A stretch of 52,068 nt of DNA from an uncultured Clostridia bacterium (GTDB lineage: Bacteria > Bacillota > Clostridia > Christensenellales > UBA1242), in the NCBI GenBank assembly GCA_947623775.1, contig CANQHL010000002.1:1-52068 (forward strand). Direction: 5' to 3'. Every line of letters begins with the position of its first letter. Positions within the stretch are counted from its first letter, which is position 1. The translations under genes were made by a program, and so were the position numbers. Positions 1 to 52,068 of this stretch are shown in pieces. The notes under the pieces are model-generated. The model saw only the letters and a list, made by a program, of their open reading frames with translations, was not told the DNA's origin and did no database searches.

Positions 1-77
1 AACAACCCGGCACATAGTAACACAATAATAAAGAACAAAGCAAAAAGTGATTTTTTGTTAAAAAGTTTTTCTTTCAT
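1..77 (-). CDS. N-terminal fragment of a secreted or membrane-anchored protein (gene continues past the left edge)
   Basis: ATG at 77-75 with GGAGG 4 nt upstream. Translates MKEKLFNKKSLFALFFIIVLLCAGL, a basic N-terminus followed by a hydrophobic signal/anchor. Absent from the ORF track because it is truncated. Confidence 0.5.
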   Translation of the reverse strand, partial: MKEKLFNKKSLFALFFIIVLLCAGL

Positions 78-225
78 ACTCCCTCCTTTATTTAATTACC
101 AAAGATGCCTTATATAATAATTATAGATATTTTTAGTTCTCCCCGTCAACTTATTTTGTCGAATTTTGTCAGATTTTAGTCAAATTTATGAAATTTTATA
201 GTATTTATACTATATCTACATTAAT

Positions 226-256
226 ATTATACCAATCCCCCCCCCCATTATGTCAA
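226..256 (-). promoter_or_regulatory. Consensus sigma-A-type promoter with a G10 homopolymer (C10 on the + strand, 237-246) inside the spacer
   Basis: Minus-strand reading: TTGACA (256-251), 19-nt spacer taatGGGGGGGGGGattgg (250-232), TATAAT (231-226). Points toward the truncated gene starting at 77. Confidence 0.6.
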
Positions 257-384
257 GTTTTTTACTAATAATTTTACACAAATTTAAAAAATTTTTTATA
301 AAAATGAAATAATACACCGATTTTTTCAAAATTCAGGCTTGGCATGATGGGTCTATATTTCCATGAAAATCGTAAGATTGGTGA

Positions 385-705
385 ATTTAAAAGACAATGA
401 AATTTAATGTTTCAAATATCACATCATTCGATTTAAAAGACAAAGAAATATGGATTTTTTAATTAGCACACAATTCGCTAAATATGGAGACTAAGTCTCC
501 CGTCCAACATCTGGTTGGGTGCATTATGCACTTTTTGTTCACTTCGTGTGCCTTAGGCACTTTTTGTTCATTTCGTGTGCCTTAGGCACTTTTTGTTCAC
601 TTCGTTTATGTGGTATTTAAAAGATAATGAGATTGAATGTTTTAAATATAATCAAATTCGCTAATGATGGAGACTAAGTCTCCCGGCAAGCATCGGGTTT
701 GGTTG
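385..705. repeat. Structured intergenic repeat family, inverted relative to the copies at 49.7-50.3 kb and 51.4-51.9 kb
   Basis: Contains ATTCGCTAA(T/A)xATG + hairpin GGAGAC-TAA-GTCTCC (486-500 and 669-683) + CGTCCAACATCTGGTT / CGGCAAGCATCGGGTTTGG. Three tandem ~31-bp units follow, each a hairpin GTGC(A/C)-TTA-(T/G)GCAC + TTTTTG (519-600). Reverse complement matches the 49.7-kb units. Confidence 0.8.
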
Positions 706-731
706 CTTTTTATTTTTAAAAGTTGTATAAT
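703..731 (+). promoter_or_regulatory. Probable promoter of the nucleotidyltransferase gene
   Basis: TTGCTT (703-708), 17 nt, TATAAT (726-731). The RBS and ATG at 748 lie 17 nt downstream of the -10. Confidence 0.55.
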
Positions 732-747
732 ACTAAAGGAGGATTTT

Positions 748-1602
748 ATGAAAGGTGTTATTTTAACTGCCGGTGGCGCAACAAGACTGAAACCTATCAC
801 CGATGTGTATGGAAAAGCACTTGTGCCAATTTACGACAAACCTATGATTTATTATGGAATAAGTCTTTTAATCAAAAGTGGTGTTAAAGATATTGCTATT
901 GTTTGCAGTCCAAGTGATTTGAATCTTTACCGCTCCATGTTTGATGGAAGATTTAAAAATCTGGGACTTGATTTTAAAGTCTACGTTCAAACCACGCCGC
1001 TAGGAACAGCCGATGCCGTGAAAAGTGCACTGCCTTTTATTGAAAATGAAGACTTTGTGCTGCTTTTTGCCGACAATATCTTTGTTATGGAGGGCATGGA
1101 AACGCTTCTAAAAAAGGCAATACGGGAAAATGAAGGACTTGTTATGTTTACCCTTCCTGTAAGCAATCCGGAAAAATTCGGAGTTGTTAATGTGCAAGGT
1201 GACAAGGTTGTTGAAATGGAAGAAAAACCAGAAAAACCTAAGACAAATTTGATTGCAACCGGTCTTTATGTTTTATCAAAAGAAACATCTGCCAAATTGC
1301 AAGACTTGAAATTGTCACCACGTGGCGAATACGAAATGACTGATATTTATCAATCATACATAAGTGAGGGCAAATGCAGACAAGTCACTCTTCCCGAGAG
1401 TTGCAAGTGGTTGGATACGGGGACATTTGATTCACTTCTTGAATGCTCACAAACAATCAAGGATTTTGAAGATAAGCACGGAATTTATGGTTGCCCTGAG
1501 CTTGAACTTTACAAGCAAGGATTTATAAGCAAAGAAAATTTGCTTTCAAGCATTGAACATTATAAAAAAGATTATAAAGATAAAATTTTAAAATCCTTGT
1601 AG
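748..1602 (+). CDS. rmlA: Sugar-1-phosphate nucleotidyltransferase, RmlA/RfbA-like (glucose-1-phosphate thymidylyltransferase family)
   Basis: ATG 748 with AAGGAGG (736-742) 5 nt upstream. Family motifs run along the whole length: LTAGGATRLKPIT, VPIYDKPMIYY, EKPEKPK, RGEYEMTD, WLDTGT. The ORF-track start at 664 lies inside the repeat element and upstream of the -10. Sugar and nucleotide specificity cannot be read from sequence. Confidence 0.85.
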   Translation: MKGVILTAGGATRLKPITDVYGKALVPIYDKPMIYYGISLLIKSGVKDIAIVCSPSDLNLYRSMFDGRFKNLGLDFKVYVQTTPLGTADAVKSALPFIENEDFVLLFADNIFVMEGMETLLKKAIRENEGLVMFTLPVSNPEKFGVVNVQGDKVVEMEEKPEKPKTNLIATGLYVLSKETSAKLQDLKLSPRGEYEMTDIYQSYISEGKCRQVTLPESCKWLDTGTFDSLLECSQTIKDFEDKHGIYGCPELELYKQGFISKENLLSSIEHYKKDYKDKILKSL

Positions 1603-1611
1603 TGGTGAAAA

Positions 1612-2193
1612 ATGCCAAAAAGTGAAATCACAGTTGAAGTTTTTAATAATTTTAAGGAAATCAATCAAATTTTAAATGATAGGGGTTATAATATCGTTGA
1701 AAAGTACACTCTTTTTGATTGTTATTTTTCTAAATACCCATTGTCGCAACTTGAAAAAATGAGTTATATCGACATTTTAAATAATTCAATTTTGTTGCGG
1801 GAATGCCCCGAAAACAGCTTTAAAAAAATGGTTTTCAAGAAAAAAGAAATAGATGAAAATCAAAATGTAATTGCAGAAGAAAAAATTTCAACTTATGTGA
1901 ATGATATTGAGAGTGCAAAAGCAATTTTTTTGGCTGCCGGTTTTTGCGAATGGTGCAATCTGACAAATAAAAGTTACGTGTTTGAAGATGGCGAACACTC
2001 ATTTGTAATTCAAGTTGTGGACGACCTCGGAATTTTTCTTGAACTTGAAGAAAATGAAAAAATGCAAGGAGAAAGCAAGGAAAAAATTTCTCAAATGACT
2101 GCTTTTGTTAAGACGCTGGGATTAAACCTCGGCTCTGATTTTTCTTGCAAGAAAAATTATTTGAAATTTCAAAAAGAGTTAAAACATTATTGA
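1612..2193 (+). CDS. CYTH-domain-like protein (CyaB/thiamine-triphosphatase fold), tentative
   Basis: Starts 10 nt after the previous stop (operon-like). N-terminal EITVEV strand and C-terminal GIFLELEENE resemble the ExExK and G.F.E.E signatures of CYTH proteins. Size ~190 aa. Confidence 0.5.
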   Translation: MPKSEITVEVFNNFKEINQILNDRGYNIVEKYTLFDCYFSKYPLSQLEKMSYIDILNNSILLRECPENSFKKMVFKKKEIDENQNVIAEEKISTYVNDIESAKAIFLAAGFCEWCNLTNKSYVFEDGEHSFVIQVVDDLGIFLELEENEKMQGESKEKISQMTAFVKTLGLNLGSDFSCKKNYLKFQKELKHY

Positions 2194-3035
2194 TTTTTGC
2201 GTTTTGGGAACTTTATAATTACGATACATGCAGACATCACAAAAAGCGGAATAAACAATGCAAAAAATATCCACCAGCCATAGTGAATTTGCAAAATGCT
2301 AAGGCTTATTTTGTCGTCTGCTTTTAATGAGTTTTCCACCCATATATGATGATAATGCCCGTCACTGCCCCGATAGGACAAATTTGCATTGGATTTCAGT
2401 TGCTGATATGGCGTGGAATAAATGTATATAAACTGTGGATTATATTCGCTTTTGATTTCATCTTCAAACGAAAACCCCTTTGCCGCATCCAAAAACAAAT
2501 TTCTATATCTCTCGCCGACAAGTGTTTCCCCATCTTTCATTTGGGCTGAAAAGGGAAATACACCCTCGCTTTTTTGCTTGGTGAGAAAAAGTCCGTCTTG
2601 CGTTTGCGCTTGATTTTCGGACTTGTGATAATATTGCCATGAAGCTGTTGATGTGAAGATAACATCAAAACCCGCACAACTGTTTTTCTCATCATACTCC
2701 ACATTTGTCAAAAGCACACCTTTATTGATTCTGTACTCTTTCACCGGATTTTCTATGTAGGTTAATGCCAAAGACACGAGCATTTCATTACGCAAAATAT
2801 CAATCTTGGACTGCAAACTTTTTCTGAATTCCAACTCCTCTTTTAGCGAAGATGAAACCCGTTTCATTTTTTGATTGTCAATGCCAAATCTTACACTCTG
2901 GGTGATTGTGCTGCCACTATTTGACAAAGATAACAAAATATATTCGTTTGAAATTTCAATGCTTTTAGTTTTTGTGCAACCGCATAAAACAGACATTGTA
3001 AGCAATAAAATTATTAAAAATGAAATCTTTCTCAT
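2187..3035 (-). CDS. Lipoprotein with C-terminal transmembrane anchor, function unknown
   Basis: N-terminus MRKISFLIILLLTMSVLCGC (signal peptide + lipobox-like LCGC). C-terminal hydrophobic stretch WWIFFALFIPLFVMSACIVII. 3' end overlaps the convergent CYTH-like gene by 7 nt. Confidence 0.7.
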   Translation of the reverse strand: MRKISFLIILLLTMSVLCGCTKTKSIEISNEYILLSLSNSGSTITQSVRFGIDNQKMKRVSSSLKEELEFRKSLQSKIDILRNEMLVSLALTYIENPVKEYRINKGVLLTNVEYDEKNSCAGFDVIFTSTASWQYYHKSENQAQTQDGLFLTKQKSEGVFPFSAQMKDGETLVGERYRNLFLDAAKGFSFEDEIKSEYNPQFIYIYSTPYQQLKSNANLSYRGSDGHYHHIWVENSLKADDKISLSILQIHYGWWIFFALFIPLFVMSACIVIIKFPKRKNQ

Positions 3036-3057
3036 AAAATATAAATATTTAGCAAGT

Positions 3058-3089
3058 GCAAAAAAAAGAATATCAAAAGCTGATATTCT
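3058..3089 (-). terminator. Intrinsic terminator after the giant surface-protein gene
   Basis: Minus-strand AAGAATATCA-gcttt-TGATATTCTT hairpin (10-bp stem, 3065-3089) followed by a T-run (A-run on the + strand, 3060-3066). Confidence 0.75.
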
Positions 3090-3097
3090 TTTCTTTT

Positions 3098-6000
3098 TTA
3101 TTGGGTTATAAATCTTGCCTTATAACTATCTCCATTATGGTAAATTTCCAAACTCTTGCCGTTTTTACCCGCAATAGTTGTTGGTGCAAGGTCTCTTATG
3201 TTGTCAACACCTTCGGTTCTGGAATCCTGCGAAGCGTAGTTGTCGCCTTCATTGTTAACCTGATTTTTTTGCCCTTTAACAACACCAACAAGTTTTTGCC
3301 CTGAAACAGTATCGACAAGTGCATGAATGTAGCCCTGATCTATTGAAGCAGCAATGCCACCAAACATGTCACCATTAGAGCCCTCTCCTGGACTTTGTTC
3401 ACTTCGTCCAATTTGTCCATTGTTGTAAAGATAATCTAATTTGCCATTTGCATTGGTAACAACTATTCCGCCACCATAGCAATGTATTGGACAATTGCTA
3501 TCTGCTCCAAATGTTATATCACCCTCGTTTCCGCAATAAGAAATTGTTGCGTTATCACTATTACCAAGCACTATACCCGCAAGGTTTATAAAGCTGTCAT
3601 TTACCGATGCCATAACTGAAATGTTGCTTTCATTGAAGCATGTGTCAATTTTGGCAACTCCCGAAATATTGAACAATGCAATTCCTGCAAATGCAAAGTT
3701 TAAAGTTAACCCTTGAGGTGCTGTAAAGTTCAAACTATATTTATTGTAGCACTCTGTTATGCTTGCCCTGTTGACTGCGACAATGCCGCCAATAAATACT
3801 CTGTTGGCTCCATCACCTTTTAGCTTTATCGTTAAGTTTATGAGTGAAACATTGCTTATCTTGCCATTGTTTTCATAAGCAAGAGGTGCAAACATTATTT
3901 GATTGTTTTTAAGTTGATATGCTGAATCCTTTCCATCGGAAATCTCGTAATTGATGTTTAAATTGCTTATTGTTGCCCCGCTTTCTATCGTCTTGAACAA
4001 TGATGAGTAATTGTTGAATTTGAGGTCGGATTGGCTGTATCCGTCTAATACAAATCCATTTTTCTCTTCATCTTTTTCAATAATTGTGTCACTTATGATT
4101 TTTACTTCGTGACCTTCACCACTGAGTGACGCTTTGAATGATTCAAAAATACGCTTTCCGTCTTCAAATAAGTAACTAATTGGAATATCAAAATTGCCCT
4201 TTAGTGCGAAGTAAATTCCATTTTCATTTCGCAATCTCATATTCTTAAAGTCGTCAGCACTGTAAATTTCATATGCAGTTTCACTGCTCGTGCCGTCACC
4301 CTTGCTGAACAAGTTGTATTTGACATCTTTTGTGCTTGAATATGCAACGCCCTCACTGTAAATGTACAATTTATCTTCTTGTTCATTCAAATACCTTACC
4401 TTAATATATATGGTTCGAGCATAAATTGTACCTATTTGTTTTGGCATATAAAATTTGTTATTTATATCTTTGTCTATATTGTAATCTATAATGAAGCCGT
4501 TTTCTGGTTTGTTTCCAATTGTCATGCTTATATAATATTCTTTTGCAAGACCATCATCTTCTTCCCAGTTCCATTCAAATCTTTGCAACTCTTCGTTCCA
4601 AGTAAGGGTTAATCCCTCAGTTGATGTGGCTTGAACGTCCATTGTTGTTAAGTCACTCAAAAGCAATTTCTTGGCATTAACTTGAGTCACTTCCTGAGCA
4701 TCTATAACTTGTATTTGCAATTTTGTATAGTTGCTTGCAACGGTGAATTTCTTGCTGATCGACATGTTGTCAATTTCAGTTGGAGAAACCTCTTCGCCAT
4801 TTGTTGTAACATTAATCACAATCTTATAGCAAGACTTGTCGCCGGTGATGTCTACCGAATCAAAATACTCTGTAAAGTCAATGATTGTTTTATCATTTTC
4901 AAGTTTGACTTCGTATAAGTCTTTGGTCATGTTTTTCAGTTTATAAACATCTTCTATCACTAATGGTTGAGATATAATTGTACCCTTTCCATATGCGTAT
5001 ACACTTAAAGTTATTGCTCCAGAGCAATCATTGAGTTGTCCTTCGTCAGGAACATATACGACTTTTATCTTATCACCCTCAACATTATCGCGGGCAAAAC
5101 TGTATTTACCACTAACTTCAACCCGTCTTTGGTCACCCGATGGAGTTTGATAATCGGCGTAAACTGTGAGTCTTTCCGCCGTATCTTCATCAGTGTAATC
5201 CTTTTCTGGATTTGGTCTTGAATTTGCAAAATAAATTGTATTGTCAATTATAAATGATATTTCACCATTGTCCACGCCATCTCCTGTTAACCTTTTTTCA
5301 AGGTAAGGAGTTCTTGTTTTGGTAAATCTTTCCTCATCATTCACCTTGCTTCGCAGAACTTGTGCCCCATCTTCATAGAAAACTTTTTCATGAATTATGA
5401 AATAATTTCCTTGTATGCTCTTCTTGGCATTTGCAACACTGCTACCGTTCTCCACACGTTTTGCCGCAACAACTGTTACTTTCAACGTGTAGTATTCATA
5501 ATTCGTATCAAAGTTAAGACCATCAAAGACTGTCACATCAGGCTCTATCTCGCTGTAGAAAAACGTGTCATGTTTGAGTCCCGCATCGGAGTTGCTTTCA
5601 TAATATGAGATGACAATTTCATAAATAAGTTCGACTTTCTGTTTGCCTGCAAACTCACCATCATATACCTCTGGCAAATTATCGACGTTGGTTGGAATGC
5701 TTACGCTGCCTTTCTCAATGACGTAAGGGTCTGCCTGACTTAACATTCTTGCCTGCAATACAGTTTCTGCAGATTTCAAAATAGGATTGATTTCCTCTCC
5801 CTCGGCATTGAATAATTTCAAAATGTATTCTGCACCATTTGACAAATCTTCATTTTTCTCCATTTGGAAGGTGCCACCATTTCCGCCTAAGAACGCATGA
5901 TATTCAGTTGCACTCTCCTCCAAACTGCAATAACCTGTCATATATTGAGGTACAACATCCTTAGGGTAAATGTCGCTTTCATAATAATAGCCATCTCCAC

Positions 6001-9000
6001 CGGCTACAAGTGTATTGTTGTTGCCCATAAAGAACTTCAATGTTCCGGTGACTTCAGCGTCTCTTTGGTTGTATCCTATCACTATATTGCCATTGCTGGT
6101 TGAAAGGGTTGGTGCTTGCAATTTATACACACCCTCGCGTCCGCCTAATTCACTCTCTTTTCCAGCAATCATATAAGTGAAACTTTCAACTACAAGAGAG
6201 CCATTCATTTTATCATATGAGCCACTGAGTGCAATGCTTATATACTCATAATTGCCTGTTGTATCAAAGTCTATTAATGCCTTGCCTTCTTTGTCAAATT
6301 CAAGTTGTTTTGAAGATTGTTCGCCGCGTTCATGCTTATATTTTACAAGCAACTTAAATTCACGACCAATGTCTCCGCTTACACTTATTGTGCCTGAATC
6401 AAACACAATATTTGACGCATCAAGGTCAAGATATGTCAAGTTGAATACTGCACTTTTGCCGTTTATGACATATCCCATTCGAGCCTCGCTGCTTAACGCT
6501 GCTGGACCATTATCATTTGCACAAGCATAAACATCAACTTGCAATTTCTCATTGAACGTCAAATCTTTGTCGTCTAATTCCTTTCGGAGTTGGGTCATGT
6601 TTACTTTAAACTTTTTGCCCCCATCAAGTGTAGTTATAACATTGTTGATTTCCGTGTCGTCTTTGCGTATACGCCAAATTTTTTCATGTTCATCATATTC
6701 AATTTTTAATTCTACGCGATCATTTTTTGATGGAGTGCCACCGACAAATTTTCTTATTGACATTTTGTAAACAGTTGCCATTTGATCAACATAAGTTTCG
6801 CCATTATAGAATTTTGTGTTTTGTGCTGTAAATTCTGCGTAATAGTAATTTTTGCCGTTTTCTCTGTCTTCCTCTTCCGTCAAATCATAAATAGGTGCCG
6901 GAGAAATGTAAACAGGAATTGAGCTGTCACAAACATCTGATTGTATATTGGATGAATCACTTCCTTGATATGCCGTAAGTTGATATTCTCCCGCAGGAAT
7001 AGAATTGCCATAATCATCAAATAGTATGCCATCATCTGCTATACCCATTGCGGATTCTTGAATAAGCTTGTTTATCATAACTCTAAGATTGGTTGCATCA
7101 TTGTCCGCTCTTATTTCTATTTCATAATCATTTAATGCTTTTAAATATGATGTGTTTTCATGACCTCCAGCATGATAATACTCAATTTGCATATCAGGAA
7201 TAAGTTTGTATGCAGGAACAGTCATTTGATAAGTTTTATTTGGTCGTACTCCATCAGATGACATTTGTGTGAATTTTAACACTAGTCGCATCTCAGAGAA
7301 TCTGCCAACTTCAAATTCAAAAGGTGCGGTATAAGAACTAAGTCTTTCTTGTCCCATAACAATTGATTTATATCCGCCGGCAGGAGCGCTTTCTCCAAAA
7401 CCCGTAATTATATCTTGCATAAACTGAGAATCTTTAAATTTATCTTTGTTAAATACGATTTTTCCATTTTCAACTTGAAGTGAATATGGTTTGTTAAATT
7501 TCTTAAAGTTTATACCTTGGCTTAAATCTGAAGATAGAACTTTTTCGTCGGCACTTATTGCCTTAATTTGAATGGTATATACAGTTCCCGGACTTATGAA
7601 AGTAAATTCACTTCCACTCAAATTTATTGTGCTTATGCTTGAATAATATCTGTTTACTTCTATTTTTTCTTCACCCTTTATGAAATATATCAGATATTGT
7701 CCTGGACGCTTTGTCTCATCGGCGTTATAAATGTTTTCCCATTGTATATTTAATTCATTGTTGTTAATATAATTTCCTTCACTTGTTGTGCTGTTCAACT
7801 TATAGAAATCAAAGTCTGTCGGGTTGAACTGATAATAATTTGAGGCTTTCAATCCAACTCTTGAAACCTTTATATGAATGTTTCCGCCGTTGACCATCGC
7901 AAGTAAATCATCAAGGCATAATCCATAGCATTCTTTATATGAATTGCCGTCAGTTTCACTTCTTTCTTTCGAGAAAGCACCTTTGTCCCCTTCTTCTGTT
8001 GCACGGGTTGACCAATATCCTGCTGCATCTTCTTTTTTGACAAAGATTCTTGTAGTTGCCTCTTCCTCTTCAAAATGAGTTCCATTACCATCTTCATTTG
8101 GCACCATATTGTATACTGTGTAAGTTACGTCAACAACAAATCCTTTTGTAATATCATCTGACGACTTTTCAAATACAATATAGTCTTTGTCAAATGTTCT
8201 TATTCGTCTAGAAGTTGCTGCTGTGTCAATTTTGTAACCAAACTCAAGTTGTTTATAATCCGCTCTTACCGAACCCTCAACCGCTATTGTAAAATCAAGA
8301 CGAATGTTGTCATTATCATGATACGAGGTCAATGTACTATCAAATAGATAAAGTATATCAAGTAATGAGATTTTATAAAGCCCTTGTGTTTCACTATCCT
8401 CAATCGGCGTGAATTCTTTTACATTACTGCTGTTTTCATCTTTTATAACTCTGAATTTTATGCGATCCTCATTATTTTCATCAGTAAAAATTTTAATGCA
8501 AATGACACCAATTTCATCATCAGATTCATCAATGGTGATGGTCTCTATACCTGCCAACTTGATTCCGTTTATATTAAACTCTGCACTTGGCAGCACATTG
8601 CTTTCGCCCGGCTCTAAATCACATGCAATCACTCGTATAGTATATTCGCCATCATTTTCCAAAAGGAATCCATCTTGCATTAAATCAAATTCTTTTACGC
8701 CCGACTCCAACGCTTGCACCTTAGGTGGCTGTGTGCCAATTGTAAATTCAATAATGTATCCAGCATTATTATTGTCGTCCTCAATTGTAAGAAGTCCATT
8801 GTCCTCATTAACTTGCATGCTGCCTTTCTTGTATCTGCTGATTGTAAATTCAGTTATGTTTGAACTTATCGAATTTTCTTGGAAAACTTGAATACTTATG
8901 ACTGTATCTCCCTCTTCAAATTGCACTTCTGATGTTAGTTCAAGCACGTAATTATTTGATTCGTCCTTACTGAATGTATAAATGGTTGTCTTGTCAATAT

Positions 9001-12000
9001 TTGGTTTTACAAGAGATTGTAATTTTAGCCCATCTTCATATCCCGGAATTGTAAGATTTTCACCAAATTTAAAAACAAAGTAAACTTCACTATGTTCTGA
9101 CCAAAGATCGGTAAACGTTATTTTTAATGAGCCTTTTAATTTTCGATTTATAGCCCCCGTCTCGACTGTATTATCCACAAATGTGTGTTTTACACCCTGA
9201 ACGTCTTTAAGTTTTCGCGATGCTATTTGATCTGCTTCATTGCTTCCATAATAAATGACTGTCTCATACTCGGTATTTATTGCACATGTGTAACCATTTA
9301 TAATTGACTCTTTTACATCAATTTCCACATCATCATTGGTGAGTTTTGCATTCTTTTGACTTAATTGTTCCTCCAAATCTACAAGTTTGATTGATGTTTC
9401 ATTGTCAAATGAGAATGGATAAGTGTTTCCGTTATTTTTTATTTCAAGGTTATATTTAAGAGGCCATTGTGAATATTTCGATGAATTTGCCGTCAAATAG
9501 TCACATAATTCAGATGTCCAACTTATGACGCCGCCCTCGATGGATGCTTTAAATTCTTCGGTTGCAACATTTTTAAGTGTGATTGTAACAGGGTCTGAAT
9601 CCAAATAATAATAAGGCTTTTTGTCATTATTGTCTGCTTCAAATATTATTGTGCTTGCACCACTCTGCTCTTTAAGTATGGCAGACGCGTGTGTAACTTC
9701 TTTTGAAAAAGTCATTTCCACACCTTGCAGTTTTACATGCAATGTGTTTTGTGGATCAGTGACCGGCACAGTTATTGTGTACACATCATCTGAAACACCA
9801 TCACTTGTAACCCCAAGGCTAACCTCTGATGGAGGTGTTAACTTTTTGATATATATAGGTTCAGACAATTTTGAATTAAGTTGCTCGCTATGCTTAGCCA
9901 TAATTGTAATTTTCTTTTCGGTGAGATAATCACTTGCTAATTCATCTTTACTTATGCTGAGGCTTAAATTGTAATCTTGTTGTTTGATTTTTCCGTCAAC
10001 GTAAATGTCATATTTGCAACCATTTGCCACAGATTCCCAACTTACTTGTTCACTTTCAACATCAAACTCTAATGTTGGAGTTGCAAGCGTTTTGATAACA
10101 AGAGTGTTTCCACCTTGATTTGTTCTCGCCTTGGACGAAAATAGAATGTACTCGTCCCCTACATATCCATTTTTGTAAGCAATAAGCTCAACGTTAAATT
10201 CCTTTGTCTCTGATTGAGCATAGGCTGTTGCAAAAGGTCCGCCCTTTGAAAGTTCTTCATCTATAAACCTTTGCATCTCAAAACGGCATTCAAGACTTTG
10301 CAAGAAAAATCTTTGACTACAATCGGACAATTCAGAGTTTTTGAGAACGATTGCCAAATAGAAATCTGCAGTTTTATCATCTACACTCGTCCAAGTGAGA
10401 TTTCCATCTGTATATTTTAATTCAGTCGGTGTCTCAATTCTTCTAAACTTGTAGGTTGCAGGAATTGAACTTAAATAATATTCATTCCCCTCATTCTCTT
10501 TTGCTTGCAATGTTATTTGCAGTTCAAAATAGGCACCAAACGTTGTTTGATCAAATAAATCAAATCCGCGATAAATGGTAGAAGTACCTTCCCCGGACAA
10601 ATCAAATCCAGGACCAGCTATAAGGGTTGTTTGGTTAAATAAAGCCCGTGAATAACCTCTTTCTAGTGGTTGATTTCCATTTAACAAAACAACGGCATTT
10701 TTTGACAATGAACTCTCGTCATAAATAAATAATTCTTGTTTATTATATTCGCCATAGTTATCTTTCGTTTGATCTTTAACTTCAATCGTCGGCTTATCAA
10801 TTCTTGTAACAAAAAGTTTTGATTCACAATCCTTATAAATCGTAGAATCATATTCTGCCCCGAGTTTGTCACCTGCAAGACATTCTACTTTAATTTGATA
10901 TTTCTTTGCTTCACTAAATCCGTCTTTGAAATTGTATGTATACTTTTCTTCTTTTATTTGTTCAAGACTAACCTCGCCATCTTTGTTGTCATCGACATAA
11001 ACAATAAATTTGCCTGTATGTTCTTTGATTGTAACATCAAGATGAGGTGTGTCATCTTCTGAGAATGTAACTTCCGGTGTATCAATTTGTCTTTCTACTA
11101 TAAATTGAAATTTTGCAATCCTGTCCTCGTCGTGGAAATTTGAAGAAAAGTACATGTCTCCATTAAATGTATCAAGTGGAAGGCTGAGAATTTCTATAAC
11201 ATAATATCCTTCTGTAGGTAGAGGCATTCCGGGAACAACAATTGTTGTATCATTTATTGTATCTTGCGCAACTTGCGAGCCTGTTTCCTTATTGTAAGTG
11301 GAATCGGTTTTGTAAATTGTGTACTTATATCGGCATGGCTGGTTAATTTCATTCCACGAAAAATATCCATTTGTCTGTGACAAGCTTTTTGTAGCAACAT
11401 CAAGAATGGTGAGAGTTTTTTCTTTTTCACTTAAAATAGCAATATCAACCCCTTCTTCTCTTCTGCCTGCAACCACCTTTATTTTATACTCATCGTGTAC
11501 ATCATGTAGTGGCTCGTGCTCCTTTAAATTCCCGATCGACAATGTAACTTTATCTTGTGCTTTGGTTGTTGTAGATTCCACAAATATGTCATTCACGTAA
11601 ACTTGATAATAGTTTGCATTTGTAATTGCATCAAATGTCAATTTTGATGTTGTGCCCTCAAAACTATGTACTATATTTGAAAAATTGCCAAGTTTATATA
11701 TCTCATAACTTACTTCATCGGAATCAATAACATGATTGACGTGATTGCCGTTGTAATAAAAATCTTCAACTTGTTGTGTTTCTCCATTTATTACAGGAAG
11801 TGCGGTAAAATGCAAATTATATTTACCTGCGGTTAAAGTTGGAAGTTCAAAATTTGCCGTGACGCCACTTGCAGTCACATCATGTGTAATTGTTTTCCCT
11901 GCACAAGTAATTTTAAAATGTGTCAAATAACCACTCTCTGAGAATGTCACTTTTGCCACATTTCCATCAATCAAAACTGTTGGAACGTGCATTGCAAGTT

Positions 12001-13150
12001 TGGCGACATCAAACGACTGTGACATTTTGCTGCTGATGAAGTTTTCTCCATTATTCTTTCCGCCAACAGCCATTATCGAGATAGAGTATATGCCCTCATC
12101 CAACCCGCTTAAATATTGTTTAAGATTTTCACCTTGCTCAATATCGCGTGTTTCCGAATGAGTTGTAGATTTGTTGTAGATGTTAAGTCTATATTTTGTT
12201 GCCGATGGGTCACTTGCCCATGTGATATAGCCACTGTTGTCCTCACACTTGTATTCAATATCCGGCGAATTCAAAATTTTAACTTTGAATTCTTGGCTTG
12301 TATCATCTCTTTCGCCGGTGGTGTCCTTGGATACAATTTTTATAGTCAACTGTGAACCCTCATCATAAGCAAGGAAATTAAATGAGAACTCACCGCGAGT
12401 TAAATCTTTTTCAATTTGCATACCTTGAAGATATACGTCAAAACTTACATTTTCTTCATCACTTTCCCATGTAAACTGTGTTTGCTGACTTAGTGCTGTG
12501 GAGCATGTGTAATTAAAATTTTTTACGGGAAGCATTACGCCATAAGTGAAAATGCCCTCCGCTTTATCTGATACATCAGCAACATCATTGCCGAGTGCGG
12601 TTACACTTATTTCATAAATACCCTTTTCTTGGAATGTGCGTTGTGGGGTGTTTAAAATAATTGATTGTTGTTCAACGCCATTGAGTTTGTAATCAAGTTG
12701 ATATCTTGATGCGAACAGTTGACTGTTGCCGGTCACTACAAAAGACGGATCGAAAGTAAAAACACCATCATTCATTGCCAAATTTTTTGGAAGGGAAAAT
12801 TTATATTTAACATTGACTTTGGTTTCAGCAATATTTTTATCTTGATATCTTGCAAACACATAAGCCTGCCCAGATGCGTTTGCCTTAAAGATGCCATCTT
12901 TTTGCAAAGATAAGACATCTTCGTTTGATGAGATGAAACTTACATTTTTGGCTTCTATGCCATTAACCGAAAATTCGTTTGATAAATTTATCTCGTCGTC
13001 AAGCGAAATTGTATAAACACTTTGATTAAATTCCCCCCTTATGCCGGATTTGCTGTTGCACGCATACAACAATCCTGCAGAGAGAAATACCAGCATTAAG
13101 ACCAAAATCCATCTTTTTTTCATAATATCCCTACCCTTTATTATCTTCAT
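3098..13150 (-). CDS. Giant (3350 aa) cell-surface lipoprotein/adhesin with FN3/Ig-like modules and a GLUG-like C-terminal region
   Basis: Uninterrupted 10-kb ORF. Signal peptide plus Cys (KKRWILVLMLVFLSAGLLYAC-NSK); an alternative start at 13123 (MKKRW) has the better RBS-like GGTAGGGA. Big_2-like segment VSFISSNEDVLSLQKDGIFKANASGQAYVF. Many [LFI][ST]W...Y.[IVL].[IV] module starts (ITWASDPSATKYRLNIY, FSWNEINQPCRYKYTIY, LTWTSVDDKTADFYLAI, VSWESVANGCKYDIYV). C-terminal Gly-rich turns FIGGIVAVN, FAGIALFN, LAGIVLGN, YGGGIVVTN, FGGIAASI. No LPXTG. Confidence 0.9.
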   Translation of the reverse strand: MKIIKGRDIMKKRWILVLMLVFLSAGLLYACNSKSGIRGEFNQSVYTISLDDEINLSNEFSVNGIEAKNVSFISSNEDVLSLQKDGIFKANASGQAYVFARYQDKNIAETKVNVKYKFSLPKNLAMNDGVFTFDPSFVVTGNSQLFASRYQLDYKLNGVEQQSIILNTPQRTFQEKGIYEISVTALGNDVADVSDKAEGIFTYGVMLPVKNFNYTCSTALSQQTQFTWESDEENVSFDVYLQGMQIEKDLTRGEFSFNFLAYDEGSQLTIKIVSKDTTGERDDTSQEFKVKILNSPDIEYKCEDNSGYITWASDPSATKYRLNIYNKSTTHSETRDIEQGENLKQYLSGLDEGIYSISIMAVGGKNNGENFISSKMSQSFDVAKLAMHVPTVLIDGNVAKVTFSESGYLTHFKITCAGKTITHDVTASGVTANFELPTLTAGKYNLHFTALPVINGETQQVEDFYYNGNHVNHVIDSDEVSYEIYKLGNFSNIVHSFEGTTSKLTFDAITNANYYQVYVNDIFVESTTTKAQDKVTLSIGNLKEHEPLHDVHDEYKIKVVAGRREEGVDIAILSEKEKTLTILDVATKSLSQTNGYFSWNEINQPCRYKYTIYKTDSTYNKETGSQVAQDTINDTTIVVPGMPLPTEGYYVIEILSLPLDTFNGDMYFSSNFHDEDRIAKFQFIVERQIDTPEVTFSEDDTPHLDVTIKEHTGKFIVYVDDNKDGEVSLEQIKEEKYTYNFKDGFSEAKKYQIKVECLAGDKLGAEYDSTIYKDCESKLFVTRIDKPTIEVKDQTKDNYGEYNKQELFIYDESSLSKNAVVLLNGNQPLERGYSRALFNQTTLIAGPGFDLSGEGTSTIYRGFDLFDQTTFGAYFELQITLQAKENEGNEYYLSSIPATYKFRRIETPTELKYTDGNLTWTSVDDKTADFYLAIVLKNSELSDCSQRFFLQSLECRFEMQRFIDEELSKGGPFATAYAQSETKEFNVELIAYKNGYVGDEYILFSSKARTNQGGNTLVIKTLATPTLEFDVESEQVSWESVANGCKYDIYVDGKIKQQDYNLSLSISKDELASDYLTEKKITIMAKHSEQLNSKLSEPIYIKKLTPPSEVSLGVTSDGVSDDVYTITVPVTDPQNTLHVKLQGVEMTFSKEVTHASAILKEQSGASTIIFEADNNDKKPYYYLDSDPVTITLKNVATEEFKASIEGGVISWTSELCDYLTANSSKYSQWPLKYNLEIKNNGNTYPFSFDNETSIKLVDLEEQLSQKNAKLTNDDVEIDVKESIINGYTCAINTEYETVIYYGSNEADQIASRKLKDVQGVKHTFVDNTVETGAINRKLKGSLKITFTDLWSEHSEVYFVFKFGENLTIPGYEDGLKLQSLVKPNIDKTTIYTFSKDESNNYVLELTSEVQFEEGDTVISIQVFQENSISSNITEFTISRYKKGSMQVNEDNGLLTIEDDNNNAGYIIEFTIGTQPPKVQALESGVKEFDLMQDGFLLENDGEYTIRVIACDLEPGESNVLPSAEFNINGIKLAGIETITIDESDDEIGVICIKIFTDENNEDRIKFRVIKDENSSNVKEFTPIEDSETQGLYKISLLDILYLFDSTLTSYHDNDNIRLDFTIAVEGSVRADYKQLEFGYKIDTAATSRRIRTFDKDYIVFEKSSDDITKGFVVDVTYTVYNMVPNEDGNGTHFEEEEATTRIFVKKEDAAGYWSTRATEEGDKGAFSKERSETDGNSYKECYGLCLDDLLAMVNGGNIHIKVSRVGLKASNYYQFNPTDFDFYKLNSTTSEGNYINNNELNIQWENIYNADETKRPGQYLIYFIKGEEKIEVNRYYSSISTINLSGSEFTFISPGTVYTIQIKAISADEKVLSSDLSQGINFKKFNKPYSLQVENGKIVFNKDKFKDSQFMQDIITGFGESAPAGGYKSIVMGQERLSSYTAPFEFEVGRFSEMRLVLKFTQMSSDGVRPNKTYQMTVPAYKLIPDMQIEYYHAGGHENTSYLKALNDYEIEIRADNDATNLRVMINKLIQESAMGIADDGILFDDYGNSIPAGEYQLTAYQGSDSSNIQSDVCDSSIPVYISPAPIYDLTEEEDRENGKNYYYAEFTAQNTKFYNGETYVDQMATVYKMSIRKFVGGTPSKNDRVELKIEYDEHEKIWRIRKDDTEINNVITTLDGGKKFKVNMTQLRKELDDKDLTFNEKLQVDVYACANDNGPAALSSEARMGYVINGKSAVFNLTYLDLDASNIVFDSGTISVSGDIGREFKLLVKYKHERGEQSSKQLEFDKEGKALIDFDTTGNYEYISIALSGSYDKMNGSLVVESFTYMIAGKESELGGREGVYKLQAPTLSTSNGNIVIGYNQRDAEVTGTLKFFMGNNNTLVAGGDGYYYESDIYPKDVVPQYMTGYCSLEESATEYHAFLGGNGGTFQMEKNEDLSNGAEYILKLFNAEGEEINPILKSAETVLQARMLSQADPYVIEKGSVSIPTNVDNLPEVYDGEFAGKQKVELIYEIVISYYESNSDAGLKHDTFFYSEIEPDVTVFDGLNFDTNYEYYTLKVTVVAAKRVENGSSVANAKKSIQGNYFIIHEKVFYEDGAQVLRSKVNDEERFTKTRTPYLEKRLTGDGVDNGEISFIIDNTIYFANSRPNPEKDYTDEDTAERLTVYADYQTPSGDQRRVEVSGKYSFARDNVEGDKIKVVYVPDEGQLNDCSGAITLSVYAYGKGTIISQPLVIEDVYKLKNMTKDLYEVKLENDKTIIDFTEYFDSVDITGDKSCYKIVINVTTNGEEVSPTEIDNMSISKKFTVASNYTKLQIQVIDAQEVTQVNAKKLLLSDLTTMDVQATSTEGLTLTWNEELQRFEWNWEEDDGLAKEYYISMTIGNKPENGFIIDYNIDKDINNKFYMPKQIGTIYARTIYIKVRYLNEQEDKLYIYSEGVAYSSTKDVKYNLFSKGDGTSSETAYEIYSADDFKNMRLRNENGIYFALKGNFDIPISYLFEDGKRIFESFKASLSGEGHEVKIISDTIIEKDEEKNGFVLDGYSQSDLKFNNYSSLFKTIESGATISNLNINYEISDGKDSAYQLKNNQIMFAPLAYENNGKISNVSLINLTIKLKGDGANRVFIGGIVAVNRASITECYNKYSLNFTAPQGLTLNFAFAGIALFNISGVAKIDTCFNESNISVMASVNDSFINLAGIVLGNSDNATISYCGNEGDITFGADSNCPIHCYGGGIVVTNANGKLDYLYNNGQIGRSEQSPGEGSNGDMFGGIAASIDQGYIHALVDTVSGQKLVGVVKGQKNQVNNEGDNYASQDSRTEGVDNIRDLAPTTIAGKNGKSLEIYHNGDSYKARFITQ

Positions 13151-13195
13151 AATAACATTTTTTAAACTTTAAAGCAAACGATTTAACTCTTAATT

Positions 13196-13223
13196 AAAAA
13201 AAATCTATAGTATAACTATAGAT
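13196..13223 (-). terminator. Possible AT-rich intrinsic terminator or attenuator between the P-loop gene and the giant gene
   Basis: Minus-strand palindrome ATCTATAGT-tat-ACTATAGAT (13203-13223) followed by T8. The stem has only two G:C pairs. Confidence 0.35.
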
Positions 13224-13441
13224 TAACGCTATCATTACGAGCAACAACCCCCATTTTTTGTCTGCTTTTTGCTTAAATTTATACAATAAAATTTTGTTTT
13301 TTATTGTTAAACGACAAAAATTTAATTTGATTTTTATGTTTTTGCGGCATAAATTTTATGCAAAATTTATTTAATTTTTTATTGATTTTATAGATAATTT
13401 AACAAAATTTGTTGTTTTTTTTGCTTAAAAATCGCAAAAAA

Positions 13442-14041
13442 TCACGGTTTTTCTTTAATTTTGTCTTTAAAAAGTGGAACGATAAGATCAGAAAGATATT
13501 CACCCTTACTTAAAATCACCTTTGCTGACGGGCGGTTGTCAAGTGAATTTTCTTTGAAAAATCTTTCACAAGGGTCGGTCATTGATTTTATAAAATTTTC
13601 TTGATTGCCTCTTGCACGCATACGCTCCTTAATTTCTTCAATGCAATTTAAATCATGATATACAAGGCAATATGGAATGTTTTTGCCTACTATTATATCG
13701 ACAATTTCTGGATTTGGAGCAAAAAGCAATATTTTATCATCGTCCTGCAAATATTCGTCCATTTTCTTGGCTATATATTCATTTGTATCGTGACGAACGC
13801 TTCCCGGCCTGTTGCCCTTGTAAAATTCACAGTCCTCCTCGGTCCAATTCTCATTGTACTTGTATTTTGCCCTTACTATATCCATATCAATGATATTTTC
13901 ATATTTTTTTGATAAATATGTTTTCCCAACAGCCGGAACACACACAAACACACGTATTTTATTCAATTCAATCTTTATTTTTTCTATCTTCACTTCTGCT
14001 CCAATCCTTTTGTCTTTTTGCTCTTTTATATTCACCCTCAA
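13442..14041 (-). CDS. Small P-loop NTPase/kinase-like protein
   Basis: Walker A VCVPAVGKTYLS near the N-terminus; ~185-199 aa. The ORF-track start at 14041 is TTG without an RBS. GTG at 13993 is preceded by GGAG 5 nt upstream and may be the true start. Confidence 0.65.
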   Translation of the reverse strand: MRVNIKEQKDKRIGAEVKIEKIKIELNKIRVFVCVPAVGKTYLSKKYENIIDMDIVRAKYKYNENWTEEDCEFYKGNRPGSVRHDTNEYIAKKMDEYLQDDDKILLFAPNPEIVDIIVGKNIPYCLVYHDLNCIEEIKERMRARGNQENFIKSMTDPCERFFKENSLDNRPSAKVILSKGEYLSDLIVPLFKDKIKEKP

Positions 14042-14136
14042 TATTTTTTATCTGACCACATAAATAGTTTGCCTCACGAACTATTTCACAACTTCTCTTC
14101 ACTTTTGTAATATTTTTTTGTCTTTATCTTATTCAC

Positions 14137-15348
14137 CTATACTCTATCTAACACGGCAAGTGTTTCATATTCGCCCGTTCTTGCAAACATATCATATAGG
14201 CTCACTTTGGTGATTTTATACCCCGTAAGCCTTGAAATATCACGTACCATGGTTGCACTATCACACGATATGTAAATTATCCTCTTGCATGCCAATTGAT
14301 TTATGCCCTCTATTACTTCCTTGCTCATTCCCTTTCTTGGTGGGTCGGTGATTAAGGTGTCACACGCAGCAAGTCCGCTGAGTAATTCAGCACAATCCCC
14401 ATGCAAATTGGTTAAGTTTGTAAGCGAATTTTCTTCTTTTAATCTCTCGGCATCACTATGTTCATTTAACCCGAGTTCTATGCCAACAACTTCTTTGGTT
14501 TTAGATATAACACCACTTAGCACCCCGGCTCCACTATAGCAATTTATCACCTTTTCGCCAATTATGTTGTCAATGGCTTCGCTATATAATTCTTGATAAA
14601 GAAATTTATTTACTTGATGAAATGATTTAGGTGAAAAGTGACATGTTATACCCATCTCTTCGCAGGAAAGTTCTTTAATGCCCATTTGATAAATAGCAAA
14701 ATCTTGAAAACTTTCGTAAATTCCACAATTTTTGCCAAGCACGAGGAAAATCCCTTGATAGTCAACTTCCTCATCTTTGATTTTGTTGAAAAGCACAAGA
14801 ATTTGATTGTTTTCTTCTCGAATTGTAACCTCATTGTAAACATCAGGATGTTTGACAATAAACTTGTCAATCTTTTTTATCACCTCATTGATTTTATCAT
14901 CTACAAGCATACATTTTTCGATATGGCAAAGGTTGCCCTTTTCCTTTAAAGACAAACCATCTTTCCCAACAAATAACTTTATTTTATTTCTGTATTCATA
15001 TTCACTTTTAGATGGATGGATGCTTATCTCTCCATCATAGCCCGTTTTGCGAAATTGATTTTGCAAAAGTTTTTTCTTTATCTCCAATTCATTTTGATAA
15101 TCAGTATGCTGATAACAACAACCTCCACAATGTGTAAAATATGGGCATGGCGGAGTTGTCCGTCTATCACTCTTTTTTAACACTTCCACAAGTTTCCCTT
15201 TTGCAAAAGAGGATTTCTCTTGTTGTATTTGAAAACGCACTTCCTCTCCATCAAGGGCATAAGGCACAAAAACAACTTTGCCATTTACACGGCAAACACC
15301 CTCGCCATCATATCCCACTCCGTCTATTTTTTGTGTAAATTCTTTCAC
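14137..15348 (-). CDS. RumA/RlmD-family 23S rRNA (uracil-C5)-methyltransferase
   Basis: N-terminal TRAM-like segment, Fe-S Cys cluster CPYFTHCGGCCYQH, SAM-MTase motifs DPPRKG and YISCD. GTG start directly abuts the engB stop (GAGGATTAAGTG), suggesting translational coupling. Confidence 0.85.
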   Translation of the reverse strand: MKEFTQKIDGVGYDGEGVCRVNGKVVFVPYALDGEEVRFQIQQEKSSFAKGKLVEVLKKSDRRTTPPCPYFTHCGGCCYQHTDYQNELEIKKKLLQNQFRKTGYDGEISIHPSKSEYEYRNKIKLFVGKDGLSLKEKGNLCHIEKCMLVDDKINEVIKKIDKFIVKHPDVYNEVTIREENNQILVLFNKIKDEEVDYQGIFLVLGKNCGIYESFQDFAIYQMGIKELSCEEMGITCHFSPKSFHQVNKFLYQELYSEAIDNIIGEKVINCYSGAGVLSGVISKTKEVVGIELGLNEHSDAERLKEENSLTNLTNLHGDCAELLSGLAACDTLITDPPRKGMSKEVIEGINQLACKRIIYISCDSATMVRDISRLTGYKITKVSLYDMFARTGEYETLAVLDRV

Positions 15349-15945
15349 TTAATCCTCACTTTTCGCCAAATTTAACCTTGTTTCCAAAATATCCAGCAAT
15401 TGTTCTCTTCCAATATTTGCCTCTGCACTTATTGAAATAAACATCTCTTGTCTCAGTTTCAATGTGTCGGCTATTTTTTTAATGTTCTGCTTTAACGCCT
15501 GCTTTGAAAGTTTGTCAATCTTTGTCAATATAATCATAAATGGCAGGTTGTAATGCAATAAAAAGGTTATCATTTGTTTGTCTTGCTCGGTCGGAATGTG
15601 ACGACAGTCCAATAAAACAAATGTCAAAATCAGAGAATTTGACGACAAAAGATAGTCCCCGATAAGTGAGGACCAAACATCCTTTTGTGCCTTTCCCACT
15701 TTTGCAAACCCATATCCCGGAAGATCAACCAACCGAAAATCATCGACTGAAAAATAATTGACAAGTTTAGTCTTGCCCGGAGTCGCAGAAGTTTTGGCTA
15801 ATCCCCGCCGCCCCGTAATGTAATTAAGTGCCGAAGATTTGCCAACATTGCTACGCCCAACAAAAGCAAATTCAGGGACATCATCATGTATCAAATCTTT
15901 TGCGTTTGCAACGCTTGTTAAATACTCCGCTTTTTTAATAATCAT
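15349..15945 (-). CDS. engB: Ribosome-biogenesis GTPase EngB/YsxC/YihA
   Basis: FVGRSNVGKSSALN (G1), TPGKT (G2), DLPGYG (G3), TKIDK (G4). Start placed at ATG 15945 (MIIKKAEY). The ORF-track extension to 15996 overlaps the predicted promoter and terminator. Confidence 0.85.
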   Translation of the reverse strand: MIIKKAEYLTSVANAKDLIHDDVPEFAFVGRSNVGKSSALNYITGRRGLAKTSATPGKTKLVNYFSVDDFRLVDLPGYGFAKVGKAQKDVWSSLIGDYLLSSNSLILTFVLLDCRHIPTEQDKQMITFLLHYNLPFMIILTKIDKLSKQALKQNIKKIADTLKLRQEMFISISAEANIGREQLLDILETRLNLAKSED

Positions 15946-15979
15946 AATATTATAATAGCATATCTTCAAAATAAAAGCA

Positions 15980-16010
15980 AAAAAAATTCTATACAATTAA
16001 GTATAGAATT
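15980..16010 (-). terminator. Intrinsic terminator after the repeat-surface-protein gene
   Basis: Minus-strand AATTCTATAC-ttaatt-GTATAGAATT (10-bp stem, 15985-16010) followed by T6. Confidence 0.7.
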
Positions 16011-16019
16011 TTTTGATTT

Positions 16020-17774
16020 TTATTCGTAAAGGAATGCAACCGTGATTGTCTCTATTCCAGCAAATTGACTTGCTGTCATGTGTTCTTGTAAGACTGCTAA
16101 CACCTTATAATATGTAAGAACAGGATTTGCTTTGTCAATTACAAATTCATAATCATATCCATCAACACCTGTACCATTTACCTTTAACAATACAGAACCA
16201 CTGAATGTCAATGTGTCATAAGGTTCATCATTCTTAGTTACTGTTTTTTCTCCAATATATTCTTTGAAGATGTCATTAGTTAAATCTTTTGCTTCAACAT
16301 TTTCTACAACATCCCCATCTGTAAATTGAACTACTGTTGGATCAGAAGCAGGTTTTTGTCCGCCAACAAGGGCATTCCATTCAGGAACATCACTATCACC
16401 TTCATCTGTATAAACTGCTTTGAAGTTGAAGTTATATCCCTCATATTCGCACTCCCATACTGCAGTAACATCAACTGTTTCTTGATTTGCTCCAATAAGC
16501 GCTGCACCTAAGCCTTCATATGTTCCATTAACATAGTTGTATTCAGTTCCACTATATTTAAGTGCTTTTAATGTGTATCCATCTCTAGTTACATTGTATT
16601 TAGAGAATGTGCCTGTTGCATCATCATAAACAATTGTAGCAGTTTCTGTAGATTTTTCATGGAATTTAACATTTAATGTAATCTTTGAAAGTTTCCATTC
16701 AACCGTCAATGTAATGTTTTTATCTTCAGACTTAAGAATTTCTCTTGCAAGATCATCGAGATTTTCGGTTGTATATGCAACTGTATTATATTTGTATTGT
16801 TTAACAGCATAGTTTTCTTTAACAACCTTTGAGTTAAGACCAACAAAACCATTTTCAACATCATAAGTAATTCCTGTGAAGTTGAGACCTGCGCCGTCTG
16901 ATACAGTTATGTTATAAACAAGCAATTTTTTGTTAAGATTTAATGTGATTCCATTCAAATCGAATTCGTCTATTGACTCAACTTTGCCATTTGCATTATG
17001 CCATCCATCAAATTCATATCCTGCAGGAATTCTTGCTTTAACAAGATCATTTGTTTGATCAGGTAAATGATAGTCACCACTAACAATAGCATTTTTCGCT
17101 ACTGGATCGGTAAATATTTTATAGTCACCATCCATATATGTAACCATCATTAATTCATCCCATACTGCGGTAAGAATTACGTTGTTTGAAGTGAAGGTTG
17201 CATGCATTGTTGCATCGCTGAGAATGTCTCCATTTTCATTTGTAACTTTCCAGCCGATAAAACGATGTCCGCCAACTTTAGGATTTAATCCAGTTAAATC
17301 TGCCCCATATTTAAGTGTTGCATTAGGCAAGTCAACCTCAGTTCCATCATCGTAAAAACCTTGATATGTAACGTTGATCATTCTTACATTGCTAACAGCA
17401 GTGATGATTGTGTTTTTGCTTGTAAGTTCAAAAGTGTATTGTGCAACTTTTGCAAGAGGTTGTTGTAAAGTTTGTATATCTCCAAAATACTCACCTTCGT
17501 ACCAGCCCTCAAAATCATGTCCAACCACATTATCATAAACAACAGTAACTTCGCTGTGTTTTGCAAGTGTGATTGTGTTTGTTTCTTGTTCCTTATCGTT
17601 TACTAGAATCTTAACGCTTCCGTCAAGAACTTCTGCACCATCATCACCATTTGCAAGAACGGTAAGAGTGCAGCCAACAGCCTCAGTAACAGTTAATGAA
17701 GCACCTACTACTACGAGCGGTAATAGAATTACTAAGGCACAAATTGATAAAATTTTAACCAATAGTTTTGACAT
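16020..17774 (-). CDS. Surface protein with Listeria-Bacteroides (Flg_new-type) repeats
   Basis: ATG 17774 with GGAGG upstream and downstream of the predicted promoter. Signal/anchor MSKLLVKILSICALVILLPLVVVGA. Recurrent G[HY]x[FI]xGW motifs (GHDFEGWY, GHRFIGWK, GYEFDGWH). Confidence 0.8.
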   Translation of the reverse strand: MSKLLVKILSICALVILLPLVVVGASLTVTEAVGCTLTVLANGDDGAEVLDGSVKILVNDKEQETNTITLAKHSEVTVVYDNVVGHDFEGWYEGEYFGDIQTLQQPLAKVAQYTFELTSKNTIITAVSNVRMINVTYQGFYDDGTEVDLPNATLKYGADLTGLNPKVGGHRFIGWKVTNENGDILSDATMHATFTSNNVILTAVWDELMMVTYMDGDYKIFTDPVAKNAIVSGDYHLPDQTNDLVKARIPAGYEFDGWHNANGKVESIDEFDLNGITLNLNKKLLVYNITVSDGAGLNFTGITYDVENGFVGLNSKVVKENYAVKQYKYNTVAYTTENLDDLAREILKSEDKNITLTVEWKLSKITLNVKFHEKSTETATIVYDDATGTFSKYNVTRDGYTLKALKYSGTEYNYVNGTYEGLGAALIGANQETVDVTAVWECEYEGYNFNFKAVYTDEGDSDVPEWNALVGGQKPASDPTVVQFTDGDVVENVEAKDLTNDIFKEYIGEKTVTKNDEPYDTLTFSGSVLLKVNGTGVDGYDYEFVIDKANPVLTYYKVLAVLQEHMTASQFAGIETITVAFLYE

Positions 17775-17811
17775 ATCTATATTTTTCCTCCATGTATCAA
17801 TATTATAGCAC

Positions 17812-17840
17812 ATATAAAAATGTTTTTCAATACCTTAAGT
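17812..17840 (-). promoter_or_regulatory. Promoter of the 16020-17774 gene
   Basis: Minus-strand TTGAAA (17840-17835), 17 nt, TATAAT (17817-17812). Confidence 0.65.
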
Positions 17841-17967
17841 AAAAATTTTTATATTTTTTTTTAATGAAAGTGATTGTGTTATGCTAAGAATATTTTATGC
17901 AGAAACCGGCAAATATATAAGCAGAAAGGAAAAAAGAGTAAAAAAATAAAAATTTTTCAATAAAATG

Positions 17968-17996
17968 TTGACAAATGATATAAAATATGATAATAT
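17968..17996 (+). promoter_or_regulatory. Promoter of tRNA-Ala
   Basis: TTGACA (17968-17973), 17 nt, TAATAT (17991-17996). The tRNA 5' end lies 14 nt downstream. Confidence 0.7.
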
Positions 17997-18010
17997 TTAA
18001 CAGTAGATAT

Positions 18011-18087
18011 GGGGGATTAGCTCAGTTGGCTAGAGCGCCTGCCTTGCAAGCAGGAGGTCAAGAGTTCGACTCTCTTATTCTCCACCA
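18011..18087 (+). tRNA. tRNA-Ala (anticodon UGC), CCA encoded
   Basis: Acceptor stem GGGGGAT/ATTCTCC including the G3:U70 alanine identity pair. D-loop AGCTCAGTTGGCTAGAGC. Anticodon loop CTTGCAA. T-arm GGTCAAGAGTTCGACTCTCTT. Ends in ACCA. Confidence 0.95.
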
Positions 18088-18093
18088 AAAAAG

Positions 18094-18117
18094 CAACACA
18101 AATTGTGTTGTTTTTTT
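18094..18117 (+). terminator. Intrinsic terminator after tRNA-Ala
   Basis: CAACACA-aat-TGTGTTG hairpin followed by T7. Confidence 0.75.
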
Positions 18118-18205
18118 ATTGCAAAATTTATATTCTTTTTTAAATTTATTATAATATTTATTGCAAAAATTATAATTTTTTAAAATTCTATTACATCATC
18201 TATAT

Positions 18206-18240
18206 AAAAAAAACATTGAGAAATTTAAAATCTCTCAATG
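18206..18240 (-). terminator. Intrinsic terminator after the 18247-19110 gene (bidirectional shape)
   Basis: CATTGAGA...TCTCAATG 8-bp stem (18214-18240). Flanked by A8 on one side and a T-run on the other. Confidence 0.65.
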
Positions 18241-18246
18241 TATTTT

Positions 18247-19110
18247 TTACCAAACTAATTCTGGTGGATCAGGCTCTTTTGCCCCCTCTGCTTTTAATTC
18301 TTCCACTTTGCCCTTTACTTCGGTTACCAAATCTGCATCAAACTGGTGACTGAAATCATAGTGTGCTCCACCTTTTGAATATGCTTCGACAAACTCTCTG
18401 AAAACATCAAGTCTTTCGTTTTGCAAAATATAATCTTGCACCGGCAATTCTGGATATTGTGCCTGGTCTAGGGTTGGTGTGTTTTTTTCAATTACACAAT
18501 CTCTCATAAACTCTCGCATTTCCGGCGTTTCTATTTCTTCGCGAAGTACTTGAACAAACACAGTGTCCTCAACATTTCGTTTCTTTGTGAATTCAGTGCC
18601 GATATTTTTTCTGCACTGCTCATATGCAGGATAATGTATCTCAACCAAAGGTTTTAGCACATCTTCAACAAAACTATCAAATCTGCTTCTGAAAAGTTTT
18701 ACCTTCTTAATGTCGTCAGGATCATCAAGCCACTCAATTGCCTGATTAAGAAGAGGTCTTTCGTGATGTGACCAATCATAGATTACACCTTGCAATCCGG
18801 TGATTTTGTTGACTACATTATCGCATATAGATGGCAATCTTAGATTTATAAGATCTTCATTATTTTTCCACAAATAGTCATCGTTGAAAAGTTTATACAT
18901 CATCGGATATGTGTTTTTTATCCTTGTAAATTCCCCGTTCAGTTTTTTATATTCCCTTATAACATTTCTAAATAGTTGATGATATAAACGATATTTATTG
19001 CTTTCTGCAGCACGTCTTTTATCGGCTTCATCAACAATCGCTTTTTCATCATCACTTAACGTTGCCATTTTTTCTTCCAATTTTTCATGTAAATAATCAA
19101 TATAACTCAT
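18247..19110 (-). CDS. Hypothetical cytoplasmic protein (287 aa), no recognisable motif
   Basis: ATG 19110 preceded by AAGGAGAG. The ORF-track start at 19149 lies upstream of the predicted -10. Confidence 0.75.
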   Translation of the reverse strand: MSYIDYLHEKLEEKMATLSDDEKAIVDEADKRRAAESNKYRLYHQLFRNVIREYKKLNGEFTRIKNTYPMMYKLFNDDYLWKNNEDLINLRLPSICDNVVNKITGLQGVIYDWSHHERPLLNQAIEWLDDPDDIKKVKLFRSRFDSFVEDVLKPLVEIHYPAYEQCRKNIGTEFTKKRNVEDTVFVQVLREEIETPEMREFMRDCVIEKNTPTLDQAQYPELPVQDYILQNERLDVFREFVEAYSKGGAHYDFSHQFDADLVTEVKGKVEELKAEGAKEPDPPELVW

Positions 19111-19128
19111 CTTTCTCTCCTTAAAGAT

Positions 19129-19157
19129 ATTATAGCAGATTTTTTTCATTATTTCAA
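19129..19157 (-). promoter_or_regulatory. Promoter of the 18247-19110 gene
   Basis: Minus-strand TTGAAA (19157-19152), 17 nt, TATAAT (19134-19129). Confidence 0.65.
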
Positions 19158-19183
19158 TACTTTTTGTTGCAATTTTTAACTGA

Positions 19184-19214
19184 CATAAAAAAAGAGGATA
19201 AATTTTATCCTCTT
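19184..19214 (-). terminator. Intrinsic terminator after the 19227-21476 gene
   Basis: Near-perfect palindrome AAGAGGATAAA-t-TTTATCCTCTT followed by T7 on the minus strand. Confidence 0.75.
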
Positions 19215-19226
19215 TTCTTTTAATTT

Positions 19227-21476
19227 TTATAACTCGCTTTCAGGAGCTGCCATTTGTAGGCTTGCACCTGTAACTCTGTTGATTTCTTTAAGAAGTCTTG
19301 TTTCCATATCTGCTCTTACTTCACTTGCTTTCTTAGAGCCGTCATATGTTCTCTCTACAGAGAATTCCTTAAATTGGCTACCAACCATTACCAATGCTTT
19401 TGCTGTAACAGTTGTAGTATTGCTCTTCGGGTTGTATGATGTATTTACAGAAGTGCTTACAACAAGGGTTCCGCTAACTTCCTGTCCATCAAAGTTTGCT
19501 GTTAATGAATCTGCATCGACATCAAGTTGTGAATCATAACTTGTTCTTGAAACATTTGTTGTTTTATTTGCAAGTGGTTCCATAAGTGTTTTTGCTGAAA
19601 CATATGTTTGATTTGGAGCAATTGTGTAGCTAACTACGGAAGTATAAGGATCTCTATTTCCATCTACACATTCAACCAAGAGTGTAACATCACCTGTTGC
19701 CTTTGTATATTGAGCACTAAGAACATTCAATGCTTTTCCGCCTTTATTGCTGTCTCTAAGAACGCGGTTATATTCAGTAACGGCTGCTGGAGCAAATTCT
19801 ACTTCAATTGTTGGTTCTTGTGATGTTGCAAATCCAAGTTCTGAAAGAATTGCTGGTGTTGCTTTTTGAACATATTCACTTTCTTGTGAAGCTATTGCAA
19901 CATAATCCATAACATCTGTAAATGAACCTTCAACAAGTTCACCAGCATTATATGCTGCGAGGTCTGTTGCAAAGTTTGCAGCGCCTGTTTGAAGTTCTGT
20001 ACGATATTGGGTAACGGCTTGAGCGTATGCGCAAGTTTCGTCAACCTTTCCGCTTGCATCTACTTTATAGAATGATTCAACATTCTTTCTTGCCTGTTGT
20101 ACAGCATCCCATGTGTAAGGTGTAGCTTCGGCATCTGCAACGGCAATTGTACTTAAAGCCTCAGGTGTGATACCATTACGTTCAAACACTTCTTGTGCTG
20201 TGTCTGTTACTGCGGCCATAGCACCATAGTGTTTGCCAACGTCGTTGCCTTCGTCTGTTAGGTATGCGTTGAATTGAGCAGTTTCATTTGCATTGAGTGT
20301 TTGCTCTTGAGCAGCACCTAAGTCGTCTCTAAGTCCATCATTTTTGTTTTTCTCATCAGCAGCGGACCATGGTCCACCAACTGCAAGTCCTACAACACCA
20401 ATTGCAGCCAATCCAAGTGCGATAAGCATAGTAATTTTGCCTTTAAAGCCTTTTTGTCCCTTACCTCTTGTAGCGTCTTTAACTCTGGTTTCAATTTGTT
20501 GTGAAGCAAGAGTGCTTACCAATTTTTCTGGGCTGTCTTGTTGATATTTCAATCCAGCATAGTTGTAAAGACCTTTAAGTTCTTCAACTGCGGTTGCATC
20601 GTTTGGATCTGGGGTAAGAAGATAGTCAACAGCTCTTCTTGCTCTTCTTATTGTAGCATTATATCCTGAATTTGTTTCTCTTACTTTTTTTGAATTTGAT
20701 TCTTTTACAAGTCTTGCTAATTTTGCACGGCGAGTGTAATCTGTATCTGTTTCTTGAACACGATCTGCTTGATTTTGTGTGTTTGCACTGAATGCTTTTT
20801 CAATTGCGTCTATGATGTGACCACGACGGCTGTTTACACCTTCTCTGATCTTTATTGTGTGCAATTCTTCTGCAAGTTTGTCTGCAATTGCCTTTTCTGC
20901 TTCAACATTAATAGTTAGTTGTCTGTTTGTTTCTCTAAGTGCTCTTGCTTGTTCTTCAACTGAAGCATAAGACTCTTTGAGTTTTGCATGATCATCAAGA
21001 AGATCGCCATACCATACGTTGAGTTCTTTTACAGCATCTTCTGCAATTCTTCTTGCTTCTACTGCTTCGGCCTCACCGCCTCTTGAATTTGCGAGTGCTT
21101 CATATTGTTTCTGAACATTTTCATAAGCAGCAGTTACACTTGCAAGTTGTTCTCTTGCCGCATTAAGTTCTTCAAGAAGTGCATTGTTCCCTTCAATTTG
21201 ATCTCTTAGTCTTTGATCATATTTATCATTAACCTCATCAAATGCTGCGGAATAAGCATCGCCAAGATTTCTTGCTTGTCGATTTAATTCGCTTCTTGAT
21301 TGACCTTTTCTGCTCCCACCTCTTTTCTGAGCGTTTGTAGCAACTGTTCTTTCAAGTTCTTCATTTTTCTTTTTAAGTTCTTCAATTTGCGCACCAAGTT
21401 GTTTTTCCTTTGCTCTAAGCTCTAAAACTTGGCTTGCAAGAATTGCTCTATCTTTATCTGCAGTTCGATTATCCAT
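19227..21476 (-). CDS. Single-pass membrane protein: long N-terminal coiled-coil region plus C-terminal ectodomain, function unknown
   Basis: GGAGG RBS. Roughly 340 aa of heptad-like charged sequence (EELKKKNEELERT, LASVTAAYENVQKQYEAL). One TM (ITMLIALGLAAIGVVGLAVGG). Then a ~370-aa Ala/Thr-rich domain. Confidence 0.8.
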   Translation of the reverse strand: MDNRTADKDRAILASQVLELRAKEKQLGAQIEELKKKNEELERTVATNAQKRGGSRKGQSRSELNRQARNLGDAYSAAFDEVNDKYDQRLRDQIEGNNALLEELNAAREQLASVTAAYENVQKQYEALANSRGGEAEAVEARRIAEDAVKELNVWYGDLLDDHAKLKESYASVEEQARALRETNRQLTINVEAEKAIADKLAEELHTIKIREGVNSRRGHIIDAIEKAFSANTQNQADRVQETDTDYTRRAKLARLVKESNSKKVRETNSGYNATIRRARRAVDYLLTPDPNDATAVEELKGLYNYAGLKYQQDSPEKLVSTLASQQIETRVKDATRGKGQKGFKGKITMLIALGLAAIGVVGLAVGGPWSAADEKNKNDGLRDDLGAAQEQTLNANETAQFNAYLTDEGNDVGKHYGAMAAVTDTAQEVFERNGITPEALSTIAVADAEATPYTWDAVQQARKNVESFYKVDASGKVDETCAYAQAVTQYRTELQTGAANFATDLAAYNAGELVEGSFTDVMDYVAIASQESEYVQKATPAILSELGFATSQEPTIEVEFAPAAVTEYNRVLRDSNKGGKALNVLSAQYTKATGDVTLLVECVDGNRDPYTSVVSYTIAPNQTYVSAKTLMEPLANKTTNVSRTSYDSQLDVDADSLTANFDGQEVSGTLVVSTSVNTSYNPKSNTTTVTAKALVMVGSQFKEFSVERTYDGSKKASEVRADMETRLLKEINRVTGASLQMAAPESEL

Positions 21477-21502
21477 ATGTCTAATCCTCCTATCTTACCT
21501 AT

Positions 21503-21531
21503 ATTATACTAGATTATTTTAACGATGTCAA
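21503..21531 (-). promoter_or_regulatory. Promoter of the 19227-21476 gene
   Basis: Minus-strand TTGACA (21531-21526), 17 nt, TATAAT (21508-21503). Confidence 0.7.
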
Positions 21532-21686
21532 TACTGATTTTAAAAAATTTTTAAGATTTTTGAGAGTATTCAGAGGCAAATTTCCCTCTGCGATTATTAT
21601 AACTCAACTTTTGCCTTTTTATATGGTATGTAATATATATTTATTAATTTATACCTTATTTAATTACGCCTGCAACCTTAAACTTG

Positions 21687-22274
21687 TTAAACGGGTTCGC
21701 ATTTCTCGTCTAAGTAGGTTGCACTTAAATCGGCAAGATGCAATAGGAAGCAAACGGGATATTTATAAAACACATCGGAAAGCATGCTTGAACCGTTTTG
21801 CACTCTAGCATCATATTCTCCCATATGCCAATTGATTGCAAGTGCCTCTTCTCTTGTGAGTTTCATAAATGCCGAAAGAATGTAAACCGATTTTTCACCA
21901 TGGCCATACGGCAAGTTGTCCTCTACACGATAATACGGCCTTTGCTCCCACTTTCCGTCAACTTTAACATTTTTTAAATCCTCAACATAAGTCCCGACCT
22001 TGCATACATCATGGAGCAAACCCATTATTGCGACGCTTTCAGGGCTAACCTTGCTGCTCCAATTTTCGCCATACTCACATTCAAGTAATTTGACAAATCT
22101 TTTATATACATTGATTGAATGTTGGCAAAGTCCCCCTCTATACGCACTATGCCGCCTTGCACTTGCTGGACAAGTGAAGAAATCGGATTTTTCAAGCCAT
22201 TCAACAAGCTTTTCTGCTCCATCTCTTTCAATATTGTCGTAAAATATTTCTAAAAATTCATCTTTTGCTTCCAT
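21687..22274 (-). CDS. HD-domain phosphohydrolase
   Basis: ATG 22274 with AGGAG upstream. HD signature (GLLHDVCK) plus downstream His/Asp residues (HGEKS, HLADL). Confidence 0.75.
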   Translation of the reverse strand: MEAKDEFLEIFYDNIERDGAEKLVEWLEKSDFFTCPASARRHSAYRGGLCQHSINVYKRFVKLLECEYGENWSSKVSPESVAIMGLLHDVCKVGTYVEDLKNVKVDGKWEQRPYYRVEDNLPYGHGEKSVYILSAFMKLTREEALAINWHMGEYDARVQNGSSMLSDVFYKYPVCFLLHLADLSATYLDEKCEPV

Positions 22275-22378
22275 AAATGCTCCTAATATTATTATATTTT
22301 TTAAAAATTGAAAATGTTTCAATTGTTTTTAACTATTTATTTACCCCTTTACAAGGGCGGGAAAAACCCTTTTTGAAT

Positions 22379-24154
22379 TTATATTTTTTCTTGCGAATTA
22401 TCTTTTTGTTTAACATTGTTTTGAATTTTTTCAACCGCTTTTTCAACCCGTGATGCGTTTTTCAAAAATTCTGCTGCATCAATTTGGAAATCCTCAGGCT
22501 GGATTTCTCCGGTTCTTAACTGCTCAAATAGTTTTCGTCTATTCTTGATTATTTGAGCAACACTTGCATTTATTTTCTCTTGGTCACCATGAGTAGGTGA
22601 AAAAACAGAATATCCCGTCACTGCCTTGATTTGCTTGTTTATTCTCTCCTGCATAATTTGGTCACCTATAAGTGGATAGTAAAACTCATCAATTGCCATG
22701 CACAATTCCGCATATTCATCCTTGCCAAAGATGTCCAAAATAGCATCATAGTTGTCACTCATAAGGCAATCAACCAAAGCCTCGTGGCATGTTTTATCAA
22801 GAGGTTCAATGAGAGGAAGTGCAACAAGATATAATCCATTTTCAAATGGCGTTTCGCTGATTTCAATTCCCTTTTTCCTTGCCGCGGCCATAACCTTGCA
22901 GGCAATAATATCGGTGACAATTTCATTTAACATAGTGCCATCACCCTTATACTTCAAACCTGATTTTATAAGGCATGTTTCATTTTTGTTGCTCACGTTG
23001 GCGGTGTCGCATATATGAGTAAGCTCATGAAACAGACATTCGTTGACTTGCTGCGATGAACTAAGACGGCAAAGATTTTTTAGCTCCCCATTGTAATAAC
23101 TATGCAGTGCCGCCATAACATCACTTGAAAATATGCCATTGTAAAGAGTGTAAACTAGTTCATTATCAACCGGAATTTTATTTTCCTCAAAAAATTTATC
23201 AATCTCGTGATTGTCACCCTTTTCATTGCCAAGCATAGCACATCTTTTTTGATAAATATCTCTTATATTATCCCTAATTTCCTGAGTGGAAAATTTTTTA
23301 ATAAATTTTTCATCAAATATAAAATCTTCAATCGTTTTATGCCTCTCTGATTTTGGCACTTTATATACTTTTTCGCACTCTTTCAAAATGCTCTCAAACA
23401 CATCAAAATTATAATATGATATAAATTCCTTATTCATCAAAAAGAAGTTTGCCATTTCCCTTGTGACGCGTTTTTGAATTTTTTCGCTTGGCTTGCCTCC
23501 AAACACTTTTGCAAGATGATTGGCAATTGCTTCCGAATAATTTTGGCAATATTCCTGCTCAATTTTAATCACCTCACCGGTCTGTTCATCGCCAAAATTA
23601 CTGAACGCATGTTGCTTGATGTCGAGAAGAACGGAAATTTTTTGTTTGTATATATCGTAGACGGAACGTATTTCATTTATGCACTCTTTAATCACTTGTC
23701 TTTGCGTGCCATCATTTAATGCTTGATAGATTTTATCAAAGTTTTTCTTGTTTTCTTCCATTGACAAAAAAACACATAAAAACTTTGCCACCTTTTTATA
23801 GTCGGCGTGCGAGATGGTGTTTATCGAACGATTGAAAAATCCGCGCCAACTCCACTTTTCTAAATCGTGTAACATTTCTATTGTTATGTTTGGAACTTCT
23901 TTCGGCTCAAGTCTAAGCCTTTGCATTGCCTGTTTGTAAAATGAACCTATTTCATCTTTTAGCATTGGTTCAACATATTTATCAAAGTAATCGGTTTTAT
24001 TAAAATTTTCTCGGTCAGCAAAAACAAAAGACGTGTCCGCCATTCTTTTTTCAATAACATGTCTATACTTTTCCCCGAAGAATTCAACAAAACAGTCAAT
24101 CACTTCTTGTTTTTTTGTTTTCAGCAATTCTTCCGCACTTTGAAAGACAATCAT
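22379..24154 (-). CDS. Hypothetical 591-aa protein with an HExxH motif (possible zinc-dependent hydrolase)
   Basis: AAGGAG RBS. Single HExxH (LFHELTHICD). No signal peptide. Nothing else recognisable. Confidence 0.7.
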   Translation of the reverse strand: MIVFQSAEELLKTKKQEVIDCFVEFFGEKYRHVIEKRMADTSFVFADRENFNKTDYFDKYVEPMLKDEIGSFYKQAMQRLRLEPKEVPNITIEMLHDLEKWSWRGFFNRSINTISHADYKKVAKFLCVFLSMEENKKNFDKIYQALNDGTQRQVIKECINEIRSVYDIYKQKISVLLDIKQHAFSNFGDEQTGEVIKIEQEYCQNYSEAIANHLAKVFGGKPSEKIQKRVTREMANFFLMNKEFISYYNFDVFESILKECEKVYKVPKSERHKTIEDFIFDEKFIKKFSTQEIRDNIRDIYQKRCAMLGNEKGDNHEIDKFFEENKIPVDNELVYTLYNGIFSSDVMAALHSYYNGELKNLCRLSSSQQVNECLFHELTHICDTANVSNKNETCLIKSGLKYKGDGTMLNEIVTDIIACKVMAAARKKGIEISETPFENGLYLVALPLIEPLDKTCHEALVDCLMSDNYDAILDIFGKDEYAELCMAIDEFYYPLIGDQIMQERINKQIKAVTGYSVFSPTHGDQEKINASVAQIIKNRRKLFEQLRTGEIQPEDFQIDAAEFLKNASRVEKAVEKIQNNVKQKDNSQEKI

Positions 24155-24208
24155 TTTTGCTCCTTATAGATATTTTAACACACTTGCCTTTGTTTTTCAA
24201 GTTTTATT

Positions 24209-24541
24209 TTAAACTACAATGATTGTTATACCGGGATTTGGAATAAAAAGGTCTTGGTCGCCGTAAATTGATTTATCCTTTTCTAGAACAGCCATTGTTG
24301 CGGGGTCAAAGATGTTCCACTTATCACCCGTGAAATAGTCTTTTATAAATCCTCTTCTTTTCCATGCCATAAGATTTTTGCGTAACTCAATGCAAATAAC
24401 TCCGCCTCTTCCATGCGAGCCGTATCCATGCAAAACTTTAAGTATGCCGCCACCCTCTTTTTGCAAAAACTCAACTTCTATTTCCACAGTGGCGATGGCA
24501 CTTTCAACGCTATATCCCTCTCTTAAATTAAGAAATTTCAT
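24209..24541 (-). CDS. Stand-alone Smr (small MutS-related) domain protein
   Basis: ATG 24541 with GGAGG upstream. LKVLHGYGSHGRGGVI matches the Smr hGxG core. The ORF-track N-terminal extension lacks an RBS. Confidence 0.7.
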   Translation of the reverse strand: MKFLNLREGYSVESAIATVEIEVEFLQKEGGGILKVLHGYGSHGRGGVICIELRKNLMAWKRRGFIKDYFTGDKWNIFDPATMAVLEKDKSIYGDQDLFIPNPGITIIVV

Positions 24542-24789
24542 AGAACCTCCAATGTGACAATTGTCATTTAACGCTCGGGCAATTGAAATGTTGCACGTAT
24601 AAAATAGAAGTAATTTTACTTGCTGCGTTTGCCGCCCACTCCCAAAACAGTTTTTAGAAAAAATGTGACAATTGCCATAAGATTTCATCTACAACAAAAA
24701 AGCATATATTTAAATATGCTTTAATCTATTATATATTAACACCTTATAAAATCTTTTTCAACCTATTTTGAAAATATCATAAATTGACT

Positions 24790-25617
24790 TTAAAGTTTCA
24801 GCATATAAAGGCTTCTTAAAAATCCATTTGACAAACGCGTTTCTTTAACAAAGTTAAGTCCTATTTTTTCAAGAGTTTTCAAACTTCCGATATTTTGAGG
24901 GTGTGCCATTGATATGCAATAATCAAATCCCAATTCTCGGGCAAGATTTAATTCAATTGTTTGAAGCGTGGTTGTTATGCCAAGTCCGCGATATTCCGGC
25001 AAAACCAAATTGCCGCCCAGTTCACACACCTTTTTGTCTGTAAGTCCAAATTCTTTTTTGAAATCGGCAAGCATGTCTTGTGAAACATAAAGTTGTGCCA
25101 TGCCAACAAGTTTATCACCGCAATATGCCCCATAAAGAGGTGCATAGTTTTTGTCGTCAAACATGCTTTCAAATTCCCACTTTTCATAAGGAATAAAATA
25201 CTCTTGATTTTCAAGTCCTTTCAACACAATGTCAATCAGATTGAAAAGTTGCTCCTTGTCACTCTCCGTAACTTTTTTAAATTCAAGTTCGATATGTTGG
25301 TCAGGTGTCCACGCCGGCGAACAAGGTACGCCAAGCATCATTTTGCCTTCCCAATAATATTTTTCAAGTTTGTCGATAAGCACGACATCGTTCTTTTCAA
25401 GTTTATAACTTTTGCCGTCAACAACAACCCTTCCCTCGCCGGAAAGAACATGTGCCATTTCCTTACACTTTTTGTTTATTGCTACACCTTTTTGAGGAAA
25501 TCTTCCGTCAACTTCAACAATGCAATAATTTATATCTTTGTCACTTACATTGTATTCATATGTAACATTTGTTTTTCCCTTAAAAATCTCACAATCCTTA
25601 AATCTTTTGTGTTGCAT
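24790..25617 (-). CDS. Cupin-GNAT fusion protein (N-terminal cupin barrel, C-terminal N-acetyltransferase)
   Basis: GAGGTGA RBS. Cupin-like MAHVLSGEGRVVVDGKSYKLEKNDVVLI. GNAT motif A LVLPEYRGLGITTTL, followed by SMAHPQNIGSLKTLEKIGLNFV. Confidence 0.75.
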   Translation of the reverse strand: MQHKRFKDCEIFKGKTNVTYEYNVSDKDINYCIVEVDGRFPQKGVAINKKCKEMAHVLSGEGRVVVDGKSYKLEKNDVVLIDKLEKYYWEGKMMLGVPCSPAWTPDQHIELEFKKVTESDKEQLFNLIDIVLKGLENQEYFIPYEKWEFESMFDDKNYAPLYGAYCGDKLVGMAQLYVSQDMLADFKKEFGLTDKKVCELGGNLVLPEYRGLGITTTLQTIELNLARELGFDYCISMAHPQNIGSLKTLEKIGLNFVKETRLSNGFLRSLYMLKL

Positions 25618-25620
25618 AAA

Positions 25621-26226
25621 TCACCTCAAAATTTTACAGTTTATATCTTTGTCAACAAGTTGAGAAAACCTTTCAGCATCGCTCCTGCTTCCCACTATGT
25701 CACCATAATGAATTGGCACAACAATCTTTGGCTTTATTGCATTTGTTGCTTTTGCCGCCTCTTGTGCATTCATAGTGTAAGTGCCACCAATTGGAATAAG
25801 CAAAATATCAGCTTTTATGTTTTCTAGATCTTCCGTATCATCTCCGTCACCAGCCACCGCAACTCTTTTTCCCTCAATGTTAAGTATATAGCCAACCCAG
25901 CCATATTCCCTCAGGTGAAAGTTTTTGTTTGTGTTATAACTTGGAAAAGTGGAAAATTCAAGTGTGTCAACTTTATAATTTTTATCTGGTTCAACTTCCA
26001 CAATTTCATTGTTGAAATGTTTTGCCACTTCATCTTTCATTGATTGCGGGCAAATAATTTTGGTGTCCTGCTGAATGATTTTTTCAATGTCTTTCACCGA
26101 AAAGTGATCATAGTGCGGATGAGTCAAAAAGATATATTTTGCCTTGCCCTCTCTTACATTGACCGGGTCTACATAGATGTCGTCGTTTATGTTTAACGAA
26201 CTTTGATAATTTAATAATATTTCCAT
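25621..26226 (-). CDS. MBL-fold metallo-hydrolase
   Basis: HxHxDH motif (LTHPHYDHF), later His/Asp ligands (AGDGDD, PIHYGD). AGGAGA RBS. Confidence 0.8.
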   Translation of the reverse strand: MEILLNYQSSLNINDDIYVDPVNVREGKAKYIFLTHPHYDHFSVKDIEKIIQQDTKIICPQSMKDEVAKHFNNEIVEVEPDKNYKVDTLEFSTFPSYNTNKNFHLREYGWVGYILNIEGKRVAVAGDGDDTEDLENIKADILLIPIGGTYTMNAQEAAKATNAIKPKIVVPIHYGDIVGSRSDAERFSQLVDKDINCKILR

Positions 26227-26435
26227 GTTTTTCTCCTTTGTTTTATTTTATCACATTTTTAAAATATTGCCAAACAAATTGCCGTCTGGGTTTTGCCAAA
26301 AAAGCACTAAGAAAGGCGTTTAATGTGTTTTCTTGCAATTTTATGTCACATTCAACTTTATATTATCTTCTTGTGTCAATAAACATGAAAATTTATCAAG
26401 TTGTGTCAACTATTGTCACCTGCAATGCTGAAAAT

Positions 26436-26966
26436 TTAATTCCACTCCTTGTTTATGTATTTTATAATTGCCATTGTGAAAGCATATTCATTTAGGTCTA
26501 TTCTTGAAATCTTGTCTTTTGTCAAAATCTGAATTGCTCCGCCATGATTGTGACGGTCGTCGTCCTCACCAAAAATTTTGTTGGTAAACCTGCTCAAATC
26601 AGTTGCAATGATTTCATCTATGAAATTGTCGGGAATTGGAAAAGATGGACTTGTACCCCAACTTTCAAAGTTTTCATTGTCCTCTATAACCGCCACATTT
26701 GTGACAAGCCACTTCCCAAGAGAGTTGAACACTCCACTTTCCACAGCAATGAAAAGATCGGCTTCAATGTTGTTTTCCCTGCAATACTTTTTTAGGTTTT
26801 TAACTCTATTTTTCGCACCTCTGTAAATTTCCTCATTAACAGGCTGGTCACTTACATCACTTGGTGCACTGATGCCCTCAATTTCAACATCTTTGAAATA
26901 ATAGGAAAATGCACGTTTTGCCCCTTCAATTTTTCCTTGGTTTTTTGTCGCAATAACAACTTTCAT
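26436..26966 (-). CDS. YjjX/DUF84-family non-canonical NTP phosphatase (inosine/xanthosine triphosphatase-like)
   Basis: MKVVIATKNQGKI, SDVSDQP, GAKNRV and IAVESGV align with the YjjX pattern (T.NP.K, ESGV.EQP, GA.NR, AIE.G). GGAGG RBS. Confidence 0.7.
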   Translation of the reverse strand: MKVVIATKNQGKIEGAKRAFSYYFKDVEIEGISAPSDVSDQPVNEEIYRGAKNRVKNLKKYCRENNIEADLFIAVESGVFNSLGKWLVTNVAVIEDNENFESWGTSPSFPIPDNFIDEIIATDLSRFTNKIFGEDDDRHNHGGAIQILTKDKISRIDLNEYAFTMAIIKYINKEWN

Positions 26967-27104
26967 AAATCCTCCTTTGTTAACTTTATAAAAAATAAAT
27001 AATTTTATATTTTTTATAGGTTTATCTATTGAAAAAAATTTTATTTTATATTTCTTTTAAAACCATTTATCTCCCCCTGTTTATCGGGTGAATAAATAAT
27101 TCAA

Positions 27105-28223
27105 TTATAATTTTTTAATCATATCAATAAGTCGATTTTCATAATTTAAATTTAAGTAAAATTCATGTGCATTTTTGTTGTAAGCAAAAACCTCCAATTT
27201 TACAAATTCGCAATCTTGCAATTTGAAAAATTCTTCCATTTTTTCAACAAGCATTTTCCCGACGCCGCCCGCTCTTGCATTTTGACTTACAATAAGTTCT
27301 TCTATTATCCCCATTTTTGGACAAGTGAAATCCAGCCTGTCTAAATGGTTGTATTTTCGCAAATGTCCCGCTATAACTCCAATCACTTTATCACCATCTT
27401 TTGCAACAAAGATTTTTCCGCCACCAGAATTGGTTTCACTTAGCGTCTTGTTGAAATATCCTTCTCTGTAGCCATCGGTCAAAATGTTTAATTTATATTT
27501 GTCTATGCTTGCAATGTAATTTTGCAACTCGACCAACAAATCTTTTATTTGTTCATAGTCACTTTCGCATGCTTCAACGATTTGTATATCTTTGTTTTTA
27601 TCAATGGGAATATTTTTGCACTTTTCTTCCATTTCCAAATTGTGTGCCTCTTGCCCAAGCACGCCATCTAAATCAATGTCCCTTGCATATGGAATAAACA
27701 CTTTTTCTCCGCCCACTTCGTAATCAAGGCGGACTTTTTCTGGTGTGTAGTTATATTGAATTCTTCTTGCAGTCGGGTCAACAAGCAGCCATCTCCCTTG
27801 ATGATAACATTCACAAAATGTATGCCCGACGTATTCTTTAAAATCCTCATTTTGTTGAAGGGCTTTCACCCATGAACGAGAGGCGGTGTGCAAAATCGTT
27901 GTTGGCACCCCAATTTGGCGAGCGAATGTCGCAAACAGCAGTGCATAATCAGTGCAACCTGTACAAGTTTTGCTTGCCCATATCTCTTCCGCACTTCTTC
28001 TAAACTTCCACTTGCCTTGAAATTGGCGGTCGGAAGTGTACGCCGTTTTGGCAAACACCCAATTATATAAACTTGATAAAATGTTTGCCTCTTTGCCACT
28101 TTTCAATTTTGCTTTATAGTCTCTTAAAACCATATCTAAAACATATTCATTTTTCAAAAAAGGTTTAGTCAGATTTCCCTCATCTAAAAACCTCGGAATG
28201 TCTTTCTCGTTTAAACTCTCCAT
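27105..28223 (-). CDS. Transglutaminase-like cysteine-protease-fold domain fused to a GNAT acetyltransferase
   Basis: Cys-His-Asp triad context: TGCTDYALLFATFARQIGVPT, GHTFCECY, LLVDPT. C-terminal GNAT motif A LIVSQNARAGGVGKMLV, followed by LEVFAYNKNAHEFY. Confidence 0.75.
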   Translation of the reverse strand: MESLNEKDIPRFLDEGNLTKPFLKNEYVLDMVLRDYKAKLKSGKEANILSSLYNWVFAKTAYTSDRQFQGKWKFRRSAEEIWASKTCTGCTDYALLFATFARQIGVPTTILHTASRSWVKALQQNEDFKEYVGHTFCECYHQGRWLLVDPTARRIQYNYTPEKVRLDYEVGGEKVFIPYARDIDLDGVLGQEAHNLEMEEKCKNIPIDKNKDIQIVEACESDYEQIKDLLVELQNYIASIDKYKLNILTDGYREGYFNKTLSETNSGGGKIFVAKDGDKVIGVIAGHLRKYNHLDRLDFTCPKMGIIEELIVSQNARAGGVGKMLVEKMEEFFKLQDCEFVKLEVFAYNKNAHEFYLNLNYENRLIDMIKKL

Positions 28224-28238
28224 ATTCTAAAATTATGC

Positions 28239-28718
28239 TTACTCCTTTCTTTGACTTTTTATCAAGTTTTCAATTTGTATCGGCAAATATTTCTCCACAT
28301 TTTTGTTTCTGCTTAGAAGTTCATTGACCATGCTTGAGCTTATTGCTCCATACTCGCCCGCCCTTAAATAAAAGGTGTCCAATCCACTTATTTCCTGATT
28401 TACCATGGCAAGACTTTCTTCATAATCATAATCCATTCCATTTCTTATGCCACGGATTAAAAATGTTGTGCCATATTCAAGGGCAACATCAGCGGTGAGG
28501 CCTTCAAAATTTATACATTCGCAATTGTCAAGTCCCTCATCTTTAAACACCTTGTTTATCGCATCTTGCATTTGCTCTTTTGCGTACTTTCTTGCTTTTT
28601 TCGGATTTACACCTATTCCAACAATCACCTTATCAAAAAGTTTGCTTGCCTGCTGAACTATGTATAAATGTCCCTTTGTGAAGGGGTCAAAACTTCCCGC
28701 ATAAAATCCTATCCTCAT
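28239..28718 (-). CDS. coaD: Phosphopantetheine adenylyltransferase (CoaD-type cytidylyltransferase fold)
   Basis: GSFDPFTKGH (T/HxGH motif), LIRGIRNGMDYDYE, ISSSMV; 159 aa. AAGGAGA RBS. Confidence 0.75.
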   Translation of the reverse strand: MRIGFYAGSFDPFTKGHLYIVQQASKLFDKVIVGIGVNPKKARKYAKEQMQDAINKVFKDEGLDNCECINFEGLTADVALEYGTTFLIRGIRNGMDYDYEESLAMVNQEISGLDTFYLRAGEYGAISSSMVNELLSRNKNVEKYLPIQIENLIKSQRKE

Positions 28719-28729
28719 ATTTTCTCCTT

Positions 28730-29503
28730 TTATACTAAGTAAATTTCTTCCGCTTTTGCAACAGTCACATTGTCAAAAACTTGCTTTGCCTCACTTAGAT
28801 AGTTGTTTTCATCTTCAAATGCCCAGACATGAGTTAAAATTAGTTTTTTAACATTTGCTTCTTTTGCAATGTTTCCCGCTTGAAAGGCCGTCAAATGATT
28901 GCATATCTCGGGAAAGCCATGCCCTCTTAACAAACTTGCTTCACAAATTAATATATCGGCATCTTGTGCAAATTTTACAAATTTTTCCTTTGATGAATAC
29001 GACATATCGGAAGAATATATCACCGTTTTATCAAAAATTTTTATTCTTATCGCAAATGTATCCACGCCTGGTGCATGGTCAACTTTCAAAAAGTCAATTT
29101 TAAATTCGCCAATTTCATACTTTGCGTTTTCGTCTATGGAATGATAATTACAATATGCGTCTTTTTCCTCTTTGAGCAATTTGCTTATAGGCGAAGAAAA
29201 TTCCGGCAAATAGACATCTATCCCTTCTTTCAAAAAGCCCTGCCTGTGCATAATAAGTGAGGAATATTGATAGTTTGCAAGGTCGTTGAAATGGTCTTTA
29301 TGCAAGTGAGAAATTATTATATTCACATTCTCAAGTTCTCGCATATCGAAAAATCTATGGCTTCCGCTTCCGCAATCTAAAATCAACTTCTTGTCTCCGC
29401 TTTCAATTAAATACGATGGACAAGCATTATCCCTATTTGAAAACGGACTTTGTGAACCTAAAATTTTTATGAATGTTTCATTGTCTGTTTTTTGGTTTTT
29501 CAA
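28730..29503 (-). CDS. MBL-fold hydrolase (RNase Z / beta-lactamase superfamily)
   Basis: IISHLHKDHFNDL, later VDHAPG and LTHV ligand positions. Start is TTG at 29503 with GGGGA 8 nt upstream. Confidence 0.75.
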   Translation of the reverse strand: MKNQKTDNETFIKILGSQSPFSNRDNACPSYLIESGDKKLILDCGSGSHRFFDMRELENVNIIISHLHKDHFNDLANYQYSSLIMHRQGFLKEGIDVYLPEFSSPISKLLKEEKDAYCNYHSIDENAKYEIGEFKIDFLKVDHAPGVDTFAIRIKIFDKTVIYSSDMSYSSKEKFVKFAQDADILICEASLLRGHGFPEICNHLTAFQAGNIAKEANVKKLILTHVWAFEDENNYLSEAKQVFDNVTVAKAEEIYLV

Positions 29504-29579
29504 AATATAATCCCCTTTGTTTTATTGTATATCAAAACAAAGGTTGAGGTCAATTAATTTGACACTCAACCTTGTAAAT

Positions 29580-30665
29580 TCATTCAATTTCATTTTCGTC
29601 GAAATTCAACTCTTCCTCACGGTCTAGGAAATATAACCCAACAACCGCATCTGGCCCGATTTCCAACAAATGCGAGCATGCAACTTCCAAATCCGCCTTA
29701 TCTGTGTTATCCCAATATGTGCAGAATTTTTTCAACATGTTATCCTTACTTTCTGATTTCAAAAATTCGGTAATCCATTCGGTTGCGACAATTCTTCCGA
29801 CAACATATCTAAACATAAACGCGCTGTTTTTTTCATCATCGTGCATTTTTCCCACTCTTTCAAGCAATCTGGAATTCCCCGCTTTTGCAAGTCCGTCAAC
29901 CAGTTTTTCTAGACTTTTTTGAGTGACCGGACAAGGCAATTTCTTTAATATTTCACTTTCCTCTCTTATCAAATTGATTTCACTTGCAAGACTCAATCTT
30001 TGCTGATTTTCTAAATTTGCCACATCGCCCGCATGCAAGATGCCTTTATCATACAAAAATTTTATAAAAAGTCTTTCAACAATATTGCTTTCAATTTCGC
30101 CTATGCAGTCGCGAGCAAACCCCTTGTCTTTTGTAAGTGCATCAAGTTCCTTTTGTGAACCGCCCTTTCTTATACTTTCGACAATGCGTTTGTGGTGTCC
30201 GCTTAGTGCATGGGAAATTTCATGCACAGTGGCAATTAAATCTGAAATGGAATTGTTTTTATAAACGTTAAATTCAAGATATGAATTGCGATTTGAATGC
30301 CCGACACTGCTTGATTTTCCACGTTCAGCCGGCAAGAAATTTATATGGCTCTTTCCCTTTTCATCTATAAAGTATGGGTGCGTTCCGTCTAAAATTTGAG
30401 CCACCTCAGCACTTTTTGACGGAAAATACTCTTCAAAAAATTCCGTTATCAAGCCATTAAATTGCTTTTCATCATAAGGCACATTTATTTCTTGATAAGG
30501 GTGAGTGTTTAACACCTTTTCAACATCTGAAAGCAAATACAGTATTGACTCATTATACTCATTTTTTTGCATAAGAAATTTTAAAAATCCATGTGCATCA
30601 ACTCTTGCACATTTTTCATCAAATTCCCTTGCATAGTCTTGACTGATTGTTAACTTTTTCATCAT
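29580..30665 (-). CDS. Putative zinc metallopeptidase-like protein (HExxH)
   Basis: VHEISHALSGHH motif. Start set to ATG 30665 (MMKKL), which sits 6 nt after a TATAAT box (leaderless configuration). The ORF-track GTG at 30710 would overlap the promoter. C-terminus ends ...DENEIE. Confidence 0.7.
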   Translation of the reverse strand: MMKKLTISQDYAREFDEKCARVDAHGFLKFLMQKNEYNESILYLLSDVEKVLNTHPYQEINVPYDEKQFNGLITEFFEEYFPSKSAEVAQILDGTHPYFIDEKGKSHINFLPAERGKSSSVGHSNRNSYLEFNVYKNNSISDLIATVHEISHALSGHHKRIVESIRKGGSQKELDALTKDKGFARDCIGEIESNIVERLFIKFLYDKGILHAGDVANLENQQRLSLASEINLIREESEILKKLPCPVTQKSLEKLVDGLAKAGNSRLLERVGKMHDDEKNSAFMFRYVVGRIVATEWITEFLKSESKDNMLKKFCTYWDNTDKADLEVACSHLLEIGPDAVVGLYFLDREEELNFDENEIE

Positions 30666-30671
30666 AAAAAT

Positions 30672-30700
30672 ATTATATCCTATTTTTAATTGAAATTCAA
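30672..30700 (-). promoter_or_regulatory. Promoter abutting the start codon (leaderless mRNA predicted)
   Basis: Minus-strand TTGAAT (30700-30695), 17 nt, TATAAT (30677-30672), 6 nt, ATGATG. No Shine-Dalgarno. Confidence 0.55.
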
Positions 30701-30825
30701 TAGAAATCACTCATTTCAGTGTAAAGATAAATTGCTTTGACAGAATAAAGGAGTGTGGCATAAAATTTTTTAAAGTTTTGCGGTCACGTAGTTTTTCTTC
30801 AGTCTGAAATGGCACTCGCCATTTT

Positions 30826-32400
30826 TTATTCTGCCTCACTCTCGCTTTGAACATCTTTTGAATGTTCTTCGATAAAACTGCTAAGCTGTTTCTGTTGTGA
30901 GAGACTGCTTTCGCTTGTACATTTTATAAATTTTTCTTTTGTGCCATATTGCAAGCCTATTAACCTTTCGCTTGGCAACTGCTCACCCTCAATCATAATT
31001 TCACATTGTGCAATTTCTCGCATCATTGCCGTTGTGGAAGAAACCATCTTCCATTTTTTAAGTTCGGTCGCAAGCAAGTCTTTGTACGCATCAAGCATTG
31101 CCTCTTCGCTTGCAAAATGCTTTGTTGCCAATTCTTCACGTTGTGCTTTTATGGTTTTATTGTAATTTTCTGTTTCTCTTTTAAGTGTATCAATTGCCCG
31201 AGTTAATATTTCGGTGCTTGGATTGTTTAACTGTTTAAGTCTATCAAACGTTTTAGCAAAATTTGATTTTGACGGCACTCTCTTTGCATAAGCAATATCC
31301 TCTATTGTTTGAGAAATGTCTGTGAACTTCTTGTTTAATCTTACAGTACGTGCATATTCCTCTTCGGTTAGACTTCGGCAACTTGTTGCCTGCACCGCCT
31401 GTGCCGCCCTGCTTTGAGCATTTTGTAAACTTCCATTCATCATATCGCGTAAATTCTCAGCAAGTGCATCTGTGTCAACAACCCCTTCACGCTCATACAT
31501 TGATGATAAAGCATAAGAAAAACACATTTGCAAATTTCTTCCCTCATCGGTCATTCCCGGTGTTTTCTTAAAATAGAAGCCAGACCAATGTTCGTCTTCA
31601 TTATCCTCACCAAATGCGTCACAAACAACAAGGCATGAATTGTTTGGATAATTTTTTACTGTTTCATATTGAGCAAGATTGCCAATGTCGGAGTTGTCAA
31701 CTTCTTCCGTAACTCTTTTGCCATTCAAATTTCTTATCTCATCATCTTGTGCCGATGCCAAATATACCGTTGAAGTCCTTGTTCTCCCAAGCGGAACAAT
31801 AGGCGCCATGGAAATTGTGCAAAGGTTTTTTAGAATTTGATTGCATCCCTCTTCGCTTATATTGTTGCTTTTAAGGTCGTTGTAAATTTTTTGTTCCAGT
31901 CCGAGCATAACAATTGAGCCTGCACAATAATCAACAACAGTTAAATTTGAAAAGTTTTTGCTTATTTGTTCTTCTGGCAAGATTTCGCCATTTTCATCAA
32001 AAATCATAGACTTAAAAATTTTATCATACAATTGGTCAACAACTGCTTCTATTTTGTTTCCTTCTTTATATGGGGTCTGTCTTGCCGTGGTTAATCCAAG
32101 ATATGATTTGAAAAGGTTGCTGCAATAACCCTCATCAAACATCATACTTATTCCGCCGTTTCCGCCGTAGACAACCGAATAAATGTCTATACCATCAAGT
32201 GCTGTATGTCCCGGCAAAATAGTTTCGCCGACACCTAAAAGAGACGCAATACCCTTTGCATAACCATTTGCATCTCTGGAGTCACGCGTTCCATCACCTG
32301 AAAGACATAAAATGGTTGGTGACTTAACATCAATTTTTTCAACCTTTTCATATCCAGCTGGATTTGTCAAGCTTCTTGGTTCTCTTTTAATAATTTCCAT
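30826..32400 (-). CDS. Hypothetical 524-aa protein: globular N-terminal half plus long helical C-terminal half
   Basis: GGGGGA RBS, long ORF, no motif I can assign. C-terminal third is charged and helical (coiled-coil-like). Confidence 0.75.
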   Translation of the reverse strand: MEIIKREPRSLTNPAGYEKVEKIDVKSPTILCLSGDGTRDSRDANGYAKGIASLLGVGETILPGHTALDGIDIYSVVYGGNGGISMMFDEGYCSNLFKSYLGLTTARQTPYKEGNKIEAVVDQLYDKIFKSMIFDENGEILPEEQISKNFSNLTVVDYCAGSIVMLGLEQKIYNDLKSNNISEEGCNQILKNLCTISMAPIVPLGRTRTSTVYLASAQDDEIRNLNGKRVTEEVDNSDIGNLAQYETVKNYPNNSCLVVCDAFGEDNEDEHWSGFYFKKTPGMTDEGRNLQMCFSYALSSMYEREGVVDTDALAENLRDMMNGSLQNAQSRAAQAVQATSCRSLTEEEYARTVRLNKKFTDISQTIEDIAYAKRVPSKSNFAKTFDRLKQLNNPSTEILTRAIDTLKRETENYNKTIKAQREELATKHFASEEAMLDAYKDLLATELKKWKMVSSTTAMMREIAQCEIMIEGEQLPSERLIGLQYGTKEKFIKCTSESSLSQQKQLSSFIEEHSKDVQSESEAE

Positions 32401-32434
32401 ATTTCCCCCTTAACCTAATATACTATTTCACCCG

Positions 32435-32881
32435 CTATTCTATTGGCTTAACCAAAAATGCACTTATAAATTTCATATTTAATTTGTTTATATAAAAGTT
32501 GAGCAGCAAGTTATAATTTTTTGACACCGCACAAAGTTCAATTGCCTTACACTCTTTTTGTTTGGCATATTCCTCGATGAATTTAACCATTTTTTCGCCT
32601 ATGCCAAGGTTTCTAAACTCCGGCAAAATGTAAATTTCTTTAATCTCATAGTACCATTCATTTGCATTAAGGTATGATGTTGTTTTTTCTTGTTTTTTTT
32701 GCGAGCCGTACAGGTATCCAACAATTTTATCGTTTTCACACGCCACAACCACCGTCTTTTGTAAAAATTCCTCTTCGCTTGTTTCCAAAATGTTGTTGCA
32801 ACAATTTTCTTCAACAAACATTTTGCTTAGCACGCTCAAACTTTTTAAATCTTGCTTTTCAAAAAATCGTATTTTTGCCAT
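32435..32881 (-). CDS. GNAT family N-acetyltransferase
   Basis: ATG 32881 with GAGGT upstream. Motif A ILPEFRNLGIGEKMV, followed by the motif B region. Confidence 0.75.
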   Translation of the reverse strand: MAKIRFFEKQDLKSLSVLSKMFVEENCCNNILETSEEEFLQKTVVVACENDKIVGYLYGSQKKQEKTTSYLNANEWYYEIKEIYILPEFRNLGIGEKMVKFIEEYAKQKECKAIELCAVSKNYNLLLNFYINKLNMKFISAFLVKPIE

Positions 32882-32932
32882 GCTTACCTCAAATTTTAAA
32901 CTATACAAAAATTGTCGCCGCTCCGCTTATTT

Positions 32933-34072
32933 TTAATCCTCAATTCTTATTGTATCTGCATCGAGATCATCATCGGATTCAGGTTTCTTTTCCTCACTTT
33001 GCTGTTCATCGTCAACTTCCTCATCATCTTCTTCATCTTGGTTTTGTTGAGGTTGTTGCTGTGGATGTTGAAATACAAAGAACCCTCCATTTTGGAATAT
33101 GCTGCCATTTTTGAATACATTGCCTATTCCTTTAAGTATTGGAGCCATAGAGCCTGATGTGATGGTTGTTGTTCCAGACTGCATAAGCGTTCCATTTGAA
33201 ACAACGCTATTGCCGGACACAACAGCACTTCCCATAATCTGTGCATCACCACAAACTTTGGCATTATCACATACGCTACAACTGCCCTGAATTTCTGCAT
33301 TTCCTGACACTTCCGCATTGTCTACAATTCTTGCACTTCCCATAATTTCTGCATTCTCAGCAACTCTTGCATTGTCGCTTATCACAGCACTTCCAAAAAC
33401 ATCAGCATTATCCGTAACAGTCGCATTATCACTTACGGTGACCATTCCGCTTACTTGTGCATTGCCGGACAATTCGGCGTTATCCTTTATTAAAGAAGCA
33501 CCACTCACCTCAGCATTGTTTCTGATTTGTGCATTGCCGGAAACACTTGAACGCCCATAGCACTTTGCATCATCATGTATCCAGCAACCACCATCTTCAG
33601 AAAGGTTTTGTCTTGTTTCAACATATCCTCCCTTATCACCCTTATGTGCCACAATATTGCCATTGGAATCAAAAATATCCTCGGTTGCAATAACTCTATA
33701 AAGCCTTGTCCCATCACTCGCTTTTATGCTGTCGGCCTTATCAGTTGAAATAACATATTTCTTGCTGCTTGTATTGGCACCACCTCTTTGTTTTGTGCTA
33801 GTGCTTGAGCTTGATGATGAATTTGTGCCTGCCGCCGGAACATTGAAATTTTTGCCATTGATAGTGACAGAGCCATCATCTTCTACAACAATTTTGTTGT
33901 TGCCAAAACGTATCTTGTTGTTGGTTACAGAAATGCTGTTTCCACCAAAAATACTTTTCTTTAATTTAACAGGCATTTCCGTGCCGTCAATATAAAGTTT
34001 TCCTTTATTAATTTTTACAACATGGTTGCCGCATATTGATATGCTGGAACCATTGATAACTAAATTACCCAT
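32933..34072 (-). CDS. Hexapeptide-repeat (left-handed beta-helix) protein with a poly-acidic C-terminal tail
   Basis: ATG 34072 with GGAG 6 nt upstream. About 19 consecutive in-register hexads (NAQIRN NAEVSG ASLIKD NAELSG NAQVSG ... DAQIMG SAVVSG). Tail QQQPQQNQDEEDDEEVDDEQQSEEKKPESDDDLD. Confidence 0.75.
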   Translation of the reverse strand: MGNLVINGSSISICGNHVVKINKGKLYIDGTEMPVKLKKSIFGGNSISVTNNKIRFGNNKIVVEDDGSVTINGKNFNVPAAGTNSSSSSSTSTKQRGGANTSSKKYVISTDKADSIKASDGTRLYRVIATEDIFDSNGNIVAHKGDKGGYVETRQNLSEDGGCWIHDDAKCYGRSSVSGNAQIRNNAEVSGASLIKDNAELSGNAQVSGMVTVSDNATVTDNADVFGSAVISDNARVAENAEIMGSARIVDNAEVSGNAEIQGSCSVCDNAKVCGDAQIMGSAVVSGNSVVSNGTLMQSGTTTITSGSMAPILKGIGNVFKNGSIFQNGGFFVFQHPQQQPQQNQDEEDDEEVDDEQQSEEKKPESDDDLDADTIRIED

Positions 34073-34236
34073 AGTAATCTCCTTATTTATATTATAACAC
34101 TCAAACAAATTGTTGTCAAGATAGATTAGATTGACAAATATCCAATATTATATTCAAATTTCGCCGCTATGCCTGTAAAAACGTATATTGTCCAAGCCTA
34201 AGCCAAAAAATATTGCCGAAATTGAAACTCTGCAAA

Positions 34237-34761
34237 TTAAAGTAGAGTTTTTTTGTAAAAATTAGTATCCTTCCAATCCGGACAAAGCGGATTTGTATAC
34301 TTCTCAAATCCATTGTTTAACAAAACTTTGTTTGACCCATAATTTTGAATGTCGCATTGAGCAAACAATTCTTTCATTCCTAATTCCTTTGCTCTTTCAC
34401 AAATGAGTTCGACAAATTTACTGCAATAACCCTTCTTCTGCTCTGACGGCCGCGTTTTATACCAAATATTTCCGGAATGCCTTTTCCAATAATTGTTTAA
34501 TTTAAATCTTAACCCGCCTATACAAACCGGTTTATCATCTACGTATAAAATATAATTCTCAGCGGGCAAAATATTTCGGCTTAACGTTAGCGAATATGCG
34601 ACTTTCATTCTTGAATTTATTTCCTCAATAATTTGCTCTCTTGTCTTGCCAAAATATTCATTTGTTTGACCAAACTCATCTGTTTCAGGAATTTCTTGCA
34701 ACATATTAAAAAGTTCATTATCTAAAAGATTTGAGCGTAATTCTTGTAAACGATATTTCAT
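34237..34761 (-). CDS. GNAT family N-acetyltransferase
   Basis: GGAG RBS. GNAT core (VCIGGLRFKLN..., RPSEQKKGYCSKFVELICERAKELGM, NYGSNKVLLNNGFE). Confidence 0.75.
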   Translation of the reverse strand: MKYRLQELRSNLLDNELFNMLQEIPETDEFGQTNEYFGKTREQIIEEINSRMKVAYSLTLSRNILPAENYILYVDDKPVCIGGLRFKLNNYWKRHSGNIWYKTRPSEQKKGYCSKFVELICERAKELGMKELFAQCDIQNYGSNKVLLNNGFEKYTNPLCPDWKDTNFYKKTLL

Positions 34762-34809
34762 AACACATCTCCACTTAAATTATATCATAAAAATTCTCTA
34801 AAAAAAAGT

Positions 34810-34985
34810 CAATCCGCCTCATTTAAGCAAAGAAAAACTACTTAAATTATATAATAATTTATACAACATTTTTTGACCAAACTTTTTTACGAATTTTCAC
34901 TGTTTTTTGGTCAAAATTGCAAATTTTAAGATAAAAATAAAAAACGGCTAATCTCCTCTAAAATAGGGAAGGTTAGCCACTTGGT
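34810..34985. repeat. Copy A of a ~180-bp direct repeat (includes an orphan copy of the tRNA-Leu terminator)
   Basis: Near-identical to 35985-36165: ...CATTTAAGCAAAGAAAAA...TTTTTTGACCAAACTTTTTTACGAATTTTCACTGTTTTTTGGTCAAAATT(G/T)CAAATTTTAAGATAAAAATAAAAAACGGCTAATC(T/C)CCTCTAAAATAGGGAAG(G/A)TTAGCCACTTGGT. Confidence 0.9.
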
Positions 34986-35097
34986 AACCAATTTTATATT
35001 GTTTCGGATTTTATGTGTTTTATTTTTTTCAGTTTAATAAAAATATTTTTTAAAGGTCAATATTAAAATTTTTCAGTTTTTAAATGCTATAGAAAGT

Positions 35098-35685
35098 TCA
35101 TTTCAACTCATCTTTTATCATTTCATATACTTCAGGCTTTTTCATGTGTTTACCATTAAACCCCTTGACCTGACACACTATTTTAAAATCAAGTTTTGAG
35201 TATGTGCATAGTGCCGGCATATTTTCTTTTAAAACATGAAGTTTAAATTTTTTGTTGCCACTGATTTCAAAAATATGTTTTAGCAAGTCGGTTGCAATAT
35301 GGTGCTTTCTATATTCCTCTTTGATAAAAATCATAGCGATATATGTTTCGCCATTATCGATGTATGTAGGCATTTTGGAAATATAATGCTGAATTGTATA
35401 TTCATATTTTTCGTTTAATTTGGCCAGCCAAGAATAATCATAACCAAAATCTGTTTTATTTGATAAATACAATGCCACACCTACAATTTCATTATCTTTT
35501 TTTGCCAAGACACAATTTTTGTAACTAAAAGCACCTGTTGGACTAGATATTACTTTGCCAAAAAGTTCTCTGCAATTTTTGACATTGTCAAACATATACG
35601 GGAAAATATATGGATCGGTATAAAAAAAATATTCTGCAATTTGTTTAAAATCATCGTCTTTGCTAGCGTTCACAATCTCTATCAT
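35098..35685 (-). CDS. GNAT family N-acetyltransferase
   Basis: Start set to ATG 35685 (MIEIVNASKDD), 6 nt after a TATAAT box. GNAT core IFIKEEYRKHHIATDLLKHI. The ORF-track N-terminal 43 aa overlap the promoter. Confidence 0.75.
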   Translation of the reverse strand: MIEIVNASKDDDFKQIAEYFFYTDPYIFPYMFDNVKNCRELFGKVISSPTGAFSYKNCVLAKKDNEIVGVALYLSNKTDFGYDYSWLAKLNEKYEYTIQHYISKMPTYIDNGETYIAMIFIKEEYRKHHIATDLLKHIFEISGNKKFKLHVLKENMPALCTYSKLDFKIVCQVKGFNGKHMKKPEVYEMIKDELK

Positions 35686-35691
35686 GATTTT

Positions 35692-35720
35692 ATTATAAAG
35701 TGTTATCGGAGAAAAGTCAA
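35692..35720 (-). promoter_or_regulatory. Promoter abutting the start codon (leaderless mRNA predicted)
   Basis: Minus-strand TTGACT (35720-35715), 17 nt, TATAAT (35697-35692), 6 nt, ATG. No Shine-Dalgarno. Confidence 0.6.
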
Positions 35721-35984
35721 AAATAATGCAAACCAATTTGTAAAATATCAAAAATTTGATTAAATAAAATAAATGAAAAAAAGCAAAACAAATGAAATAC
35801 GTTATAATATGCATAACTTTGTCAAATATTTTGAGTTGTGTTTATATTATCTAAACTCCAAAAATTTCAATTGTAATGCTGATAATTTTCTCGGAAGCGA
35901 AGATAAACTTGAAATGCCAAAAGCAATTTTATGGCAAATGAAAAAACATTGCATAATCATCGCAGTTTAAAAATGATTTAAAAG

Positions 35985-36165
35985 CAATTCTCCCCATTTA
36001 AGCAAAGAAAAAAAATAACACTAAATTATACAACATTTTTTGACCAAACTTTTGACCAAACTTTTTTACGAATTTTCACTGTTTTTTGGTCAAAATTTCA
36101 AATTTTAAGATAAAAATAAAAAAACGGCTAATCCCCTCTAAAATAGGGAAGATTAGCCACTTGGT
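35985..36165. repeat. Copy B of the ~180-bp direct repeat, directly downstream of tRNA-Leu
   Basis: See copy A. Contains the tRNA-Leu terminator hairpin GGCTAATC...GATTAGCC + T-run (minus strand) and overlaps the last 4 nt (ACCA) of the tRNA. Confidence 0.9.
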
Positions 36166-36243
36166 GCGGATAACAGGAGTTGAACCTGCACCCTTTCGGA
36201 CTGGAACCTAAATCCAGCGCGTCTGCCATTCCGCCATATCCGC
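36162..36243 (-). tRNA. tRNA-Leu (anticodon UAG), type II with long variable arm, CCA encoded
   Basis: Reverse complement is GCGGATATGGCGGAATGGCAGACGCGCTGGATTTAGGTTCCAGTCCGAAAGGGTGCAGGTTCAACTCCTGTTATCCGCACCA. Acceptor GCGGATA/TATCCGC. Anticodon stem CTGGA/TCCAG with loop TTTAGGT. Confidence 0.9.
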
Positions 36244-36478
36244 ATATTTCATTATTCAATTTTTATTTTGGAGAATGGTAGACGCTTTCACGTCTAATTC
36301 CCCATACCTAAATCCACTGCATCTGTCACGGCGTCTCAAAGTCTATGGATCGGCATCATCCTTTTTCAAGTGAATTGTGGCGTTTTTATGTCCTTTATAA
36401 TCTTGAATAGCAAGCGTGTAGCATATGTTTTCAGCGTTTCGTTTTTATAAGTGCTTTTGCTACTATAAAAACATTGTA

Positions 36479-36507
36479 ATTGTATAACATTTTTTGCGTT
36501 TTTGCAA
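36479..36507 (-). promoter_or_regulatory. Candidate promoter for a ~230-nt leader plus tRNA-Leu
   Basis: Minus-strand TTGCAA (36507-36502), 17 nt, TACAAT (36484-36479). Confidence 0.4.
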
Positions 36508-36587
36508 GTATTTTCTTTATTTTTTTGATTTTTTATGTTATATTATTATTAACTAAAGATTTTATTTCCGCTTTTATTGAGGAGTAT

Positions 36588-36947
36588 ATGGAAAGATACA
36601 TACAAAAAATAAATGATAAACTTATTGCCTCCAATGATAAAAACAAAGCAAAGAAAACAAAACTTGCTTATCAAATTTCGGGTGGTGTTATTTTGGGTGT
36701 CGGGATTGCCGGCTTTCTTGCCCTTTTTATAGCCTTTATGGTGCTTTTCTTTAAATTTAAAACTGAAGGTGCTTTCACCGCTTGGCTATATGCTATACCA
36801 TTTATCCCACTGATTGTTGCAGGCTCGGTGCTTTCAAGAATAGGTGACGCCCTTTTGCCTGCTAAAAAACATTTCAAAAAGTATAAATACGAAAAAGAAA
36901 ATGCAAAAAAAGAGAAAGAAAAAAATAGTATTGCACAATCTAAATAA
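36588..36947 (+). CDS. Small two-TM membrane protein with Lys-rich C-terminus
   Basis: ATG 36588 preceded by GAGGAG. Two hydrophobic helices (GGVILGVGIAGFLALFIAFMVLFF; WLYAIPFIPLIVAGSVL). The ORF-track TTG start at 36480 would add a T-rich, promoter-like segment. One of very few plus-strand genes. Confidence 0.6.
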   Translation: MERYIQKINDKLIASNDKNKAKKTKLAYQISGGVILGVGIAGFLALFIAFMVLFFKFKTEGAFTAWLYAIPFIPLIVAGSVLSRIGDALLPAKKHFKKYKYEKENAKKEKEKNSIAQSK

Positions 36948-37210
36948 AACTTTTTCTCTAAATGATGTTACAGGCAAAAAGTAGAAATAAACTAAACAAT
37001 AATTTTTTTTAATAAATATGCAAATAAAATTTGCGTCATTTCAAAATTTGCCACGTTTATTTCAGAATTTGTTGCATGTTTTTTCAGAATTTACAGCAAG
37101 ATAAAAACTTTTCATGTTTTTCGTTAAACACATTAAGTAAAAAATATTCCAACTTTTTAAGAAAAGTGAGCAAGCAAAATTTTTTCTTGAGGTTACGTGT
37201 TTTTTCAGTA

Positions 37211-37245
37211 AAAAAAGAGTTTGACTTATCAAACTCTTTTTGTTT
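37211..37245. terminator. Bidirectional intrinsic terminator between convergent genes
   Basis: AAAGAGTTTGA-ctta-TCAAACTCTTT (11-bp stem, 37214-37239), flanked by an A-run and a T-run. Lies 6 nt beyond the AAA+ gene stop. Confidence 0.8.
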
Positions 37246-37250
37246 ACAAA

Positions 37251-39224
37251 TCATAAAACCTGCTCATCCTTGTCTGATTGATTGTTCTGGACATATCCGA
37301 GTTCATTGTCTGGATAATTTTCAGGATGGTCAATTTTATCTAGATAAATTATTTTTTCATCATCAGTTGCCCACAATGAATCAAATGTTGCAAGCAATTC
37401 GGCACCAAGATACCTCTTGATAAACAATCTGACTTGTTTAACCTCGGTCATATCAGCCACTCTAAGTGAGAGCATTAAGGCATATTTTGCATTTGTGTTG
37501 GTTGGAATATCTGATGATGAAACATCATTGTTCATAATATCGTCAATTGTTATAAGTGGCATCTTTGCAAATGAAATGAATGATTTTGCATTTTCTTTTC
37601 CTATTTTATTTGAAATCAATGCTTCTCTTATAACTCCATTGTTATCATAGATGATGTTGGAAAGTTGTTCCCAGCCACGAGGGTCAATTGCAAATTCAGA
37701 CTTTTCTTTATCATATTTTGTATAGAAAACTTTATCTGAATAAGCCGCTACAAATGATGCTACAAGTGGGTGAATTCTTGGTTTTCCGTCAACAACTACA
37801 CTTCCCCATTCGAGCCAATCTTGTAAGTCAAGAGGTAGTTCAATGTGTGCGTTGAATCTTCTGAACAATGGCTCAGGCATAGGTGATGCAACGTCAGATT
37901 CTTTTGTGCTGTTTCCTGCGGCAATAACAACGCAGTTGTCAGGCAATTTGCCATAATTTCCATCTATGGAACGTTCAAGAACAATATGGTATACCAAACT
38001 TTGTTCATATTGACGAACATTGGTTATTTCATCAATAAACAAAACATGATTTCTTTCAGGGTCGTTTGCACAAACTTCCTTTATTCTTCTGTACCAAGTA
38101 GGCTCTATCCAAGAACTTTCCTTTGTTTGTTCGTTATAAGCGGTTTTACCGATAACCTCTTCTGGCAAAATGCCATCACGAAGTTGAATCATAACGCAAT
38201 CTGGGTCTATATCTTTTACACGTCTGCTTTTACCGACACCGCTTCTTCCGTGAAGCATAATGCTTAATTTGTTGTCAATATAAAATCTCAATTGTTCATC
38301 AATTGTCATAGGTCCGTCTTGAACGGAAACTTGAAATTTGTTTCTGTTTTTGGTTGGTGTTCTGCTGCTGTCAACTGAAATGTCAAAGAAGCCGTTTCCG
38401 GCATATTCACCATATCCATTCAAGAAATTTCTTGTTTGAGACAATGAATAATCATTTCCATTTACAGGCAATCCGGTAATTATACCTTCTGCAGGCGTAA
38501 TGTCTATTGGTGTTTTATCAGGAATGCTTGCATATCCTCTTGTGTTGAGGTGATCAAGCGTTTCATTATCGCAATTTATACGCCAAGTGATTGGCTCAAC
38601 TTCAAACCAATAACTCCTATCTTCAACCGCACTTCCGTCCGAAAATCTTGCTACATCGGTGGCTTTTGCTTTTATTTTAACAAATCGTCTTATTCTCCCG
38701 TCCACTTCACCCTCATATTCTTCACAATAAGCAGGGCCCTGTGCATCATCAAAAGTATAAGGATATTTCCTTCCTGTTTTGGTCAATTCGGAATTTGCCA
38801 ACATGGAATCCAACTTGAAAGTGTCGTGATAAATAGATTGTGGCCATACCCAATTTCTGTATATAAGTGTTCTCTCTTGTTTTGAAACTTGATATGGTCC
38901 AAATGGGTAAGCGTTTGAAAATGCAGATGCTTTTAACACAATATGTGGATGTGTGATGTTTGCTACACTTCCACTATTTCCCATTTTTTTCACATCTCGT
39001 ACATTTATTTCAGCAGTCTTTTTTCGGTCAACGGCCGCTCCACATGCAAGAGCAAAATCGGACACAACAATTTCTGGACTGAGGTTTCTTTTTGCAAGAG
39101 AGTCTGTGGTGTCAATAAACGCCTTATCTCTCATTTTTCCGTCACGTCCTTTGTTTTGCGAATTGTCAATTCCAGGTAAGAGTGCACTGTAAATATACTT
39201 ATTTATTTCAACATTATTGCTCAT
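37251..39224 (-). CDS. AAA+ ATPase (MoxR/AAA_5-like core) with ~300-aa N-terminal and ~150-aa C-terminal domains of unknown function
   Basis: Walker A LHGRSGVGKS, Walker B HVLFIDEITN, sensor-1 IAAGNS, PEPLFRRF (equivalent to the MoxR LDRF arginine region). N-terminal domain includes YWFEVEPITWRIN. Confidence 0.85.
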   Translation of the reverse strand: MSNNVEINKYIYSALLPGIDNSQNKGRDGKMRDKAFIDTTDSLAKRNLSPEIVVSDFALACGAAVDRKKTAEINVRDVKKMGNSGSVANITHPHIVLKASAFSNAYPFGPYQVSKQERTLIYRNWVWPQSIYHDTFKLDSMLANSELTKTGRKYPYTFDDAQGPAYCEEYEGEVDGRIRRFVKIKAKATDVARFSDGSAVEDRSYWFEVEPITWRINCDNETLDHLNTRGYASIPDKTPIDITPAEGIITGLPVNGNDYSLSQTRNFLNGYGEYAGNGFFDISVDSSRTPTKNRNKFQVSVQDGPMTIDEQLRFYIDNKLSIMLHGRSGVGKSRRVKDIDPDCVMIQLRDGILPEEVIGKTAYNEQTKESSWIEPTWYRRIKEVCANDPERNHVLFIDEITNVRQYEQSLVYHIVLERSIDGNYGKLPDNCVVIAAGNSTKESDVASPMPEPLFRRFNAHIELPLDLQDWLEWGSVVVDGKPRIHPLVASFVAAYSDKVFYTKYDKEKSEFAIDPRGWEQLSNIIYDNNGVIREALISNKIGKENAKSFISFAKMPLITIDDIMNNDVSSSDIPTNTNAKYALMLSLRVADMTEVKQVRLFIKRYLGAELLATFDSLWATDDEKIIYLDKIDHPENYPDNELGYVQNNQSDKDEQVL

Positions 39225-39247
39225 TTTTCCCGTCCTTTTATATTTTT

Positions 39248-39276
39248 ATTATATCATAATAGTCAAATTGCGTCAA
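39248..39276 (-). promoter_or_regulatory. Promoter of the AAA+ ATPase gene
   Basis: Minus-strand TTGACG (39276-39271), 17 nt, TATAAT (39253-39248). Confidence 0.65.
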
Positions 39277-39362
39277 GATTGTTTTTGCAATTTATTAATG
39301 TAGACAATCTTTCTTCGACCAACTGCAAACGAACTTATGCAATTTAACAATAGTTTAACTTA

Positions 39363-40034
39363 TCATTCAATATCCAAATAATCTCCGTCACCATAATCCT
39401 GTGGCAAATCTTCTTCGCCTTGCGATTTAACCGCCGAACCATCTTTGCCTTTGCTTAGCATATCAAACTTATAAACCAATGGTCTTTCATTTCTGAATTC
39501 CGGTGCAATCGAACACTCACTTTCAATTTTTTCGGCATTTGCAACATAAGGCTTTACTTTTTCAATACGCTTGTTGACAACATTTAATTTTTGGCATGTA
39601 TCCTCAAACAATTTTTCAAGTGCCTGCAACTGCTCCACTGAAATATCAACAAAAAATTTGTCTATTGCCAAATGCACCATTTCATCATTTGGCACGTCTT
39701 CCACGTTTTTATATTTTGTTTTTAAGTGGTCGTTTGCCTGCACAAGCATATCTCTGAGAAAGGGCAAAGACGCACCCTCGCTGTTTTTGCTTGAATTTAA
39801 TGTTTTTCTTTGCACAACAAATGGAAATTTAACAACTTGTGTTAACACTCTTTTTTCAGCCATCAACCTTGTAAGCAATGTTTTTGGATTGTTTTTCTCA
39901 AAACCCTTTACATTTTCATAAAAGTGTGCAGTGGTGATTTCTTCATAATCATGTCCATAAAGCGTTCTGAATTGTTCCGCTTCCTCTTTTGTTTTAAACA
40001 TTTTATCATGTCCTGAAACACCGTAAATTTTCAT
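39363..40034 (-). CDS. Soluble protein B3 (223 aa), C-terminal tail ...GDGDYLDIE
   Basis: GGAGG RBS. No signal peptide. N-terminus MKIYGVSGHDKMFKTKEEAEQFR resembles that of 41288-41893. Ends in the shared Y-[LI]-[DE]-[LI]-E tail (stop TGA). Confidence 0.8.
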   Translation of the reverse strand: MKIYGVSGHDKMFKTKEEAEQFRTLYGHDYEEITTAHFYENVKGFEKNNPKTLLTRLMAEKRVLTQVVKFPFVVQRKTLNSSKNSEGASLPFLRDMLVQANDHLKTKYKNVEDVPNDEMVHLAIDKFFVDISVEQLQALEKLFEDTCQKLNVVNKRIEKVKPYVANAEKIESECSIAPEFRNERPLVYKFDMLSKGKDGSAVKSQGEEDLPQDYGDGDYLDIE

Positions 40035-40047
40035 CTTTCCTCCGCTT

Positions 40048-40710
40048 TTACTCTAAGTCCAAATATCCAGCAAAGTCCTTTGCCTCCGGTGGCATGATGT
40101 CACTGTAATCAATATTATCCAAAACTTTATAATAATGATGAAATTCTCTTTCAACAATTTCATTTAAATCAAATGTGCTGTTTCTATCTATATAATATTT
40201 TTTTATGCTTGCAATTTTTTCATTTATACTGTTTATCATTTTGCAAGATTTCACATAGGCTTTTTTTAAATGTTCAACATCTTCTTTTGAAAATGCAACG
40301 CTGCGTCCATATATTCCCGGATAATAAATCAAGCCGTCCCATCTCAAACCTTTTTCGCTTTTTTCAATTTTGTCCATTGCGAAAATCAAAAATTCATGAA
40401 GTTCGTTAAGCATCGAAATTCTTATCGAGGTGTCAAGTTTGTCTCTTAAAACAGAACTTTCCACAAAATAACAACATTTGGTGTAAAGTTTTTGTTTTGC
40501 ATAAATTAATTGCCTTAAACTTTCTGCCGGTTTTGCCATGTAAACCTCTTTTGTGTCAGAAAAATCAGGGACGTCTACAACAACATCATCTTCCTTTCCA
40601 CTAATCAATTTCCACTCTTCCGCATCTTGATATTTTTCAAAAATCAATGGCATGAGGGATAAATTTCCGCTTTGTTCTCTTCTTGCAATTCCATATTTTG
40701 TGGTTTTCAT
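40048..40710 (-). CDS. Soluble protein B2 (220 aa), C-terminal tail ...FAGYLDLE
   Basis: AAGGAGA RBS, 13-nt gap to the next gene. Ends in the shared tail. Confidence 0.8.
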   Translation of the reverse strand: MKTTKYGIARREQSGNLSLMPLIFEKYQDAEEWKLISGKEDDVVVDVPDFSDTKEVYMAKPAESLRQLIYAKQKLYTKCCYFVESSVLRDKLDTSIRISMLNELHEFLIFAMDKIEKSEKGLRWDGLIYYPGIYGRSVAFSKEDVEHLKKAYVKSCKMINSINEKIASIKKYYIDRNSTFDLNEIVEREFHHYYKVLDNIDYSDIMPPEAKDFAGYLDLE

Positions 40711-40741
40711 TTTATCTCCTTAAATTATGGTGATAATATTT

Positions 40742-41275
40742 TTATGCTTTTTGTATCTCCTGTTCTTCCTTTGTCTTTTGGCGTGAACGAGTTTCTCTCC
40801 ATGCTTTAACATCATCAACACCTGATGCAATCATATAGTTGAGTCCTCTCATCTTATCACTTGCAAAGCCTAAATCCATTACAAGCAGCTCAAGTGCCGC
40901 AGCAACTGAACTTGCAACCATGCCGCATTCCAACGCTACATGGCTGTTTAAGAATTTTTCCATTGCCTCATATTCTTTTAGGTTGTTTCCTTTGGCATAA
41001 TCAACAACAAAATCATTTGAATTTAAATAATCATCGGCGTCTGAGACATCATTGTAAGATATTTCTCCTCTATCCGCTTTATCCTTTAATTCCCGAACAT
41101 AATTTTTTTGATTGTCGTATACCTGCTGAAATTGCGTTGTCTCTTTCACCTGGTCTAAAGCACTTAAATAGTCTTTATTTTGTTGTGAGTACACATATAT
41201 TGTCGTTCCCAGTGCTGCTGGAACAATTGATGCAAGTACAAATCCACCTGCAATTTTCAATAAACCTTTAAACAT
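40742..41275 (-). CDS. Two-TM membrane protein M4 (most divergent member of the M family)
   Basis: N-terminus MFKGLLKIAGGFVLASIVPAALGTTIYVY, central RGEISYNDV motif, second hydrophobic segment ECGMVASSVAAALELLVMDLGF, charged tail. Confidence 0.8.
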   Translation of the reverse strand: MFKGLLKIAGGFVLASIVPAALGTTIYVYSQQNKDYLSALDQVKETTQFQQVYDNQKNYVRELKDKADRGEISYNDVSDADDYLNSNDFVVDYAKGNNLKEYEAMEKFLNSHVALECGMVASSVAAALELLVMDLGFASDKMRGLNYMIASGVDDVKAWRETRSRQKTKEEQEIQKA

Positions 41276-41287
41276 TTTCTACTCCAA

Positions 41288-41893
41288 TTATTCATTCTCG
41301 CTTTCTTCGACTGGCTCTTCTTTAATTCCATAACGCTCGTTTAATTGTTCAATCTTTTTATCAACTTCTTCAAGAGTTGCTTTCAATTCGTTATATTGTC
41401 TGAATGTGATTGTAGCATAAGGAGATATGCTGCTTGGTTGTTTATAATAAATTTTATCAACAATCACATCTTGTTCGTTAGCCACATCGAGTTGTTTGTT
41501 TTTTATGTTCTCATCTGATTTTTTAATTATTTCTTGCAAAAATTCATAACATACCCTATTGCATTTTAAAACCATTTTTTCATCACCTCTGCGGTTGTTA
41601 TTGAAAACAATGGCATGTTTTAGAGGTATTGAGCCTTTCAACTTCTTTAATTCATTGATATATTTGCAATTTTTCTCATATGGATGGTCCTTGAGAAGTT
41701 GCTCAATTGTATCATAAACTTTAATATTATCAGATTCTACATCTGGAACAATTTTGTATCTGTTCTCAGGCAATGTCAAATATTTGACTCCGCAAAACCT
41801 TGTTTCATCATATGGAGCATATTCCTCTCTGAACTTTTGTGCAACTTTAAATGTGCTGAACGCATAATCTTTTCCTGTTATTTTAAAAATCAT
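41288..41893 (-). CDS. Soluble protein B1 (201 aa), acidic tail ...EEPVEESENE (no YLDLE)
   Basis: GGAG RBS. N-terminus MIFKITGKDYAFSTFKVAQKFREEY is similar to B3. 12-nt gap to M4. Confidence 0.8.
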   Translation of the reverse strand: MIFKITGKDYAFSTFKVAQKFREEYAPYDETRFCGVKYLTLPENRYKIVPDVESDNIKVYDTIEQLLKDHPYEKNCKYINELKKLKGSIPLKHAIVFNNNRRGDEKMVLKCNRVCYEFLQEIIKKSDENIKNKQLDVANEQDVIVDKIYYKQPSSISPYATITFRQYNELKATLEEVDKKIEQLNERYGIKEEPVEESENE

Positions 41894-41926
41894 ATTTCCC
41901 CCTTTTTCTCCAAAATGGATTTTTTA

Positions 41927-42511
41927 TTAATCTGCTATTTCTTCGGTGTATTCATCAATTGCTCTTTCGCGAGCATCTTGCTGTTTTTTCTCTCGTTTTT
42001 CTGCTGCCAAACGTTTTGCTTCGTCTAAATCCCATTCGCCACTGACTATCAAGTTATCACCGAAGCCGCTACGCCAATTAACCAAAGCGCACACTGCCGC
42101 AAGTGCAAAAGTTGAACCAACTCCAATGGCTGCTTTTACAAGTTGGTCGCGGGTTTTCAATATTCCCTGAAAATTTTCATCATCACTATACATTTGCCTT
42201 GCAATATCTTTTGACAAATTTGATTTGTGAGCTTCACTGTTTATTTCCTTGCTCTGGTCGAAGTACTCACCGTTTGACAATTCGCCCTCTTCAAAAAGCG
42301 TGTCAAGTTGCTGATTTTCCTCAAGTATTCTCTCTTGAACCGCATCTTGAACAAGCTTTGATTCGCGATATTCAACTTCTCTGTTGTCGTTTCCAGCAAT
42401 ACCGAGCAAAACACCTATAAATGCCACTCCGGTGGCAAATGCGGCAGGCACTATACCATGCCCGACAACCAATTTTACTCCGCCTTTAACTTTTTTTAAT
42501 AACGCTTGCAT
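41927..42511 (-). CDS. Two-TM membrane protein M3
   Basis: MQALLKKVKGGVKLVVGHGIVPAAFATGVAFIGVLLGIAG, EEGELSNGEYF motif, second TM AAIGVGSTFALAAVCALV, tail ...IDEYTEEIAD. Confidence 0.8.
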   Translation of the reverse strand: MQALLKKVKGGVKLVVGHGIVPAAFATGVAFIGVLLGIAGNDNREVEYRESKLVQDAVQERILEENQQLDTLFEEGELSNGEYFDQSKEINSEAHKSNLSKDIARQMYSDDENFQGILKTRDQLVKAAIGVGSTFALAAVCALVNWRSGFGDNLIVSGEWDLDEAKRLAAEKREKKQQDARERAIDEYTEEIAD

Positions 42512-42533
42512 ATGCTCTCCTTCAGATAATATA

Positions 42534-42562
42534 ATTATATATTAAAAACCAGTGTTTGTCAA
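42534..42562 (-). promoter_or_regulatory. Internal promoter of the locus (drives M3-B1-M4-B2-B3)
   Basis: Minus-strand TTGACA (42562-42557), 17 nt, TATAAT (42539-42534). GGAG and ATG 42511 lie downstream. Confidence 0.7.
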
Positions 42563-42586
42563 TATTGCATAAAAATAAAATTTAGT

Positions 42587-42609
42587 AAAAAAAAACACCA
42601 TAATGGTGT
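42587..42609 (-). terminator. Intrinsic terminator after 42677-43228 (triloop type)
   Basis: ACACCA-tta-TGGTGT on the minus strand followed by T8-9. Same architecture (6-bp stem, T[AT]A triloop, A/T runs) as the hairpins in the intergenic repeat family. Confidence 0.6.
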
Positions 42610-42676
42610 TTTTGCTTGAAGAAATCGTGAACATAGTGACAAAATCAAAAAATAATTTGTACTCACTGATTTTTTA

Positions 42677-43228
42677 TTATTCAATCTCAGGTTGATTTTC
42701 TTGTTGTGCTTCTTGTGCGTTAAGCCATGAAGCTATCAGGCTGCTTTCCCGGTCACCATCTGTAACATATGAAAGACCATATTCGAAAGTTGATGGACTT
42801 ACATCAATTAAATTTGTGAACACTGACAAAGGAAATTCAATATTATTTGGCTTTACTATAACTTTCGCAGGTCGGCCATTTTCTTGAGAAACAAATTTTT
42901 TATTTGCCTCTTTATACTTTACGCACCCTAACATTTTCAATGCTGCGGACAATTGGCGTTGTTCTTTCTCGGTGAAATTAAGATCTTCACACTTCAAAAC
43001 CACAGTAAGAACTTTTTTGCAAAAATGCACTGCTTCTTCCATGGTTGTTTGGCTTGATTTTAAATTTACAGGTACAATTTCAGTCAGTGCGAGCAATGCT
43101 TCCGGAACATGGTGATAAACAAATGCCTCATGTGCGGCTCTTTCTTGACGGAGTCTTTTGATTGTTGCTTGTCCCTCAGGACTTTGCTCCCATTCCCTTC
43201 GCTTTTTATCATAAATATTTTCTTTCAT
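42677..43228 (-). CDS. Singleton soluble protein U1 (183 aa), tail ...QQENQPEIE
   Basis: GAGGTGA RBS. Has its own consensus promoter and terminator. No recognisable motif. Confidence 0.8.
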   Translation of the reverse strand: MKENIYDKKRREWEQSPEGQATIKRLRQERAAHEAFVYHHVPEALLALTEIVPVNLKSSQTTMEEAVHFCKKVLTVVLKCEDLNFTEKEQRQLSAALKMLGCVKYKEANKKFVSQENGRPAKVIVKPNNIEFPLSVFTNLIDVSPSTFEYGLSYVTDGDRESSLIASWLNAQEAQQENQPEIE

Positions 43229-43250
43229 ATTTCACCTCTTACTTATAAAT

Positions 43251-43279
43251 ATTATAATGTTATATTTATAAATTGTCAA
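43251..43279 (-). promoter_or_regulatory. Promoter of 42677-43228
   Basis: Minus-strand TTGACA (43279-43274), 17 nt, TATAAT (43256-43251). Confidence 0.7.
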
Positions 43280-43406
43280 TAAACAACTGAATTTATTTAT
43301 AATATTTCCTGCCAAATAAAATGGCGTGGAAATATTTGAAAAATTTGTAAGATTAAAAACCCAAATTTAGGCTGATGATTTTGCTATGTACATTTCTCGT
43401 AATTAT

Positions 43407-43970
43407 TTATCTCTCTATTTCCTCAGAATACTCTTCGTCTTGTTTTTTCTTGTCCTCTTCTTCTTTTAGCAGATATGAGGTGTCCATTGCGTCAAAAGCG
43501 ATGTCGGCAAATTTTTCTACGTAGCCCGTTAAAAAACCTAAGCCAAGATATGCCAAAGAACCAAAGCCAAGTGCAGATGTCACGATATGCCCCACCATAA
43601 GTTTATCATCTTTTTTTAAGAGAGCATTATATTCTTCATCTTCGGCAAAAACCTCGTCTGCTGTTTTTTTCACAAGTTCATCTCTGTCTTGATTTTCTAG
43701 GTCTTTTTTCATTCTTAAATACTCGCCATCCGTGATTTCGCCATTTGCAAGTTGGTCGTCAAGTTCCGTCATTTCATCGGAAAGTTTATCATCGACAATA
43801 TTTTGAACCACTTCATAATTATAATATTCACCTAAATCGCGTTGAGTGGTTGCGTGTGCACCCAACGTTGCAAAGCCGGCAATTACCCCAACCGGAGTAA
43901 GGGCCATCGGTAAAGTAACAGTTACGCCAAGAACAAGTCCGCCTTCAATCATTTTTATAATTGATTTCAT
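43407..43970 (-). CDS. Two-TM membrane protein M2
   Basis: MKSIIKMIEGGLVLGVTVTLPMALTPVGVIAGFATLGA, ANGEITDGEYL motif, second TM VTSALGFGSLAYLGLGFLTG, tail ...DEEYSEEIER. Confidence 0.8.
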   Translation of the reverse strand: MKSIIKMIEGGLVLGVTVTLPMALTPVGVIAGFATLGAHATTQRDLGEYYNYEVVQNIVDDKLSDEMTELDDQLANGEITDGEYLRMKKDLENQDRDELVKKTADEVFAEDEEYNALLKKDDKLMVGHIVTSALGFGSLAYLGLGFLTGYVEKFADIAFDAMDTSYLLKEEEDKKKQDEEYSEEIER

Positions 43971-43987
43971 TGTAACTCCTTTTAATG

Positions 43988-44491
43988 TTAAACTCTTATC
44001 ATATTTTCCGGCCGTATTTTGCCATCAATCAGCCGTTTTGGAGAAATTATTTTTTGTGCCAATGGAAGATAAGGTTGCATTATAATCACTCTCCCCTCAT
44101 TTTCCGTTTGTGAGGCGGTTTCTGTAAAATATTCTATATTTGCATTTACAAAAACTTTATCCCATACATCATTTATTTGATAAATTTGTTTAAGTTTTTT
44201 TATAAGTGCATCTTTCCTTGGCTCTATATCTGCTGAAACTTCCAGAGTGCCGACCTCATCAATCAAATCTCTGAGTTCTTCATGATTTAATTCATCAGCA
44301 AACAAATACACTTCCCTTTCTTTAAAATCATTTTCTGCCACTTTCTCTTCGCAAAGGATTTTTATTGTTGATTTCGGTATGTTTTCCAATTTGTAAATGT
44401 CGTCACTATCGGCAAAAATATATTTTTCTTTTTTCTCTTTCCCTTGAAAATAGATTATATTAAATTTGTAAACTTTGTCAAGTGTTAACAT
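43988..44491 (-). CDS. Family-A paralog A9 (167 aa), the only member lacking the YLDLE tail
   Basis: VYKFNIIYF, FADSDDIYKLENIPKST and ISPKRLIDGKIRP align with the other A members. Ends ...PENMIRV. Confidence 0.8.
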   Translation of the reverse strand: MLTLDKVYKFNIIYFQGKEKKEKYIFADSDDIYKLENIPKSTIKILCEEKVAENDFKEREVYLFADELNHEELRDLIDEVGTLEVSADIEPRKDALIKKLKQIYQINDVWDKVFVNANIEYFTETASQTENEGRVIIMQPYLPLAQKIISPKRLIDGKIRPENMIRV

Positions 44492-44514
44492 ATTTTTCTC
44501 CTGTTTTTTACTTG

Positions 44515-45132
44515 TTATTTAACCACTTCTTCAGAATAAGAATCCATCTTTTTTTGATACACTTTAATTTGATGCTCGGTCTGTTTTTGCTTTAACCTTT
44601 TTTCTTTTTCTTCCGCTTCCTCTTCTGCCAACTCTTGCCCTTGACGGCATGCTTTTACACCTGCATTATAAAGCGCATAACCAAGCCCTATTCCAAATGA
44701 TACCATTGTAAAAACTGTTAAGCCGCCACCAATTGTCATCAATGAAATTGCAGCCTTTTTTAATTGCTCGTCTTGTTTTAACATTCCGTTATACTCCTCA
44801 TCAGAGGCGAAAATTTCCGCTACGGTTTTTTGTTCAATTGCGTGCTTATGTAAATTATCATCAAGATTATGTTTTAATTTCTTATATTCGCTTTCTGTGA
44901 TTTCTCCATCGGCAAATTGTTTTTCAAGTTCTTCATTTTCTATTGTAAGAGTGTCTTGCACAATCTCCTGAACCTGCTCATTTTCATAAAATTGTGTATA
45001 TCTATCATCTCTTAATAGATAAGCGCCACCTGTGCCAAGCCCGGCACCTAATCCCATGCAACCCGCTATCATAACACCATACGATGCGGCAAACGCAAGT
45101 CCGCCTTTTATCCTTTTTAAAATTGATTTCAT
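44515..45132 (-). CDS. Two-TM membrane protein M1
   Basis: MKSILKRIKGGLAFAASYGVMIAGCMGLGAGLGTGGAYLL, ADGEITESEYK motif, second TM LMTIGGGLTVFTMVSFGIGLGYAL, tail ...MDSYSEEVVK. Confidence 0.8.
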   Translation of the reverse strand: MKSILKRIKGGLAFAASYGVMIAGCMGLGAGLGTGGAYLLRDDRYTQFYENEQVQEIVQDTLTIENEELEKQFADGEITESEYKKLKHNLDDNLHKHAIEQKTVAEIFASDEEYNGMLKQDEQLKKAAISLMTIGGGLTVFTMVSFGIGLGYALYNAGVKACRQGQELAEEEAEEKEKRLKQKQTEHQIKVYQKKMDSYSEEVVK

Positions 45133-45153
45133 TTTTGCTCCTATTCTTCAAAC

Positions 45154-45672
45154 TTATTCCAAATCTAGATATGCCCCATCATAATTGTTTGCTTTTTCTT
45201 CGGGCGGACAAATTTTTCCATCAATCAATTGTTGCGGCGAAATAACGGTCTGTGCAGAAGAGAAAAATGGCTGTATAATATTTATTCTGCCCGTGTAATC
45301 GGTGAAATAGTCAATGTTTTTATTTACAAAAACCTTGCACCATTTATCGTCGGCATGATATATACGCCTAAGATTTTGTTCTAATGCTTCTCTTTGAGGT
45401 TCTTTGTCTTTTGAAACGGTCAGGCTGCTTACTTCATTAATTAAATCTCTCAACCCCATTTTTGTCAACTCGTCGCCAACTAAATATGCCTTTACTTCCT
45501 CAAACTTTTCCCCATCTTGAGAACTTTTATCGCAAATTATCAGCGTTGTAGTTTTAGGAATACCATTCAACTGAAAAACATCGTCGCTATCGGAAAATAA
45601 AAATTTAGACTTCTTTTCCTCGCCCTCGTAATACACCACCTTAAATCGATAAATACTTCCAAATGTTGCCAT
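45154..45672 (-). CDS. Family-A paralog A8 (172 aa), tail ...YDGAYLDLE
   Basis: AAGGAGG RBS. IYRFKVVYY, FSDSDDVFQLNGIPKTT, ISPQQLIDGKICP. Confidence 0.8.
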   Translation of the reverse strand: MATFGSIYRFKVVYYEGEEKKSKFLFSDSDDVFQLNGIPKTTTLIICDKSSQDGEKFEEVKAYLVGDELTKMGLRDLINEVSSLTVSKDKEPQREALEQNLRRIYHADDKWCKVFVNKNIDYFTDYTGRINIIQPFFSSAQTVISPQQLIDGKICPPEEKANNYDGAYLDLE

Positions 45673-45714
45673 TTTTCCTCCTTATTAAGTTGATTTTTCT
45701 AACATTTTTTATTT

Positions 45715-46254
45715 CTATTCCAAATCTAAATATGGTCGGCTTTCATCTTCTTTCTCAAATGGTCGACTTTCGTCTGCTTTCTCAAGCGGGAATATTTTGC
45801 CGCATGCAATTTGTTTCGGAAAAATAATGGTCTCTTTGCCAAGCCATAACGGTGACAAAATTATTCTTCTAACAACCGGATCGCAGTAGTCCACACTTCT
45901 ATTTATATAAATTTTATTGCTTTCATCGGGATCACTGCAATATTTTTCAAGCACTTTTATCATTCTCTCCTTAAAATCATATAATTTATATGATACTTTC
46001 AATTGTTGCAACGTTTCAATTTCTTTTCTTGCCTCTTCTTTTGTCAATTCTTCGCCAACCATATAAGTGCTTTGCAATTCCCATTCTTTATCATGCCCGG
46101 CAGTTGAGCGACAATAGATTTTTGTTGTTGTTTCTGGCACGCCCTCCAACTTGTAAATATCATCACTATCGGAAAATACAATCTTTTTTCTTTCCGCCTT
46201 TCTTCCCGCATAATAATAAATCTCAAATTCGTAAATTTTATCGTTTACTATCAT
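45715..46254 (-). CDS. Family-A paralog A7 (179 aa), tail ...DESRPFEKEDESRPYLDLE
   Basis: AGGAG RBS. IYEFEIYYY, FSDSDDIYKLEGVPETT. 27-bp tandem duplication in the tail-coding region. Confidence 0.8.
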   Translation of the reverse strand: MIVNDKIYEFEIYYYAGRKAERKKIVFSDSDDIYKLEGVPETTTKIYCRSTAGHDKEWELQSTYMVGEELTKEEARKEIETLQQLKVSYKLYDFKERMIKVLEKYCSDPDESNKIYINRSVDYCDPVVRRIILSPLWLGKETIIFPKQIACGKIFPLEKADESRPFEKEDESRPYLDLE

Positions 46255-46268
46255 TTTTACTCCTATTT

Positions 46269-46808
46269 TTATTCCAAATCAAGATATAAGTCACCCTCAT
46301 TGTTTTTCTTTTCTTCATTTTCGCCATTAATTTGTTTGATTGGATAAATCTTTCCGTTTTTTATTTGTTTTGGAGAAATGGGAATGAATTCTCTTGTCCA
46401 CCAAAACCAAGAAGATACAATAATCCTATTTCTGATAGAATTTGTATCAAGGTCTATATTATTATTTAAATAAATTGTATCAGAAGTTTCATCTTTGCAG
46501 TAGGCTTTAAGGGCTTTTAAAGTAAGATTTCTTGCATCGGAAATAGAGAGTTCGTTTAATTTTTTAATTTCCGCCGCTGCGTCTTCCTGGCTCATCTCAT
46601 CGCCTATTAAATATTCGGCTTCATTTTCCCAATCTTTATCATCTTTTAAGTTTTTATAGTAGCAATAAATGTGGTGTGTAGTCTTTGGCACACCTTCTAA
46701 ACCATATATATCATTACTATCGGAATAAACAAATTTCTTTTTGCCATCTACAGTCGTGCCGTCCCAATAGAAAATCTCAAATCTATAAACTTTGTCTTTT
46801 AAAACCAT
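46269..46808 (-). CDS. Family-A paralog A6 (179 aa), tail ...EGDLYLDLE
   Basis: AGGAG RBS. VYRFEIFYW, YSDSNDIYGLEGVPKTT, ISPKQIKNGKIYP. Confidence 0.8.
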   Translation of the reverse strand: MVLKDKVYRFEIFYWDGTTVDGKKKFVYSDSNDIYGLEGVPKTTHHIYCYYKNLKDDKDWENEAEYLIGDEMSQEDAAAEIKKLNELSISDARNLTLKALKAYCKDETSDTIYLNNNIDLDTNSIRNRIIVSSWFWWTREFIPISPKQIKNGKIYPIKQINGENEEKKNNEGDLYLDLE

Positions 46809-46822
46809 TTTTGCTCCTATTT

Positions 46823-47389
46823 TTATTCCAAATCGAGATATAAGTCGCCCACATCAATTTTCTTTACTTCTTTTTTAGCGTTAATCTGCTCAGTTGAATA
46901 AATCTTGCCGTTTACAATCTGTGATGTAGAAATTATTTTGCGATCAGATGCTGGTGAAATTATTTTTATTCTCTCACGAATGGAATCACCATTGGTCAAT
47001 TTAATATTTTTATTTAAATAAATTTTATCTCTATTCTCTTCTTTTGTGTTATCCTGCACGCTGTTAAGAAATTTTTGAAGTCCATCTAAAGCATCTGTTT
47101 TGTAGCTCTCCCCGTAGAATTCCACGTAAAAATCTTTTAGTTTTTTTATTTCATTTTTTGCTTCTTCGGCTGTTATTCTATCTCCTATATCATATTGACC
47201 AACGACTTTCCAGTGTTCATACTCTTGATTAAGGTCGCAACAGCGAACATGAATGGTACAGGTAGTCTGTGGCAAATCTTGCAAAGAGTATATGTTGTCC
47301 TCGTCCGAAAACATACGCAGGCAATCCATTTTTCCTTTTTCGTCAAAATACCAAATTTCAAACATATATCCTTCGTCTTTAATTAACAT
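46823..47389 (-). CDS. Family-A paralog A5 (188 aa), tail ...VGDLYLDLE
   Basis: AGGAGA RBS. GYMFEIWYF, FSDEDNIYSLQDLPQTT, STSQIVNGKIY. Confidence 0.8.
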   Translation of the reverse strand: MLIKDEGYMFEIWYFDEKGKMDCLRMFSDEDNIYSLQDLPQTTCTIHVRCCDLNQEYEHWKVVGQYDIGDRITAEEAKNEIKKLKDFYVEFYGESYKTDALDGLQKFLNSVQDNTKEENRDKIYLNKNIKLTNGDSIRERIKIISPASDRKIISTSQIVNGKIYSTEQINAKKEVKKIDVGDLYLDLE

Positions 47390-47401
47390 TTTGTCTCCTT
47401 T

Positions 47402-47965
47402 TTATTCCAAATCAATGTATGCTCTATCGTCTTCAACGTCTCCTCTTTTTATTTGCCCAATTGGATAAATTTTGCCATTTACAAGTTGTGATGGAGATAT
47501 AATTTTGTTGTTCGAAGATGGCGGAACGACTCTTACTCTCGCCTTAATGGCAGCACTGCAGTCCAAATCAATATTTTTGTTTAAATAAATTTTATCTGCA
47601 CCAATATCTCTTGTATTATTTTTCTCACCTTTGCAAAATGCTTTAAGGCTATCAAGGATTGCTTCCTTATTGATTCTTGCACCAATATCGTCCTCGTCAA
47701 CACAAAATTCTTCTATTGCCTTTGTTTCTTTTTCCGCTTCTTCAAGCGTAATTTTATCCCCTATATCATATTCACCAGCAACACTCCAGTAAACCTGATG
47801 TTCTTTAAGATTGAGATAGTACAAACCGATATAAAAGGTTGTCTGTGGCACATCTTCCAATGCAAATATTTCTGCTTTGTCCAAGTACATCGTTTTTTTT
47901 GCTTTGTTTTTTGTCTTGTCTATATACCAAACCTCAAATTTATATACTTCGTCTTTGATCAGCAT
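47402..47965 (-). CDS. Family-A paralog A4 (187 aa), tail ...DDRAYIDLE
   Basis: AAGGAGA RBS. VYKFEVWYI, IFALEDVPQTT, ISPSQLVNGKIYP. Confidence 0.8.
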   Translation of the reverse strand: MLIKDEVYKFEVWYIDKTKNKAKKTMYLDKAEIFALEDVPQTTFYIGLYYLNLKEHQVYWSVAGEYDIGDKITLEEAEKETKAIEEFCVDEDDIGARINKEAILDSLKAFCKGEKNNTRDIGADKIYLNKNIDLDCSAAIKARVRVVPPSSNNKIISPSQLVNGKIYPIGQIKRGDVEDDRAYIDLE

Positions 47966-47983
47966 TCTTTCTCCTTATTTTTG

Positions 47984-48553
47984 TTATTCTAAATCAAGAT
48001 ATAAGTCACCCGCATCAATTTTCTTTACTTCATTTTTTGAATTAATGTGCTCAGTTGGCACAATCCTGCCGTTTACAATTTGTGATGGTGAAATGGTTTT
48101 GAAGTCGCTATCTGACGGAATAATTGATATTCTCGCATTAATGGCAGCCACACAATCCAAGTCAATATTTTTGTTTATAAAAATATTTTCTACATCCGCA
48201 TCTCTTGTGTTATTTTTTTCATTTCTGCAAAAGGCTTTAAGGCTATATAAGGCTCTTATCTTGTAACTATATTCCGTTTCGCCCTCATCAACTTCAAGTT
48301 TTTCTAAAGCCTCCAATTCCTTTTTTGCTTCATCAAGTGTGATTTTATCCCCTATTCTATAATAACCTATCGTATGCCAGAGTGTCGGATTTTCCTTTAT
48401 ATCCTTATGGTTTGCCAAAATACAATAGGCAGTTTGTGGAACACTTTCTAGCGTGTTTATATCATTACTGTCCGAATATAAAATCATTTTTTCTGCTTTT
48501 TCATGGTTAATATACCAAATCTCAAATTCATAGAGATCGTCTTTAATTAACAT
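47984..48553 (-). CDS. Family-A paralog A3 (189 aa), tail ...AGDLYLDLE
   Basis: AAGGAGGG RBS. LYEFEIWYI, YSDSNDINTLESVPQTA, ISPSQIVNGRIVP. Confidence 0.8.
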   Translation of the reverse strand: MLIKDDLYEFEIWYINHEKAEKMILYSDSNDINTLESVPQTAYCILANHKDIKENPTLWHTIGYYRIGDKITLDEAKKELEALEKLEVDEGETEYSYKIRALYSLKAFCRNEKNNTRDADVENIFINKNIDLDCVAAINARISIIPSDSDFKTISPSQIVNGRIVPTEHINSKNEVKKIDAGDLYLDLE

Positions 48554-48565
48554 TTTCCCTCCTTT

Positions 48566-49114
48566 TTATTCCAAGTCAAGGTACGGTCTATCGTCCTCAA
48601 TTTCTCCACTTTCTATTTTCTCAATTGGATAAATTTTTCCATTTACAAGTTGTTTTGGAGATATATATTGAAAATACATTCTTATACTTACATGCGGACT
48701 TACAGGAAATCTTCCTGAAATGGAATCTTTATACTCAATGTTTCTATTTATTAAAATTTCTTCAGTAGATTTCTTTTTGCAATATGATTTAAGAGCAGCA
48801 ATTGTTTTTTCCTTGTCTTTGCGAAATTTCTCCGGCACGTCAAGTTTGCTTAAAATTTCTAATTCCTCTCTTGCTTCCTGTTTTGTAAGTTTTTCAGCCA
48901 CTATATAGTCACCTTGTGCGCCTCTCCATGTTTGACCATCAGATTCCAGGACATAGCCCCAAATTTTGGTCACCTTCTGCGGAATACCGTCAAGTGCATA
49001 TATATCATTGTTGTCCGAATAGATAATTTTGCTTTTTTTGTTTTCCTCATTAGGACCGGCATCGCAATCAATGTATTCAATTTCAAATTTGTAAATCTTG
49101 TCTTTAAAAACCAT
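48566..49114 (-). CDS. Family-A paralog A2 (182 aa), tail ...DDRPYLDLE
   Basis: GAGGAG RBS. IYKFEIEYI, YSDNNDIYALDGIPQKV, ISPKQLVNGKIYP. Confidence 0.8.
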   Translation of the reverse strand: MVFKDKIYKFEIEYIDCDAGPNEENKKSKIIYSDNNDIYALDGIPQKVTKIWGYVLESDGQTWRGAQGDYIVAEKLTKQEAREELEILSKLDVPEKFRKDKEKTIAALKSYCKKKSTEEILINRNIEYKDSISGRFPVSPHVSIRMYFQYISPKQLVNGKIYPIEKIESGEIEDDRPYLDLE

Positions 49115-49134
49115 TTTTGCTCCTCGAAAATTTT

Positions 49135-49662
49135 TTATTCTAATTCGATATAAGAATTGTCGCCATTTAGTTTACTGCTGTTTATTTGTTCAAGTGAGTG
49201 AATTTTCCCATTTACAATTTGCTTTGGAGATATATAAATGCAGGTTTTTGACCACCAGGAAGATATTATTATTCTATCCATAATAGATTCTTCATTAAGG
49301 GGCACATTTTTATTTATATAAATTTTTGGAGTTTGCTTTTTATTGCAAAATGATTGAAGAGCGGCTAAAGTTTTCTCTTTGACATCGCTAAATCCCGACG
49401 TAATTTCGATTTTGCTTATTTTTTCAATCTCCTCTTTGGCTTCTTCGGTTGTAATCTCCTCACCAATCAAATAGAAATCTTCCAATTTCCAATTAGTGAT
49501 TTCATTAAGGTTTCTATAAAAGCACTTGATTATAACGCATGATTTAGGCACATCTTCTAAGGCATAAATATCGTTGCTATCCGAATACATTTTCTTTTCG
49601 GGTTTTGCCATTTCTGTATTTGAATAAAGTTCAAATTTGTAGATTTTGTCTTTAATTATCAT
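49135..49662 (-). CDS. Family-A paralog A1 (175 aa), tail ...GDNSYIELE
   Basis: First ATG (49662) lies 21 nt downstream of a consensus -10. The ORF-track GTG at 49695 overlaps the promoter. IYKFELY, YSDSNDIYALEDVPKSC, ISPKQIVNGKIH. Confidence 0.8.
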   Translation of the reverse strand: MIIKDKIYKFELYSNTEMAKPEKKMYSDSNDIYALEDVPKSCVIIKCFYRNLNEITNWKLEDFYLIGEEITTEEAKEEIEKISKIEITSGFSDVKEKTLAALQSFCNKKQTPKIYINKNVPLNEESIMDRIIISSWWSKTCIYISPKQIVNGKIHSLEQINSSKLNGDNSYIELE

Positions 49663-49683
49663 AATATCCCCAAATATATAATT

Positions 49684-49712
49684 ATTATATATCACAAATT
49701 ATATTTTGTCAA
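49684..49712 (-). promoter_or_regulatory. Promoter of the family-A array (A1 through M2, 11 genes)
   Basis: Minus-strand TTGACA (49712-49707), 17 nt, TATAAT (49689-49684). Confidence 0.7.
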
Positions 49713-49725
49713 GGCAGGACATTCT

Positions 49726-50320
49726 CGGCAAACCAGATGTTTGACGTTTAGCGAGTTATGTGATAATTATTGTTTTTATTTTCCCTCTCTTTTAAGTTTC
49801 ACCAAACCAGATGTTTGACGTTTAGCGAATGAGGTGATATTTAAAAAAATTAAATTTCATTGTCTTTCCAGCAGATTTTCTAACCAAATGTTTGACGGCA
49901 AACTTAGTTTGCATCATTAGCGAATTAAATCATATTAAAAAAATCAAATTTCATTATCGCTCAAATATCGTTAAACGAAGTAAAAAAAGGTGCATAATGC
50001 ACCCAAACCAAATGTTTGACGGCAAACCAGATGTTTGACGTCTAGCGAATGAAATGATATTTAAAAATTTAAATTTCATTGTCTTTCAAGCAAATGTTCT
50101 AACCAGATGTTTGAAGGCAAACTTAGTTTGCATCATTAGCGAATTAAATCATATTAAAAAAATTTAAATTTCATTATCGCTCAAACACCATTAAACGAAG
50201 TAAAAAAAAAGGTGCATAATGCACCCAAACCAAATGTTTGACGGCAAACCAGATGTTTGGCGTTTGGCGAATGATGTGATAATTAATGTTTTTATTTCCC
50301 CTCTCTTTTAAGTTTCAATA
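49726..50320. repeat. Array of structured intergenic repeats (about 220-bp super-unit x2 plus flanking partial units)
   Basis: Eight copies of AAACC(A/G)(A/G)ATGTTTG(A/G)(C/A)(G) (49736, 49811, 49888, 50012, 50031, 50107, 50234, 50253). Hairpin GCAAAC-TTA-GTTTGC (49898-49912, 50117-50131). CATCATTAGCGAAT. AT-rich AAATTTCATT(G/A)TC segment. Hairpin GGTGCA-TAA-TGCACC preceded by A7-9 (49989-50003, 50211-50225), which reads as hairpin + T-run on the minus strand. Confidence 0.85.
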
Positions 50321-50393
50321 GATGTGATATTAAAAAATAAACACTCGCTTTTCGATAGTGGCAAACAAAAATAAAGAGGGTTATAACACCCCC

Positions 50394-51251
50394 TTATTCT
50401 AAATCTAAATATAAATCTCCCTCCGCTTTTTGTCCAACCTTTCCGGTGGCTATATATTCACTTAATGTCTTGGATAACGGACGTTCGGCAAGTTTGGTCA
50501 AAATTTCAATTCCTATTTGTTTGTTTTTATCTTTTTTTCCGAAGAAAACCATATTTTTCCCAAGTGCAAACTCTGTTTGTGATGTAGGATTTGACTTGTA
50601 AAGTCTTGCAAGTTCTTTTTGTGTTTGAACTACTTCGCGTTTGAACTCTCTCCTGTCCCTCTCTACAAAATTGGACGCATGAATCGGAATCCCTTCGAGC
50701 AATTCAAGATATTTCTCCATCGCATAAGGGTTGTTCATCTGTTTTGCTTGTTCGTGACATGCGATTATTGCCTCAATCTGGTACTTAACAATCTGGTTAT
50801 TCCTTATCTTTTCAAACGTCTTTTCACTTCGTGTCTGAATTTCATCCAAGTCCTCCGTAAGGCTATTAAATCTTGCCTCCTCAGTATAATGCAACTTGGA
50901 AATTTTTAAACTTATAGCGTCAATTTCATCCAAATCATCATTATATTGTTTAACTAAATCTCTAAGTTCTTTTCCGCAAGGATCGGTTGCATAAAGTTTA
51001 TAGGCATTAGCGAGAATATGGTTGAAATTTCTGCTATATGCTTTTTCATCTGTTTTCATATCAATTCTAGCATTTGTTGGTTTTCCCGCCCTGCCCGTAA
51101 GCGTATAATATGCAGTAATGGCATTGACCTGTCCAAGTTCAGCCAATTTTTCCATCTCTTTCTCAACCTGAGTAGCATCTTTGGATATAAATTGTCTTGA
51201 CCACAGCGTAATAAAATCATCATCCAATTCGTTAAAGTTATTTTCTAACAT
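50394..51251 (-). CDS. Singleton helical protein H (285 aa), tail ...AEGDLYLDLE
   Basis: AGGAGA RBS, own consensus promoter. No signal peptide or TM. No similarity by eye to the A, B or M families, yet it carries the identical GDLYLDLE C-terminus. Confidence 0.8.
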   Translation of the reverse strand: MLENNFNELDDDFITLWSRQFISKDATQVEKEMEKLAELGQVNAITAYYTLTGRAGKPTNARIDMKTDEKAYSRNFNHILANAYKLYATDPCGKELRDLVKQYNDDLDEIDAISLKISKLHYTEEARFNSLTEDLDEIQTRSEKTFEKIRNNQIVKYQIEAIIACHEQAKQMNNPYAMEKYLELLEGIPIHASNFVERDRREFKREVVQTQKELARLYKSNPTSQTEFALGKNMVFFGKKDKNKQIGIEILTKLAERPLSKTLSEYIATGKVGQKAEGDLYLDLE

Positions 51252-51268
51252 TTCTTTCTCCTGTCTAT

Positions 51269-51297
51269 ATTATACCCCGCCAACGAATAAATGTCAA
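51269..51297 (-). promoter_or_regulatory. Promoter of 50394-51251
   Basis: Minus-strand TTGACA (51297-51292), 17 nt, TATAAT (51274-51269). ATG lies 17 nt downstream. Confidence 0.7.
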
Positions 51298-51379
51298 GTC
51301 ACACCTCACTTCAACAAATTTATTCTTTTTTCTTTAACATTCCTCAATCTATTTCCTTTTTTTCCAAAAAAATATTCAA

Positions 51380-51960
51380 CAAAGTTCCCTTGCCCACCGA
51401 TTTTACGGGGCATTTTTCCCGGGAAGATAGTAAATGCTCAGCATTTTGCTTGAGTAATCAAGCAAACACTGCGAAATACAACAAAAAACTAGGCTCTTGC
51501 GGGAAACTTAGTTTCCATCACTAACGAATGAAATCGTATTTAAAAAATCAATTTTCACTCTCTTTTCCAATACCATTAAACGAAGTAATAAAAAAGGGGT
51601 ATAATACCCCCGGGAAGATAGTAAATGCTTAGCATTTTGCTTGAATAATCAAGCAAACACTGCGGAATACAACAAAAAACTAGGCTCTTGCGGGAAACTT
51701 AGTTTCCATCACTAACGAATGGAATCATATTTAAAAAATCAATTTTCGCTCTCTTTTAATTTGCATAAAAGGGTTGCATAATGCACCCCAGCAGTGTTCA
51801 TTAGAAAAAGTTTTAACTTTTTCGCATGCCCCGTATTCAATAAAATTATCCCTTTCCTGTTAATATTTATGGGGCATTTTTCCCGGCCGGGAAGATGTTG
51901 CCGAAGGCAACGGCAAGCAGATTGCTTGCCAAGAACACTGCTGAATTAATTAAATACAAA
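51380..51960. repeat. Repeat units related to the 49.7-kb family, each carrying a 5S-rRNA-3'-end-like module
   Basis: Two ~190-bp tandem units (about 51400-51610 and 51600-51790) read GGGGCATTTTTCCCGGGAAGATAG + hairpin AAATGC-t(c/t)a-GCATTT + hairpin GCTTGA-(g/a)taa-TCAAGC + AACACTGCG ... GGAAAC-TTA-GTTTCC (51502-51516, 51693-51707) CATCACTAACGAATG ... GGGGTA-TAA-TACCCC (51596-51610). A third variant lies at 51871-51953. Confidence 0.8.
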
Positions 51961-51961
51961 C

Positions 51962-51990
51962 AAAAAAAAGCAACCTCGTGCGGTTGCTTT
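51962..51990 (-). terminator. Intrinsic terminator of the rRNA operon (after 5S)
   Basis: Minus-strand AGCAACC-gcacga-GGTTGCT followed by T8. Confidence 0.8.
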
Positions 51991-51999
51991 CCTTATATT

Positions 52000-52068
52000 C
52001 CAGCAGTGTTCTATCTTCCCGGACCGTCGCCAGCCAAGTATTTTCGACGATGAAAAGCTTAACTTCTG
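52000..52068 (-). rRNA. rrf: 5S rRNA, 3' portion (gene continues past the right edge)
   Basis: Reverse complement is CAGAAGTTAAGCTTTTCATCGTCGAAAATACTTGGCTGGCGACGGTCCGGGAAGATAGAACACTGCTGG. It aligns with the conserved Firmicutes 5S segment ...GGAAGTTAAGC...GCGCCGATGGTA...GAGAGTAGGACGCYGCCAGG. Confidence 0.8.

Follow-up and report, generated by a model that had tools for sequence, protein, structure and literature searches.

The 52,068-nt window analysed here, meaning the whole stretch of DNA from an uncultured Clostridia bacterium, carries the principal chromosomal island of a protein set that is confined to one lineage and shares a C-terminal tag. Eleven of the 18 island proteins (H, A1-A8, B2 and B3, belonging to families A, B and H) end in Y-[IL]-[DE]-[LI]-E immediately before the stop codon, which confirms the one tail that a preceding sequence-only reading had seen on eleven proteins, and the fuller motif at the free C-terminus is [YF]-x-D-K-x-Y-[IL]-D-L-E-COOH. 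Placed on unrelated orphan families, this tail resembles, by analogy, a "client" tag recognised in trans. The explanation we prefer, at a probability of roughly 40%, is a lineage-specific C-terminal targeting tag that would be read by a receptor encoded elsewhere, with the glycine-rich two-TM M proteins as likely membrane partners.

Organisation of the locus

The 18 co-directional genes (A1-A9, M1-M4, B1-B3, H and U1) and the MoxR-class AAA+ gene behind them occupy the minus strand, and all 19 ORFs of the sequence-only reading were recovered at the same positions (Table 1). The window represents bacterial chromosome, with housekeeping genes, tRNAs and the end of a 5S rRNA, directly downstream of which the island begins; the host is a rare uncultured Clostridia lineage from rabbit gut, and all sequences used are metagenome assemblies. 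Within the arrays, neighbouring genes are 12-42 nt apart, with GGAG-type ribosome-binding sites in the gaps, bearing out the spacing described earlier, and the transcription units are set apart by gaps of 731, 178, 165 and 138 nt. A single operon was rejected, given several promoters and terminator-like hairpins, the latter 3' of H and of U1. The locus comprises at least five predicted transcription units with consensus sigma-70 promoters, predicted perfect TTGACA-17-TATAAT promoters precede H, A1, U1 and M3, and by their sequence the promoters of the units are of the vegetative type (sigma-70/sigma-A) and not of a sporulation-sigma type. For A1, a GTG start at 49695 was rejected because this codon lies upstream of the promoter -10 element, and the start was set to ATG 49662.

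Table 1 Features of the island and its flanking gene (positions in the window; promoters, terminators and topology are predictions).
Feature	Position	Strand	Description
H promoter	51269-51297	-	perfect sigma-70-type TTGACA-17-TATAAT (sequence match)
H	50394-51251	-	285 aa, soluble, helical, ends GDLYLDLE; own transcription unit with own promoter and terminator
Terminator-like hairpin	50374-50395		directly 3' of H stop codon; overlaps upper end of H-A1 intergenic region
H-A1 intergenic region	49696-50393		repeat-built; six CAAACCARATGTTTG palindromes, two terminator-like hairpins
A1...M2 unit promoter	49684-49712	-	perfect sigma-70-type (sequence match)
A1-A8	45154-49662	-	eight tandem paralogs, 172-189 aa, all with Y[IL][DE]LE-COOH tail (alignment)
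A1	49135-49662	-
A2	48566-49114	-
A3	47984-48553	-
A4	47402-47965	-
A5	46823-47389	-
A6	46269-46808	-
A7	45715-46254	-
A8	45154-45672	-
M1	44515-45132	-	glycine-rich, two-TM; acidic loop of ~85 aa with SHOCT-like motif; K/E-rich cytoplasmic C-terminus with ...YSEEVVK
A9	43988-44491	-	A-family paralog without linker and tail (alignment)
M2	43407-43970	-	two-TM paralog, ends EEYSEEIER
U1 promoter	43251-43279	-	perfect sigma-70-type (sequence match)
U1	42677-43228	-	183 aa, soluble singleton, ends ...QPEIE; own promoter and terminator
M3-B1-M4-B2-B3 unit promoter	42534-42562	-	perfect sigma-70-type (sequence match)
M3	41927-42511	-	two-TM paralog, ends DEYTEEIAD
B1	41288-41893	-	tail-less B-superfamily member, 1:1 ortholog in 4/4 genomes (hhalign 96.7% probability to B3 group)
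M4	40742-41275	-	divergent two-TM paralog without YxEE[IV]E motif
B2	40048-40710	-	B superfamily, ends GYLDLE (94% probability vs B3 group)
B3	39363-40034	-	B superfamily, ends DYLDIE
ATPase promoter	39248-39276	-	11/12 positions plus TG extension (sequence match)
ATPase	37251-39224	-	MoxR-class AAA+, 657 aa, flanking gene with own promoter

Protein families

The family structure proposed from sequence stood up. Nine A paralogs are present, A1 sharing 26-46% identity with the others; the four two-TM M paralogs show 17-35% identity to M1 and two hydrophobic segments each (near residues 4-20 and 115-128); and the weak relatedness claimed for B1-B3 holds, at only 15-23% pairwise identity, profile-profile comparison including orthologs uniting them as one superfamily at 95-98% probability. 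H and U1 are singletons within the window, U1 showing no link to families A, B and M in profile comparison, and H is 65% identical to its L001 ortholog. The 18 proteins gave nothing above the curated cut-offs in Pfam, PHROG, NCBIfam or PADLOC, as expected from their earlier description as unassignable by motif, the best sub-threshold match being SHOCT in M1 (21.6 bits, cut-off 27). In the AlphaFold model of A2 (pLDDT 83, pTM 0.78), the chain opens with a four-stranded beta-sheet, pointing to a beta-sheet/alpha fold for family A; this model has no structural neighbour in PDB or BFVD, and in a set of 1.84 billion representatives the A profile matches no more than 31 clusters.

The soluble proteins have neither a hydrophobic N-terminus nor a TM segment, in agreement with the view that signal peptides are absent and only the M proteins are membrane-embedded. 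The M proteins other than M4 carry an acidic Y-x-E-E-[IV]-E motif, related to the tail, on a C-terminus that is predicted to be cytoplasmic by hydropathy and the positive-inside rule only. M genes are amplified among the tagged genes, and M matches are confined to contigs that also hold the arrays. The tagged clients are acidic (pI 4.8-5.9), have the K/E-rich composition typical of cytoplasmic proteins and contain 1-4 Cys (2-4 in eight of the nine A paralogs); acidity, Cys content and composition count against the preferred explanation.

The shared C-terminal tail

Judged by its pattern across families, the tail is the main signal of the locus, portable and maintained at the protein level. In the relatives it ends 79 proteins, which fall into at least 15 families at BLAST level and about 6-7 superfamilies, including families without BLAST or HMM relation to A/B (L090, L092, L101, L108, L112 and L116) and small, coiled-coil-like orphan families of 73-111 aa, so that the shared terminal peptide is not only real but reaches many more unrelated orphan families than the first inspection had seen. 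Distant A-like proteins have all kept it at a core similarity of only E 1e-6 to 1e-14, and the motif endures even on domains whose similarity is nearly lost. The H homologs in other Clostridia MAGs are single copies without the tail, which indicates that the window H already existed as a protein before it acquired the tail. Across the 79 proteins, the 20 positions in front of the tail are enriched in E, K, N and D; the A2 model predicts the tail itself (residues 175-182, pLDDT <50) to be disordered and undocked from its own domain.

Along the tail the codons differ at synonymous sites (TAT/TAC; TTA/CTT/CTC/CTA/TTG/ATC/ATT; GAT/GAC; TTA/TTG; GAA/GAG), and selection therefore acts on the protein and not on the DNA. 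Such variation around a fixed peptide largely refutes the idea that a conserved DNA element at the ends of the genes (a site of recombination or regulation, or a duplication junction) gave rise to the tail as a by-product, or that the ORFs are not genes. Tandem duplications with short similar spacers would suit this explanation, but the tail is conserved in other genomes with unrelated flanking DNA, the modelled family A fold is confident and the ORFs are conserved between genomes at 35-65% amino-acid identity, leaving it a next to negligible probability.

The tail could also serve as an assembly handle, the tagged proteins being abundant subunits of a lineage-specific supramolecular structure (a cytoplasmic body, envelope or spore-associated layer) that dock on a common scaffold by beta-strand addition, and the tail-less paralogs (A9, B1, Bx) serving as caps or bases. 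The x-L-x-L-x pattern of the tail alternates like a beta-strand, each expanded family includes such tail-less members, the orphan families are many and small, the tagged coiled-coil-like ones among them, and the consensus promoters suggest high expression. However, no scaffold gene was found, the predicted promoters are of the sigma-70/sigma-A and not the sporulation-sigma type, and the modelled tail of A2 is not docked on its own domain; we consider this function unlikely.

Distribution among relatives

Among 185,579 species genomes, only two MAG species have clustered tails, and so does none of the metagenome or viral contigs scanned, while a single tail each was found in the other 20 genome-collection stretches, in 53 of 53 metagenome matches and in three of three viral matches. 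The tail distribution is thus specific to one lineage and extremely rare. Families A, M and B are found together and in one order in each of the four genomes recovered (4/4); these genomes are fairly close, and the conserved order could reflect inheritance rather than functional linkage. Some tail arrays of the relatives sit among housekeeping genes, and in L112 a tail array adjoins ppdK, and neither an M gene nor an ATPase gene is near. From this it follows that the "system" is a genome-wide tagged protein set and not a self-contained 14-kb cassette, and for the same reason the receptor would be encoded outside the cassette.

A diversified immunity or sensor repertoire would likewise be confined to one lineage and, as in immunity islands, consist of tandem fast-diverging paralogs interleaved with small membrane proteins; the genes would be either orphan immunity genes from a polymorphic toxin system or an array of sensors against phage, with the tail coupling the sensors to a common effector, e.g., M pores. 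Immunity proteins, however, need no shared terminal peptide. The lack of toxin- or nuclease-like domains noted before for the locus extends to the whole window and the related loci, where a known immunity domain is equally missing, PADLOC matches remain at noise level (LeoBC, 19.6 bits in M1; DolB, 21.8 bits in the ATPase) and tail arrays also lie among housekeeping genes, which together make such a repertoire very unlikely.

The flanking ATPase

The ATPase consists of a beta-rich N-domain (residues 1-290), an AAA module (about 310-470) and a helical C-domain (475-640). It matches Pfam AAA_5 (24.1 bits, cut-off 22) and phrog_1297 (1e-42), and the top Foldseek matches of its AlphaFold model are NorQ and CbbQ (E 1.5e-9 to 9e-9, TM about 0.6, target-normalised); with an AAA_5/MoxR module and a predicted NorQ/CbbQ-like structure it belongs to the MoxR class. 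No VWA or DUF2201 gene is present among the window ORFs as VWA/MIDAS partner, and a DUF2201_N neighbour was seen only beside a distant ATPase homolog (L095). The family has more than 200 strong matches across Clostridia in unrelated contexts, tail-less Clostridia included. The gene lies downstream of the arrays in the window, Lapin-002 and SRR29273038; in the closest relatives insertions part it from the arrays, and in Lapin-030 its homolog lies away from them, at 29.9 kb and beyond on the same 52-kb contig, with unrelated genes around it. Since it is near the arrays in the closest relatives only, comes from a widespread family and has its own promoter, the ATPase is a candidate member at most. 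Its proposed role as a dedicated component was consequently not sustained. It is probably a conserved neighbour rather than a motor.

The position of this gene bears on a further possible function, in which the tail would be a C-terminal degron or quality-control tag and an AAA+ machine would unfold or turn over the proteins that carry it, be it the adjacent MoxR-type ATPase or a protease of the Clp/Lon type encoded elsewhere. Degrons of the ssrA type also sit at the free C-terminus, and an AAA+ gene does follow the arrays in the window, Lapin-002 and SRR29273038. Yet the ATPase is NorQ/CbbQ-like and has no protease partner in its vicinity, many Clostridia that lack the tail possess members of its family, it has its own promoter and in Lapin-030 it is distant from the arrays; moreover, the known bacterial C-degrons end in non-polar residues, not Glu, and there is no obvious reason to produce dozens of orphan proteins from consensus promoters merely to degrade them. 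Taken together, a degron is quite unlikely.

A proposed targeting tag and its possible route

In the preferred explanation, the tail would be a targeting signal recognised in trans by a single receptor whose gene lies outside the locus. This receptor would bind the terminal ...DLE carboxylate plus the Tyr and carry the diversified soluble clients to a common destination, most likely the cytoplasmic membrane at the M proteins, where docking or Sec-independent (holin- or channel-like) export might follow. The client/receptor system suggested by the sequence-only reading thus retains its shared tail, protein-level selection and A/M/B co-occurrence but leaves the ATPase role unsupported; neither a receptor nor a translocon was identified. 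To our knowledge, no Firmicutes secretion or sorting signal is a 5-11-residue acidic C-terminal peptide, which counts against targeting. The more specific proposal, that the ...DKxY[IL]DLE tag sends dozens of orphan soluble proteins of several unrelated folds to the M proteins, to be deployed at the surface or exported independently of Sec and T7SS, is doubtful; if true, the tag-to-M pathway would be a novel secretion or sorting system whose signal is itself of a novel kind.

Targeting by a type VII-like secretion system (T7SS), driven by an FtsK/SpoIIIE ATPase and with the terminal Y-x-x-x-E as the YxxxD/E export motif (motifs and partners described in PMC9600955 and PMC10801868), appears highly improbable. 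The tail fits YxxxE literally, though in the model at the disordered extreme C-terminus and not on a helix, the host is a Firmicute, and the island contig of Lapin-030 holds a 955-aa FtsK_SpoIIIE protein followed by four ~95-aa genes, one product matching WXG100 weakly (E 0.007), and one 133-aa gene. However, all described substrates have helical targeting domains with the motif on a helix (PMC10730906), whereas the tagged proteins are not helical hairpins, family A being modelled as a beta-sheet/alpha fold with a disordered tail. A WXG100/LXG/PE-like helical targeting domain was rejected for the tagged proteins in view of the beta-sheet start of A2 and the absence of WXG100 or LXG matches in the tagged families. 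No FtsK/EssC gene lies within the window, and the FtsK-like protein of Lapin-030 has a single ATPase domain and lacks neighbours of the EssB/EsaA type.

Comparison with known systems

An ordinary explanation, the outcome that would have spoken against the sequence-only reading, was sought and none was found, be it a phage, plasmid, defence-system, immunity-family or structural match. A phage or plasmid module is contradicted by the housekeeping context, the lack of a megablast match for the window and the absence of arrays from viral contigs; a known anti-phage defence system by PADLOC matches at noise level; and a gas-vesicle cluster (GvpA/J/M, GvpF/L, GvpG, GvpK) by a sole match to GvpG, in M1, of 16.5 bits (cut-off 30.6). 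The flanking ATPase superposes with its AAA module on NorQ/CbbQ of the MoxR-VWA pairs (NorQ-NorD, CbbQ-CbbO) but differs by its extra ~290-aa beta-rich N-domain and helical C-domain, and by having no VWA partner in the window.

Immunity arrays in toxin loci of Firmicutes, such as those of S. aureus (EsaG/DUF600 and the TsaI membrane immunity paralogs), likewise combine tandem soluble paralogs of ~170-200 aa with multi-copy small membrane proteins. They have no counterpart of the tail, however, and a polymorphic-toxin immunity array is opposed by the absence of a toxin gene or domain and of a known immunity family in both the window and the related loci. The Haft-type sorting signals (LPXTG/sortase, PEP-CTERM/exosortase, GlyGly-CTERM/rhombosortase) are, like the tail, lineage-restricted C-terminal motifs on unrelated proteins, often in paralog arrays; they contain a TM helix and a basic cluster and require a signal peptide at the N-terminus, whereas the tagged proteins have neither, lack hydrophobic segments altogether and end at the motif itself, which speaks against a sortase- or exosortase-type signal.

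The EEVD-COOH of Hsp70/Hsp90 is bound by TPR clamp domains, and encapsulin cargo carries loading peptides. By analogy, the tail is a similar short free C-terminal motif on otherwise unrelated proteins, preceded by a low-complexity region and itself disordered in the A2 model; its sequence differs, its clients are all orphans and not chaperones or enzymes, and no gene for a TPR or PDZ protein or for an encapsulin shell was identified. No known system fits the tagged arrays, which rather look like the carriers of an undescribed protein-targeting tag (...DKxY-I/L-D-L-E) on otherwise unknown proteins.

Gene content and transcription of the island

All 19 open reading frames between 37251 and 51251 lie on the minus strand at the coordinates given by the sequence-only reading, whose description of a co-directional locus with three paralog families and an ATPase is borne out with two corrections, among them the start of A1, which is the ATG at 49662. 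The nine A proteins align over their full length, with 26-46% identity to A1, and alignment likewise supports M1-M4 as paralogs, each with two glycine-rich hydrophobic segments near residues 4-20 and 115-128 and, between them, an acidic loop of ~85 aa whose SHOCT-like motif stays below the Pfam threshold (21.6 bits, cut-off 27). Pairwise alignment of B1-B3 is barely possible; profile-profile comparison including orthologs placed B1, B2, B3 and Bx, the gene following B1 in relatives, in one superfamily with 94-98% probability, and detected no relation of U1 or M to the other families. A hydrophobic N-terminus was found in none of the island's soluble proteins. The intra-array gaps measure 12-42 nt and carry GGAG-type ribosome-binding sites. 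As the earlier reading had it, 18 genes lack a family assignment, with nothing above the cut-offs of Pfam, PHROG, NCBIfam and PADLOC.

The structure prediction proposed in that reading was run on A2 and gave a confident AlphaFold model (pLDDT 83, pTM 0.78), in which a four-stranded sheet at the N-terminus is joined by two long helices and, towards the C-terminus, a small beta/alpha unit, and the tail is disordered (pLDDT <50). Foldseek returned no neighbour of A2 in the PDB (best E 0.13, TM <=0.21) or in BFVD (best E 0.07), and A, H and M profiles run against the PDB gave only noise. With no curated match and, for A2, no structural neighbour in these two sets, an origin of A, B and M in well-characterised families finds no backing.

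Several promoters and terminator-like hairpins along the locus (see table) indicate that the island comprises at least five transcription units and is not one operon. A9 contains a further perfect promoter match in its first codons, which could serve A9/M2 as an internal promoter or could be coincidental. Dispersed repeats of ~100-220 nt that include terminator-like hairpins make up the long intergenic gaps; the intergenic gaps of four related loci (L001, L003, L104 and L128) contain copies at 75-89% nucleotide identity, which are better conserved than the flanking proteins. This repeat family has no Rfam match and may be a regulatory or small-RNA element. Separately, the palindrome CAAACCARATGTTTG occurs in six copies against 0.1 expected by chance, all of them between H and A1 and the last 17 nt upstream of the -35 element of the A1 promoter; the copies may form an operator array.

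Features of the window and of related loci
Feature	Location	Strand	Remarks
3350-aa ORF	window 3098-13150	-	signal-peptide-like N-terminus, zero Pfam domains
Six GNAT genes	window 24790-35814		one fused to a transglutaminase-like domain, one to a cupin
391-aa hexapeptide/beta-solenoid protein	window 32933-34108	-	acidic tail ...DTIRIED; phrog_5070 3e-57, phrog_7964 3e-50 (PHROGs of unknown function)
MoxR-class AAA+ gene	window 37251-39224	-	
Perfect TTGACA-17-TATAAT promoters	upstream of H, A1, U1, M3		
11/12 promoter with TG extension	upstream of ATPase gene		
Terminator-like hairpins	3' of H and U1		
Perfect TTGACA-16-TATAAT match	window 44454-44481	-	within A9 first codons
Intergenic repeats	window 387-699, 49696-50393, 51252-51990		
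CAAACCARATGTTTG copies	window 49729-50259		
5S rRNA, 3' part	window 51998-52068	-	last 71 bases, cut at contig end; 26.7 bits, E 0.011
Large insert proteins	L003 7630-10034; L104 6133-8000	opposite	inside island; absent from window
~850-870-aa proteins	L090 7019-9640; L116 4252-6810		signal peptide and C-terminal TM segment
Candidate T7-like cluster	L128 14667-19065		Lapin-030__bin96, contig CANQKH010000010.1

Chromosomal setting and relatives

The window is of low GC (~35%) and belongs to a bacterial chromosome, with genes for a TRAM/RumA-like methyltransferase, an EngB-like GTPase, a CoaD-like enzyme, a DUF84 NTPase, MBL-fold enzymes and several GNATs, together with two tRNAs; its RmlA-like gene is uninformative for taxonomic placement, the best match being only 44% identical. 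A phage or plasmid origin was rejected, as megablast gave no match to such records and the gene content is chromosomal. The 5S rRNA fragment at the end of the window places the start of the island directly behind an rrn operon, a junction that recurs in the related locus L104 at 88% nucleotide identity. Elsewhere in the window we observed an unusually dense set of GNAT acetyltransferase genes, a very long ORF and a beta-solenoid protein with strong PHROG matches.

Family A is exceedingly rare, its profile retrieving 8 proteins only from a word-indexed set of 5.8 billion and 31 clusters when 1.84 billion representatives were scanned exhaustively with HMMER; a corresponding M search yielded 4 proteins only and missed known members, so that it shows little beyond rarity. 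Related loci were reached with a two-sequence H alignment, single-sequence H patterns having found none and the A alignment being too divergent for back-translation. The island occurs in three further genomes, namely Lapin-002__bin27 (loci L001/L086 and L101/L108, the same sequence appearing also as L090/L091), a Logan assembly of SRR29273038 (L003, L092) and Lapin-030__bin96 (L104, L116, L112, L096). All sequences are metagenome-derived, and the relatives with a named source are rabbit-gut MAGs labelled "uncultured Clostridia bacterium", a clade that is so far very narrow.

The gene order (H) - A array - M array - B1 - Bx - further arrays - ATPase is conserved, the ATPase standing at its end in the closest relatives only; as to the synteny test proposed earlier, the order of A, M and B holds across relatives and the adjacency of the ATPase does not. 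Copy numbers of A and M vary from 9:4 in the window to 3:8 in Lapin-002, 6:2 in L003 and 3:2 in Lapin-030. That such arrays form an immunity or sensor repertoire seems rather improbable to us, and membership tests did not find the defining features of toxin-immunity islands or of PADLOC defence systems.

Several genes of the relatives have no counterpart in the window. Between Bx and the B3-like genes, two relatives encode a large protein (~384 and ~416 aa) on the opposite strand; both have acidic ends (...EEEDDL and ...ERGDL/I), and the 384-aa protein matches Metallophos weakly. Signal-peptide proteins follow the tail arrays in L090 and L116, the former a member of the Peptidase_M60 (enhancin-like) family. 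On the same contig as the Lapin-030 tail island, a 955-aa FtsK_SpoIIIE-domain protein is followed by four ~95-aa genes and one of 133 aa, and one ~95-aa product gives a weak WXG100 match (E 0.007); together the genes may form a minimal type VII-like cluster.

The C-terminal tail

The eleven proteins that had been noted to share a tail, Y-[IL]-[DE]-[LI]-E, are H, A1-A8, B2 and B3. Among distant A-like proteins (128-177 aa, E 1e-6 to 1e-14) the extreme C-terminus is still ...Y-[ILT]-x-L-E, with P0030 (119 aa) as the sole tail-less exception, and in relatives the tail also ends many proteins without detectable relation to A, B or H, among them 190-230-aa families and 73-111-aa coiled-coil-like proteins; ten further tagged families gave no credible Pfam match. 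Compared without their tails, 79 tagged proteins were sorted by BLAST into 15 families, which hhalign reduces to about 6-7 superfamilies with A and B still unrelated. The position profile reads [YF]-x-D-K-[SNDP]-Y-[IL]-D-L-E-COOH, preceded by a stretch rich in E, K, N and D. Some arrays of tagged genes have no M or ATPase gene near them, as in L112, where five tagged genes adjoin ppdK.

Three collections were scanned with a degenerate DNA pattern for D-K-x-Y-Φ-D-L-E-stop. Among 185,579 species genomes, 32 stretches matched; clustered tails were confined to the two Lapin MAGs, and the other genomes accounted for the remaining 20 stretches, with a single tail in each. The 241 million metagenome records and IMG/VR contained isolated single tails and no clustered ones. 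A literature search with the tail string returned chemical names only. To our knowledge, the tail fits none of the FtsZ C-terminal peptide (DYLDIP...), the beta-clamp motif (QLDLF), the SSB tail, HbYX, the C-terminal Glu of Pup, eukaryotic LIR/YxxL motifs or RiPP precursors, none of which accounts for the terminal Glu or for the lack of the other motif residues.

Within the window the tail peptide is fixed although its codons vary synonymously, so that selection acts on the protein and not on a DNA element; judged by these codons, the tail is kept by purifying selection, and the same variation largely refutes a DNA-level artefact, a reading that we regard as hardly credible. Homologs of H in other Clostridia MAGs stand singly and are tail-less, adjoining parAB-mnmE-yidC or hrcA-dnaK, so that the pre-existing H family gained the tail.

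Candidate partners and function

A short and invariant motif on unrelated folds, a free C-terminus that is disordered in the A2 model, purifying selection, the gain by H and the restriction to one lineage together suggest that the peptide is read in trans and that a single receptor would recognise it on diverse clients. No obvious receptor candidate was found within the locus. The M proteins appear to be the best candidate partners of the tagged proteins, since they share the lineage restriction, are co-amplified and interleaved with tagged genes, and carry an acidic Y-x-E-E-[IV]-E motif, akin to the tail, at a predicted cytoplasmic C-terminus; the last residues there are often ...[EK][IV]E, much as tagged proteins finish with ...DLE. 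We tentatively propose, with a probability of roughly 40%, that the tail directs a diversified client repertoire to the membrane or into Sec-independent export. A role as an assembly handle for a lineage-specific structure is doubtful.

The ATPase is of the MoxR class (AAA_5, phrog_1297, and an AlphaFold AAA module matching NorQ/CbbQ at E 1e-9) with two additional predicted domains, a beta-rich one of ~290 aa at the N-terminus and a helical one at the C-terminus, and it lacks a VWA partner. The family has many members in Clostridia (213 matches, the best 120 of the 213 all at E <1e-105), and members stand in unrelated contexts, some in multiple copies or adjoining a DUF2201_N gene. In two other genomes, close orthologs (61-64% identical) follow tail arrays beyond an insertion, which is an M60-like peptidase in the first case and an ABC/FtsX pair in the second. 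The Lapin-030 homolog sits elsewhere on its 52-kb contig, from 29.9 kb, and is flanked by a pseudouridine synthase gene and recO. Given its own promoter and this widespread distribution, the ATPase, which the earlier reading counted among the parts of the system, is a conserved neighbour and an unproven, putative member. As reader of the tail the ATPase is not supported, family distribution and context being against it. A degron function of the tail is in our view unlikely.

Comparison with known systems

Type VII-like export of the tagged proteins would agree with the YxxxE pattern of the tail and with the relative in which small genes, one matching WXG100 weakly, follow an FtsK_SpoIIIE gene. 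However, described type VII substrates are all helical (PMC10730906) and the tagged ones are non-helical, gave no WXG100 or LXG match and have the YxxxE pattern at a disordered extreme C-terminus; we regard this explanation as quite improbable. Nor did membership tests find the defining features of sortase/exosortase signals, gas-vesicle clusters or phage modules.

No earlier description appears to exist for the tail, the client families or the A fold. Family A is a clean case of protein "dark matter", a confident fold with no structural neighbour in the PDB or BFVD and no sequence relative beyond the clade among 1.84 billion representatives. The tail would supply a ready list of at least 79 putative clients in about 15 families, and its peptide is a direct handle for finding a putative receptor. 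The closest parallels, conceptual in kind, are EEVD-TPR and encapsulin cargo peptides, C-terminal tags with a dedicated receptor; Haft-type C-terminal sorting signals likewise resemble the tail in concept. If the tail is a targeting signal, this acidic peptide of 5-11 residues, with a free C-terminus and without a TM helix or signal peptide, would represent a new class of bacterial sorting signal.

Follow-up and report, generated by a model that had tools for sequence, protein, structure and literature searches.

Eleven proteins encoded within one stretch of DNA from an uncultured rabbit-gut Clostridia bacterium (52,068 bp, the whole of which is referred to as the window) end in the same short peptide, Y[LI][DE][LI]E. 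The tail is under protein-level selection. Because unrelated families share this ending and relatives keep it, it has the look of a novel address label. The favoured reading, with a probability of roughly 0.45, is that the tail is a docking or sorting peptide, new and restricted to this lineage, for a common reader, the best candidate being a neighbouring MoxR-type AAA+ ATPase. That a single reader common to the tails exists is in itself probable. The genes and promoters concerned are listed in Table 1.

Table 1. Genes and promoters of the tail locus, with C-terminal endings and the positions of the tail codons.
Feature	Position	Strand	Ending	Tail codons	Description
Promoter of H	51269..51297	-			perfect, TTGACA-17-TATAAT
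H	50394..51251	-	GDLYLDLE	50397-50411	285-aa helical protein; own promoter and terminator
Promoter of A1-A8 operon	49684..49712	-			perfect consensus
A1	49135..49662	-	NSYIELE	49138-49152	
A2	48566..49114	-	RPYLDLE	48569-48583	
A3	47984..48553	-	GDLYLDLE	47987-48001	
A4	47402..47965	-	RAYIDLE	47405-47419	
A5	46823..47389	-	GDLYLDLE	46826-46840	
A6	46269..46808	-	GDLYLDLE	46272-46286	
A7	45715..46254	-	RPYLDLE	45718-45732	
A8	45154..45672	-	GAYLDLE	45157-45171	
M1	44515..45132	-	SYSEEVVK		two-pass membrane protein; SHOCT-like loop
A9	43988..44491	-			A paralogue without linker or tail
M2	43407..43970	-	EYSEEIER		two-pass membrane protein
Promoter of U1	43251..43279	-			perfect consensus
U1	42677..43228	-	QPEIE		orphan 183-aa protein
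Promoter of M3-B1-M4-B2-B3	42534..42562	-			perfect consensus
M3	41927..42511	-	EYTEEIAD		two-pass membrane protein
B1	41288..41893	-			distant B-like protein; tail-less
M4	40742..41275	-			divergent two-pass membrane protein without EY-x-EE-[IV]
B2	40048..40710	-	AGYLDLE	40051-40065	
B3	39363..40034	-	GDYLDIE	39366-39380	final gene of operon
AAA+ ATPase	37251..39224	-			MoxR-type, 657 aa; beta-rich N-terminal domain of ~300 aa; candidate for reading or processing the tails

In a scan of all six frames of the window, Y[LI][DE][LI]E is matched at exactly 11 sites, all on the minus strand and confined to positions 39363-51251. Every match (11/11) is followed directly by a stop codon, and the matches correspond to the ORF ends of H, A1-A8, B2 and B3; no internal match occurs in any of the six frames. 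The initial annotation had read the tail from 11 proteins and placed it always at the final five residues, and both points are confirmed by the scan and the ORF list. From amino-acid composition, 0.0007 tail termini would be expected among the 44 genes, and 0.25 internal matches. The same annotation proposed a comparison with shuffled C-termini; when the final 30 residues of each of the 18 locus proteins are shuffled, 0.0008 matches arise per shuffle (maximum 1), against the 11 observed. The proteins that it listed as tail-less (A9, B1, U1 and M1-M4) do lack the tail, and the endings of M1-M3 and U1, together with the DENEIE ending of an HExxH protein, are verified in the translations. Signal peptides and membrane segments are absent from all tail carriers of the window, and a maximum KD19 of ≤1.04 across them indicates that a hydrophobic segment is lacking.

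The carriers divide into a minimum of four families, between which no homology is detectable: A, B/C, H and a group of small proteins. BLASTP finds no similarity between H, A and B, in agreement with what had been judged by eye; hhalign gives a probability of 1.6% for A versus B, and between A and C the alignment is limited to the 13 tail columns. The carriers have no match in Pfam, PHROG, NCBIfam, PADLOC or PDB, and no known family, fold or system corresponds to them. H in particular has no Pfam match, no PDB sequence match and no similarity to the Sel1 protein of a related metagenome-assembled genome (MAG). In the AF2 model of A3 (mean pLDDT 85.9) a globular alpha/beta domain is predicted for residues 1-171 (pLDDT 79-97), for which no fold match is found in PDB or BFVD, and the linker and tail (residues 172-189, pLDDT <50) are modelled as disordered. 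The consensus of the tail reads [YF]-x-D-K-[SP]-Y-[IL]-x-L-E-COOH. A linker of variable length and sequence precedes it, and over 46 endings conservation reaches about 10 residues upstream of the stop codon. This position, at the extreme C-terminus behind a variable linker (disordered in the model of A3), is the anatomy of the docking or sorting peptide that had been proposed.

Within the window the tail is encoded in many ways. Tyr is encoded by TAT or TAC; position -4 by TTA, CTT, CTC, CTA, TTG, ATC or ATT; the acidic residue at -3 by GAT, GAC or GAA; position -2 by TTA, TTG or ATT; and the terminal Glu by GAA or GAG. Even the octapeptide common to H, A3, A5 and A6, GDLYLDLE, is encoded differently. 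The earlier statement that codons differ stands, but its list of stops (TAA and TGA) does not, as A7 ends in TAG; the 11 stops are TAA in nine, TAG in A7 and TGA in B3. The wider set of 46 endings (45 carriers and one M protein) uses all six Leu codons at -2 (CTT 15, TTG 13, TTA 12, CTA/CTC/CTG 4; Ile in two), TAT 36 times and TAC 10 times for Tyr, and all three kinds of stop codon.

Conservation in orthologous loci, which the initial annotation had named as a check, is observed in four related rabbit-gut Clostridia assemblies, and 45 distinct tail-bearing proteins are counted. One relative has 14 consecutive tailed genes, and a related genome (L015) has a lone tail-bearing gene elsewhere. Orthologues hold the tail while their linkers diverge in sequence and length: those of H in L001 and L022, for example, end in KPYIDLE and KSYLDLE behind different linkers. 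Terminators or long gaps follow the operon-terminal carriers H and B3. It is the synonymous variation, the operon-terminal carriers and the retention in orthologues with diverged linkers that establish protein-level selection and, as had been argued, speak against a copied DNA junction. Surface M60 peptidases and ABC exporters adjoin the tail arrays in relatives.

The M proteins had been suggested as a receptor for the tail, for which they are poor candidates. A C-terminal EY-x-EE-[IV] motif, 0-3 residues from the end, is a hallmark of the whole M family and is kept in about 30 distant representatives. With a conserved C-terminal motif of their own, the M proteins look like membrane-anchored fellow carriers and not readers. 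In another lineage there are M-family arrays with other tail dialects and no ATPase or A, B, C or H nearby; for this reason it is conceivable that the reader could be an older, housekeeping protein.

The ATPase scores above the Pfam cutoff for AAA_5 and matches phrog_1297 at 1e-42, and NorQ and CbbQ are the best PDB matches to its AF2 model. It is located just downstream of the tail array in three genomes, that of the window, L012 and L063. The two orthologues share 61-64% identity and lie ≤6 kb downstream of their arrays; homologues at ≤47% identity have no tailed neighbours. Several observations weigh against a role as reader. The gene has its own promoter, in two genomes unrelated genes intervene between it and the array (an M60 peptidase; an ABC transporter with a regulator), and in the Lapin-002 MAG the H/A/M block and the family C array lie on different contigs. 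MoxR ATPases usually act with a VWA partner; no gene for one is found here, although a distant homologue has one. Similarity of the N-terminal domain to the lectin-like DUF6273 stays under the threshold in homologues, and the window protein shows none. The ATPase is tentatively the best single candidate for the reader, which is compatible with the synteny in three genomes, and the linkage may represent plain synteny among close relatives. In comparison with NorQ-NorD, CbbQ-CbbO and RavA-ViaA, it has the same MoxR AAA+ fold but lacks the VWA partner gene and carries the additional N-terminal domain; clients here would be recognised by the tail instead of by way of a VWA MIDAS site.

Under the favoured reading the tail would be a short linear docking peptide, carried on a flexible acidic or polar linker behind unrelated globular domains, whose essential features would be a Tyr in position -5, an aliphatic residue in position -4, a Leu in position -2 and a final acidic residue whose carboxylate is free. 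Through it, soluble proteins that are lineage-specific and otherwise unrelated would reach one common reader, and the M proteins, through the sister motif EY-x-EE-[IV]-COOH, may bring the same reader or complex to the membrane. The soluble carriers lack signal peptides, and the perfect consensus promoters ahead of their operons suggest strong expression. The beta-rich N-terminal domain of the ATPase would be the part that binds the tail, leaving the AAA+ ring to remodel, assemble or hand over the tailed clients.

It is possible, although rather unlikely, that the tail is instead a Sec-independent export signal, used by a T7-like FtsK/SpoIIIE machine or by a new route through the M proteins. 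Arrays of tandem paralogues that diverge fast and have strong consensus promoters are typical of secreted or surface proteins, and the carrier arrays share these properties, have M genes interleaved within their operons and have surface M60 peptidases and ABC exporters as neighbours. The YxxxD/E pattern (Y at -5, D/E at -1) fits 44 of the 46 endings with the spacing of the ESX signals; the C-terminal tail of EsxB/CFP-10 is read by EccC. T7SS ATPases do recognise signals on a flexible C-terminus, and in T7SSb Lap1 is known to carry an FxxxD signal (review PMC13492133). Such signals, like the reading proposed here, involve a flexible C-terminus, an ATPase and several substrate families. However, the carriers form neither helical hairpins nor four-helix bundles, and no helix tip adjoins the motif; the A domain is predicted to be alpha/beta, with the disordered linker apparently detaching the motif from it. 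EssC/EccC, EsxA and the other T7SS core genes are missing from the window, and the ORFs scanned there include no FtsK/SpoIIIE gene. In the MAG of one relative, four WXG100-like genes do follow an FtsK/SpoIIIE ATPase gene on the contig that carries an array, but this T7SS-like cluster lies ~30 kb away, unlinked to the array, and its WXG-like proteins end without the tail. Furthermore, the similar tail of the M proteins suits a client better than a channel, and A and B, with 2-4 cysteines each, show no other secretion hallmark. The type VII signal suggested initially thus fits in pattern only, and fails on fold, motif context and linkage. The resemblance to a clathrin box, also raised at that time, is dismissed as having no bearing on the bacterial cytoplasm.

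An unlikely arrangement is one in which the tail docks the soluble proteins onto the M proteins or each other to form a hetero-oligomeric, membrane-associated coat or scaffold in which neither a separate reader nor a motor takes part. It would account for M genes interleaved and co-transcribed with A and B, for the SHOCT-like oligomerisation motif in M and for the occurrence of H, A and M together in four genomes, and the perfect consensus promoters, which suggest strong expression of the carrier operons, would be in keeping with structural proteins. Yet no M gene lies within 6-20 kb of the B/C arrays in L012 and L063, M has a related tail of its own, and M arrays stand alone in other lineages.

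A nascent-peptide or mRNA element acting at termination, by ribosome pausing or coupling to the next gene, is very improbable. The tail always abuts the stop codon, the roughly 10 conserved upstream residues have the length of an exit-tunnel segment, and the next ribosome-binding site lies within about 10 nt after most carriers; against this, the tail is present on the operon-terminal H and B3 and the solitary L015 gene, synonymous sites vary freely with three stops in use, and the M sister motif may stand up to three residues from the end. AAA+ proteases recognise C-terminal tags (ssrA-ClpXP) and the tail is predicted to be exposed on a disordered linker, but a degron for a housekeeping AAA+ protease is equally improbable, as the last residues of known C-terminal degrons are non-polar (LAA, for example), the tail ends in Leu-Glu with acidic flanks, and perfect consensus promoters on 11 genes speak against products made for destruction.

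The proposed docking peptide has parallels elsewhere. The EEVD-COOH tails of Hsp70/Hsp90 (TPR ‘carboxylate clamp’, Hop, CHIP) are also extreme C-terminal after a flexible linker, are read through an acidic last residue with its free carboxylate, as would be the case here, and serve unrelated clients with one reader. I/M-E-E-V-D and Y-L-D-L-E both have hydrophobic residues at -2 and -5, and the M endings EEIE and EEVL are closer still. The EEVD system is eukaryotic, the resemblance being one of pattern only, and neither a TPR nor a Sel1 protein turned up in the window. SSB-Ct (DDDIPF), the FtsZ C-terminal peptide and the archaeal/eukaryotic ribosomal stalk tails have the same layout of domain, disordered linker and acidic/hydrophobic tip, but there one family has many partners whereas here many families have one tip, and those tips end hydrophobic and are unlike the tail in sequence. 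The C-terminal sorting signals LPXTG/sortase and PEP-CTERM/exosortase were found by motif and phylogenetic profiling (PMC1569441). They similarly place a short signature on many unrelated proteins, often clustered and paralogous, in a restricted set of genomes; they combine the motif with a transmembrane helix and basic tail, and with N-terminal signal peptides, whereas the carriers here have neither.

Three genes of the locus merit further comment. B1 is without the tail in all three species examined. A9 ends right behind its globular domain, and this loss is recent, since the protein in the same position in a relative (L069) retains ASYINLE. Finally, the start of A1 is most likely the ATG at 49662 (MIIKDK...) and not the GTG at 49695 given initially; a perfect -10 box ends at 49684.

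The pentapeptide Y[LI][DE][LI]E, hereafter the tail, occurs 11 times in the six reading frames of the 52-kb window. All 11 matches lie within the tail locus and abut a stop codon, and the scan found no internal match. The minus-strand ORFs named across this locus in the initial annotation were all found to be present. Amino-acid composition predicts 7e-4 tail termini among 44 plausible genes, and when the 30 C-terminal residues of each of the 18 locus proteins were shuffled, 0.0008 matches per shuffle were obtained against the 11 seen, so that the proposed enrichment stands and a chance origin is ruled out. The codons of the tail vary as had been described, and H encodes GDLYLDLE differently from the family A proteins A3, A5 and A6. 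The assignment of TAA or TGA as stop codon holds for most of these genes but not for A7, which uses TAG, and A1 more probably begins with the ATG at 49662, 3' of a perfect promoter. Synonymous variation combined with unlike flanks rules out copy-pasted DNA junctions, as had been argued earlier.

A wider collection yielded 46 distinct endings, from 45 carriers (proteins bearing the tail) and one M protein (a family of two-pass membrane proteins); Tyr at position -5 was fixed by the search pattern. The final residue is Glu in 42 of the 46, Asp in 2 and Ser in 2, and is preceded by Leu at -2 (44/46), by Asp or Glu at -3 (36/46, the remainder being Gly, Ala, Leu, Met or Thr) and by Ile or Leu at -4 (41/46). 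Upstream of the tyrosine, Ser or Pro at -6 (26/46), Lys at -7 (24/46), Asp at -8 (27/46) and Tyr or Phe at -10 (19/46) are common. An additional variant, YINLE, with Asn at -3, was observed in one relative. Across the collection the codons for Leu at -2 number six and span both codon families, and each of the three stops is used, which indicates that selection acts on the peptide and not on the DNA. In the family A alignment the conserved block closes at ...SPSQIVNGKIYP and is followed by about 10–20 unconserved residues, after which Tyr, Leu and Glu are near-invariant. AlphaFold2 modelling of A3 on this alignment gave a confident mixed α/β domain (mean pLDDT 85.9), with the linker and tail (residues 172–189) below 50 and the motif 13 residues beyond the last structured element. 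The linkers of family C, a tail-bearing family found in relatives alone, span about 10–55 residues. No carrier in the window has a hydrophobic segment fit to serve as a signal peptide or membrane anchor (19-residue maximum ≤1.04 on the KD scale), and M1–M4 contain two hydrophobic segments each.

The carriers are drawn from dissimilar proteins. No cross-family BLASTP matches were obtained between H, A and B/C; the hhalign probability for A against B was 1.6%, and the alignment of A with C was confined to the 13 tail columns. B and C gave 79% for a C-terminal helical module preceding the linker and may therefore form one superfamily; because of this possible common module they were counted as one. 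On sequence grounds the carriers comprise at least four independent groups, namely A, B/C, H and small proteins of 75–143 aa. None of the carrier families had a significant match to Pfam, PHROGs, NCBIfam, PADLOC or PDB sequence profiles, and the fold of A had no Foldseek match in the PDB or BFVD; a look-up of the window's H protein itself found no record of it. Family A is represented by 7 clusters among 5.8 billion proteins, every one of which ends in a tail variant, and the B profile search returned 4 matches. The tail is thus a genuine short linear motif of the C-terminus, conserved as protein and restricted to a lineage, which orphan families unrelated to one another carry behind a flexible linker.

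Related contigs were found in two 'uncultured Clostridia bacterium' MAGs, Lapin-030__bin96 and Lapin-002__bin27, which appear to come from rabbit gut, since 'Lapin' is French for rabbit. The tail is retained in the A, H and B/C loci of these and other relatives; the orthologues of B1, tail-less in the window, also lack it in three species. In Lapin-030 (L001/L024) H, three A and two M proteins are accompanied by tail-less B1-like proteins and then by tailed B-/C-type proteins ending YLMLD, YILLE, YIDLE, YITLE and YIDLD; an M60 peptidase and an ABC transporter come next. Elsewhere in this genome (L015) a solitary 143-aa Cys-rich protein ends DKDYIDLE. Lapin-002 encodes H, three A and four M proteins on one contig (L022), and another (L021) is matched by the family C genes of L012 (metagenome assembly ERZ27249657). 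In L012, 14 consecutive genes all end Y-[LIMT]-x-L-E and are followed by a 73-aa gene, an M60 peptidase and an orthologue (61% identity) of the MoxR-type AAA+ ATPase that adjoins the array in the window. A further species (L063) has tails of the form DKPY[IL]xL[ES], followed by an ABC transporter, a regulator and another ATPase orthologue (64% identity). In L069, from a further relative, the counterpart of A9 by position ends ASYINLE, implying that A9 of the window lost its tail recently.

The distribution was surveyed with the DNA pattern D-K-x-Y-[IL]-D-L-E-TAA, which covers one tail dialect and hence gives a lower bound. Clusters of this pattern were found in the two Lapin MAGs only among 185,579 GTDB species representatives, JGI metagenomes and IMG/VR gave no clustered matches, and the remaining matches were single and mostly away from ORF ends. 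The tail is so far known from a narrow rabbit-gut lineage only, and a literature search for the tail pentapeptides returned chemical names only. An ending DDKYYIDLE, which contains the eight-residue pattern of the tail, is found on an SMI1/KNR4-like protein of Priestia flexa and in other Priestia/Bacillus loci (L033, L036, L042 and L045). The likeness is probably a coincidence, since here a helix leads into the motif and a linker is not apparent, although the context is that of a T7SS toxin–immunity pair.

The M proteins had been put forward as a possible receptor for the tail. An exhaustive HMMER search of 1.84 billion representatives recovered 60 relatives, and most of the full-length ones end [DE]-[DE]-Y-x-E-E-[IVL] plus 0–3 residues; tandem M arrays on other rabbit-gut contigs share this Y-x-E-E-type ending, and a distant lineage (L068) has five tandem paralogues with LPDIEDTYYRD-type tails. 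A Tyr-acidic-aliphatic C-terminal motif is thus a hallmark of the family itself, which speaks against the receptor role and argues that M is a membrane-anchored fellow carrier. It also suggests that the reader, the putative common partner recognising the tail, predates families A, B, C and H. The endings of the M arrays form lineage-specific dialects (EYKEE[IV]L; LPDIEDTYYRD).

The other protein proposed as reader was the adjacent ATPase, which matches AAA_5 (PF07728) at 24.1 bits (Pfam cutoff 22) and phrog_1297 at 1e-42. Its AlphaFold2 model (mean pLDDT 82.7) has a β-rich domain at residues 1–300, and an AAA+ module whose top Foldseek matches are NorQ and CbbQ (E about 1e-8), both of them MoxR ATPases. 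No VWA gene adjoins the ATPase in the window, L012 or L063; a homologue at 47% identity does have a neighbour of the usual VWA-type partner kind, DUF2201. The orthologues at 61–64% identity sit after tail arrays, in three genomes in all, and homologues at 47% identity or below have no tailed neighbours. This linkage is suggestive, though indistinguishable from synteny by descent. The ATPase is the best, albeit unproven, candidate reader. Assignment of its N-terminal domain to DUF6273, a C-type-lectin-like ligand-binding fold (PMC10743442), was rejected, as the match is sub-threshold in some homologues and absent from the window protein.

The best-supported mechanism is that the tail would dock to one common reader, with the M proteins as membrane-anchored co-carriers. 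Recognition might proceed via the free carboxylate, Leu at -2 and Tyr at -5, and would formally resemble that of EEVD-type ligands of TPR clamps, which similarly have an acidic residue at -1 and hydrophobic residues at -2 and -5 (in the tail E 42/46, L 44/46 and Y by construction). No TPR or Sel1 Pfam match was found among the scanned window proteins; the idea of H itself as a Sel1/TPR reader gained no support, as H has no Pfam match and no significant similarity to a Sel1 protein.

The main rival to docking is export, which we consider unlikely. The resemblance to a T7SS signal noted in the initial annotation stands as regards the Y-x-x-x-[DE] spacing, with Asp or Glu at -1 in 44/46 endings and Ser in 2/46. 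However, in T7SS substrates (WXG100, PE/PPE, LXG, Esp) the motif comes straight after the second helix in a helix-turn-helix or four-helix-bundle fold, whereas the A3 domain is predicted to be mixed α/β and its motif is detached on a disordered linker. No match to FtsK/SpoIIIE (PF01580) was found among the scanned window ORFs, and the only T7SS-like cluster found, in Lapin-030, is some 30 kb away from the array, its small proteins having other endings than the tail. T7SS membership was dropped on these grounds of fold, linker and linkage. Sortase and exosortase signals combine an N-terminal signal peptide with a C-terminal motif that precedes a hydrophobic helix and basic residues; the window carriers have no such hydrophobic segment, and the tail differs from these signals in forming the very end of the protein. 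Direct scaffold assembly and a nascent-chain role also rank below docking, as does a degron; ssrA-like degrons end in non-polar residues (e.g. LAA-COOH) whereas the tail ends L-E after D/E. The FtsZ C-terminal peptide and the β-clamp motif (QLxLF) depend on key hydrophobic C-terminal residues that are missing from the tail, and were dropped.

C-terminal signatures common to unrelated proteins have more than once led to new cell-biological machinery, as with sortase/LPXTG, exosortase/PEP-CTERM, T9SS C-terminal domains and T7SS signals. The present one is unusually clean: it is five residues long, always terminal, and shared by no fewer than 45 proteins, which represent four or more orphan families without mutual relationship. 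The lineage-specific genes of these uncultured gut bacteria are otherwise unreadable. The tail would place several orphan families in a common pathway, and a tail peptide of about eight residues provides a single handle for fishing out the reader. With it one could also examine if tail recognition can replace the VWA adaptor in a MoxR-type ATPase. A bolder proposal, more doubtful still than export, is that the tail could be the address label of a new lineage-restricted sorting pathway in uncultured gut Clostridia, in which the ATPase and/or the M proteins would deliver dozens of signal-peptide-less proteins to or across the membrane; if true, Gram-positive bacteria would possess a new route of targeting that is independent of Sec.

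The window (GC about 35%) is a piece of a low-GC bacterial chromosome. It has two tRNAs and encodes an EngB-type GTPase, an RlmD-like methyltransferase, nucleotidyl transferases and GNATs; these housekeeping genes, and the absence of phage structural matches, rule out a phage or mobile element. Perfect 12/12 TTGACA-17-TATAAT promoters number seven in 52 kb, five of them within the tail locus; of these five, four precede the transcription units H, A1–A8 (which probably continues through M1, A9 and M2), the tail-less U1, and M3-B1-M4-B2-B3. The ATPase promoter has an 11/12 match and a TG extension. The repeats between H and A1 have the look of A-operon control elements, either an array of operators or small-RNA units in repeated copies; their CAAACCARATGTTTG palindrome closest to A1 lies about 17 bp 5' of its -35 box.

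Coordinates of features in the window and on related contigs
Contig	Position	Strand	Feature
Window	3098-13150	-	3350-aa ORF, lipoprotein-like N-terminus (…LLYAC); no Pfam/PHROG match
Window	21531-21503		Perfect promoter
Window	22379-24154		Orphan protein, paralogous to those at 29580-30710 and in L015
Window	29580-30710		Orphan HExxH protein, ending DENEIE
Window	34119-34091		Perfect promoter
Window	37251-39224	-	MoxR-type ATPase
Window	39363-51251	-	Tail locus
Window	42562-42534		Perfect promoter
Window	43279-43251		Perfect promoter
Window	44481-44454		Perfect promoter, within start of A9 coding sequence
Window	49712-49684		Perfect promoter
Window	49729-50312		Between H and A1: ~2.5 repeats of a ~220-bp unit; six CAAACCARATGTTTG palindromes (0.1 expected); two identical terminators, hairpin plus T-run (GGGTGCATTATGCACC)
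Window	51297-51269		Perfect promoter
L001	5897-8537		Divergent operon directly 5' of B/C array
L012	2798-5432		Divergent operon directly 5' of B/C array
L012	5494-5508		One CAAACCARATGTTTG palindrome 5' of B/C array
L012	15799-18420		M60 (enhancin-like) peptidase just 3' of array
L024	4252-6810		M60 (enhancin-like) peptidase just 3' of array
L008 (Lapin-030__bin96, contig of L001)	14667-21321		T7SS-like cluster: FtsK/SpoIIIE ATPase of 955 aa, lacking membrane segments; four helical WXG100-like proteins (91-97 aa; internal YxxxD/E in two of them); 133-aa protein, then two zinc-ribbon Sel1-repeat proteins
L015	3849-7238		Paralogous orphan proteins
L028 (Priestia flexa)	5135-7333		144-aa SMI1/KNR4-like protein directly 3' of LXG-domain toxin
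L065	1487-3162		Array of 3-5 tandem M paralogues
L068	8179-11380		Array of 3-5 tandem M paralogues, directly 3' of NifS/NifU genes

The divergent operon is conserved in L012 and L001 and absent from the window; its products are a Metallophos protein, one of about 415 aa with EEEDEL at its end, and a double-zinc-ribbon protein of 79 aa. The M60 peptidase of L024 and L012, likewise absent from the window, is a surface-anchored enzyme that has a signal peptide as well as a membrane anchor at its C-terminus, and in L012 the ATPase gene comes after it. Some of the paralogous orphan proteins contain HExxH; the two L015 copies, with HEINH and HELNH, both adjoin the solitary tailed Cys-rich protein, and one of them ends NDEFLE. 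An N-terminal motif, ...CFV..YGEKYR, is common to these two copies and a 591-aa ORF of the window.

Follow-up and report, generated by a model that had tools for sequence, protein, structure and literature searches.

Results

Divergent paralogues in an operon-like island

The window, a stretch of 52,068 nucleotides from an uncultured Clostridia bacterium, carries nine paralogues of a gene family, A, on its minus strand. All nine lie at the coordinates claimed in a preliminary description of this DNA, and every sequence block quoted there as shared by A1-A9 was found in our alignment. The copies are alignable over their full length (multiple alignment, n=9), with 26-49% amino acid identity and about 60-68% nucleotide identity between them; they are old, ancient copies. 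What had been called a nine-copy tandem array is contiguous from A1 to A8, but the family-B gene B1 lies between A8 and A9, and the A8-B1 and A9-B2 pairs are duplicates of one two-gene unit. The organization of the A array is operon-like, with intergenic gaps of 10-42 nt and an RBS ahead of every gene (Table 1).

The island's first gene, F, has an orthologue in the related locus L008 that is 65% identical in amino acid sequence and ends in KSYLDLE. F had no match in Pfam or PDB, and hhalign gave a probability of homology to A of <2%. The non-coding spacer has copies in L007 and L008 at 78-91% identity and matched no Rfam family at gathering score. The AAA_5 ATPase has a novel N-terminal domain of 300 aa that belongs to no known family.

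Table 1. Features of the island, listed from its first gene to the ATPase; "tail" and "end" give C-terminal residues.
Feature	Position	Strand	Description
Promoter upstream of F	51269..51297	-	Perfect sigma-70 consensus, TTGACA-17-TATAAT, 12/12
F	50394..51251	-	285-aa all-helical soluble protein, end GDLYLDLE
Non-coding spacer	49700..50390	-	Repeated hairpin units (CAAAC-ATCTG-GTTTG, others) and terminator-like hairpins; repeats D5, D6, D16, D18
Promoter directly upstream of A1	49684..49712	-	Perfect sigma-70 consensus, 12/12
A1	49135..49662	-	175 aa, tail NSYIELE; orthologues L008_2 and L051_2, bootstrap 98
A2	48566..49114	-	182 aa, tail RPYLDLE; groups with P0013, bootstrap 81; 3' end common to A4
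A3	47984..48553	-	189 aa, tail DLYLDLE; A4-like or L007_1-like body; 3' linker 70% identical to A5
A4	47402..47965	-	187 aa, tail RAYIDLE; orthologues L007_2 and P0008, bootstrap 87; A2-like 3' end
A5	46823..47389	-	188 aa, tail DLYLDLE; orthologues L007_3 and P0006, bootstrap 100; 3' linker A3-like, unlike that of its orthologues
A6	46269..46808	-	179 aa, tail DLYLDLE; copy used for AlphaFold2 model
A7	45715..46254	-	179 aa, tail RPYLDLE
A8	45154..45672	-	172 aa, tail GAYLDLE; A8/A9/P0012 clade, bootstrap 100
B1	44515..45132	-	Family B, two transmembrane segments, weak SHOCT-like motif, tail SYSEEVVK
A9	43988..44491	-	167 aa, tail lost through a ~31 nt deletion and early TAA stop
B2	43407..43970	-	Family-B membrane protein, tail EYSEEIER
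B3	41927..42511	-	Family-B membrane protein, tail EYTEEIAD; own promoter 42562-42534, 12/12
D	41288..41893	-	201 aa, no tail; distant family C relative (hhalign 94%); orthologues in L007 and L008
Family C copy	40048..40710	-	220 aa, end AGYLDLE; hhalign against A <2%
Family C copy	39363..40034	-	223 aa, end GDYLDIE; L001 and L002 relatives tailed
AAA_5 (MoxR-like) ATPase	37251..39224	-	657 aa; Pfam AAA_5 E = 4e-5, phrog_1297 E = 1e-42

Family A is an orphan family

Family A proteins are ~180 aa long, and neither they nor any other tailed family contain a hydrophobic segment, so these proteins are soluble. An AlphaFold2 model of A6 (pLDDT 91.5, pTM 0.83) shows four strands in a conserved N-terminal sheet, two helices and, towards the C-terminus, a small unit (ISPxQIxNGKI). 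These elements are followed by a variable, low-confidence linker and an invariant free C-terminal pentapeptide, Y-(I/L)-x-L-E, that is predicted to be flexible (tail pLDDT 56-68). Family A matched nothing in Pfam, PHROG, PADLOC, NCBIfam or PDB, and Foldseek returned no fold neighbour for the A6 model (best PDB match E = 0.33; query-normalised TM-scores <= 0.23). A profile search of 1.84 billion representative proteins recovered only 31 relatives, and the A gene bodies retain orthologues in two rabbit-gut MAG species. A is an orphan family whose distribution is confined to one narrow gut-Clostridia clade.

Unrelated families end in the same pentapeptide

The sequence Y-x-x-L-E ends every full-length relative with an intact C-terminus. 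Eleven ORFs in the window bear the tail (10 from a motif scan and one ending in YLDIE), against 0.05 expected by chance. In the window and related loci we counted 56 distinct tail-bearing ORFs, of which 56/56 carry the Y, 55/56 the L(-2) and 54/56 the E(-1). The same ORFs encode the tail with six Leu codons (CTT 19, TTG 16, TTA 15) and with either codon for Tyr and for Glu, and each of the three stop codons occurs after it. Since the residues are near-invariant while the codons vary, selection operates at the protein level.

Besides family A, the tail is carried by F, by both family C copies and, in relatives, by families E and G; in the island and related genomes it terminates at least four unrelated superfamilies. 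After tail trimming, the hhalign probability that A is homologous to C, E or F was <2%, compared with 99.7% for A-long and A-short and 94-96% for family C and the tail-less D and D2. Tail-less exceptions are D and D2, which belong to the family C superfamily, and A9, which lost its tail. A GTDB-wide DNA pattern scan revealed clusters of tailed ORFs only in the two rabbit-gut MAGs, with isolated single in-frame matches elsewhere, and IMG/VR and JGI metagenome contigs contained no such clusters.

The preliminary description had noted that gene junctions are conserved at the DNA level; the junction is conserved because it encodes the C-terminal pentapeptide common to unrelated families. That the conserved element is a peptide was a point absent from the description. 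The presence of the tail on unrelated families changes which fact needs explanation, and a C-terminal ending common to unrelated neighbours suggests a tag for docking or sorting of a kind not described before.

Exchange at gene junctions is real but old

A 41-nt junction motif had been reported at three sites. It recurs, with one mismatch or none, at 46252 and 46806 (0 expected by chance), but only partially at 45133, where a 16-nt RBS/start part and an 18-nt tail part are kept and the spacer differs. The junction simply holds the codons for ...DLYLDLE and their stop, then an RBS (AGGAG) and the ATG of the following gene.

The mosaic blocks named in the description are likewise present. Using sliding windows, we found that A3 and A4 are 76-78% identical in the centre, while over the last 90 nt A3 is 81% identical to A5 and A2 is 85% identical to A4. 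Triplet (3SEQ-like) permutation tests were significant for A4, with its A3-like body and A2-like 3' end (p = 2.6e-4), and for A3, with its A4-like body and A5-like 3' end (p = 1.9e-3). However, the mosaicism is local and old: a global PHI test on the A copies was not significant (p = 0.26-0.58), and the A3/A5 signal disappeared at third codon positions (p = 0.35), indicating that the exchange events are old.

The proposal that junctions serve as exchange substrates is supported by discordance between bodies and linkers and by a repeat across junctions. The bodies of A3, A4 and A5 find their best match in an orthologue from a different genome (57-62% identity), whereas the best match of their linkers is a paralogue from their own genome (A3/A5, 70%; A4/A2, 56%, tied with L008_2). 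The repeat, D10 (84% identity), covers the A4-end/A5-start and A2-end/A3-start junctions. Homogenisation within a genome affects the 3' linker/tail ends, and it is at the 3' linker-tail/RBS/5'-start junction that gene conversion or unequal exchange is concentrated.

Copy number varies, as had been suggested: the counts of A and B genes are 9 and 3-4 in the window, 3 and 8 in L008, and at least 3 and 2 in L007. Orthologues common to the window and its relatives are colinear. In contrast, the description of the array as actively shuffling is not supported: individual paralogues have cross-species orthologues (bootstrap 81-100), synonymous sites are heavily diverged or saturated between A paralogues (pS 0.48-0.79), and orthologue dN/dS is 0.20-0.41, indicating purifying selection. 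The array evolves by birth-and-death, with content that varies by species and colinear common orthologues.

Discussion

A model on which our judgement is evenly balanced is that this is an orphan birth-and-death array with a portable tail that docks unrelated proteins onto one common partner. The tail would be a portable short linear motif that brings otherwise unrelated proteins to a single partner; by analogy, we think its role is most likely that of a targeting or export signal, and the diversified bodies could then be cargo or specificity-determining parts. Type VII secretion system (T7SS) substrates carry a YxxxD/E signal at an unstructured C-terminus that is read by an FtsK/SpoIIIE-type ATPase (PMC9600955). 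On the array-bearing contig of a relative, such an ATPase is encoded ~25-30 kb away, and after it come four helical ORFs (91-97 aa), including a weakly WXG100-like one (E = 0.007). This ATPase has 955 aa and a single FtsK domain by Pfam, and is shorter than EssC with its roughly 1,480 aa. None of EssC, EssB and EsaA was encountered in canonical form, and the window contains no FtsK/SpoIIIE-type gene. The tie between the tail and any receptor or export machine is at most one of neighbourhood.

The YxxxE match amounts to two residues and could be coincidence. The predicted alpha/beta fold of A speaks against export, as T7SS substrates are typically helical hairpins. The persistence of A9 without a tail counts against docking. 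Perfect sigma-70 promoters and purifying selection would fit an abundant intracellular structural or regulatory role equally well.

Could A (cytosolic) and B (membrane) instead be orphan immunity strings against the polymorphic toxins of competitors, akin to the esaG/tsaI/tipC strings of Firmicutes? Immunity had been named in the preliminary description, beside decoy and variable-partner families. The tail would then be a framework element or a binding hot-spot that the proteins share. Consistent with this idea are the tandem arrangement of non-identical paralogues, their conserved blocks at the 5' and 3' ends, exchange across junctions, A copy number that differs between relatives and parallel cytosolic and membrane strings; esaG and tipC display the same pattern (PMC9484751), and the relative's contig also carries a T7SS-like cluster. 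We nevertheless find it doubtful, as neither the island nor its immediate surroundings contain a toxin gene (LXG, Rhs, nuclease or similar), and no match to DUF600, TipC or other immunity or defence models was found. A toxin-specific interface would not be expected to recur on four or more unrelated folds, one of them a 285-aa helical protein. Purifying selection on the ancient paralogues (dN/dS 0.2-0.4) and their conservation as orthologues in other species also count against it.

The AAA_5 ATPase neighbours tail arrays in three genomes, with synteny in L001 and L002/L044; a functional link to the tailed proteins is putative. The tail might be an adaptor or degron tag that tethers proteins to an AAA+ machine for remodelling, unfolding or degradation, with this ATPase as the obvious candidate. 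Disordered C-terminal peptides commonly tether substrates for recognition by AAA+ machines; in the window the ATPase gene comes immediately after tailed genes, in L001 and L002/L044 it is downstream of the arrays with other genes in between, and its N-domain of no known family would also fit. However, this type of ATPase is common across Clostridia, with at least 213 homologues, the L046-L048 lineages have the ATPase without tail-bearing ORFs nearby, large tail arrays occur on contigs without it (L003, L006, L008), and no unfoldase role in proteolysis is known for MoxR-type ATPases; we therefore rate this explanation as improbable. Least credible by far is that the 3' end is kept as a recombination site or translational-coupling element: although the RBS and next start codon also fall within the junction, two junctions are nearly identical across 41 nt and exchange tracts run across it, this reading is contradicted by the codon spectrum of the tail, whose residues are invariant while its codons are free (six Leu, both Tyr, both Glu, three stops). 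Moreover, array-final genes have the tail too, as do genes of unrelated families with other downstream sequence.

Several known systems resemble the island in part. The AAA_5 core of the neighbouring ATPase is shared with MoxR/AAA_5 proteins, including phage "MoxR-like" ATPases (phrog_1297), from which it differs in its novel N-terminal domain and in having no VWA partner gene. A looser analogy is cohesin-dockerin, in which many unrelated Clostridia proteins dock to one partner through the same C-terminal element. A dockerin is a folded module of cellulosomes, secreted and about 70 aa long, whereas the tail is a five-residue peptide on proteins lacking signal peptides, and its partner scaffold is hypothetical.

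The array as a whole resembles the tandem T7SS immunity gene strings esaG/DUF600 of S. aureus and tipC of streptococci (Garrett et al. 2022, PMC9484751). Those strings also consist of non-identical small-protein paralogues with conserved blocks at gene ends, they too recombine across the 3' end, intergenic region and 5' start to alter copy number and make mosaics, and a parallel membrane string exists in both cases (tsaI there, family B here) (PMC9484751). Unlike them, A has no kinship in sequence or fold to DUF600 or TipC and no adjacent toxin gene, its paralogues are far older, and its conserved 3' block is a free C-terminal peptide of five residues also found on unrelated families.

For the tail itself, the closest parallels are the FxxxD motif of Lap1 targeting factors and the YxxxD/E "export arm" of T7SS substrates (Klein et al. 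2022, PMC9600955). Like the export arm, the tail is Tyr-x-x-x-acidic in an unstructured C-terminal segment of otherwise different proteins, and the ATPase type that reads the arm is encoded beside small helical ORFs on the relative's contig. Unlike T7SS substrates, A lacks a WXG100-type helical hairpin, and compared with YxxxD/E the tail is longer, stricter (Y-[IL]-x-L-E) and placed exactly at the carboxyl end.

A tandem array of nine related genes

The preliminary description had proposed a nine-copy tandem array, and the nine ORFs of this family (family A, A1-A9) do align over their whole length, with every motif block quoted there present in the alignment. Pairwise identities are 26-49% for protein and about 60-68% for DNA. 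A1 to A8 form an unbroken run with spacers of 10-42 nt, each carrying an AGGAG-type ribosome-binding site (RBS). A9 is set apart by a family-B gene, which encodes a membrane protein with two TM segments; A8-B1 and A9-B2 form a duplicated two-gene unit.

Since a perfect TTGACA-17-TATAAT promoter lies immediately 5′ of A1 and we found no terminator-like hairpins on the coding strand within the array, the array looks like one transcription unit. Five sigma-70 promoters matching the consensus at 12/12 positions occur within 9 kb, all on the minus (coding) strand. The gene for a nearby AAA_5 (MoxR-like) ATPase is preceded by an 11/12 extended -10 promoter. Conservation of the gene junctions at the DNA level, described earlier for three sites, was borne out at two, as a 41-nt motif is present at 46252 and 46806 (0 expected by chance), while 45133 carries only a looser copy. 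On the coding strand, this junction comprises the D-L-Y-L-D-L-E codons, the stop, the RBS, and the next ATG.

The island containing the array starts just beyond a tRNA-Leu gene, and the homologous island in L008, a locus of a relative, adjoins dnaA and thus lies near the replication origin. The window also contains repeated non-coding units with small hairpins (CAAAC-ATCTG-GTTTG, GCAAAC-TAA-GTTTGC, and GGAAAC-TAA-GTTTCC) and terminator-like ones, in which the 18-mer CGTCAAACATCTGGTTTG occurs 10 times (0.05 expected). Units in L007 and L008 are 78-91% identical, above the identity of flanking coding DNA. The units have no match in Rfam and could be small RNAs, operator arrays, or MITE-like elements.

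Features of the window and of related loci (L numbers)
Feature	Location	Strand	Description
Family A array	43988-49662	minus	nine ORFs, 167-189 aa
F	50394-51251	minus	285 aa, ends GDLYLDLE; unrelated to A
Family-C gene	40048-40710	minus	ends AGYLDLE
Family-C gene	39363-40034	minus	ends GDYLDIE
Family-B gene	44515-45132		between A8 and A9
Family-B array	44515-45132, 43407-43970, 41927-42511, perhaps 40742-41275		3-4 copies
Family-B array	L008 3157-9016		8 copies
Distant B-like array	L141 7989-12083		mouse-gut Eubacteriales MAG; 6 copies, 25% identity
MoxR-like ATPase	37251-39224	minus	657 aa
12/12 promoter	51297-51269	minus	directly 5′ of F
12/12 promoter	49712-49684	minus	directly 5′ of A1
12/12 promoter	44481-44454	minus	within 5′ end of A9
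12/12 promoter	43279-43251	minus	directly 5′ of 183-aa ORF
12/12 promoter	42562-42534	minus	directly 5′ of B3
tRNA-Leu gene	36162-36243	minus	island starts just beyond
dnaA	L008 10906-12312		adjoins homologous island
Non-coding units	49700-50390, 51300-52068, about 500-702		repeated, with hairpins
Giant ORF	3098-13150	minus	3350 aa; lipoprotein-type signal (…LLYAC), repetitive beta-rich body; no Pfam match
372-aa protein	L003 8288-9406, L006 1810-2928		ends DKDY(V/I)NLE; inside short-type arrays
T7SS-like cluster	L049 14667-21321 (same contig as L001/L007)		FtsK/SpoIIIE ATPase, four helical ORFs, 133-aa ORF, two Sel1-repeat proteins
Gene order	L008		F - A x3 - B x8 - D - 230 aa - dnaA
Gene order	L007/L001 (one contig)		F - A x3 - B x2 - D - 239 aa - ... 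- C x2 - E x3 - M60 peptidase - ABC transporter - TetR - ATPase
Gene order	L002/L044		eleven tail-bearing ORFs in a row, upstream of ATPase
Gene order	L003, L006		short A-type arrays (8 and 6 genes), including a 372-aa multi-module fusion, all tailed

One C-terminal tail on unrelated proteins

All of A1-A8 (8/8) end in Y-(I/L)-(D/E)-L-E with the stop directly after, and A9 has lost this tail through a ~31-nt deletion and an early TAA. The tail is also carried by F, a helical protein without a family match encoded upstream of the array, and by two family-C genes, so that 11 ORF ends in the window carry the motif against 0.05 expected by chance. Across the window and related loci we identified 56 distinct tail-bearing ORFs, in which Tyr is invariant (56/56), Leu occupies position -2 in 55/56, and Glu position -1 in 54/56; the consensus just N-terminal of the tail is [DN]-[KD]-[SND]. 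The tail Leu residues draw on six codons (CTT, TTG, TTA, CTA, CTC, and CTG), and each of the three stop codons occurs. As the residues stay constant while the codons vary, selection acts on the peptide rather than the DNA, and this codon usage rules out a DNA-level cause of the conservation.

The residues at -6 to -8, before the Tyr, group by genome even across unrelated families: GDLYLDLE occurs four times in the window (F included), DKSYIDLE seven times in L002, NDNYIDLE three times in L003, and DKSY..LE three times in L008. Their synonymous-site nucleotides differ. Co-evolution with a receptor could explain this grouping, as could old gene conversion.

Profile-profile comparison of the families was run with tails trimmed. 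The long and short types of A were homologous (99.7%), as were C and its tail-less relatives D and D2 (94-96%), while A showed no homology to C, E, or F (<2%). By these comparisons, the tail sits on at least four unrelated superfamilies, and within one superfamily proteins occur with or without it. No tailed family has a hydrophobic segment (maximum KD19 1.28 or less), so the tailed proteins are soluble and carry no Sec signal. LPXTG, PEP-CTERM, and similar sorting signals combine an N-terminal signal peptide with a hydrophobic C-terminal helix after the motif; the tailed proteins contain no hydrophobic segment and their motif ends at the stop codon. A literature search on tail motif strings returned no relevant match. 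We take the tail to resemble the FtsZ C-terminal peptide (DYLDIP...), the eukaryotic LIR motif, and the clathrin-box motif, a resemblance not used as evidence.

Family B has two clear TM peaks and a conserved tail of its own, E-Y-[ST]-E-E-[IV]. The distant B-like array in L141 ends differently, in a conserved LGSLDDFL(N/D)SL.

Family A has few relatives and a modelled fold without significant neighbours

Pfam, PHROGs, PADLOC, and NCBIfam contain no match for A, C, D, F, or the 183-aa ORF. Among PADLOC-DB defence models, none matched A, C, D, or F, with weak, sub-threshold matches to B and the ATPase, and querying PDB sequences with the A profile, F, or the ATPase gave no significant match. A confident AlphaFold2 model of A6 from a 33-sequence alignment (pLDDT 91.5, pTM 0.83) combines a four-stranded sheet at the N-terminus with two helices and a small beta unit towards the C-terminus, followed by a helix-then-coil linker and the tail, both of low confidence. 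Foldseek found no significant neighbour of this model in the PDB, where the best match had E = 0.33 and query-normalised TM did not exceed 0.23, or in BFVD; apart from 70-aa stretches weakly similar to tiny phage ORFs, nothing matched. The best-conserved parts of A are beta-1, the YSDSxDIYxLExVP loop, the I(Y)xNxNI strand, ISPxQIxNGKI, and the tail; the second helix, loops, and linker are the least conserved. A single-sequence AlphaFold model of F was unusable (pLDDT 42).

Family A is exceedingly rare: among 5.8 billion proteins, a word-indexed search found 2 matches, and among 1.84 billion representatives, an exhaustive profile search found 31, 17 of them at E < 1e-30; the exact A6 and ATPase proteins were absent from the contig index. 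All full-length matches with an intact C-terminus end in Y-x-x-L-E. The shorter subfamily (~155 aa), whose similarity is clearest over the N-terminal ~80 residues, is also tailed. Genomic relatives were located in two MAGs of rabbit-gut "uncultured Clostridia" and in a small number of contigs from ENA and Logan. A GTDB-wide DNA scan for [DN][KDNE]xYIDLE-TAA returned 35 stretches, with clusters of tailed ORFs confined to the two rabbit MAGs and a few isolated single in-frame matches elsewhere; in IMG/VR and in JGI metagenome contigs, all matches were isolated and none formed clusters. In the libraries and papers searched, nothing described matches family A, its fold, or the pentapeptide that the families share. 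A prophage or plasmid origin is unsupported, as tblastn found no family-A match among 50,697 phage and 72,556 plasmid records and IMG/VR contained none.

Two further observations concern the related loci. The 372-aa protein appears, from repeated ...xPxQIxxG(K/R)(Y/F) endings judged by eye, to consist of several A-short-like modules. A rabbit-gut contig (ENA ERZ27249657, 1387 nt; L050) is 99.9% identical to window 46228-47718 over A4/A5, but lacks a short stretch of A5 and, in frame, 39 nt of A6 (P0001); at its low coverage of 1.4x, this is either structural variation between strains or an assembly error.

Bodies and 3′ ends follow different histories

A global PHI test (own implementation) on the A copies was not significant, probably because of site saturation, and was replaced by triplet permutation tests and a comparison of bodies with the variable linkers that precede the tail. 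The earlier suggestion of mosaic copies, which the PHI test did not support, stood for A4 and A3: A4 pairs a body resembling that of A3 with a 3′ end resembling that of A2 (p = 2.6e-4; third positions 2.7e-3), and A3 an A4-like body with an A5-like 3′ end (p = 1.9e-3; third positions not significant).

A neighbour-joining tree recovered cross-genome orthologue groups: A5/L007_3/P0006 (bootstrap 100), A8-A9/P0012 (100), A1/L008_2/L051_2 (98), A4/L007_2/P0008 (87), and A2/P0013 (81). Most duplications therefore predate the species splits. The linkers before the tail are discordant with these groups. The A5 linker shares 70% identity with the linker of A3, a paralogue in the same genome, while the A5 body is nearest P0006; the A4 linker best matches A2 (tied with L008_2), while its body matches L007_2; and the L007_2 linker matches L007_3. 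These disagreements, and an 84%-identity repeat covering two junctions two genes apart, agree with the proposal that junctions are substrates for exchange.

Copy number differs among relatives (9 in the window, 3, and at least 3), as the picture of an actively shuffling, copy-number-variable repertoire had it, but the shuffling is not ongoing: exchange is old, short-tract, and concentrated at the 3′ end and junction. The array itself evolves by birth-and-death with differential loss and gain. Orthologue dN/dS is 0.20-0.41, and nothing points to diversifying selection acting across whole genes. Tandem strings of paralogues that exchange sequence through their junctions are a phenomenon of a known kind; what this array offers is a clean natural case of two evolutionary layers within one gene, in which bodies follow birth-and-death with orthology kept, while a short functional 3′ module is homogenised per genome.

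Such dynamics fit an alternative in which A and B would together form immunity strings like those of esaG, tsaI, and tipC (PMC9484751), as does the pairing of cytosolic A with membrane B. Like EsaG/TipC strings, the array lines up paralogues in tandem that are not identical, share conserved blocks at their ends, recombine with one another, and vary in copy number. However, no toxin lies alongside it: we found no toxin-like domain in the window that could represent a cognate polymorphic toxin (EsaD, LXG, TelC) upstream of A. Homology of A to DUF600/TipC was likewise not detected by Pfam, NCBIfam, or PDB sequence searches or by Foldseek against the PDB (E above 0.3), and one tail across several folds is hard to explain by immunity. 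If this reading were true, esaG/tipC-type strings would extend to uncultured Clostridia with entirely new folds.

A candidate docking or sorting tag

A flexible, invariant tail under protein-level selection, found on unrelated soluble folds in one clade, is the signature of a portable short linear motif with one common partner. We consider it probable that the tail has a common reader, which would be a single partner shared by all tailed proteins. One candidate is the neighbouring MoxR-like ATPase, to which the tail would tether its proteins. Although this ATPase adjoins tailed genes in three related genomes, its family is widespread, with homologues elsewhere that lack tail-bearing ORFs nearby, and tail arrays also occur on contigs without it; we found no consistent co-occurrence of the two. 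This wide distribution weakens the case for the ATPase as a dedicated receptor. The giant 3350-aa ORF was rejected as a scaffold for tails, as it has a lipoprotein signal and is an apparent extracellular beta-rich surface protein, probably a surface adhesin.

The ATPase belongs to a large Clostridia-wide family of ~700-aa proteins, some with a DUF6273-like N-terminal region and some present as multiple paralogues per genome. Large phages encode "MoxR-like" ATPases to which its AAA core is distantly related.

Returning to the common reader, we tentatively propose that Y-(I/L)-x-L-E-COOH could be a previously undescribed sorting or docking tag, widespread in the proteome of a narrow gut-Clostridia clade, that marks dozens of fast-evolving orphans of at least four unrelated folds for a single dedicated machine. 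Such a machine would amount to a novel export route outside Sec or a novel pathway of assembly or remodelling, with family A as its largest cargo family. If so, the tail would represent a new protein-targeting code in Gram-positive gut anaerobes, a one-line sequence rule would list the pathway's whole client set, and the five-residue handle (DKSYIDLE-COOH) could be used to fish out the receptor.

Comparison with type VII secretion

The closest documented parallel to the tail comes from substrates of type VII secretion systems (T7SS), which carry a YxxxD/E signal in an unstructured C-terminus; this signal is read by the FtsK-type ATPase EccC/EssC (PMC9600955). No EssC/EccC-type FtsK-SpoIIIE ATPase or core membrane component was found in the window. 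One relative's contig encodes a 955-aa FtsK_SpoIIIE protein followed by four helical 91-97 aa ORFs, ~25-30 kb from the arrays, with no EssB or EsaA seen. One of the four is weakly WXG100-like (E = 0.007), and none of the proteins in this cluster is tailed. Whereas T7SS substrates have a WXG100-like helical hairpin of ~100 aa or an LXG domain, A6 is modelled as a 179-aa alpha/beta protein with a four-stranded sheet, and A has no WXG100 or LXG match in Pfam.

Because of the YxxxD/E analogue and the FtsK/SpoIIIE ATPase on the relative's contig, we place a targeting or export tag with diversified cargo first among the readings, while regarding it as rather unlikely in itself: A is not a helical hairpin, the ATPase is atypical, distant, and without a counterpart in the window, and the YxxxE match is weak. 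Y-[IL]-x-L-E does fit YxxxE literally, in a tail of low pLDDT, as the YxxxD/E or FxxxD motif of T7SS substrates lies in an unstructured C-terminus; the match is weak since YxxxE fixes just two positions.
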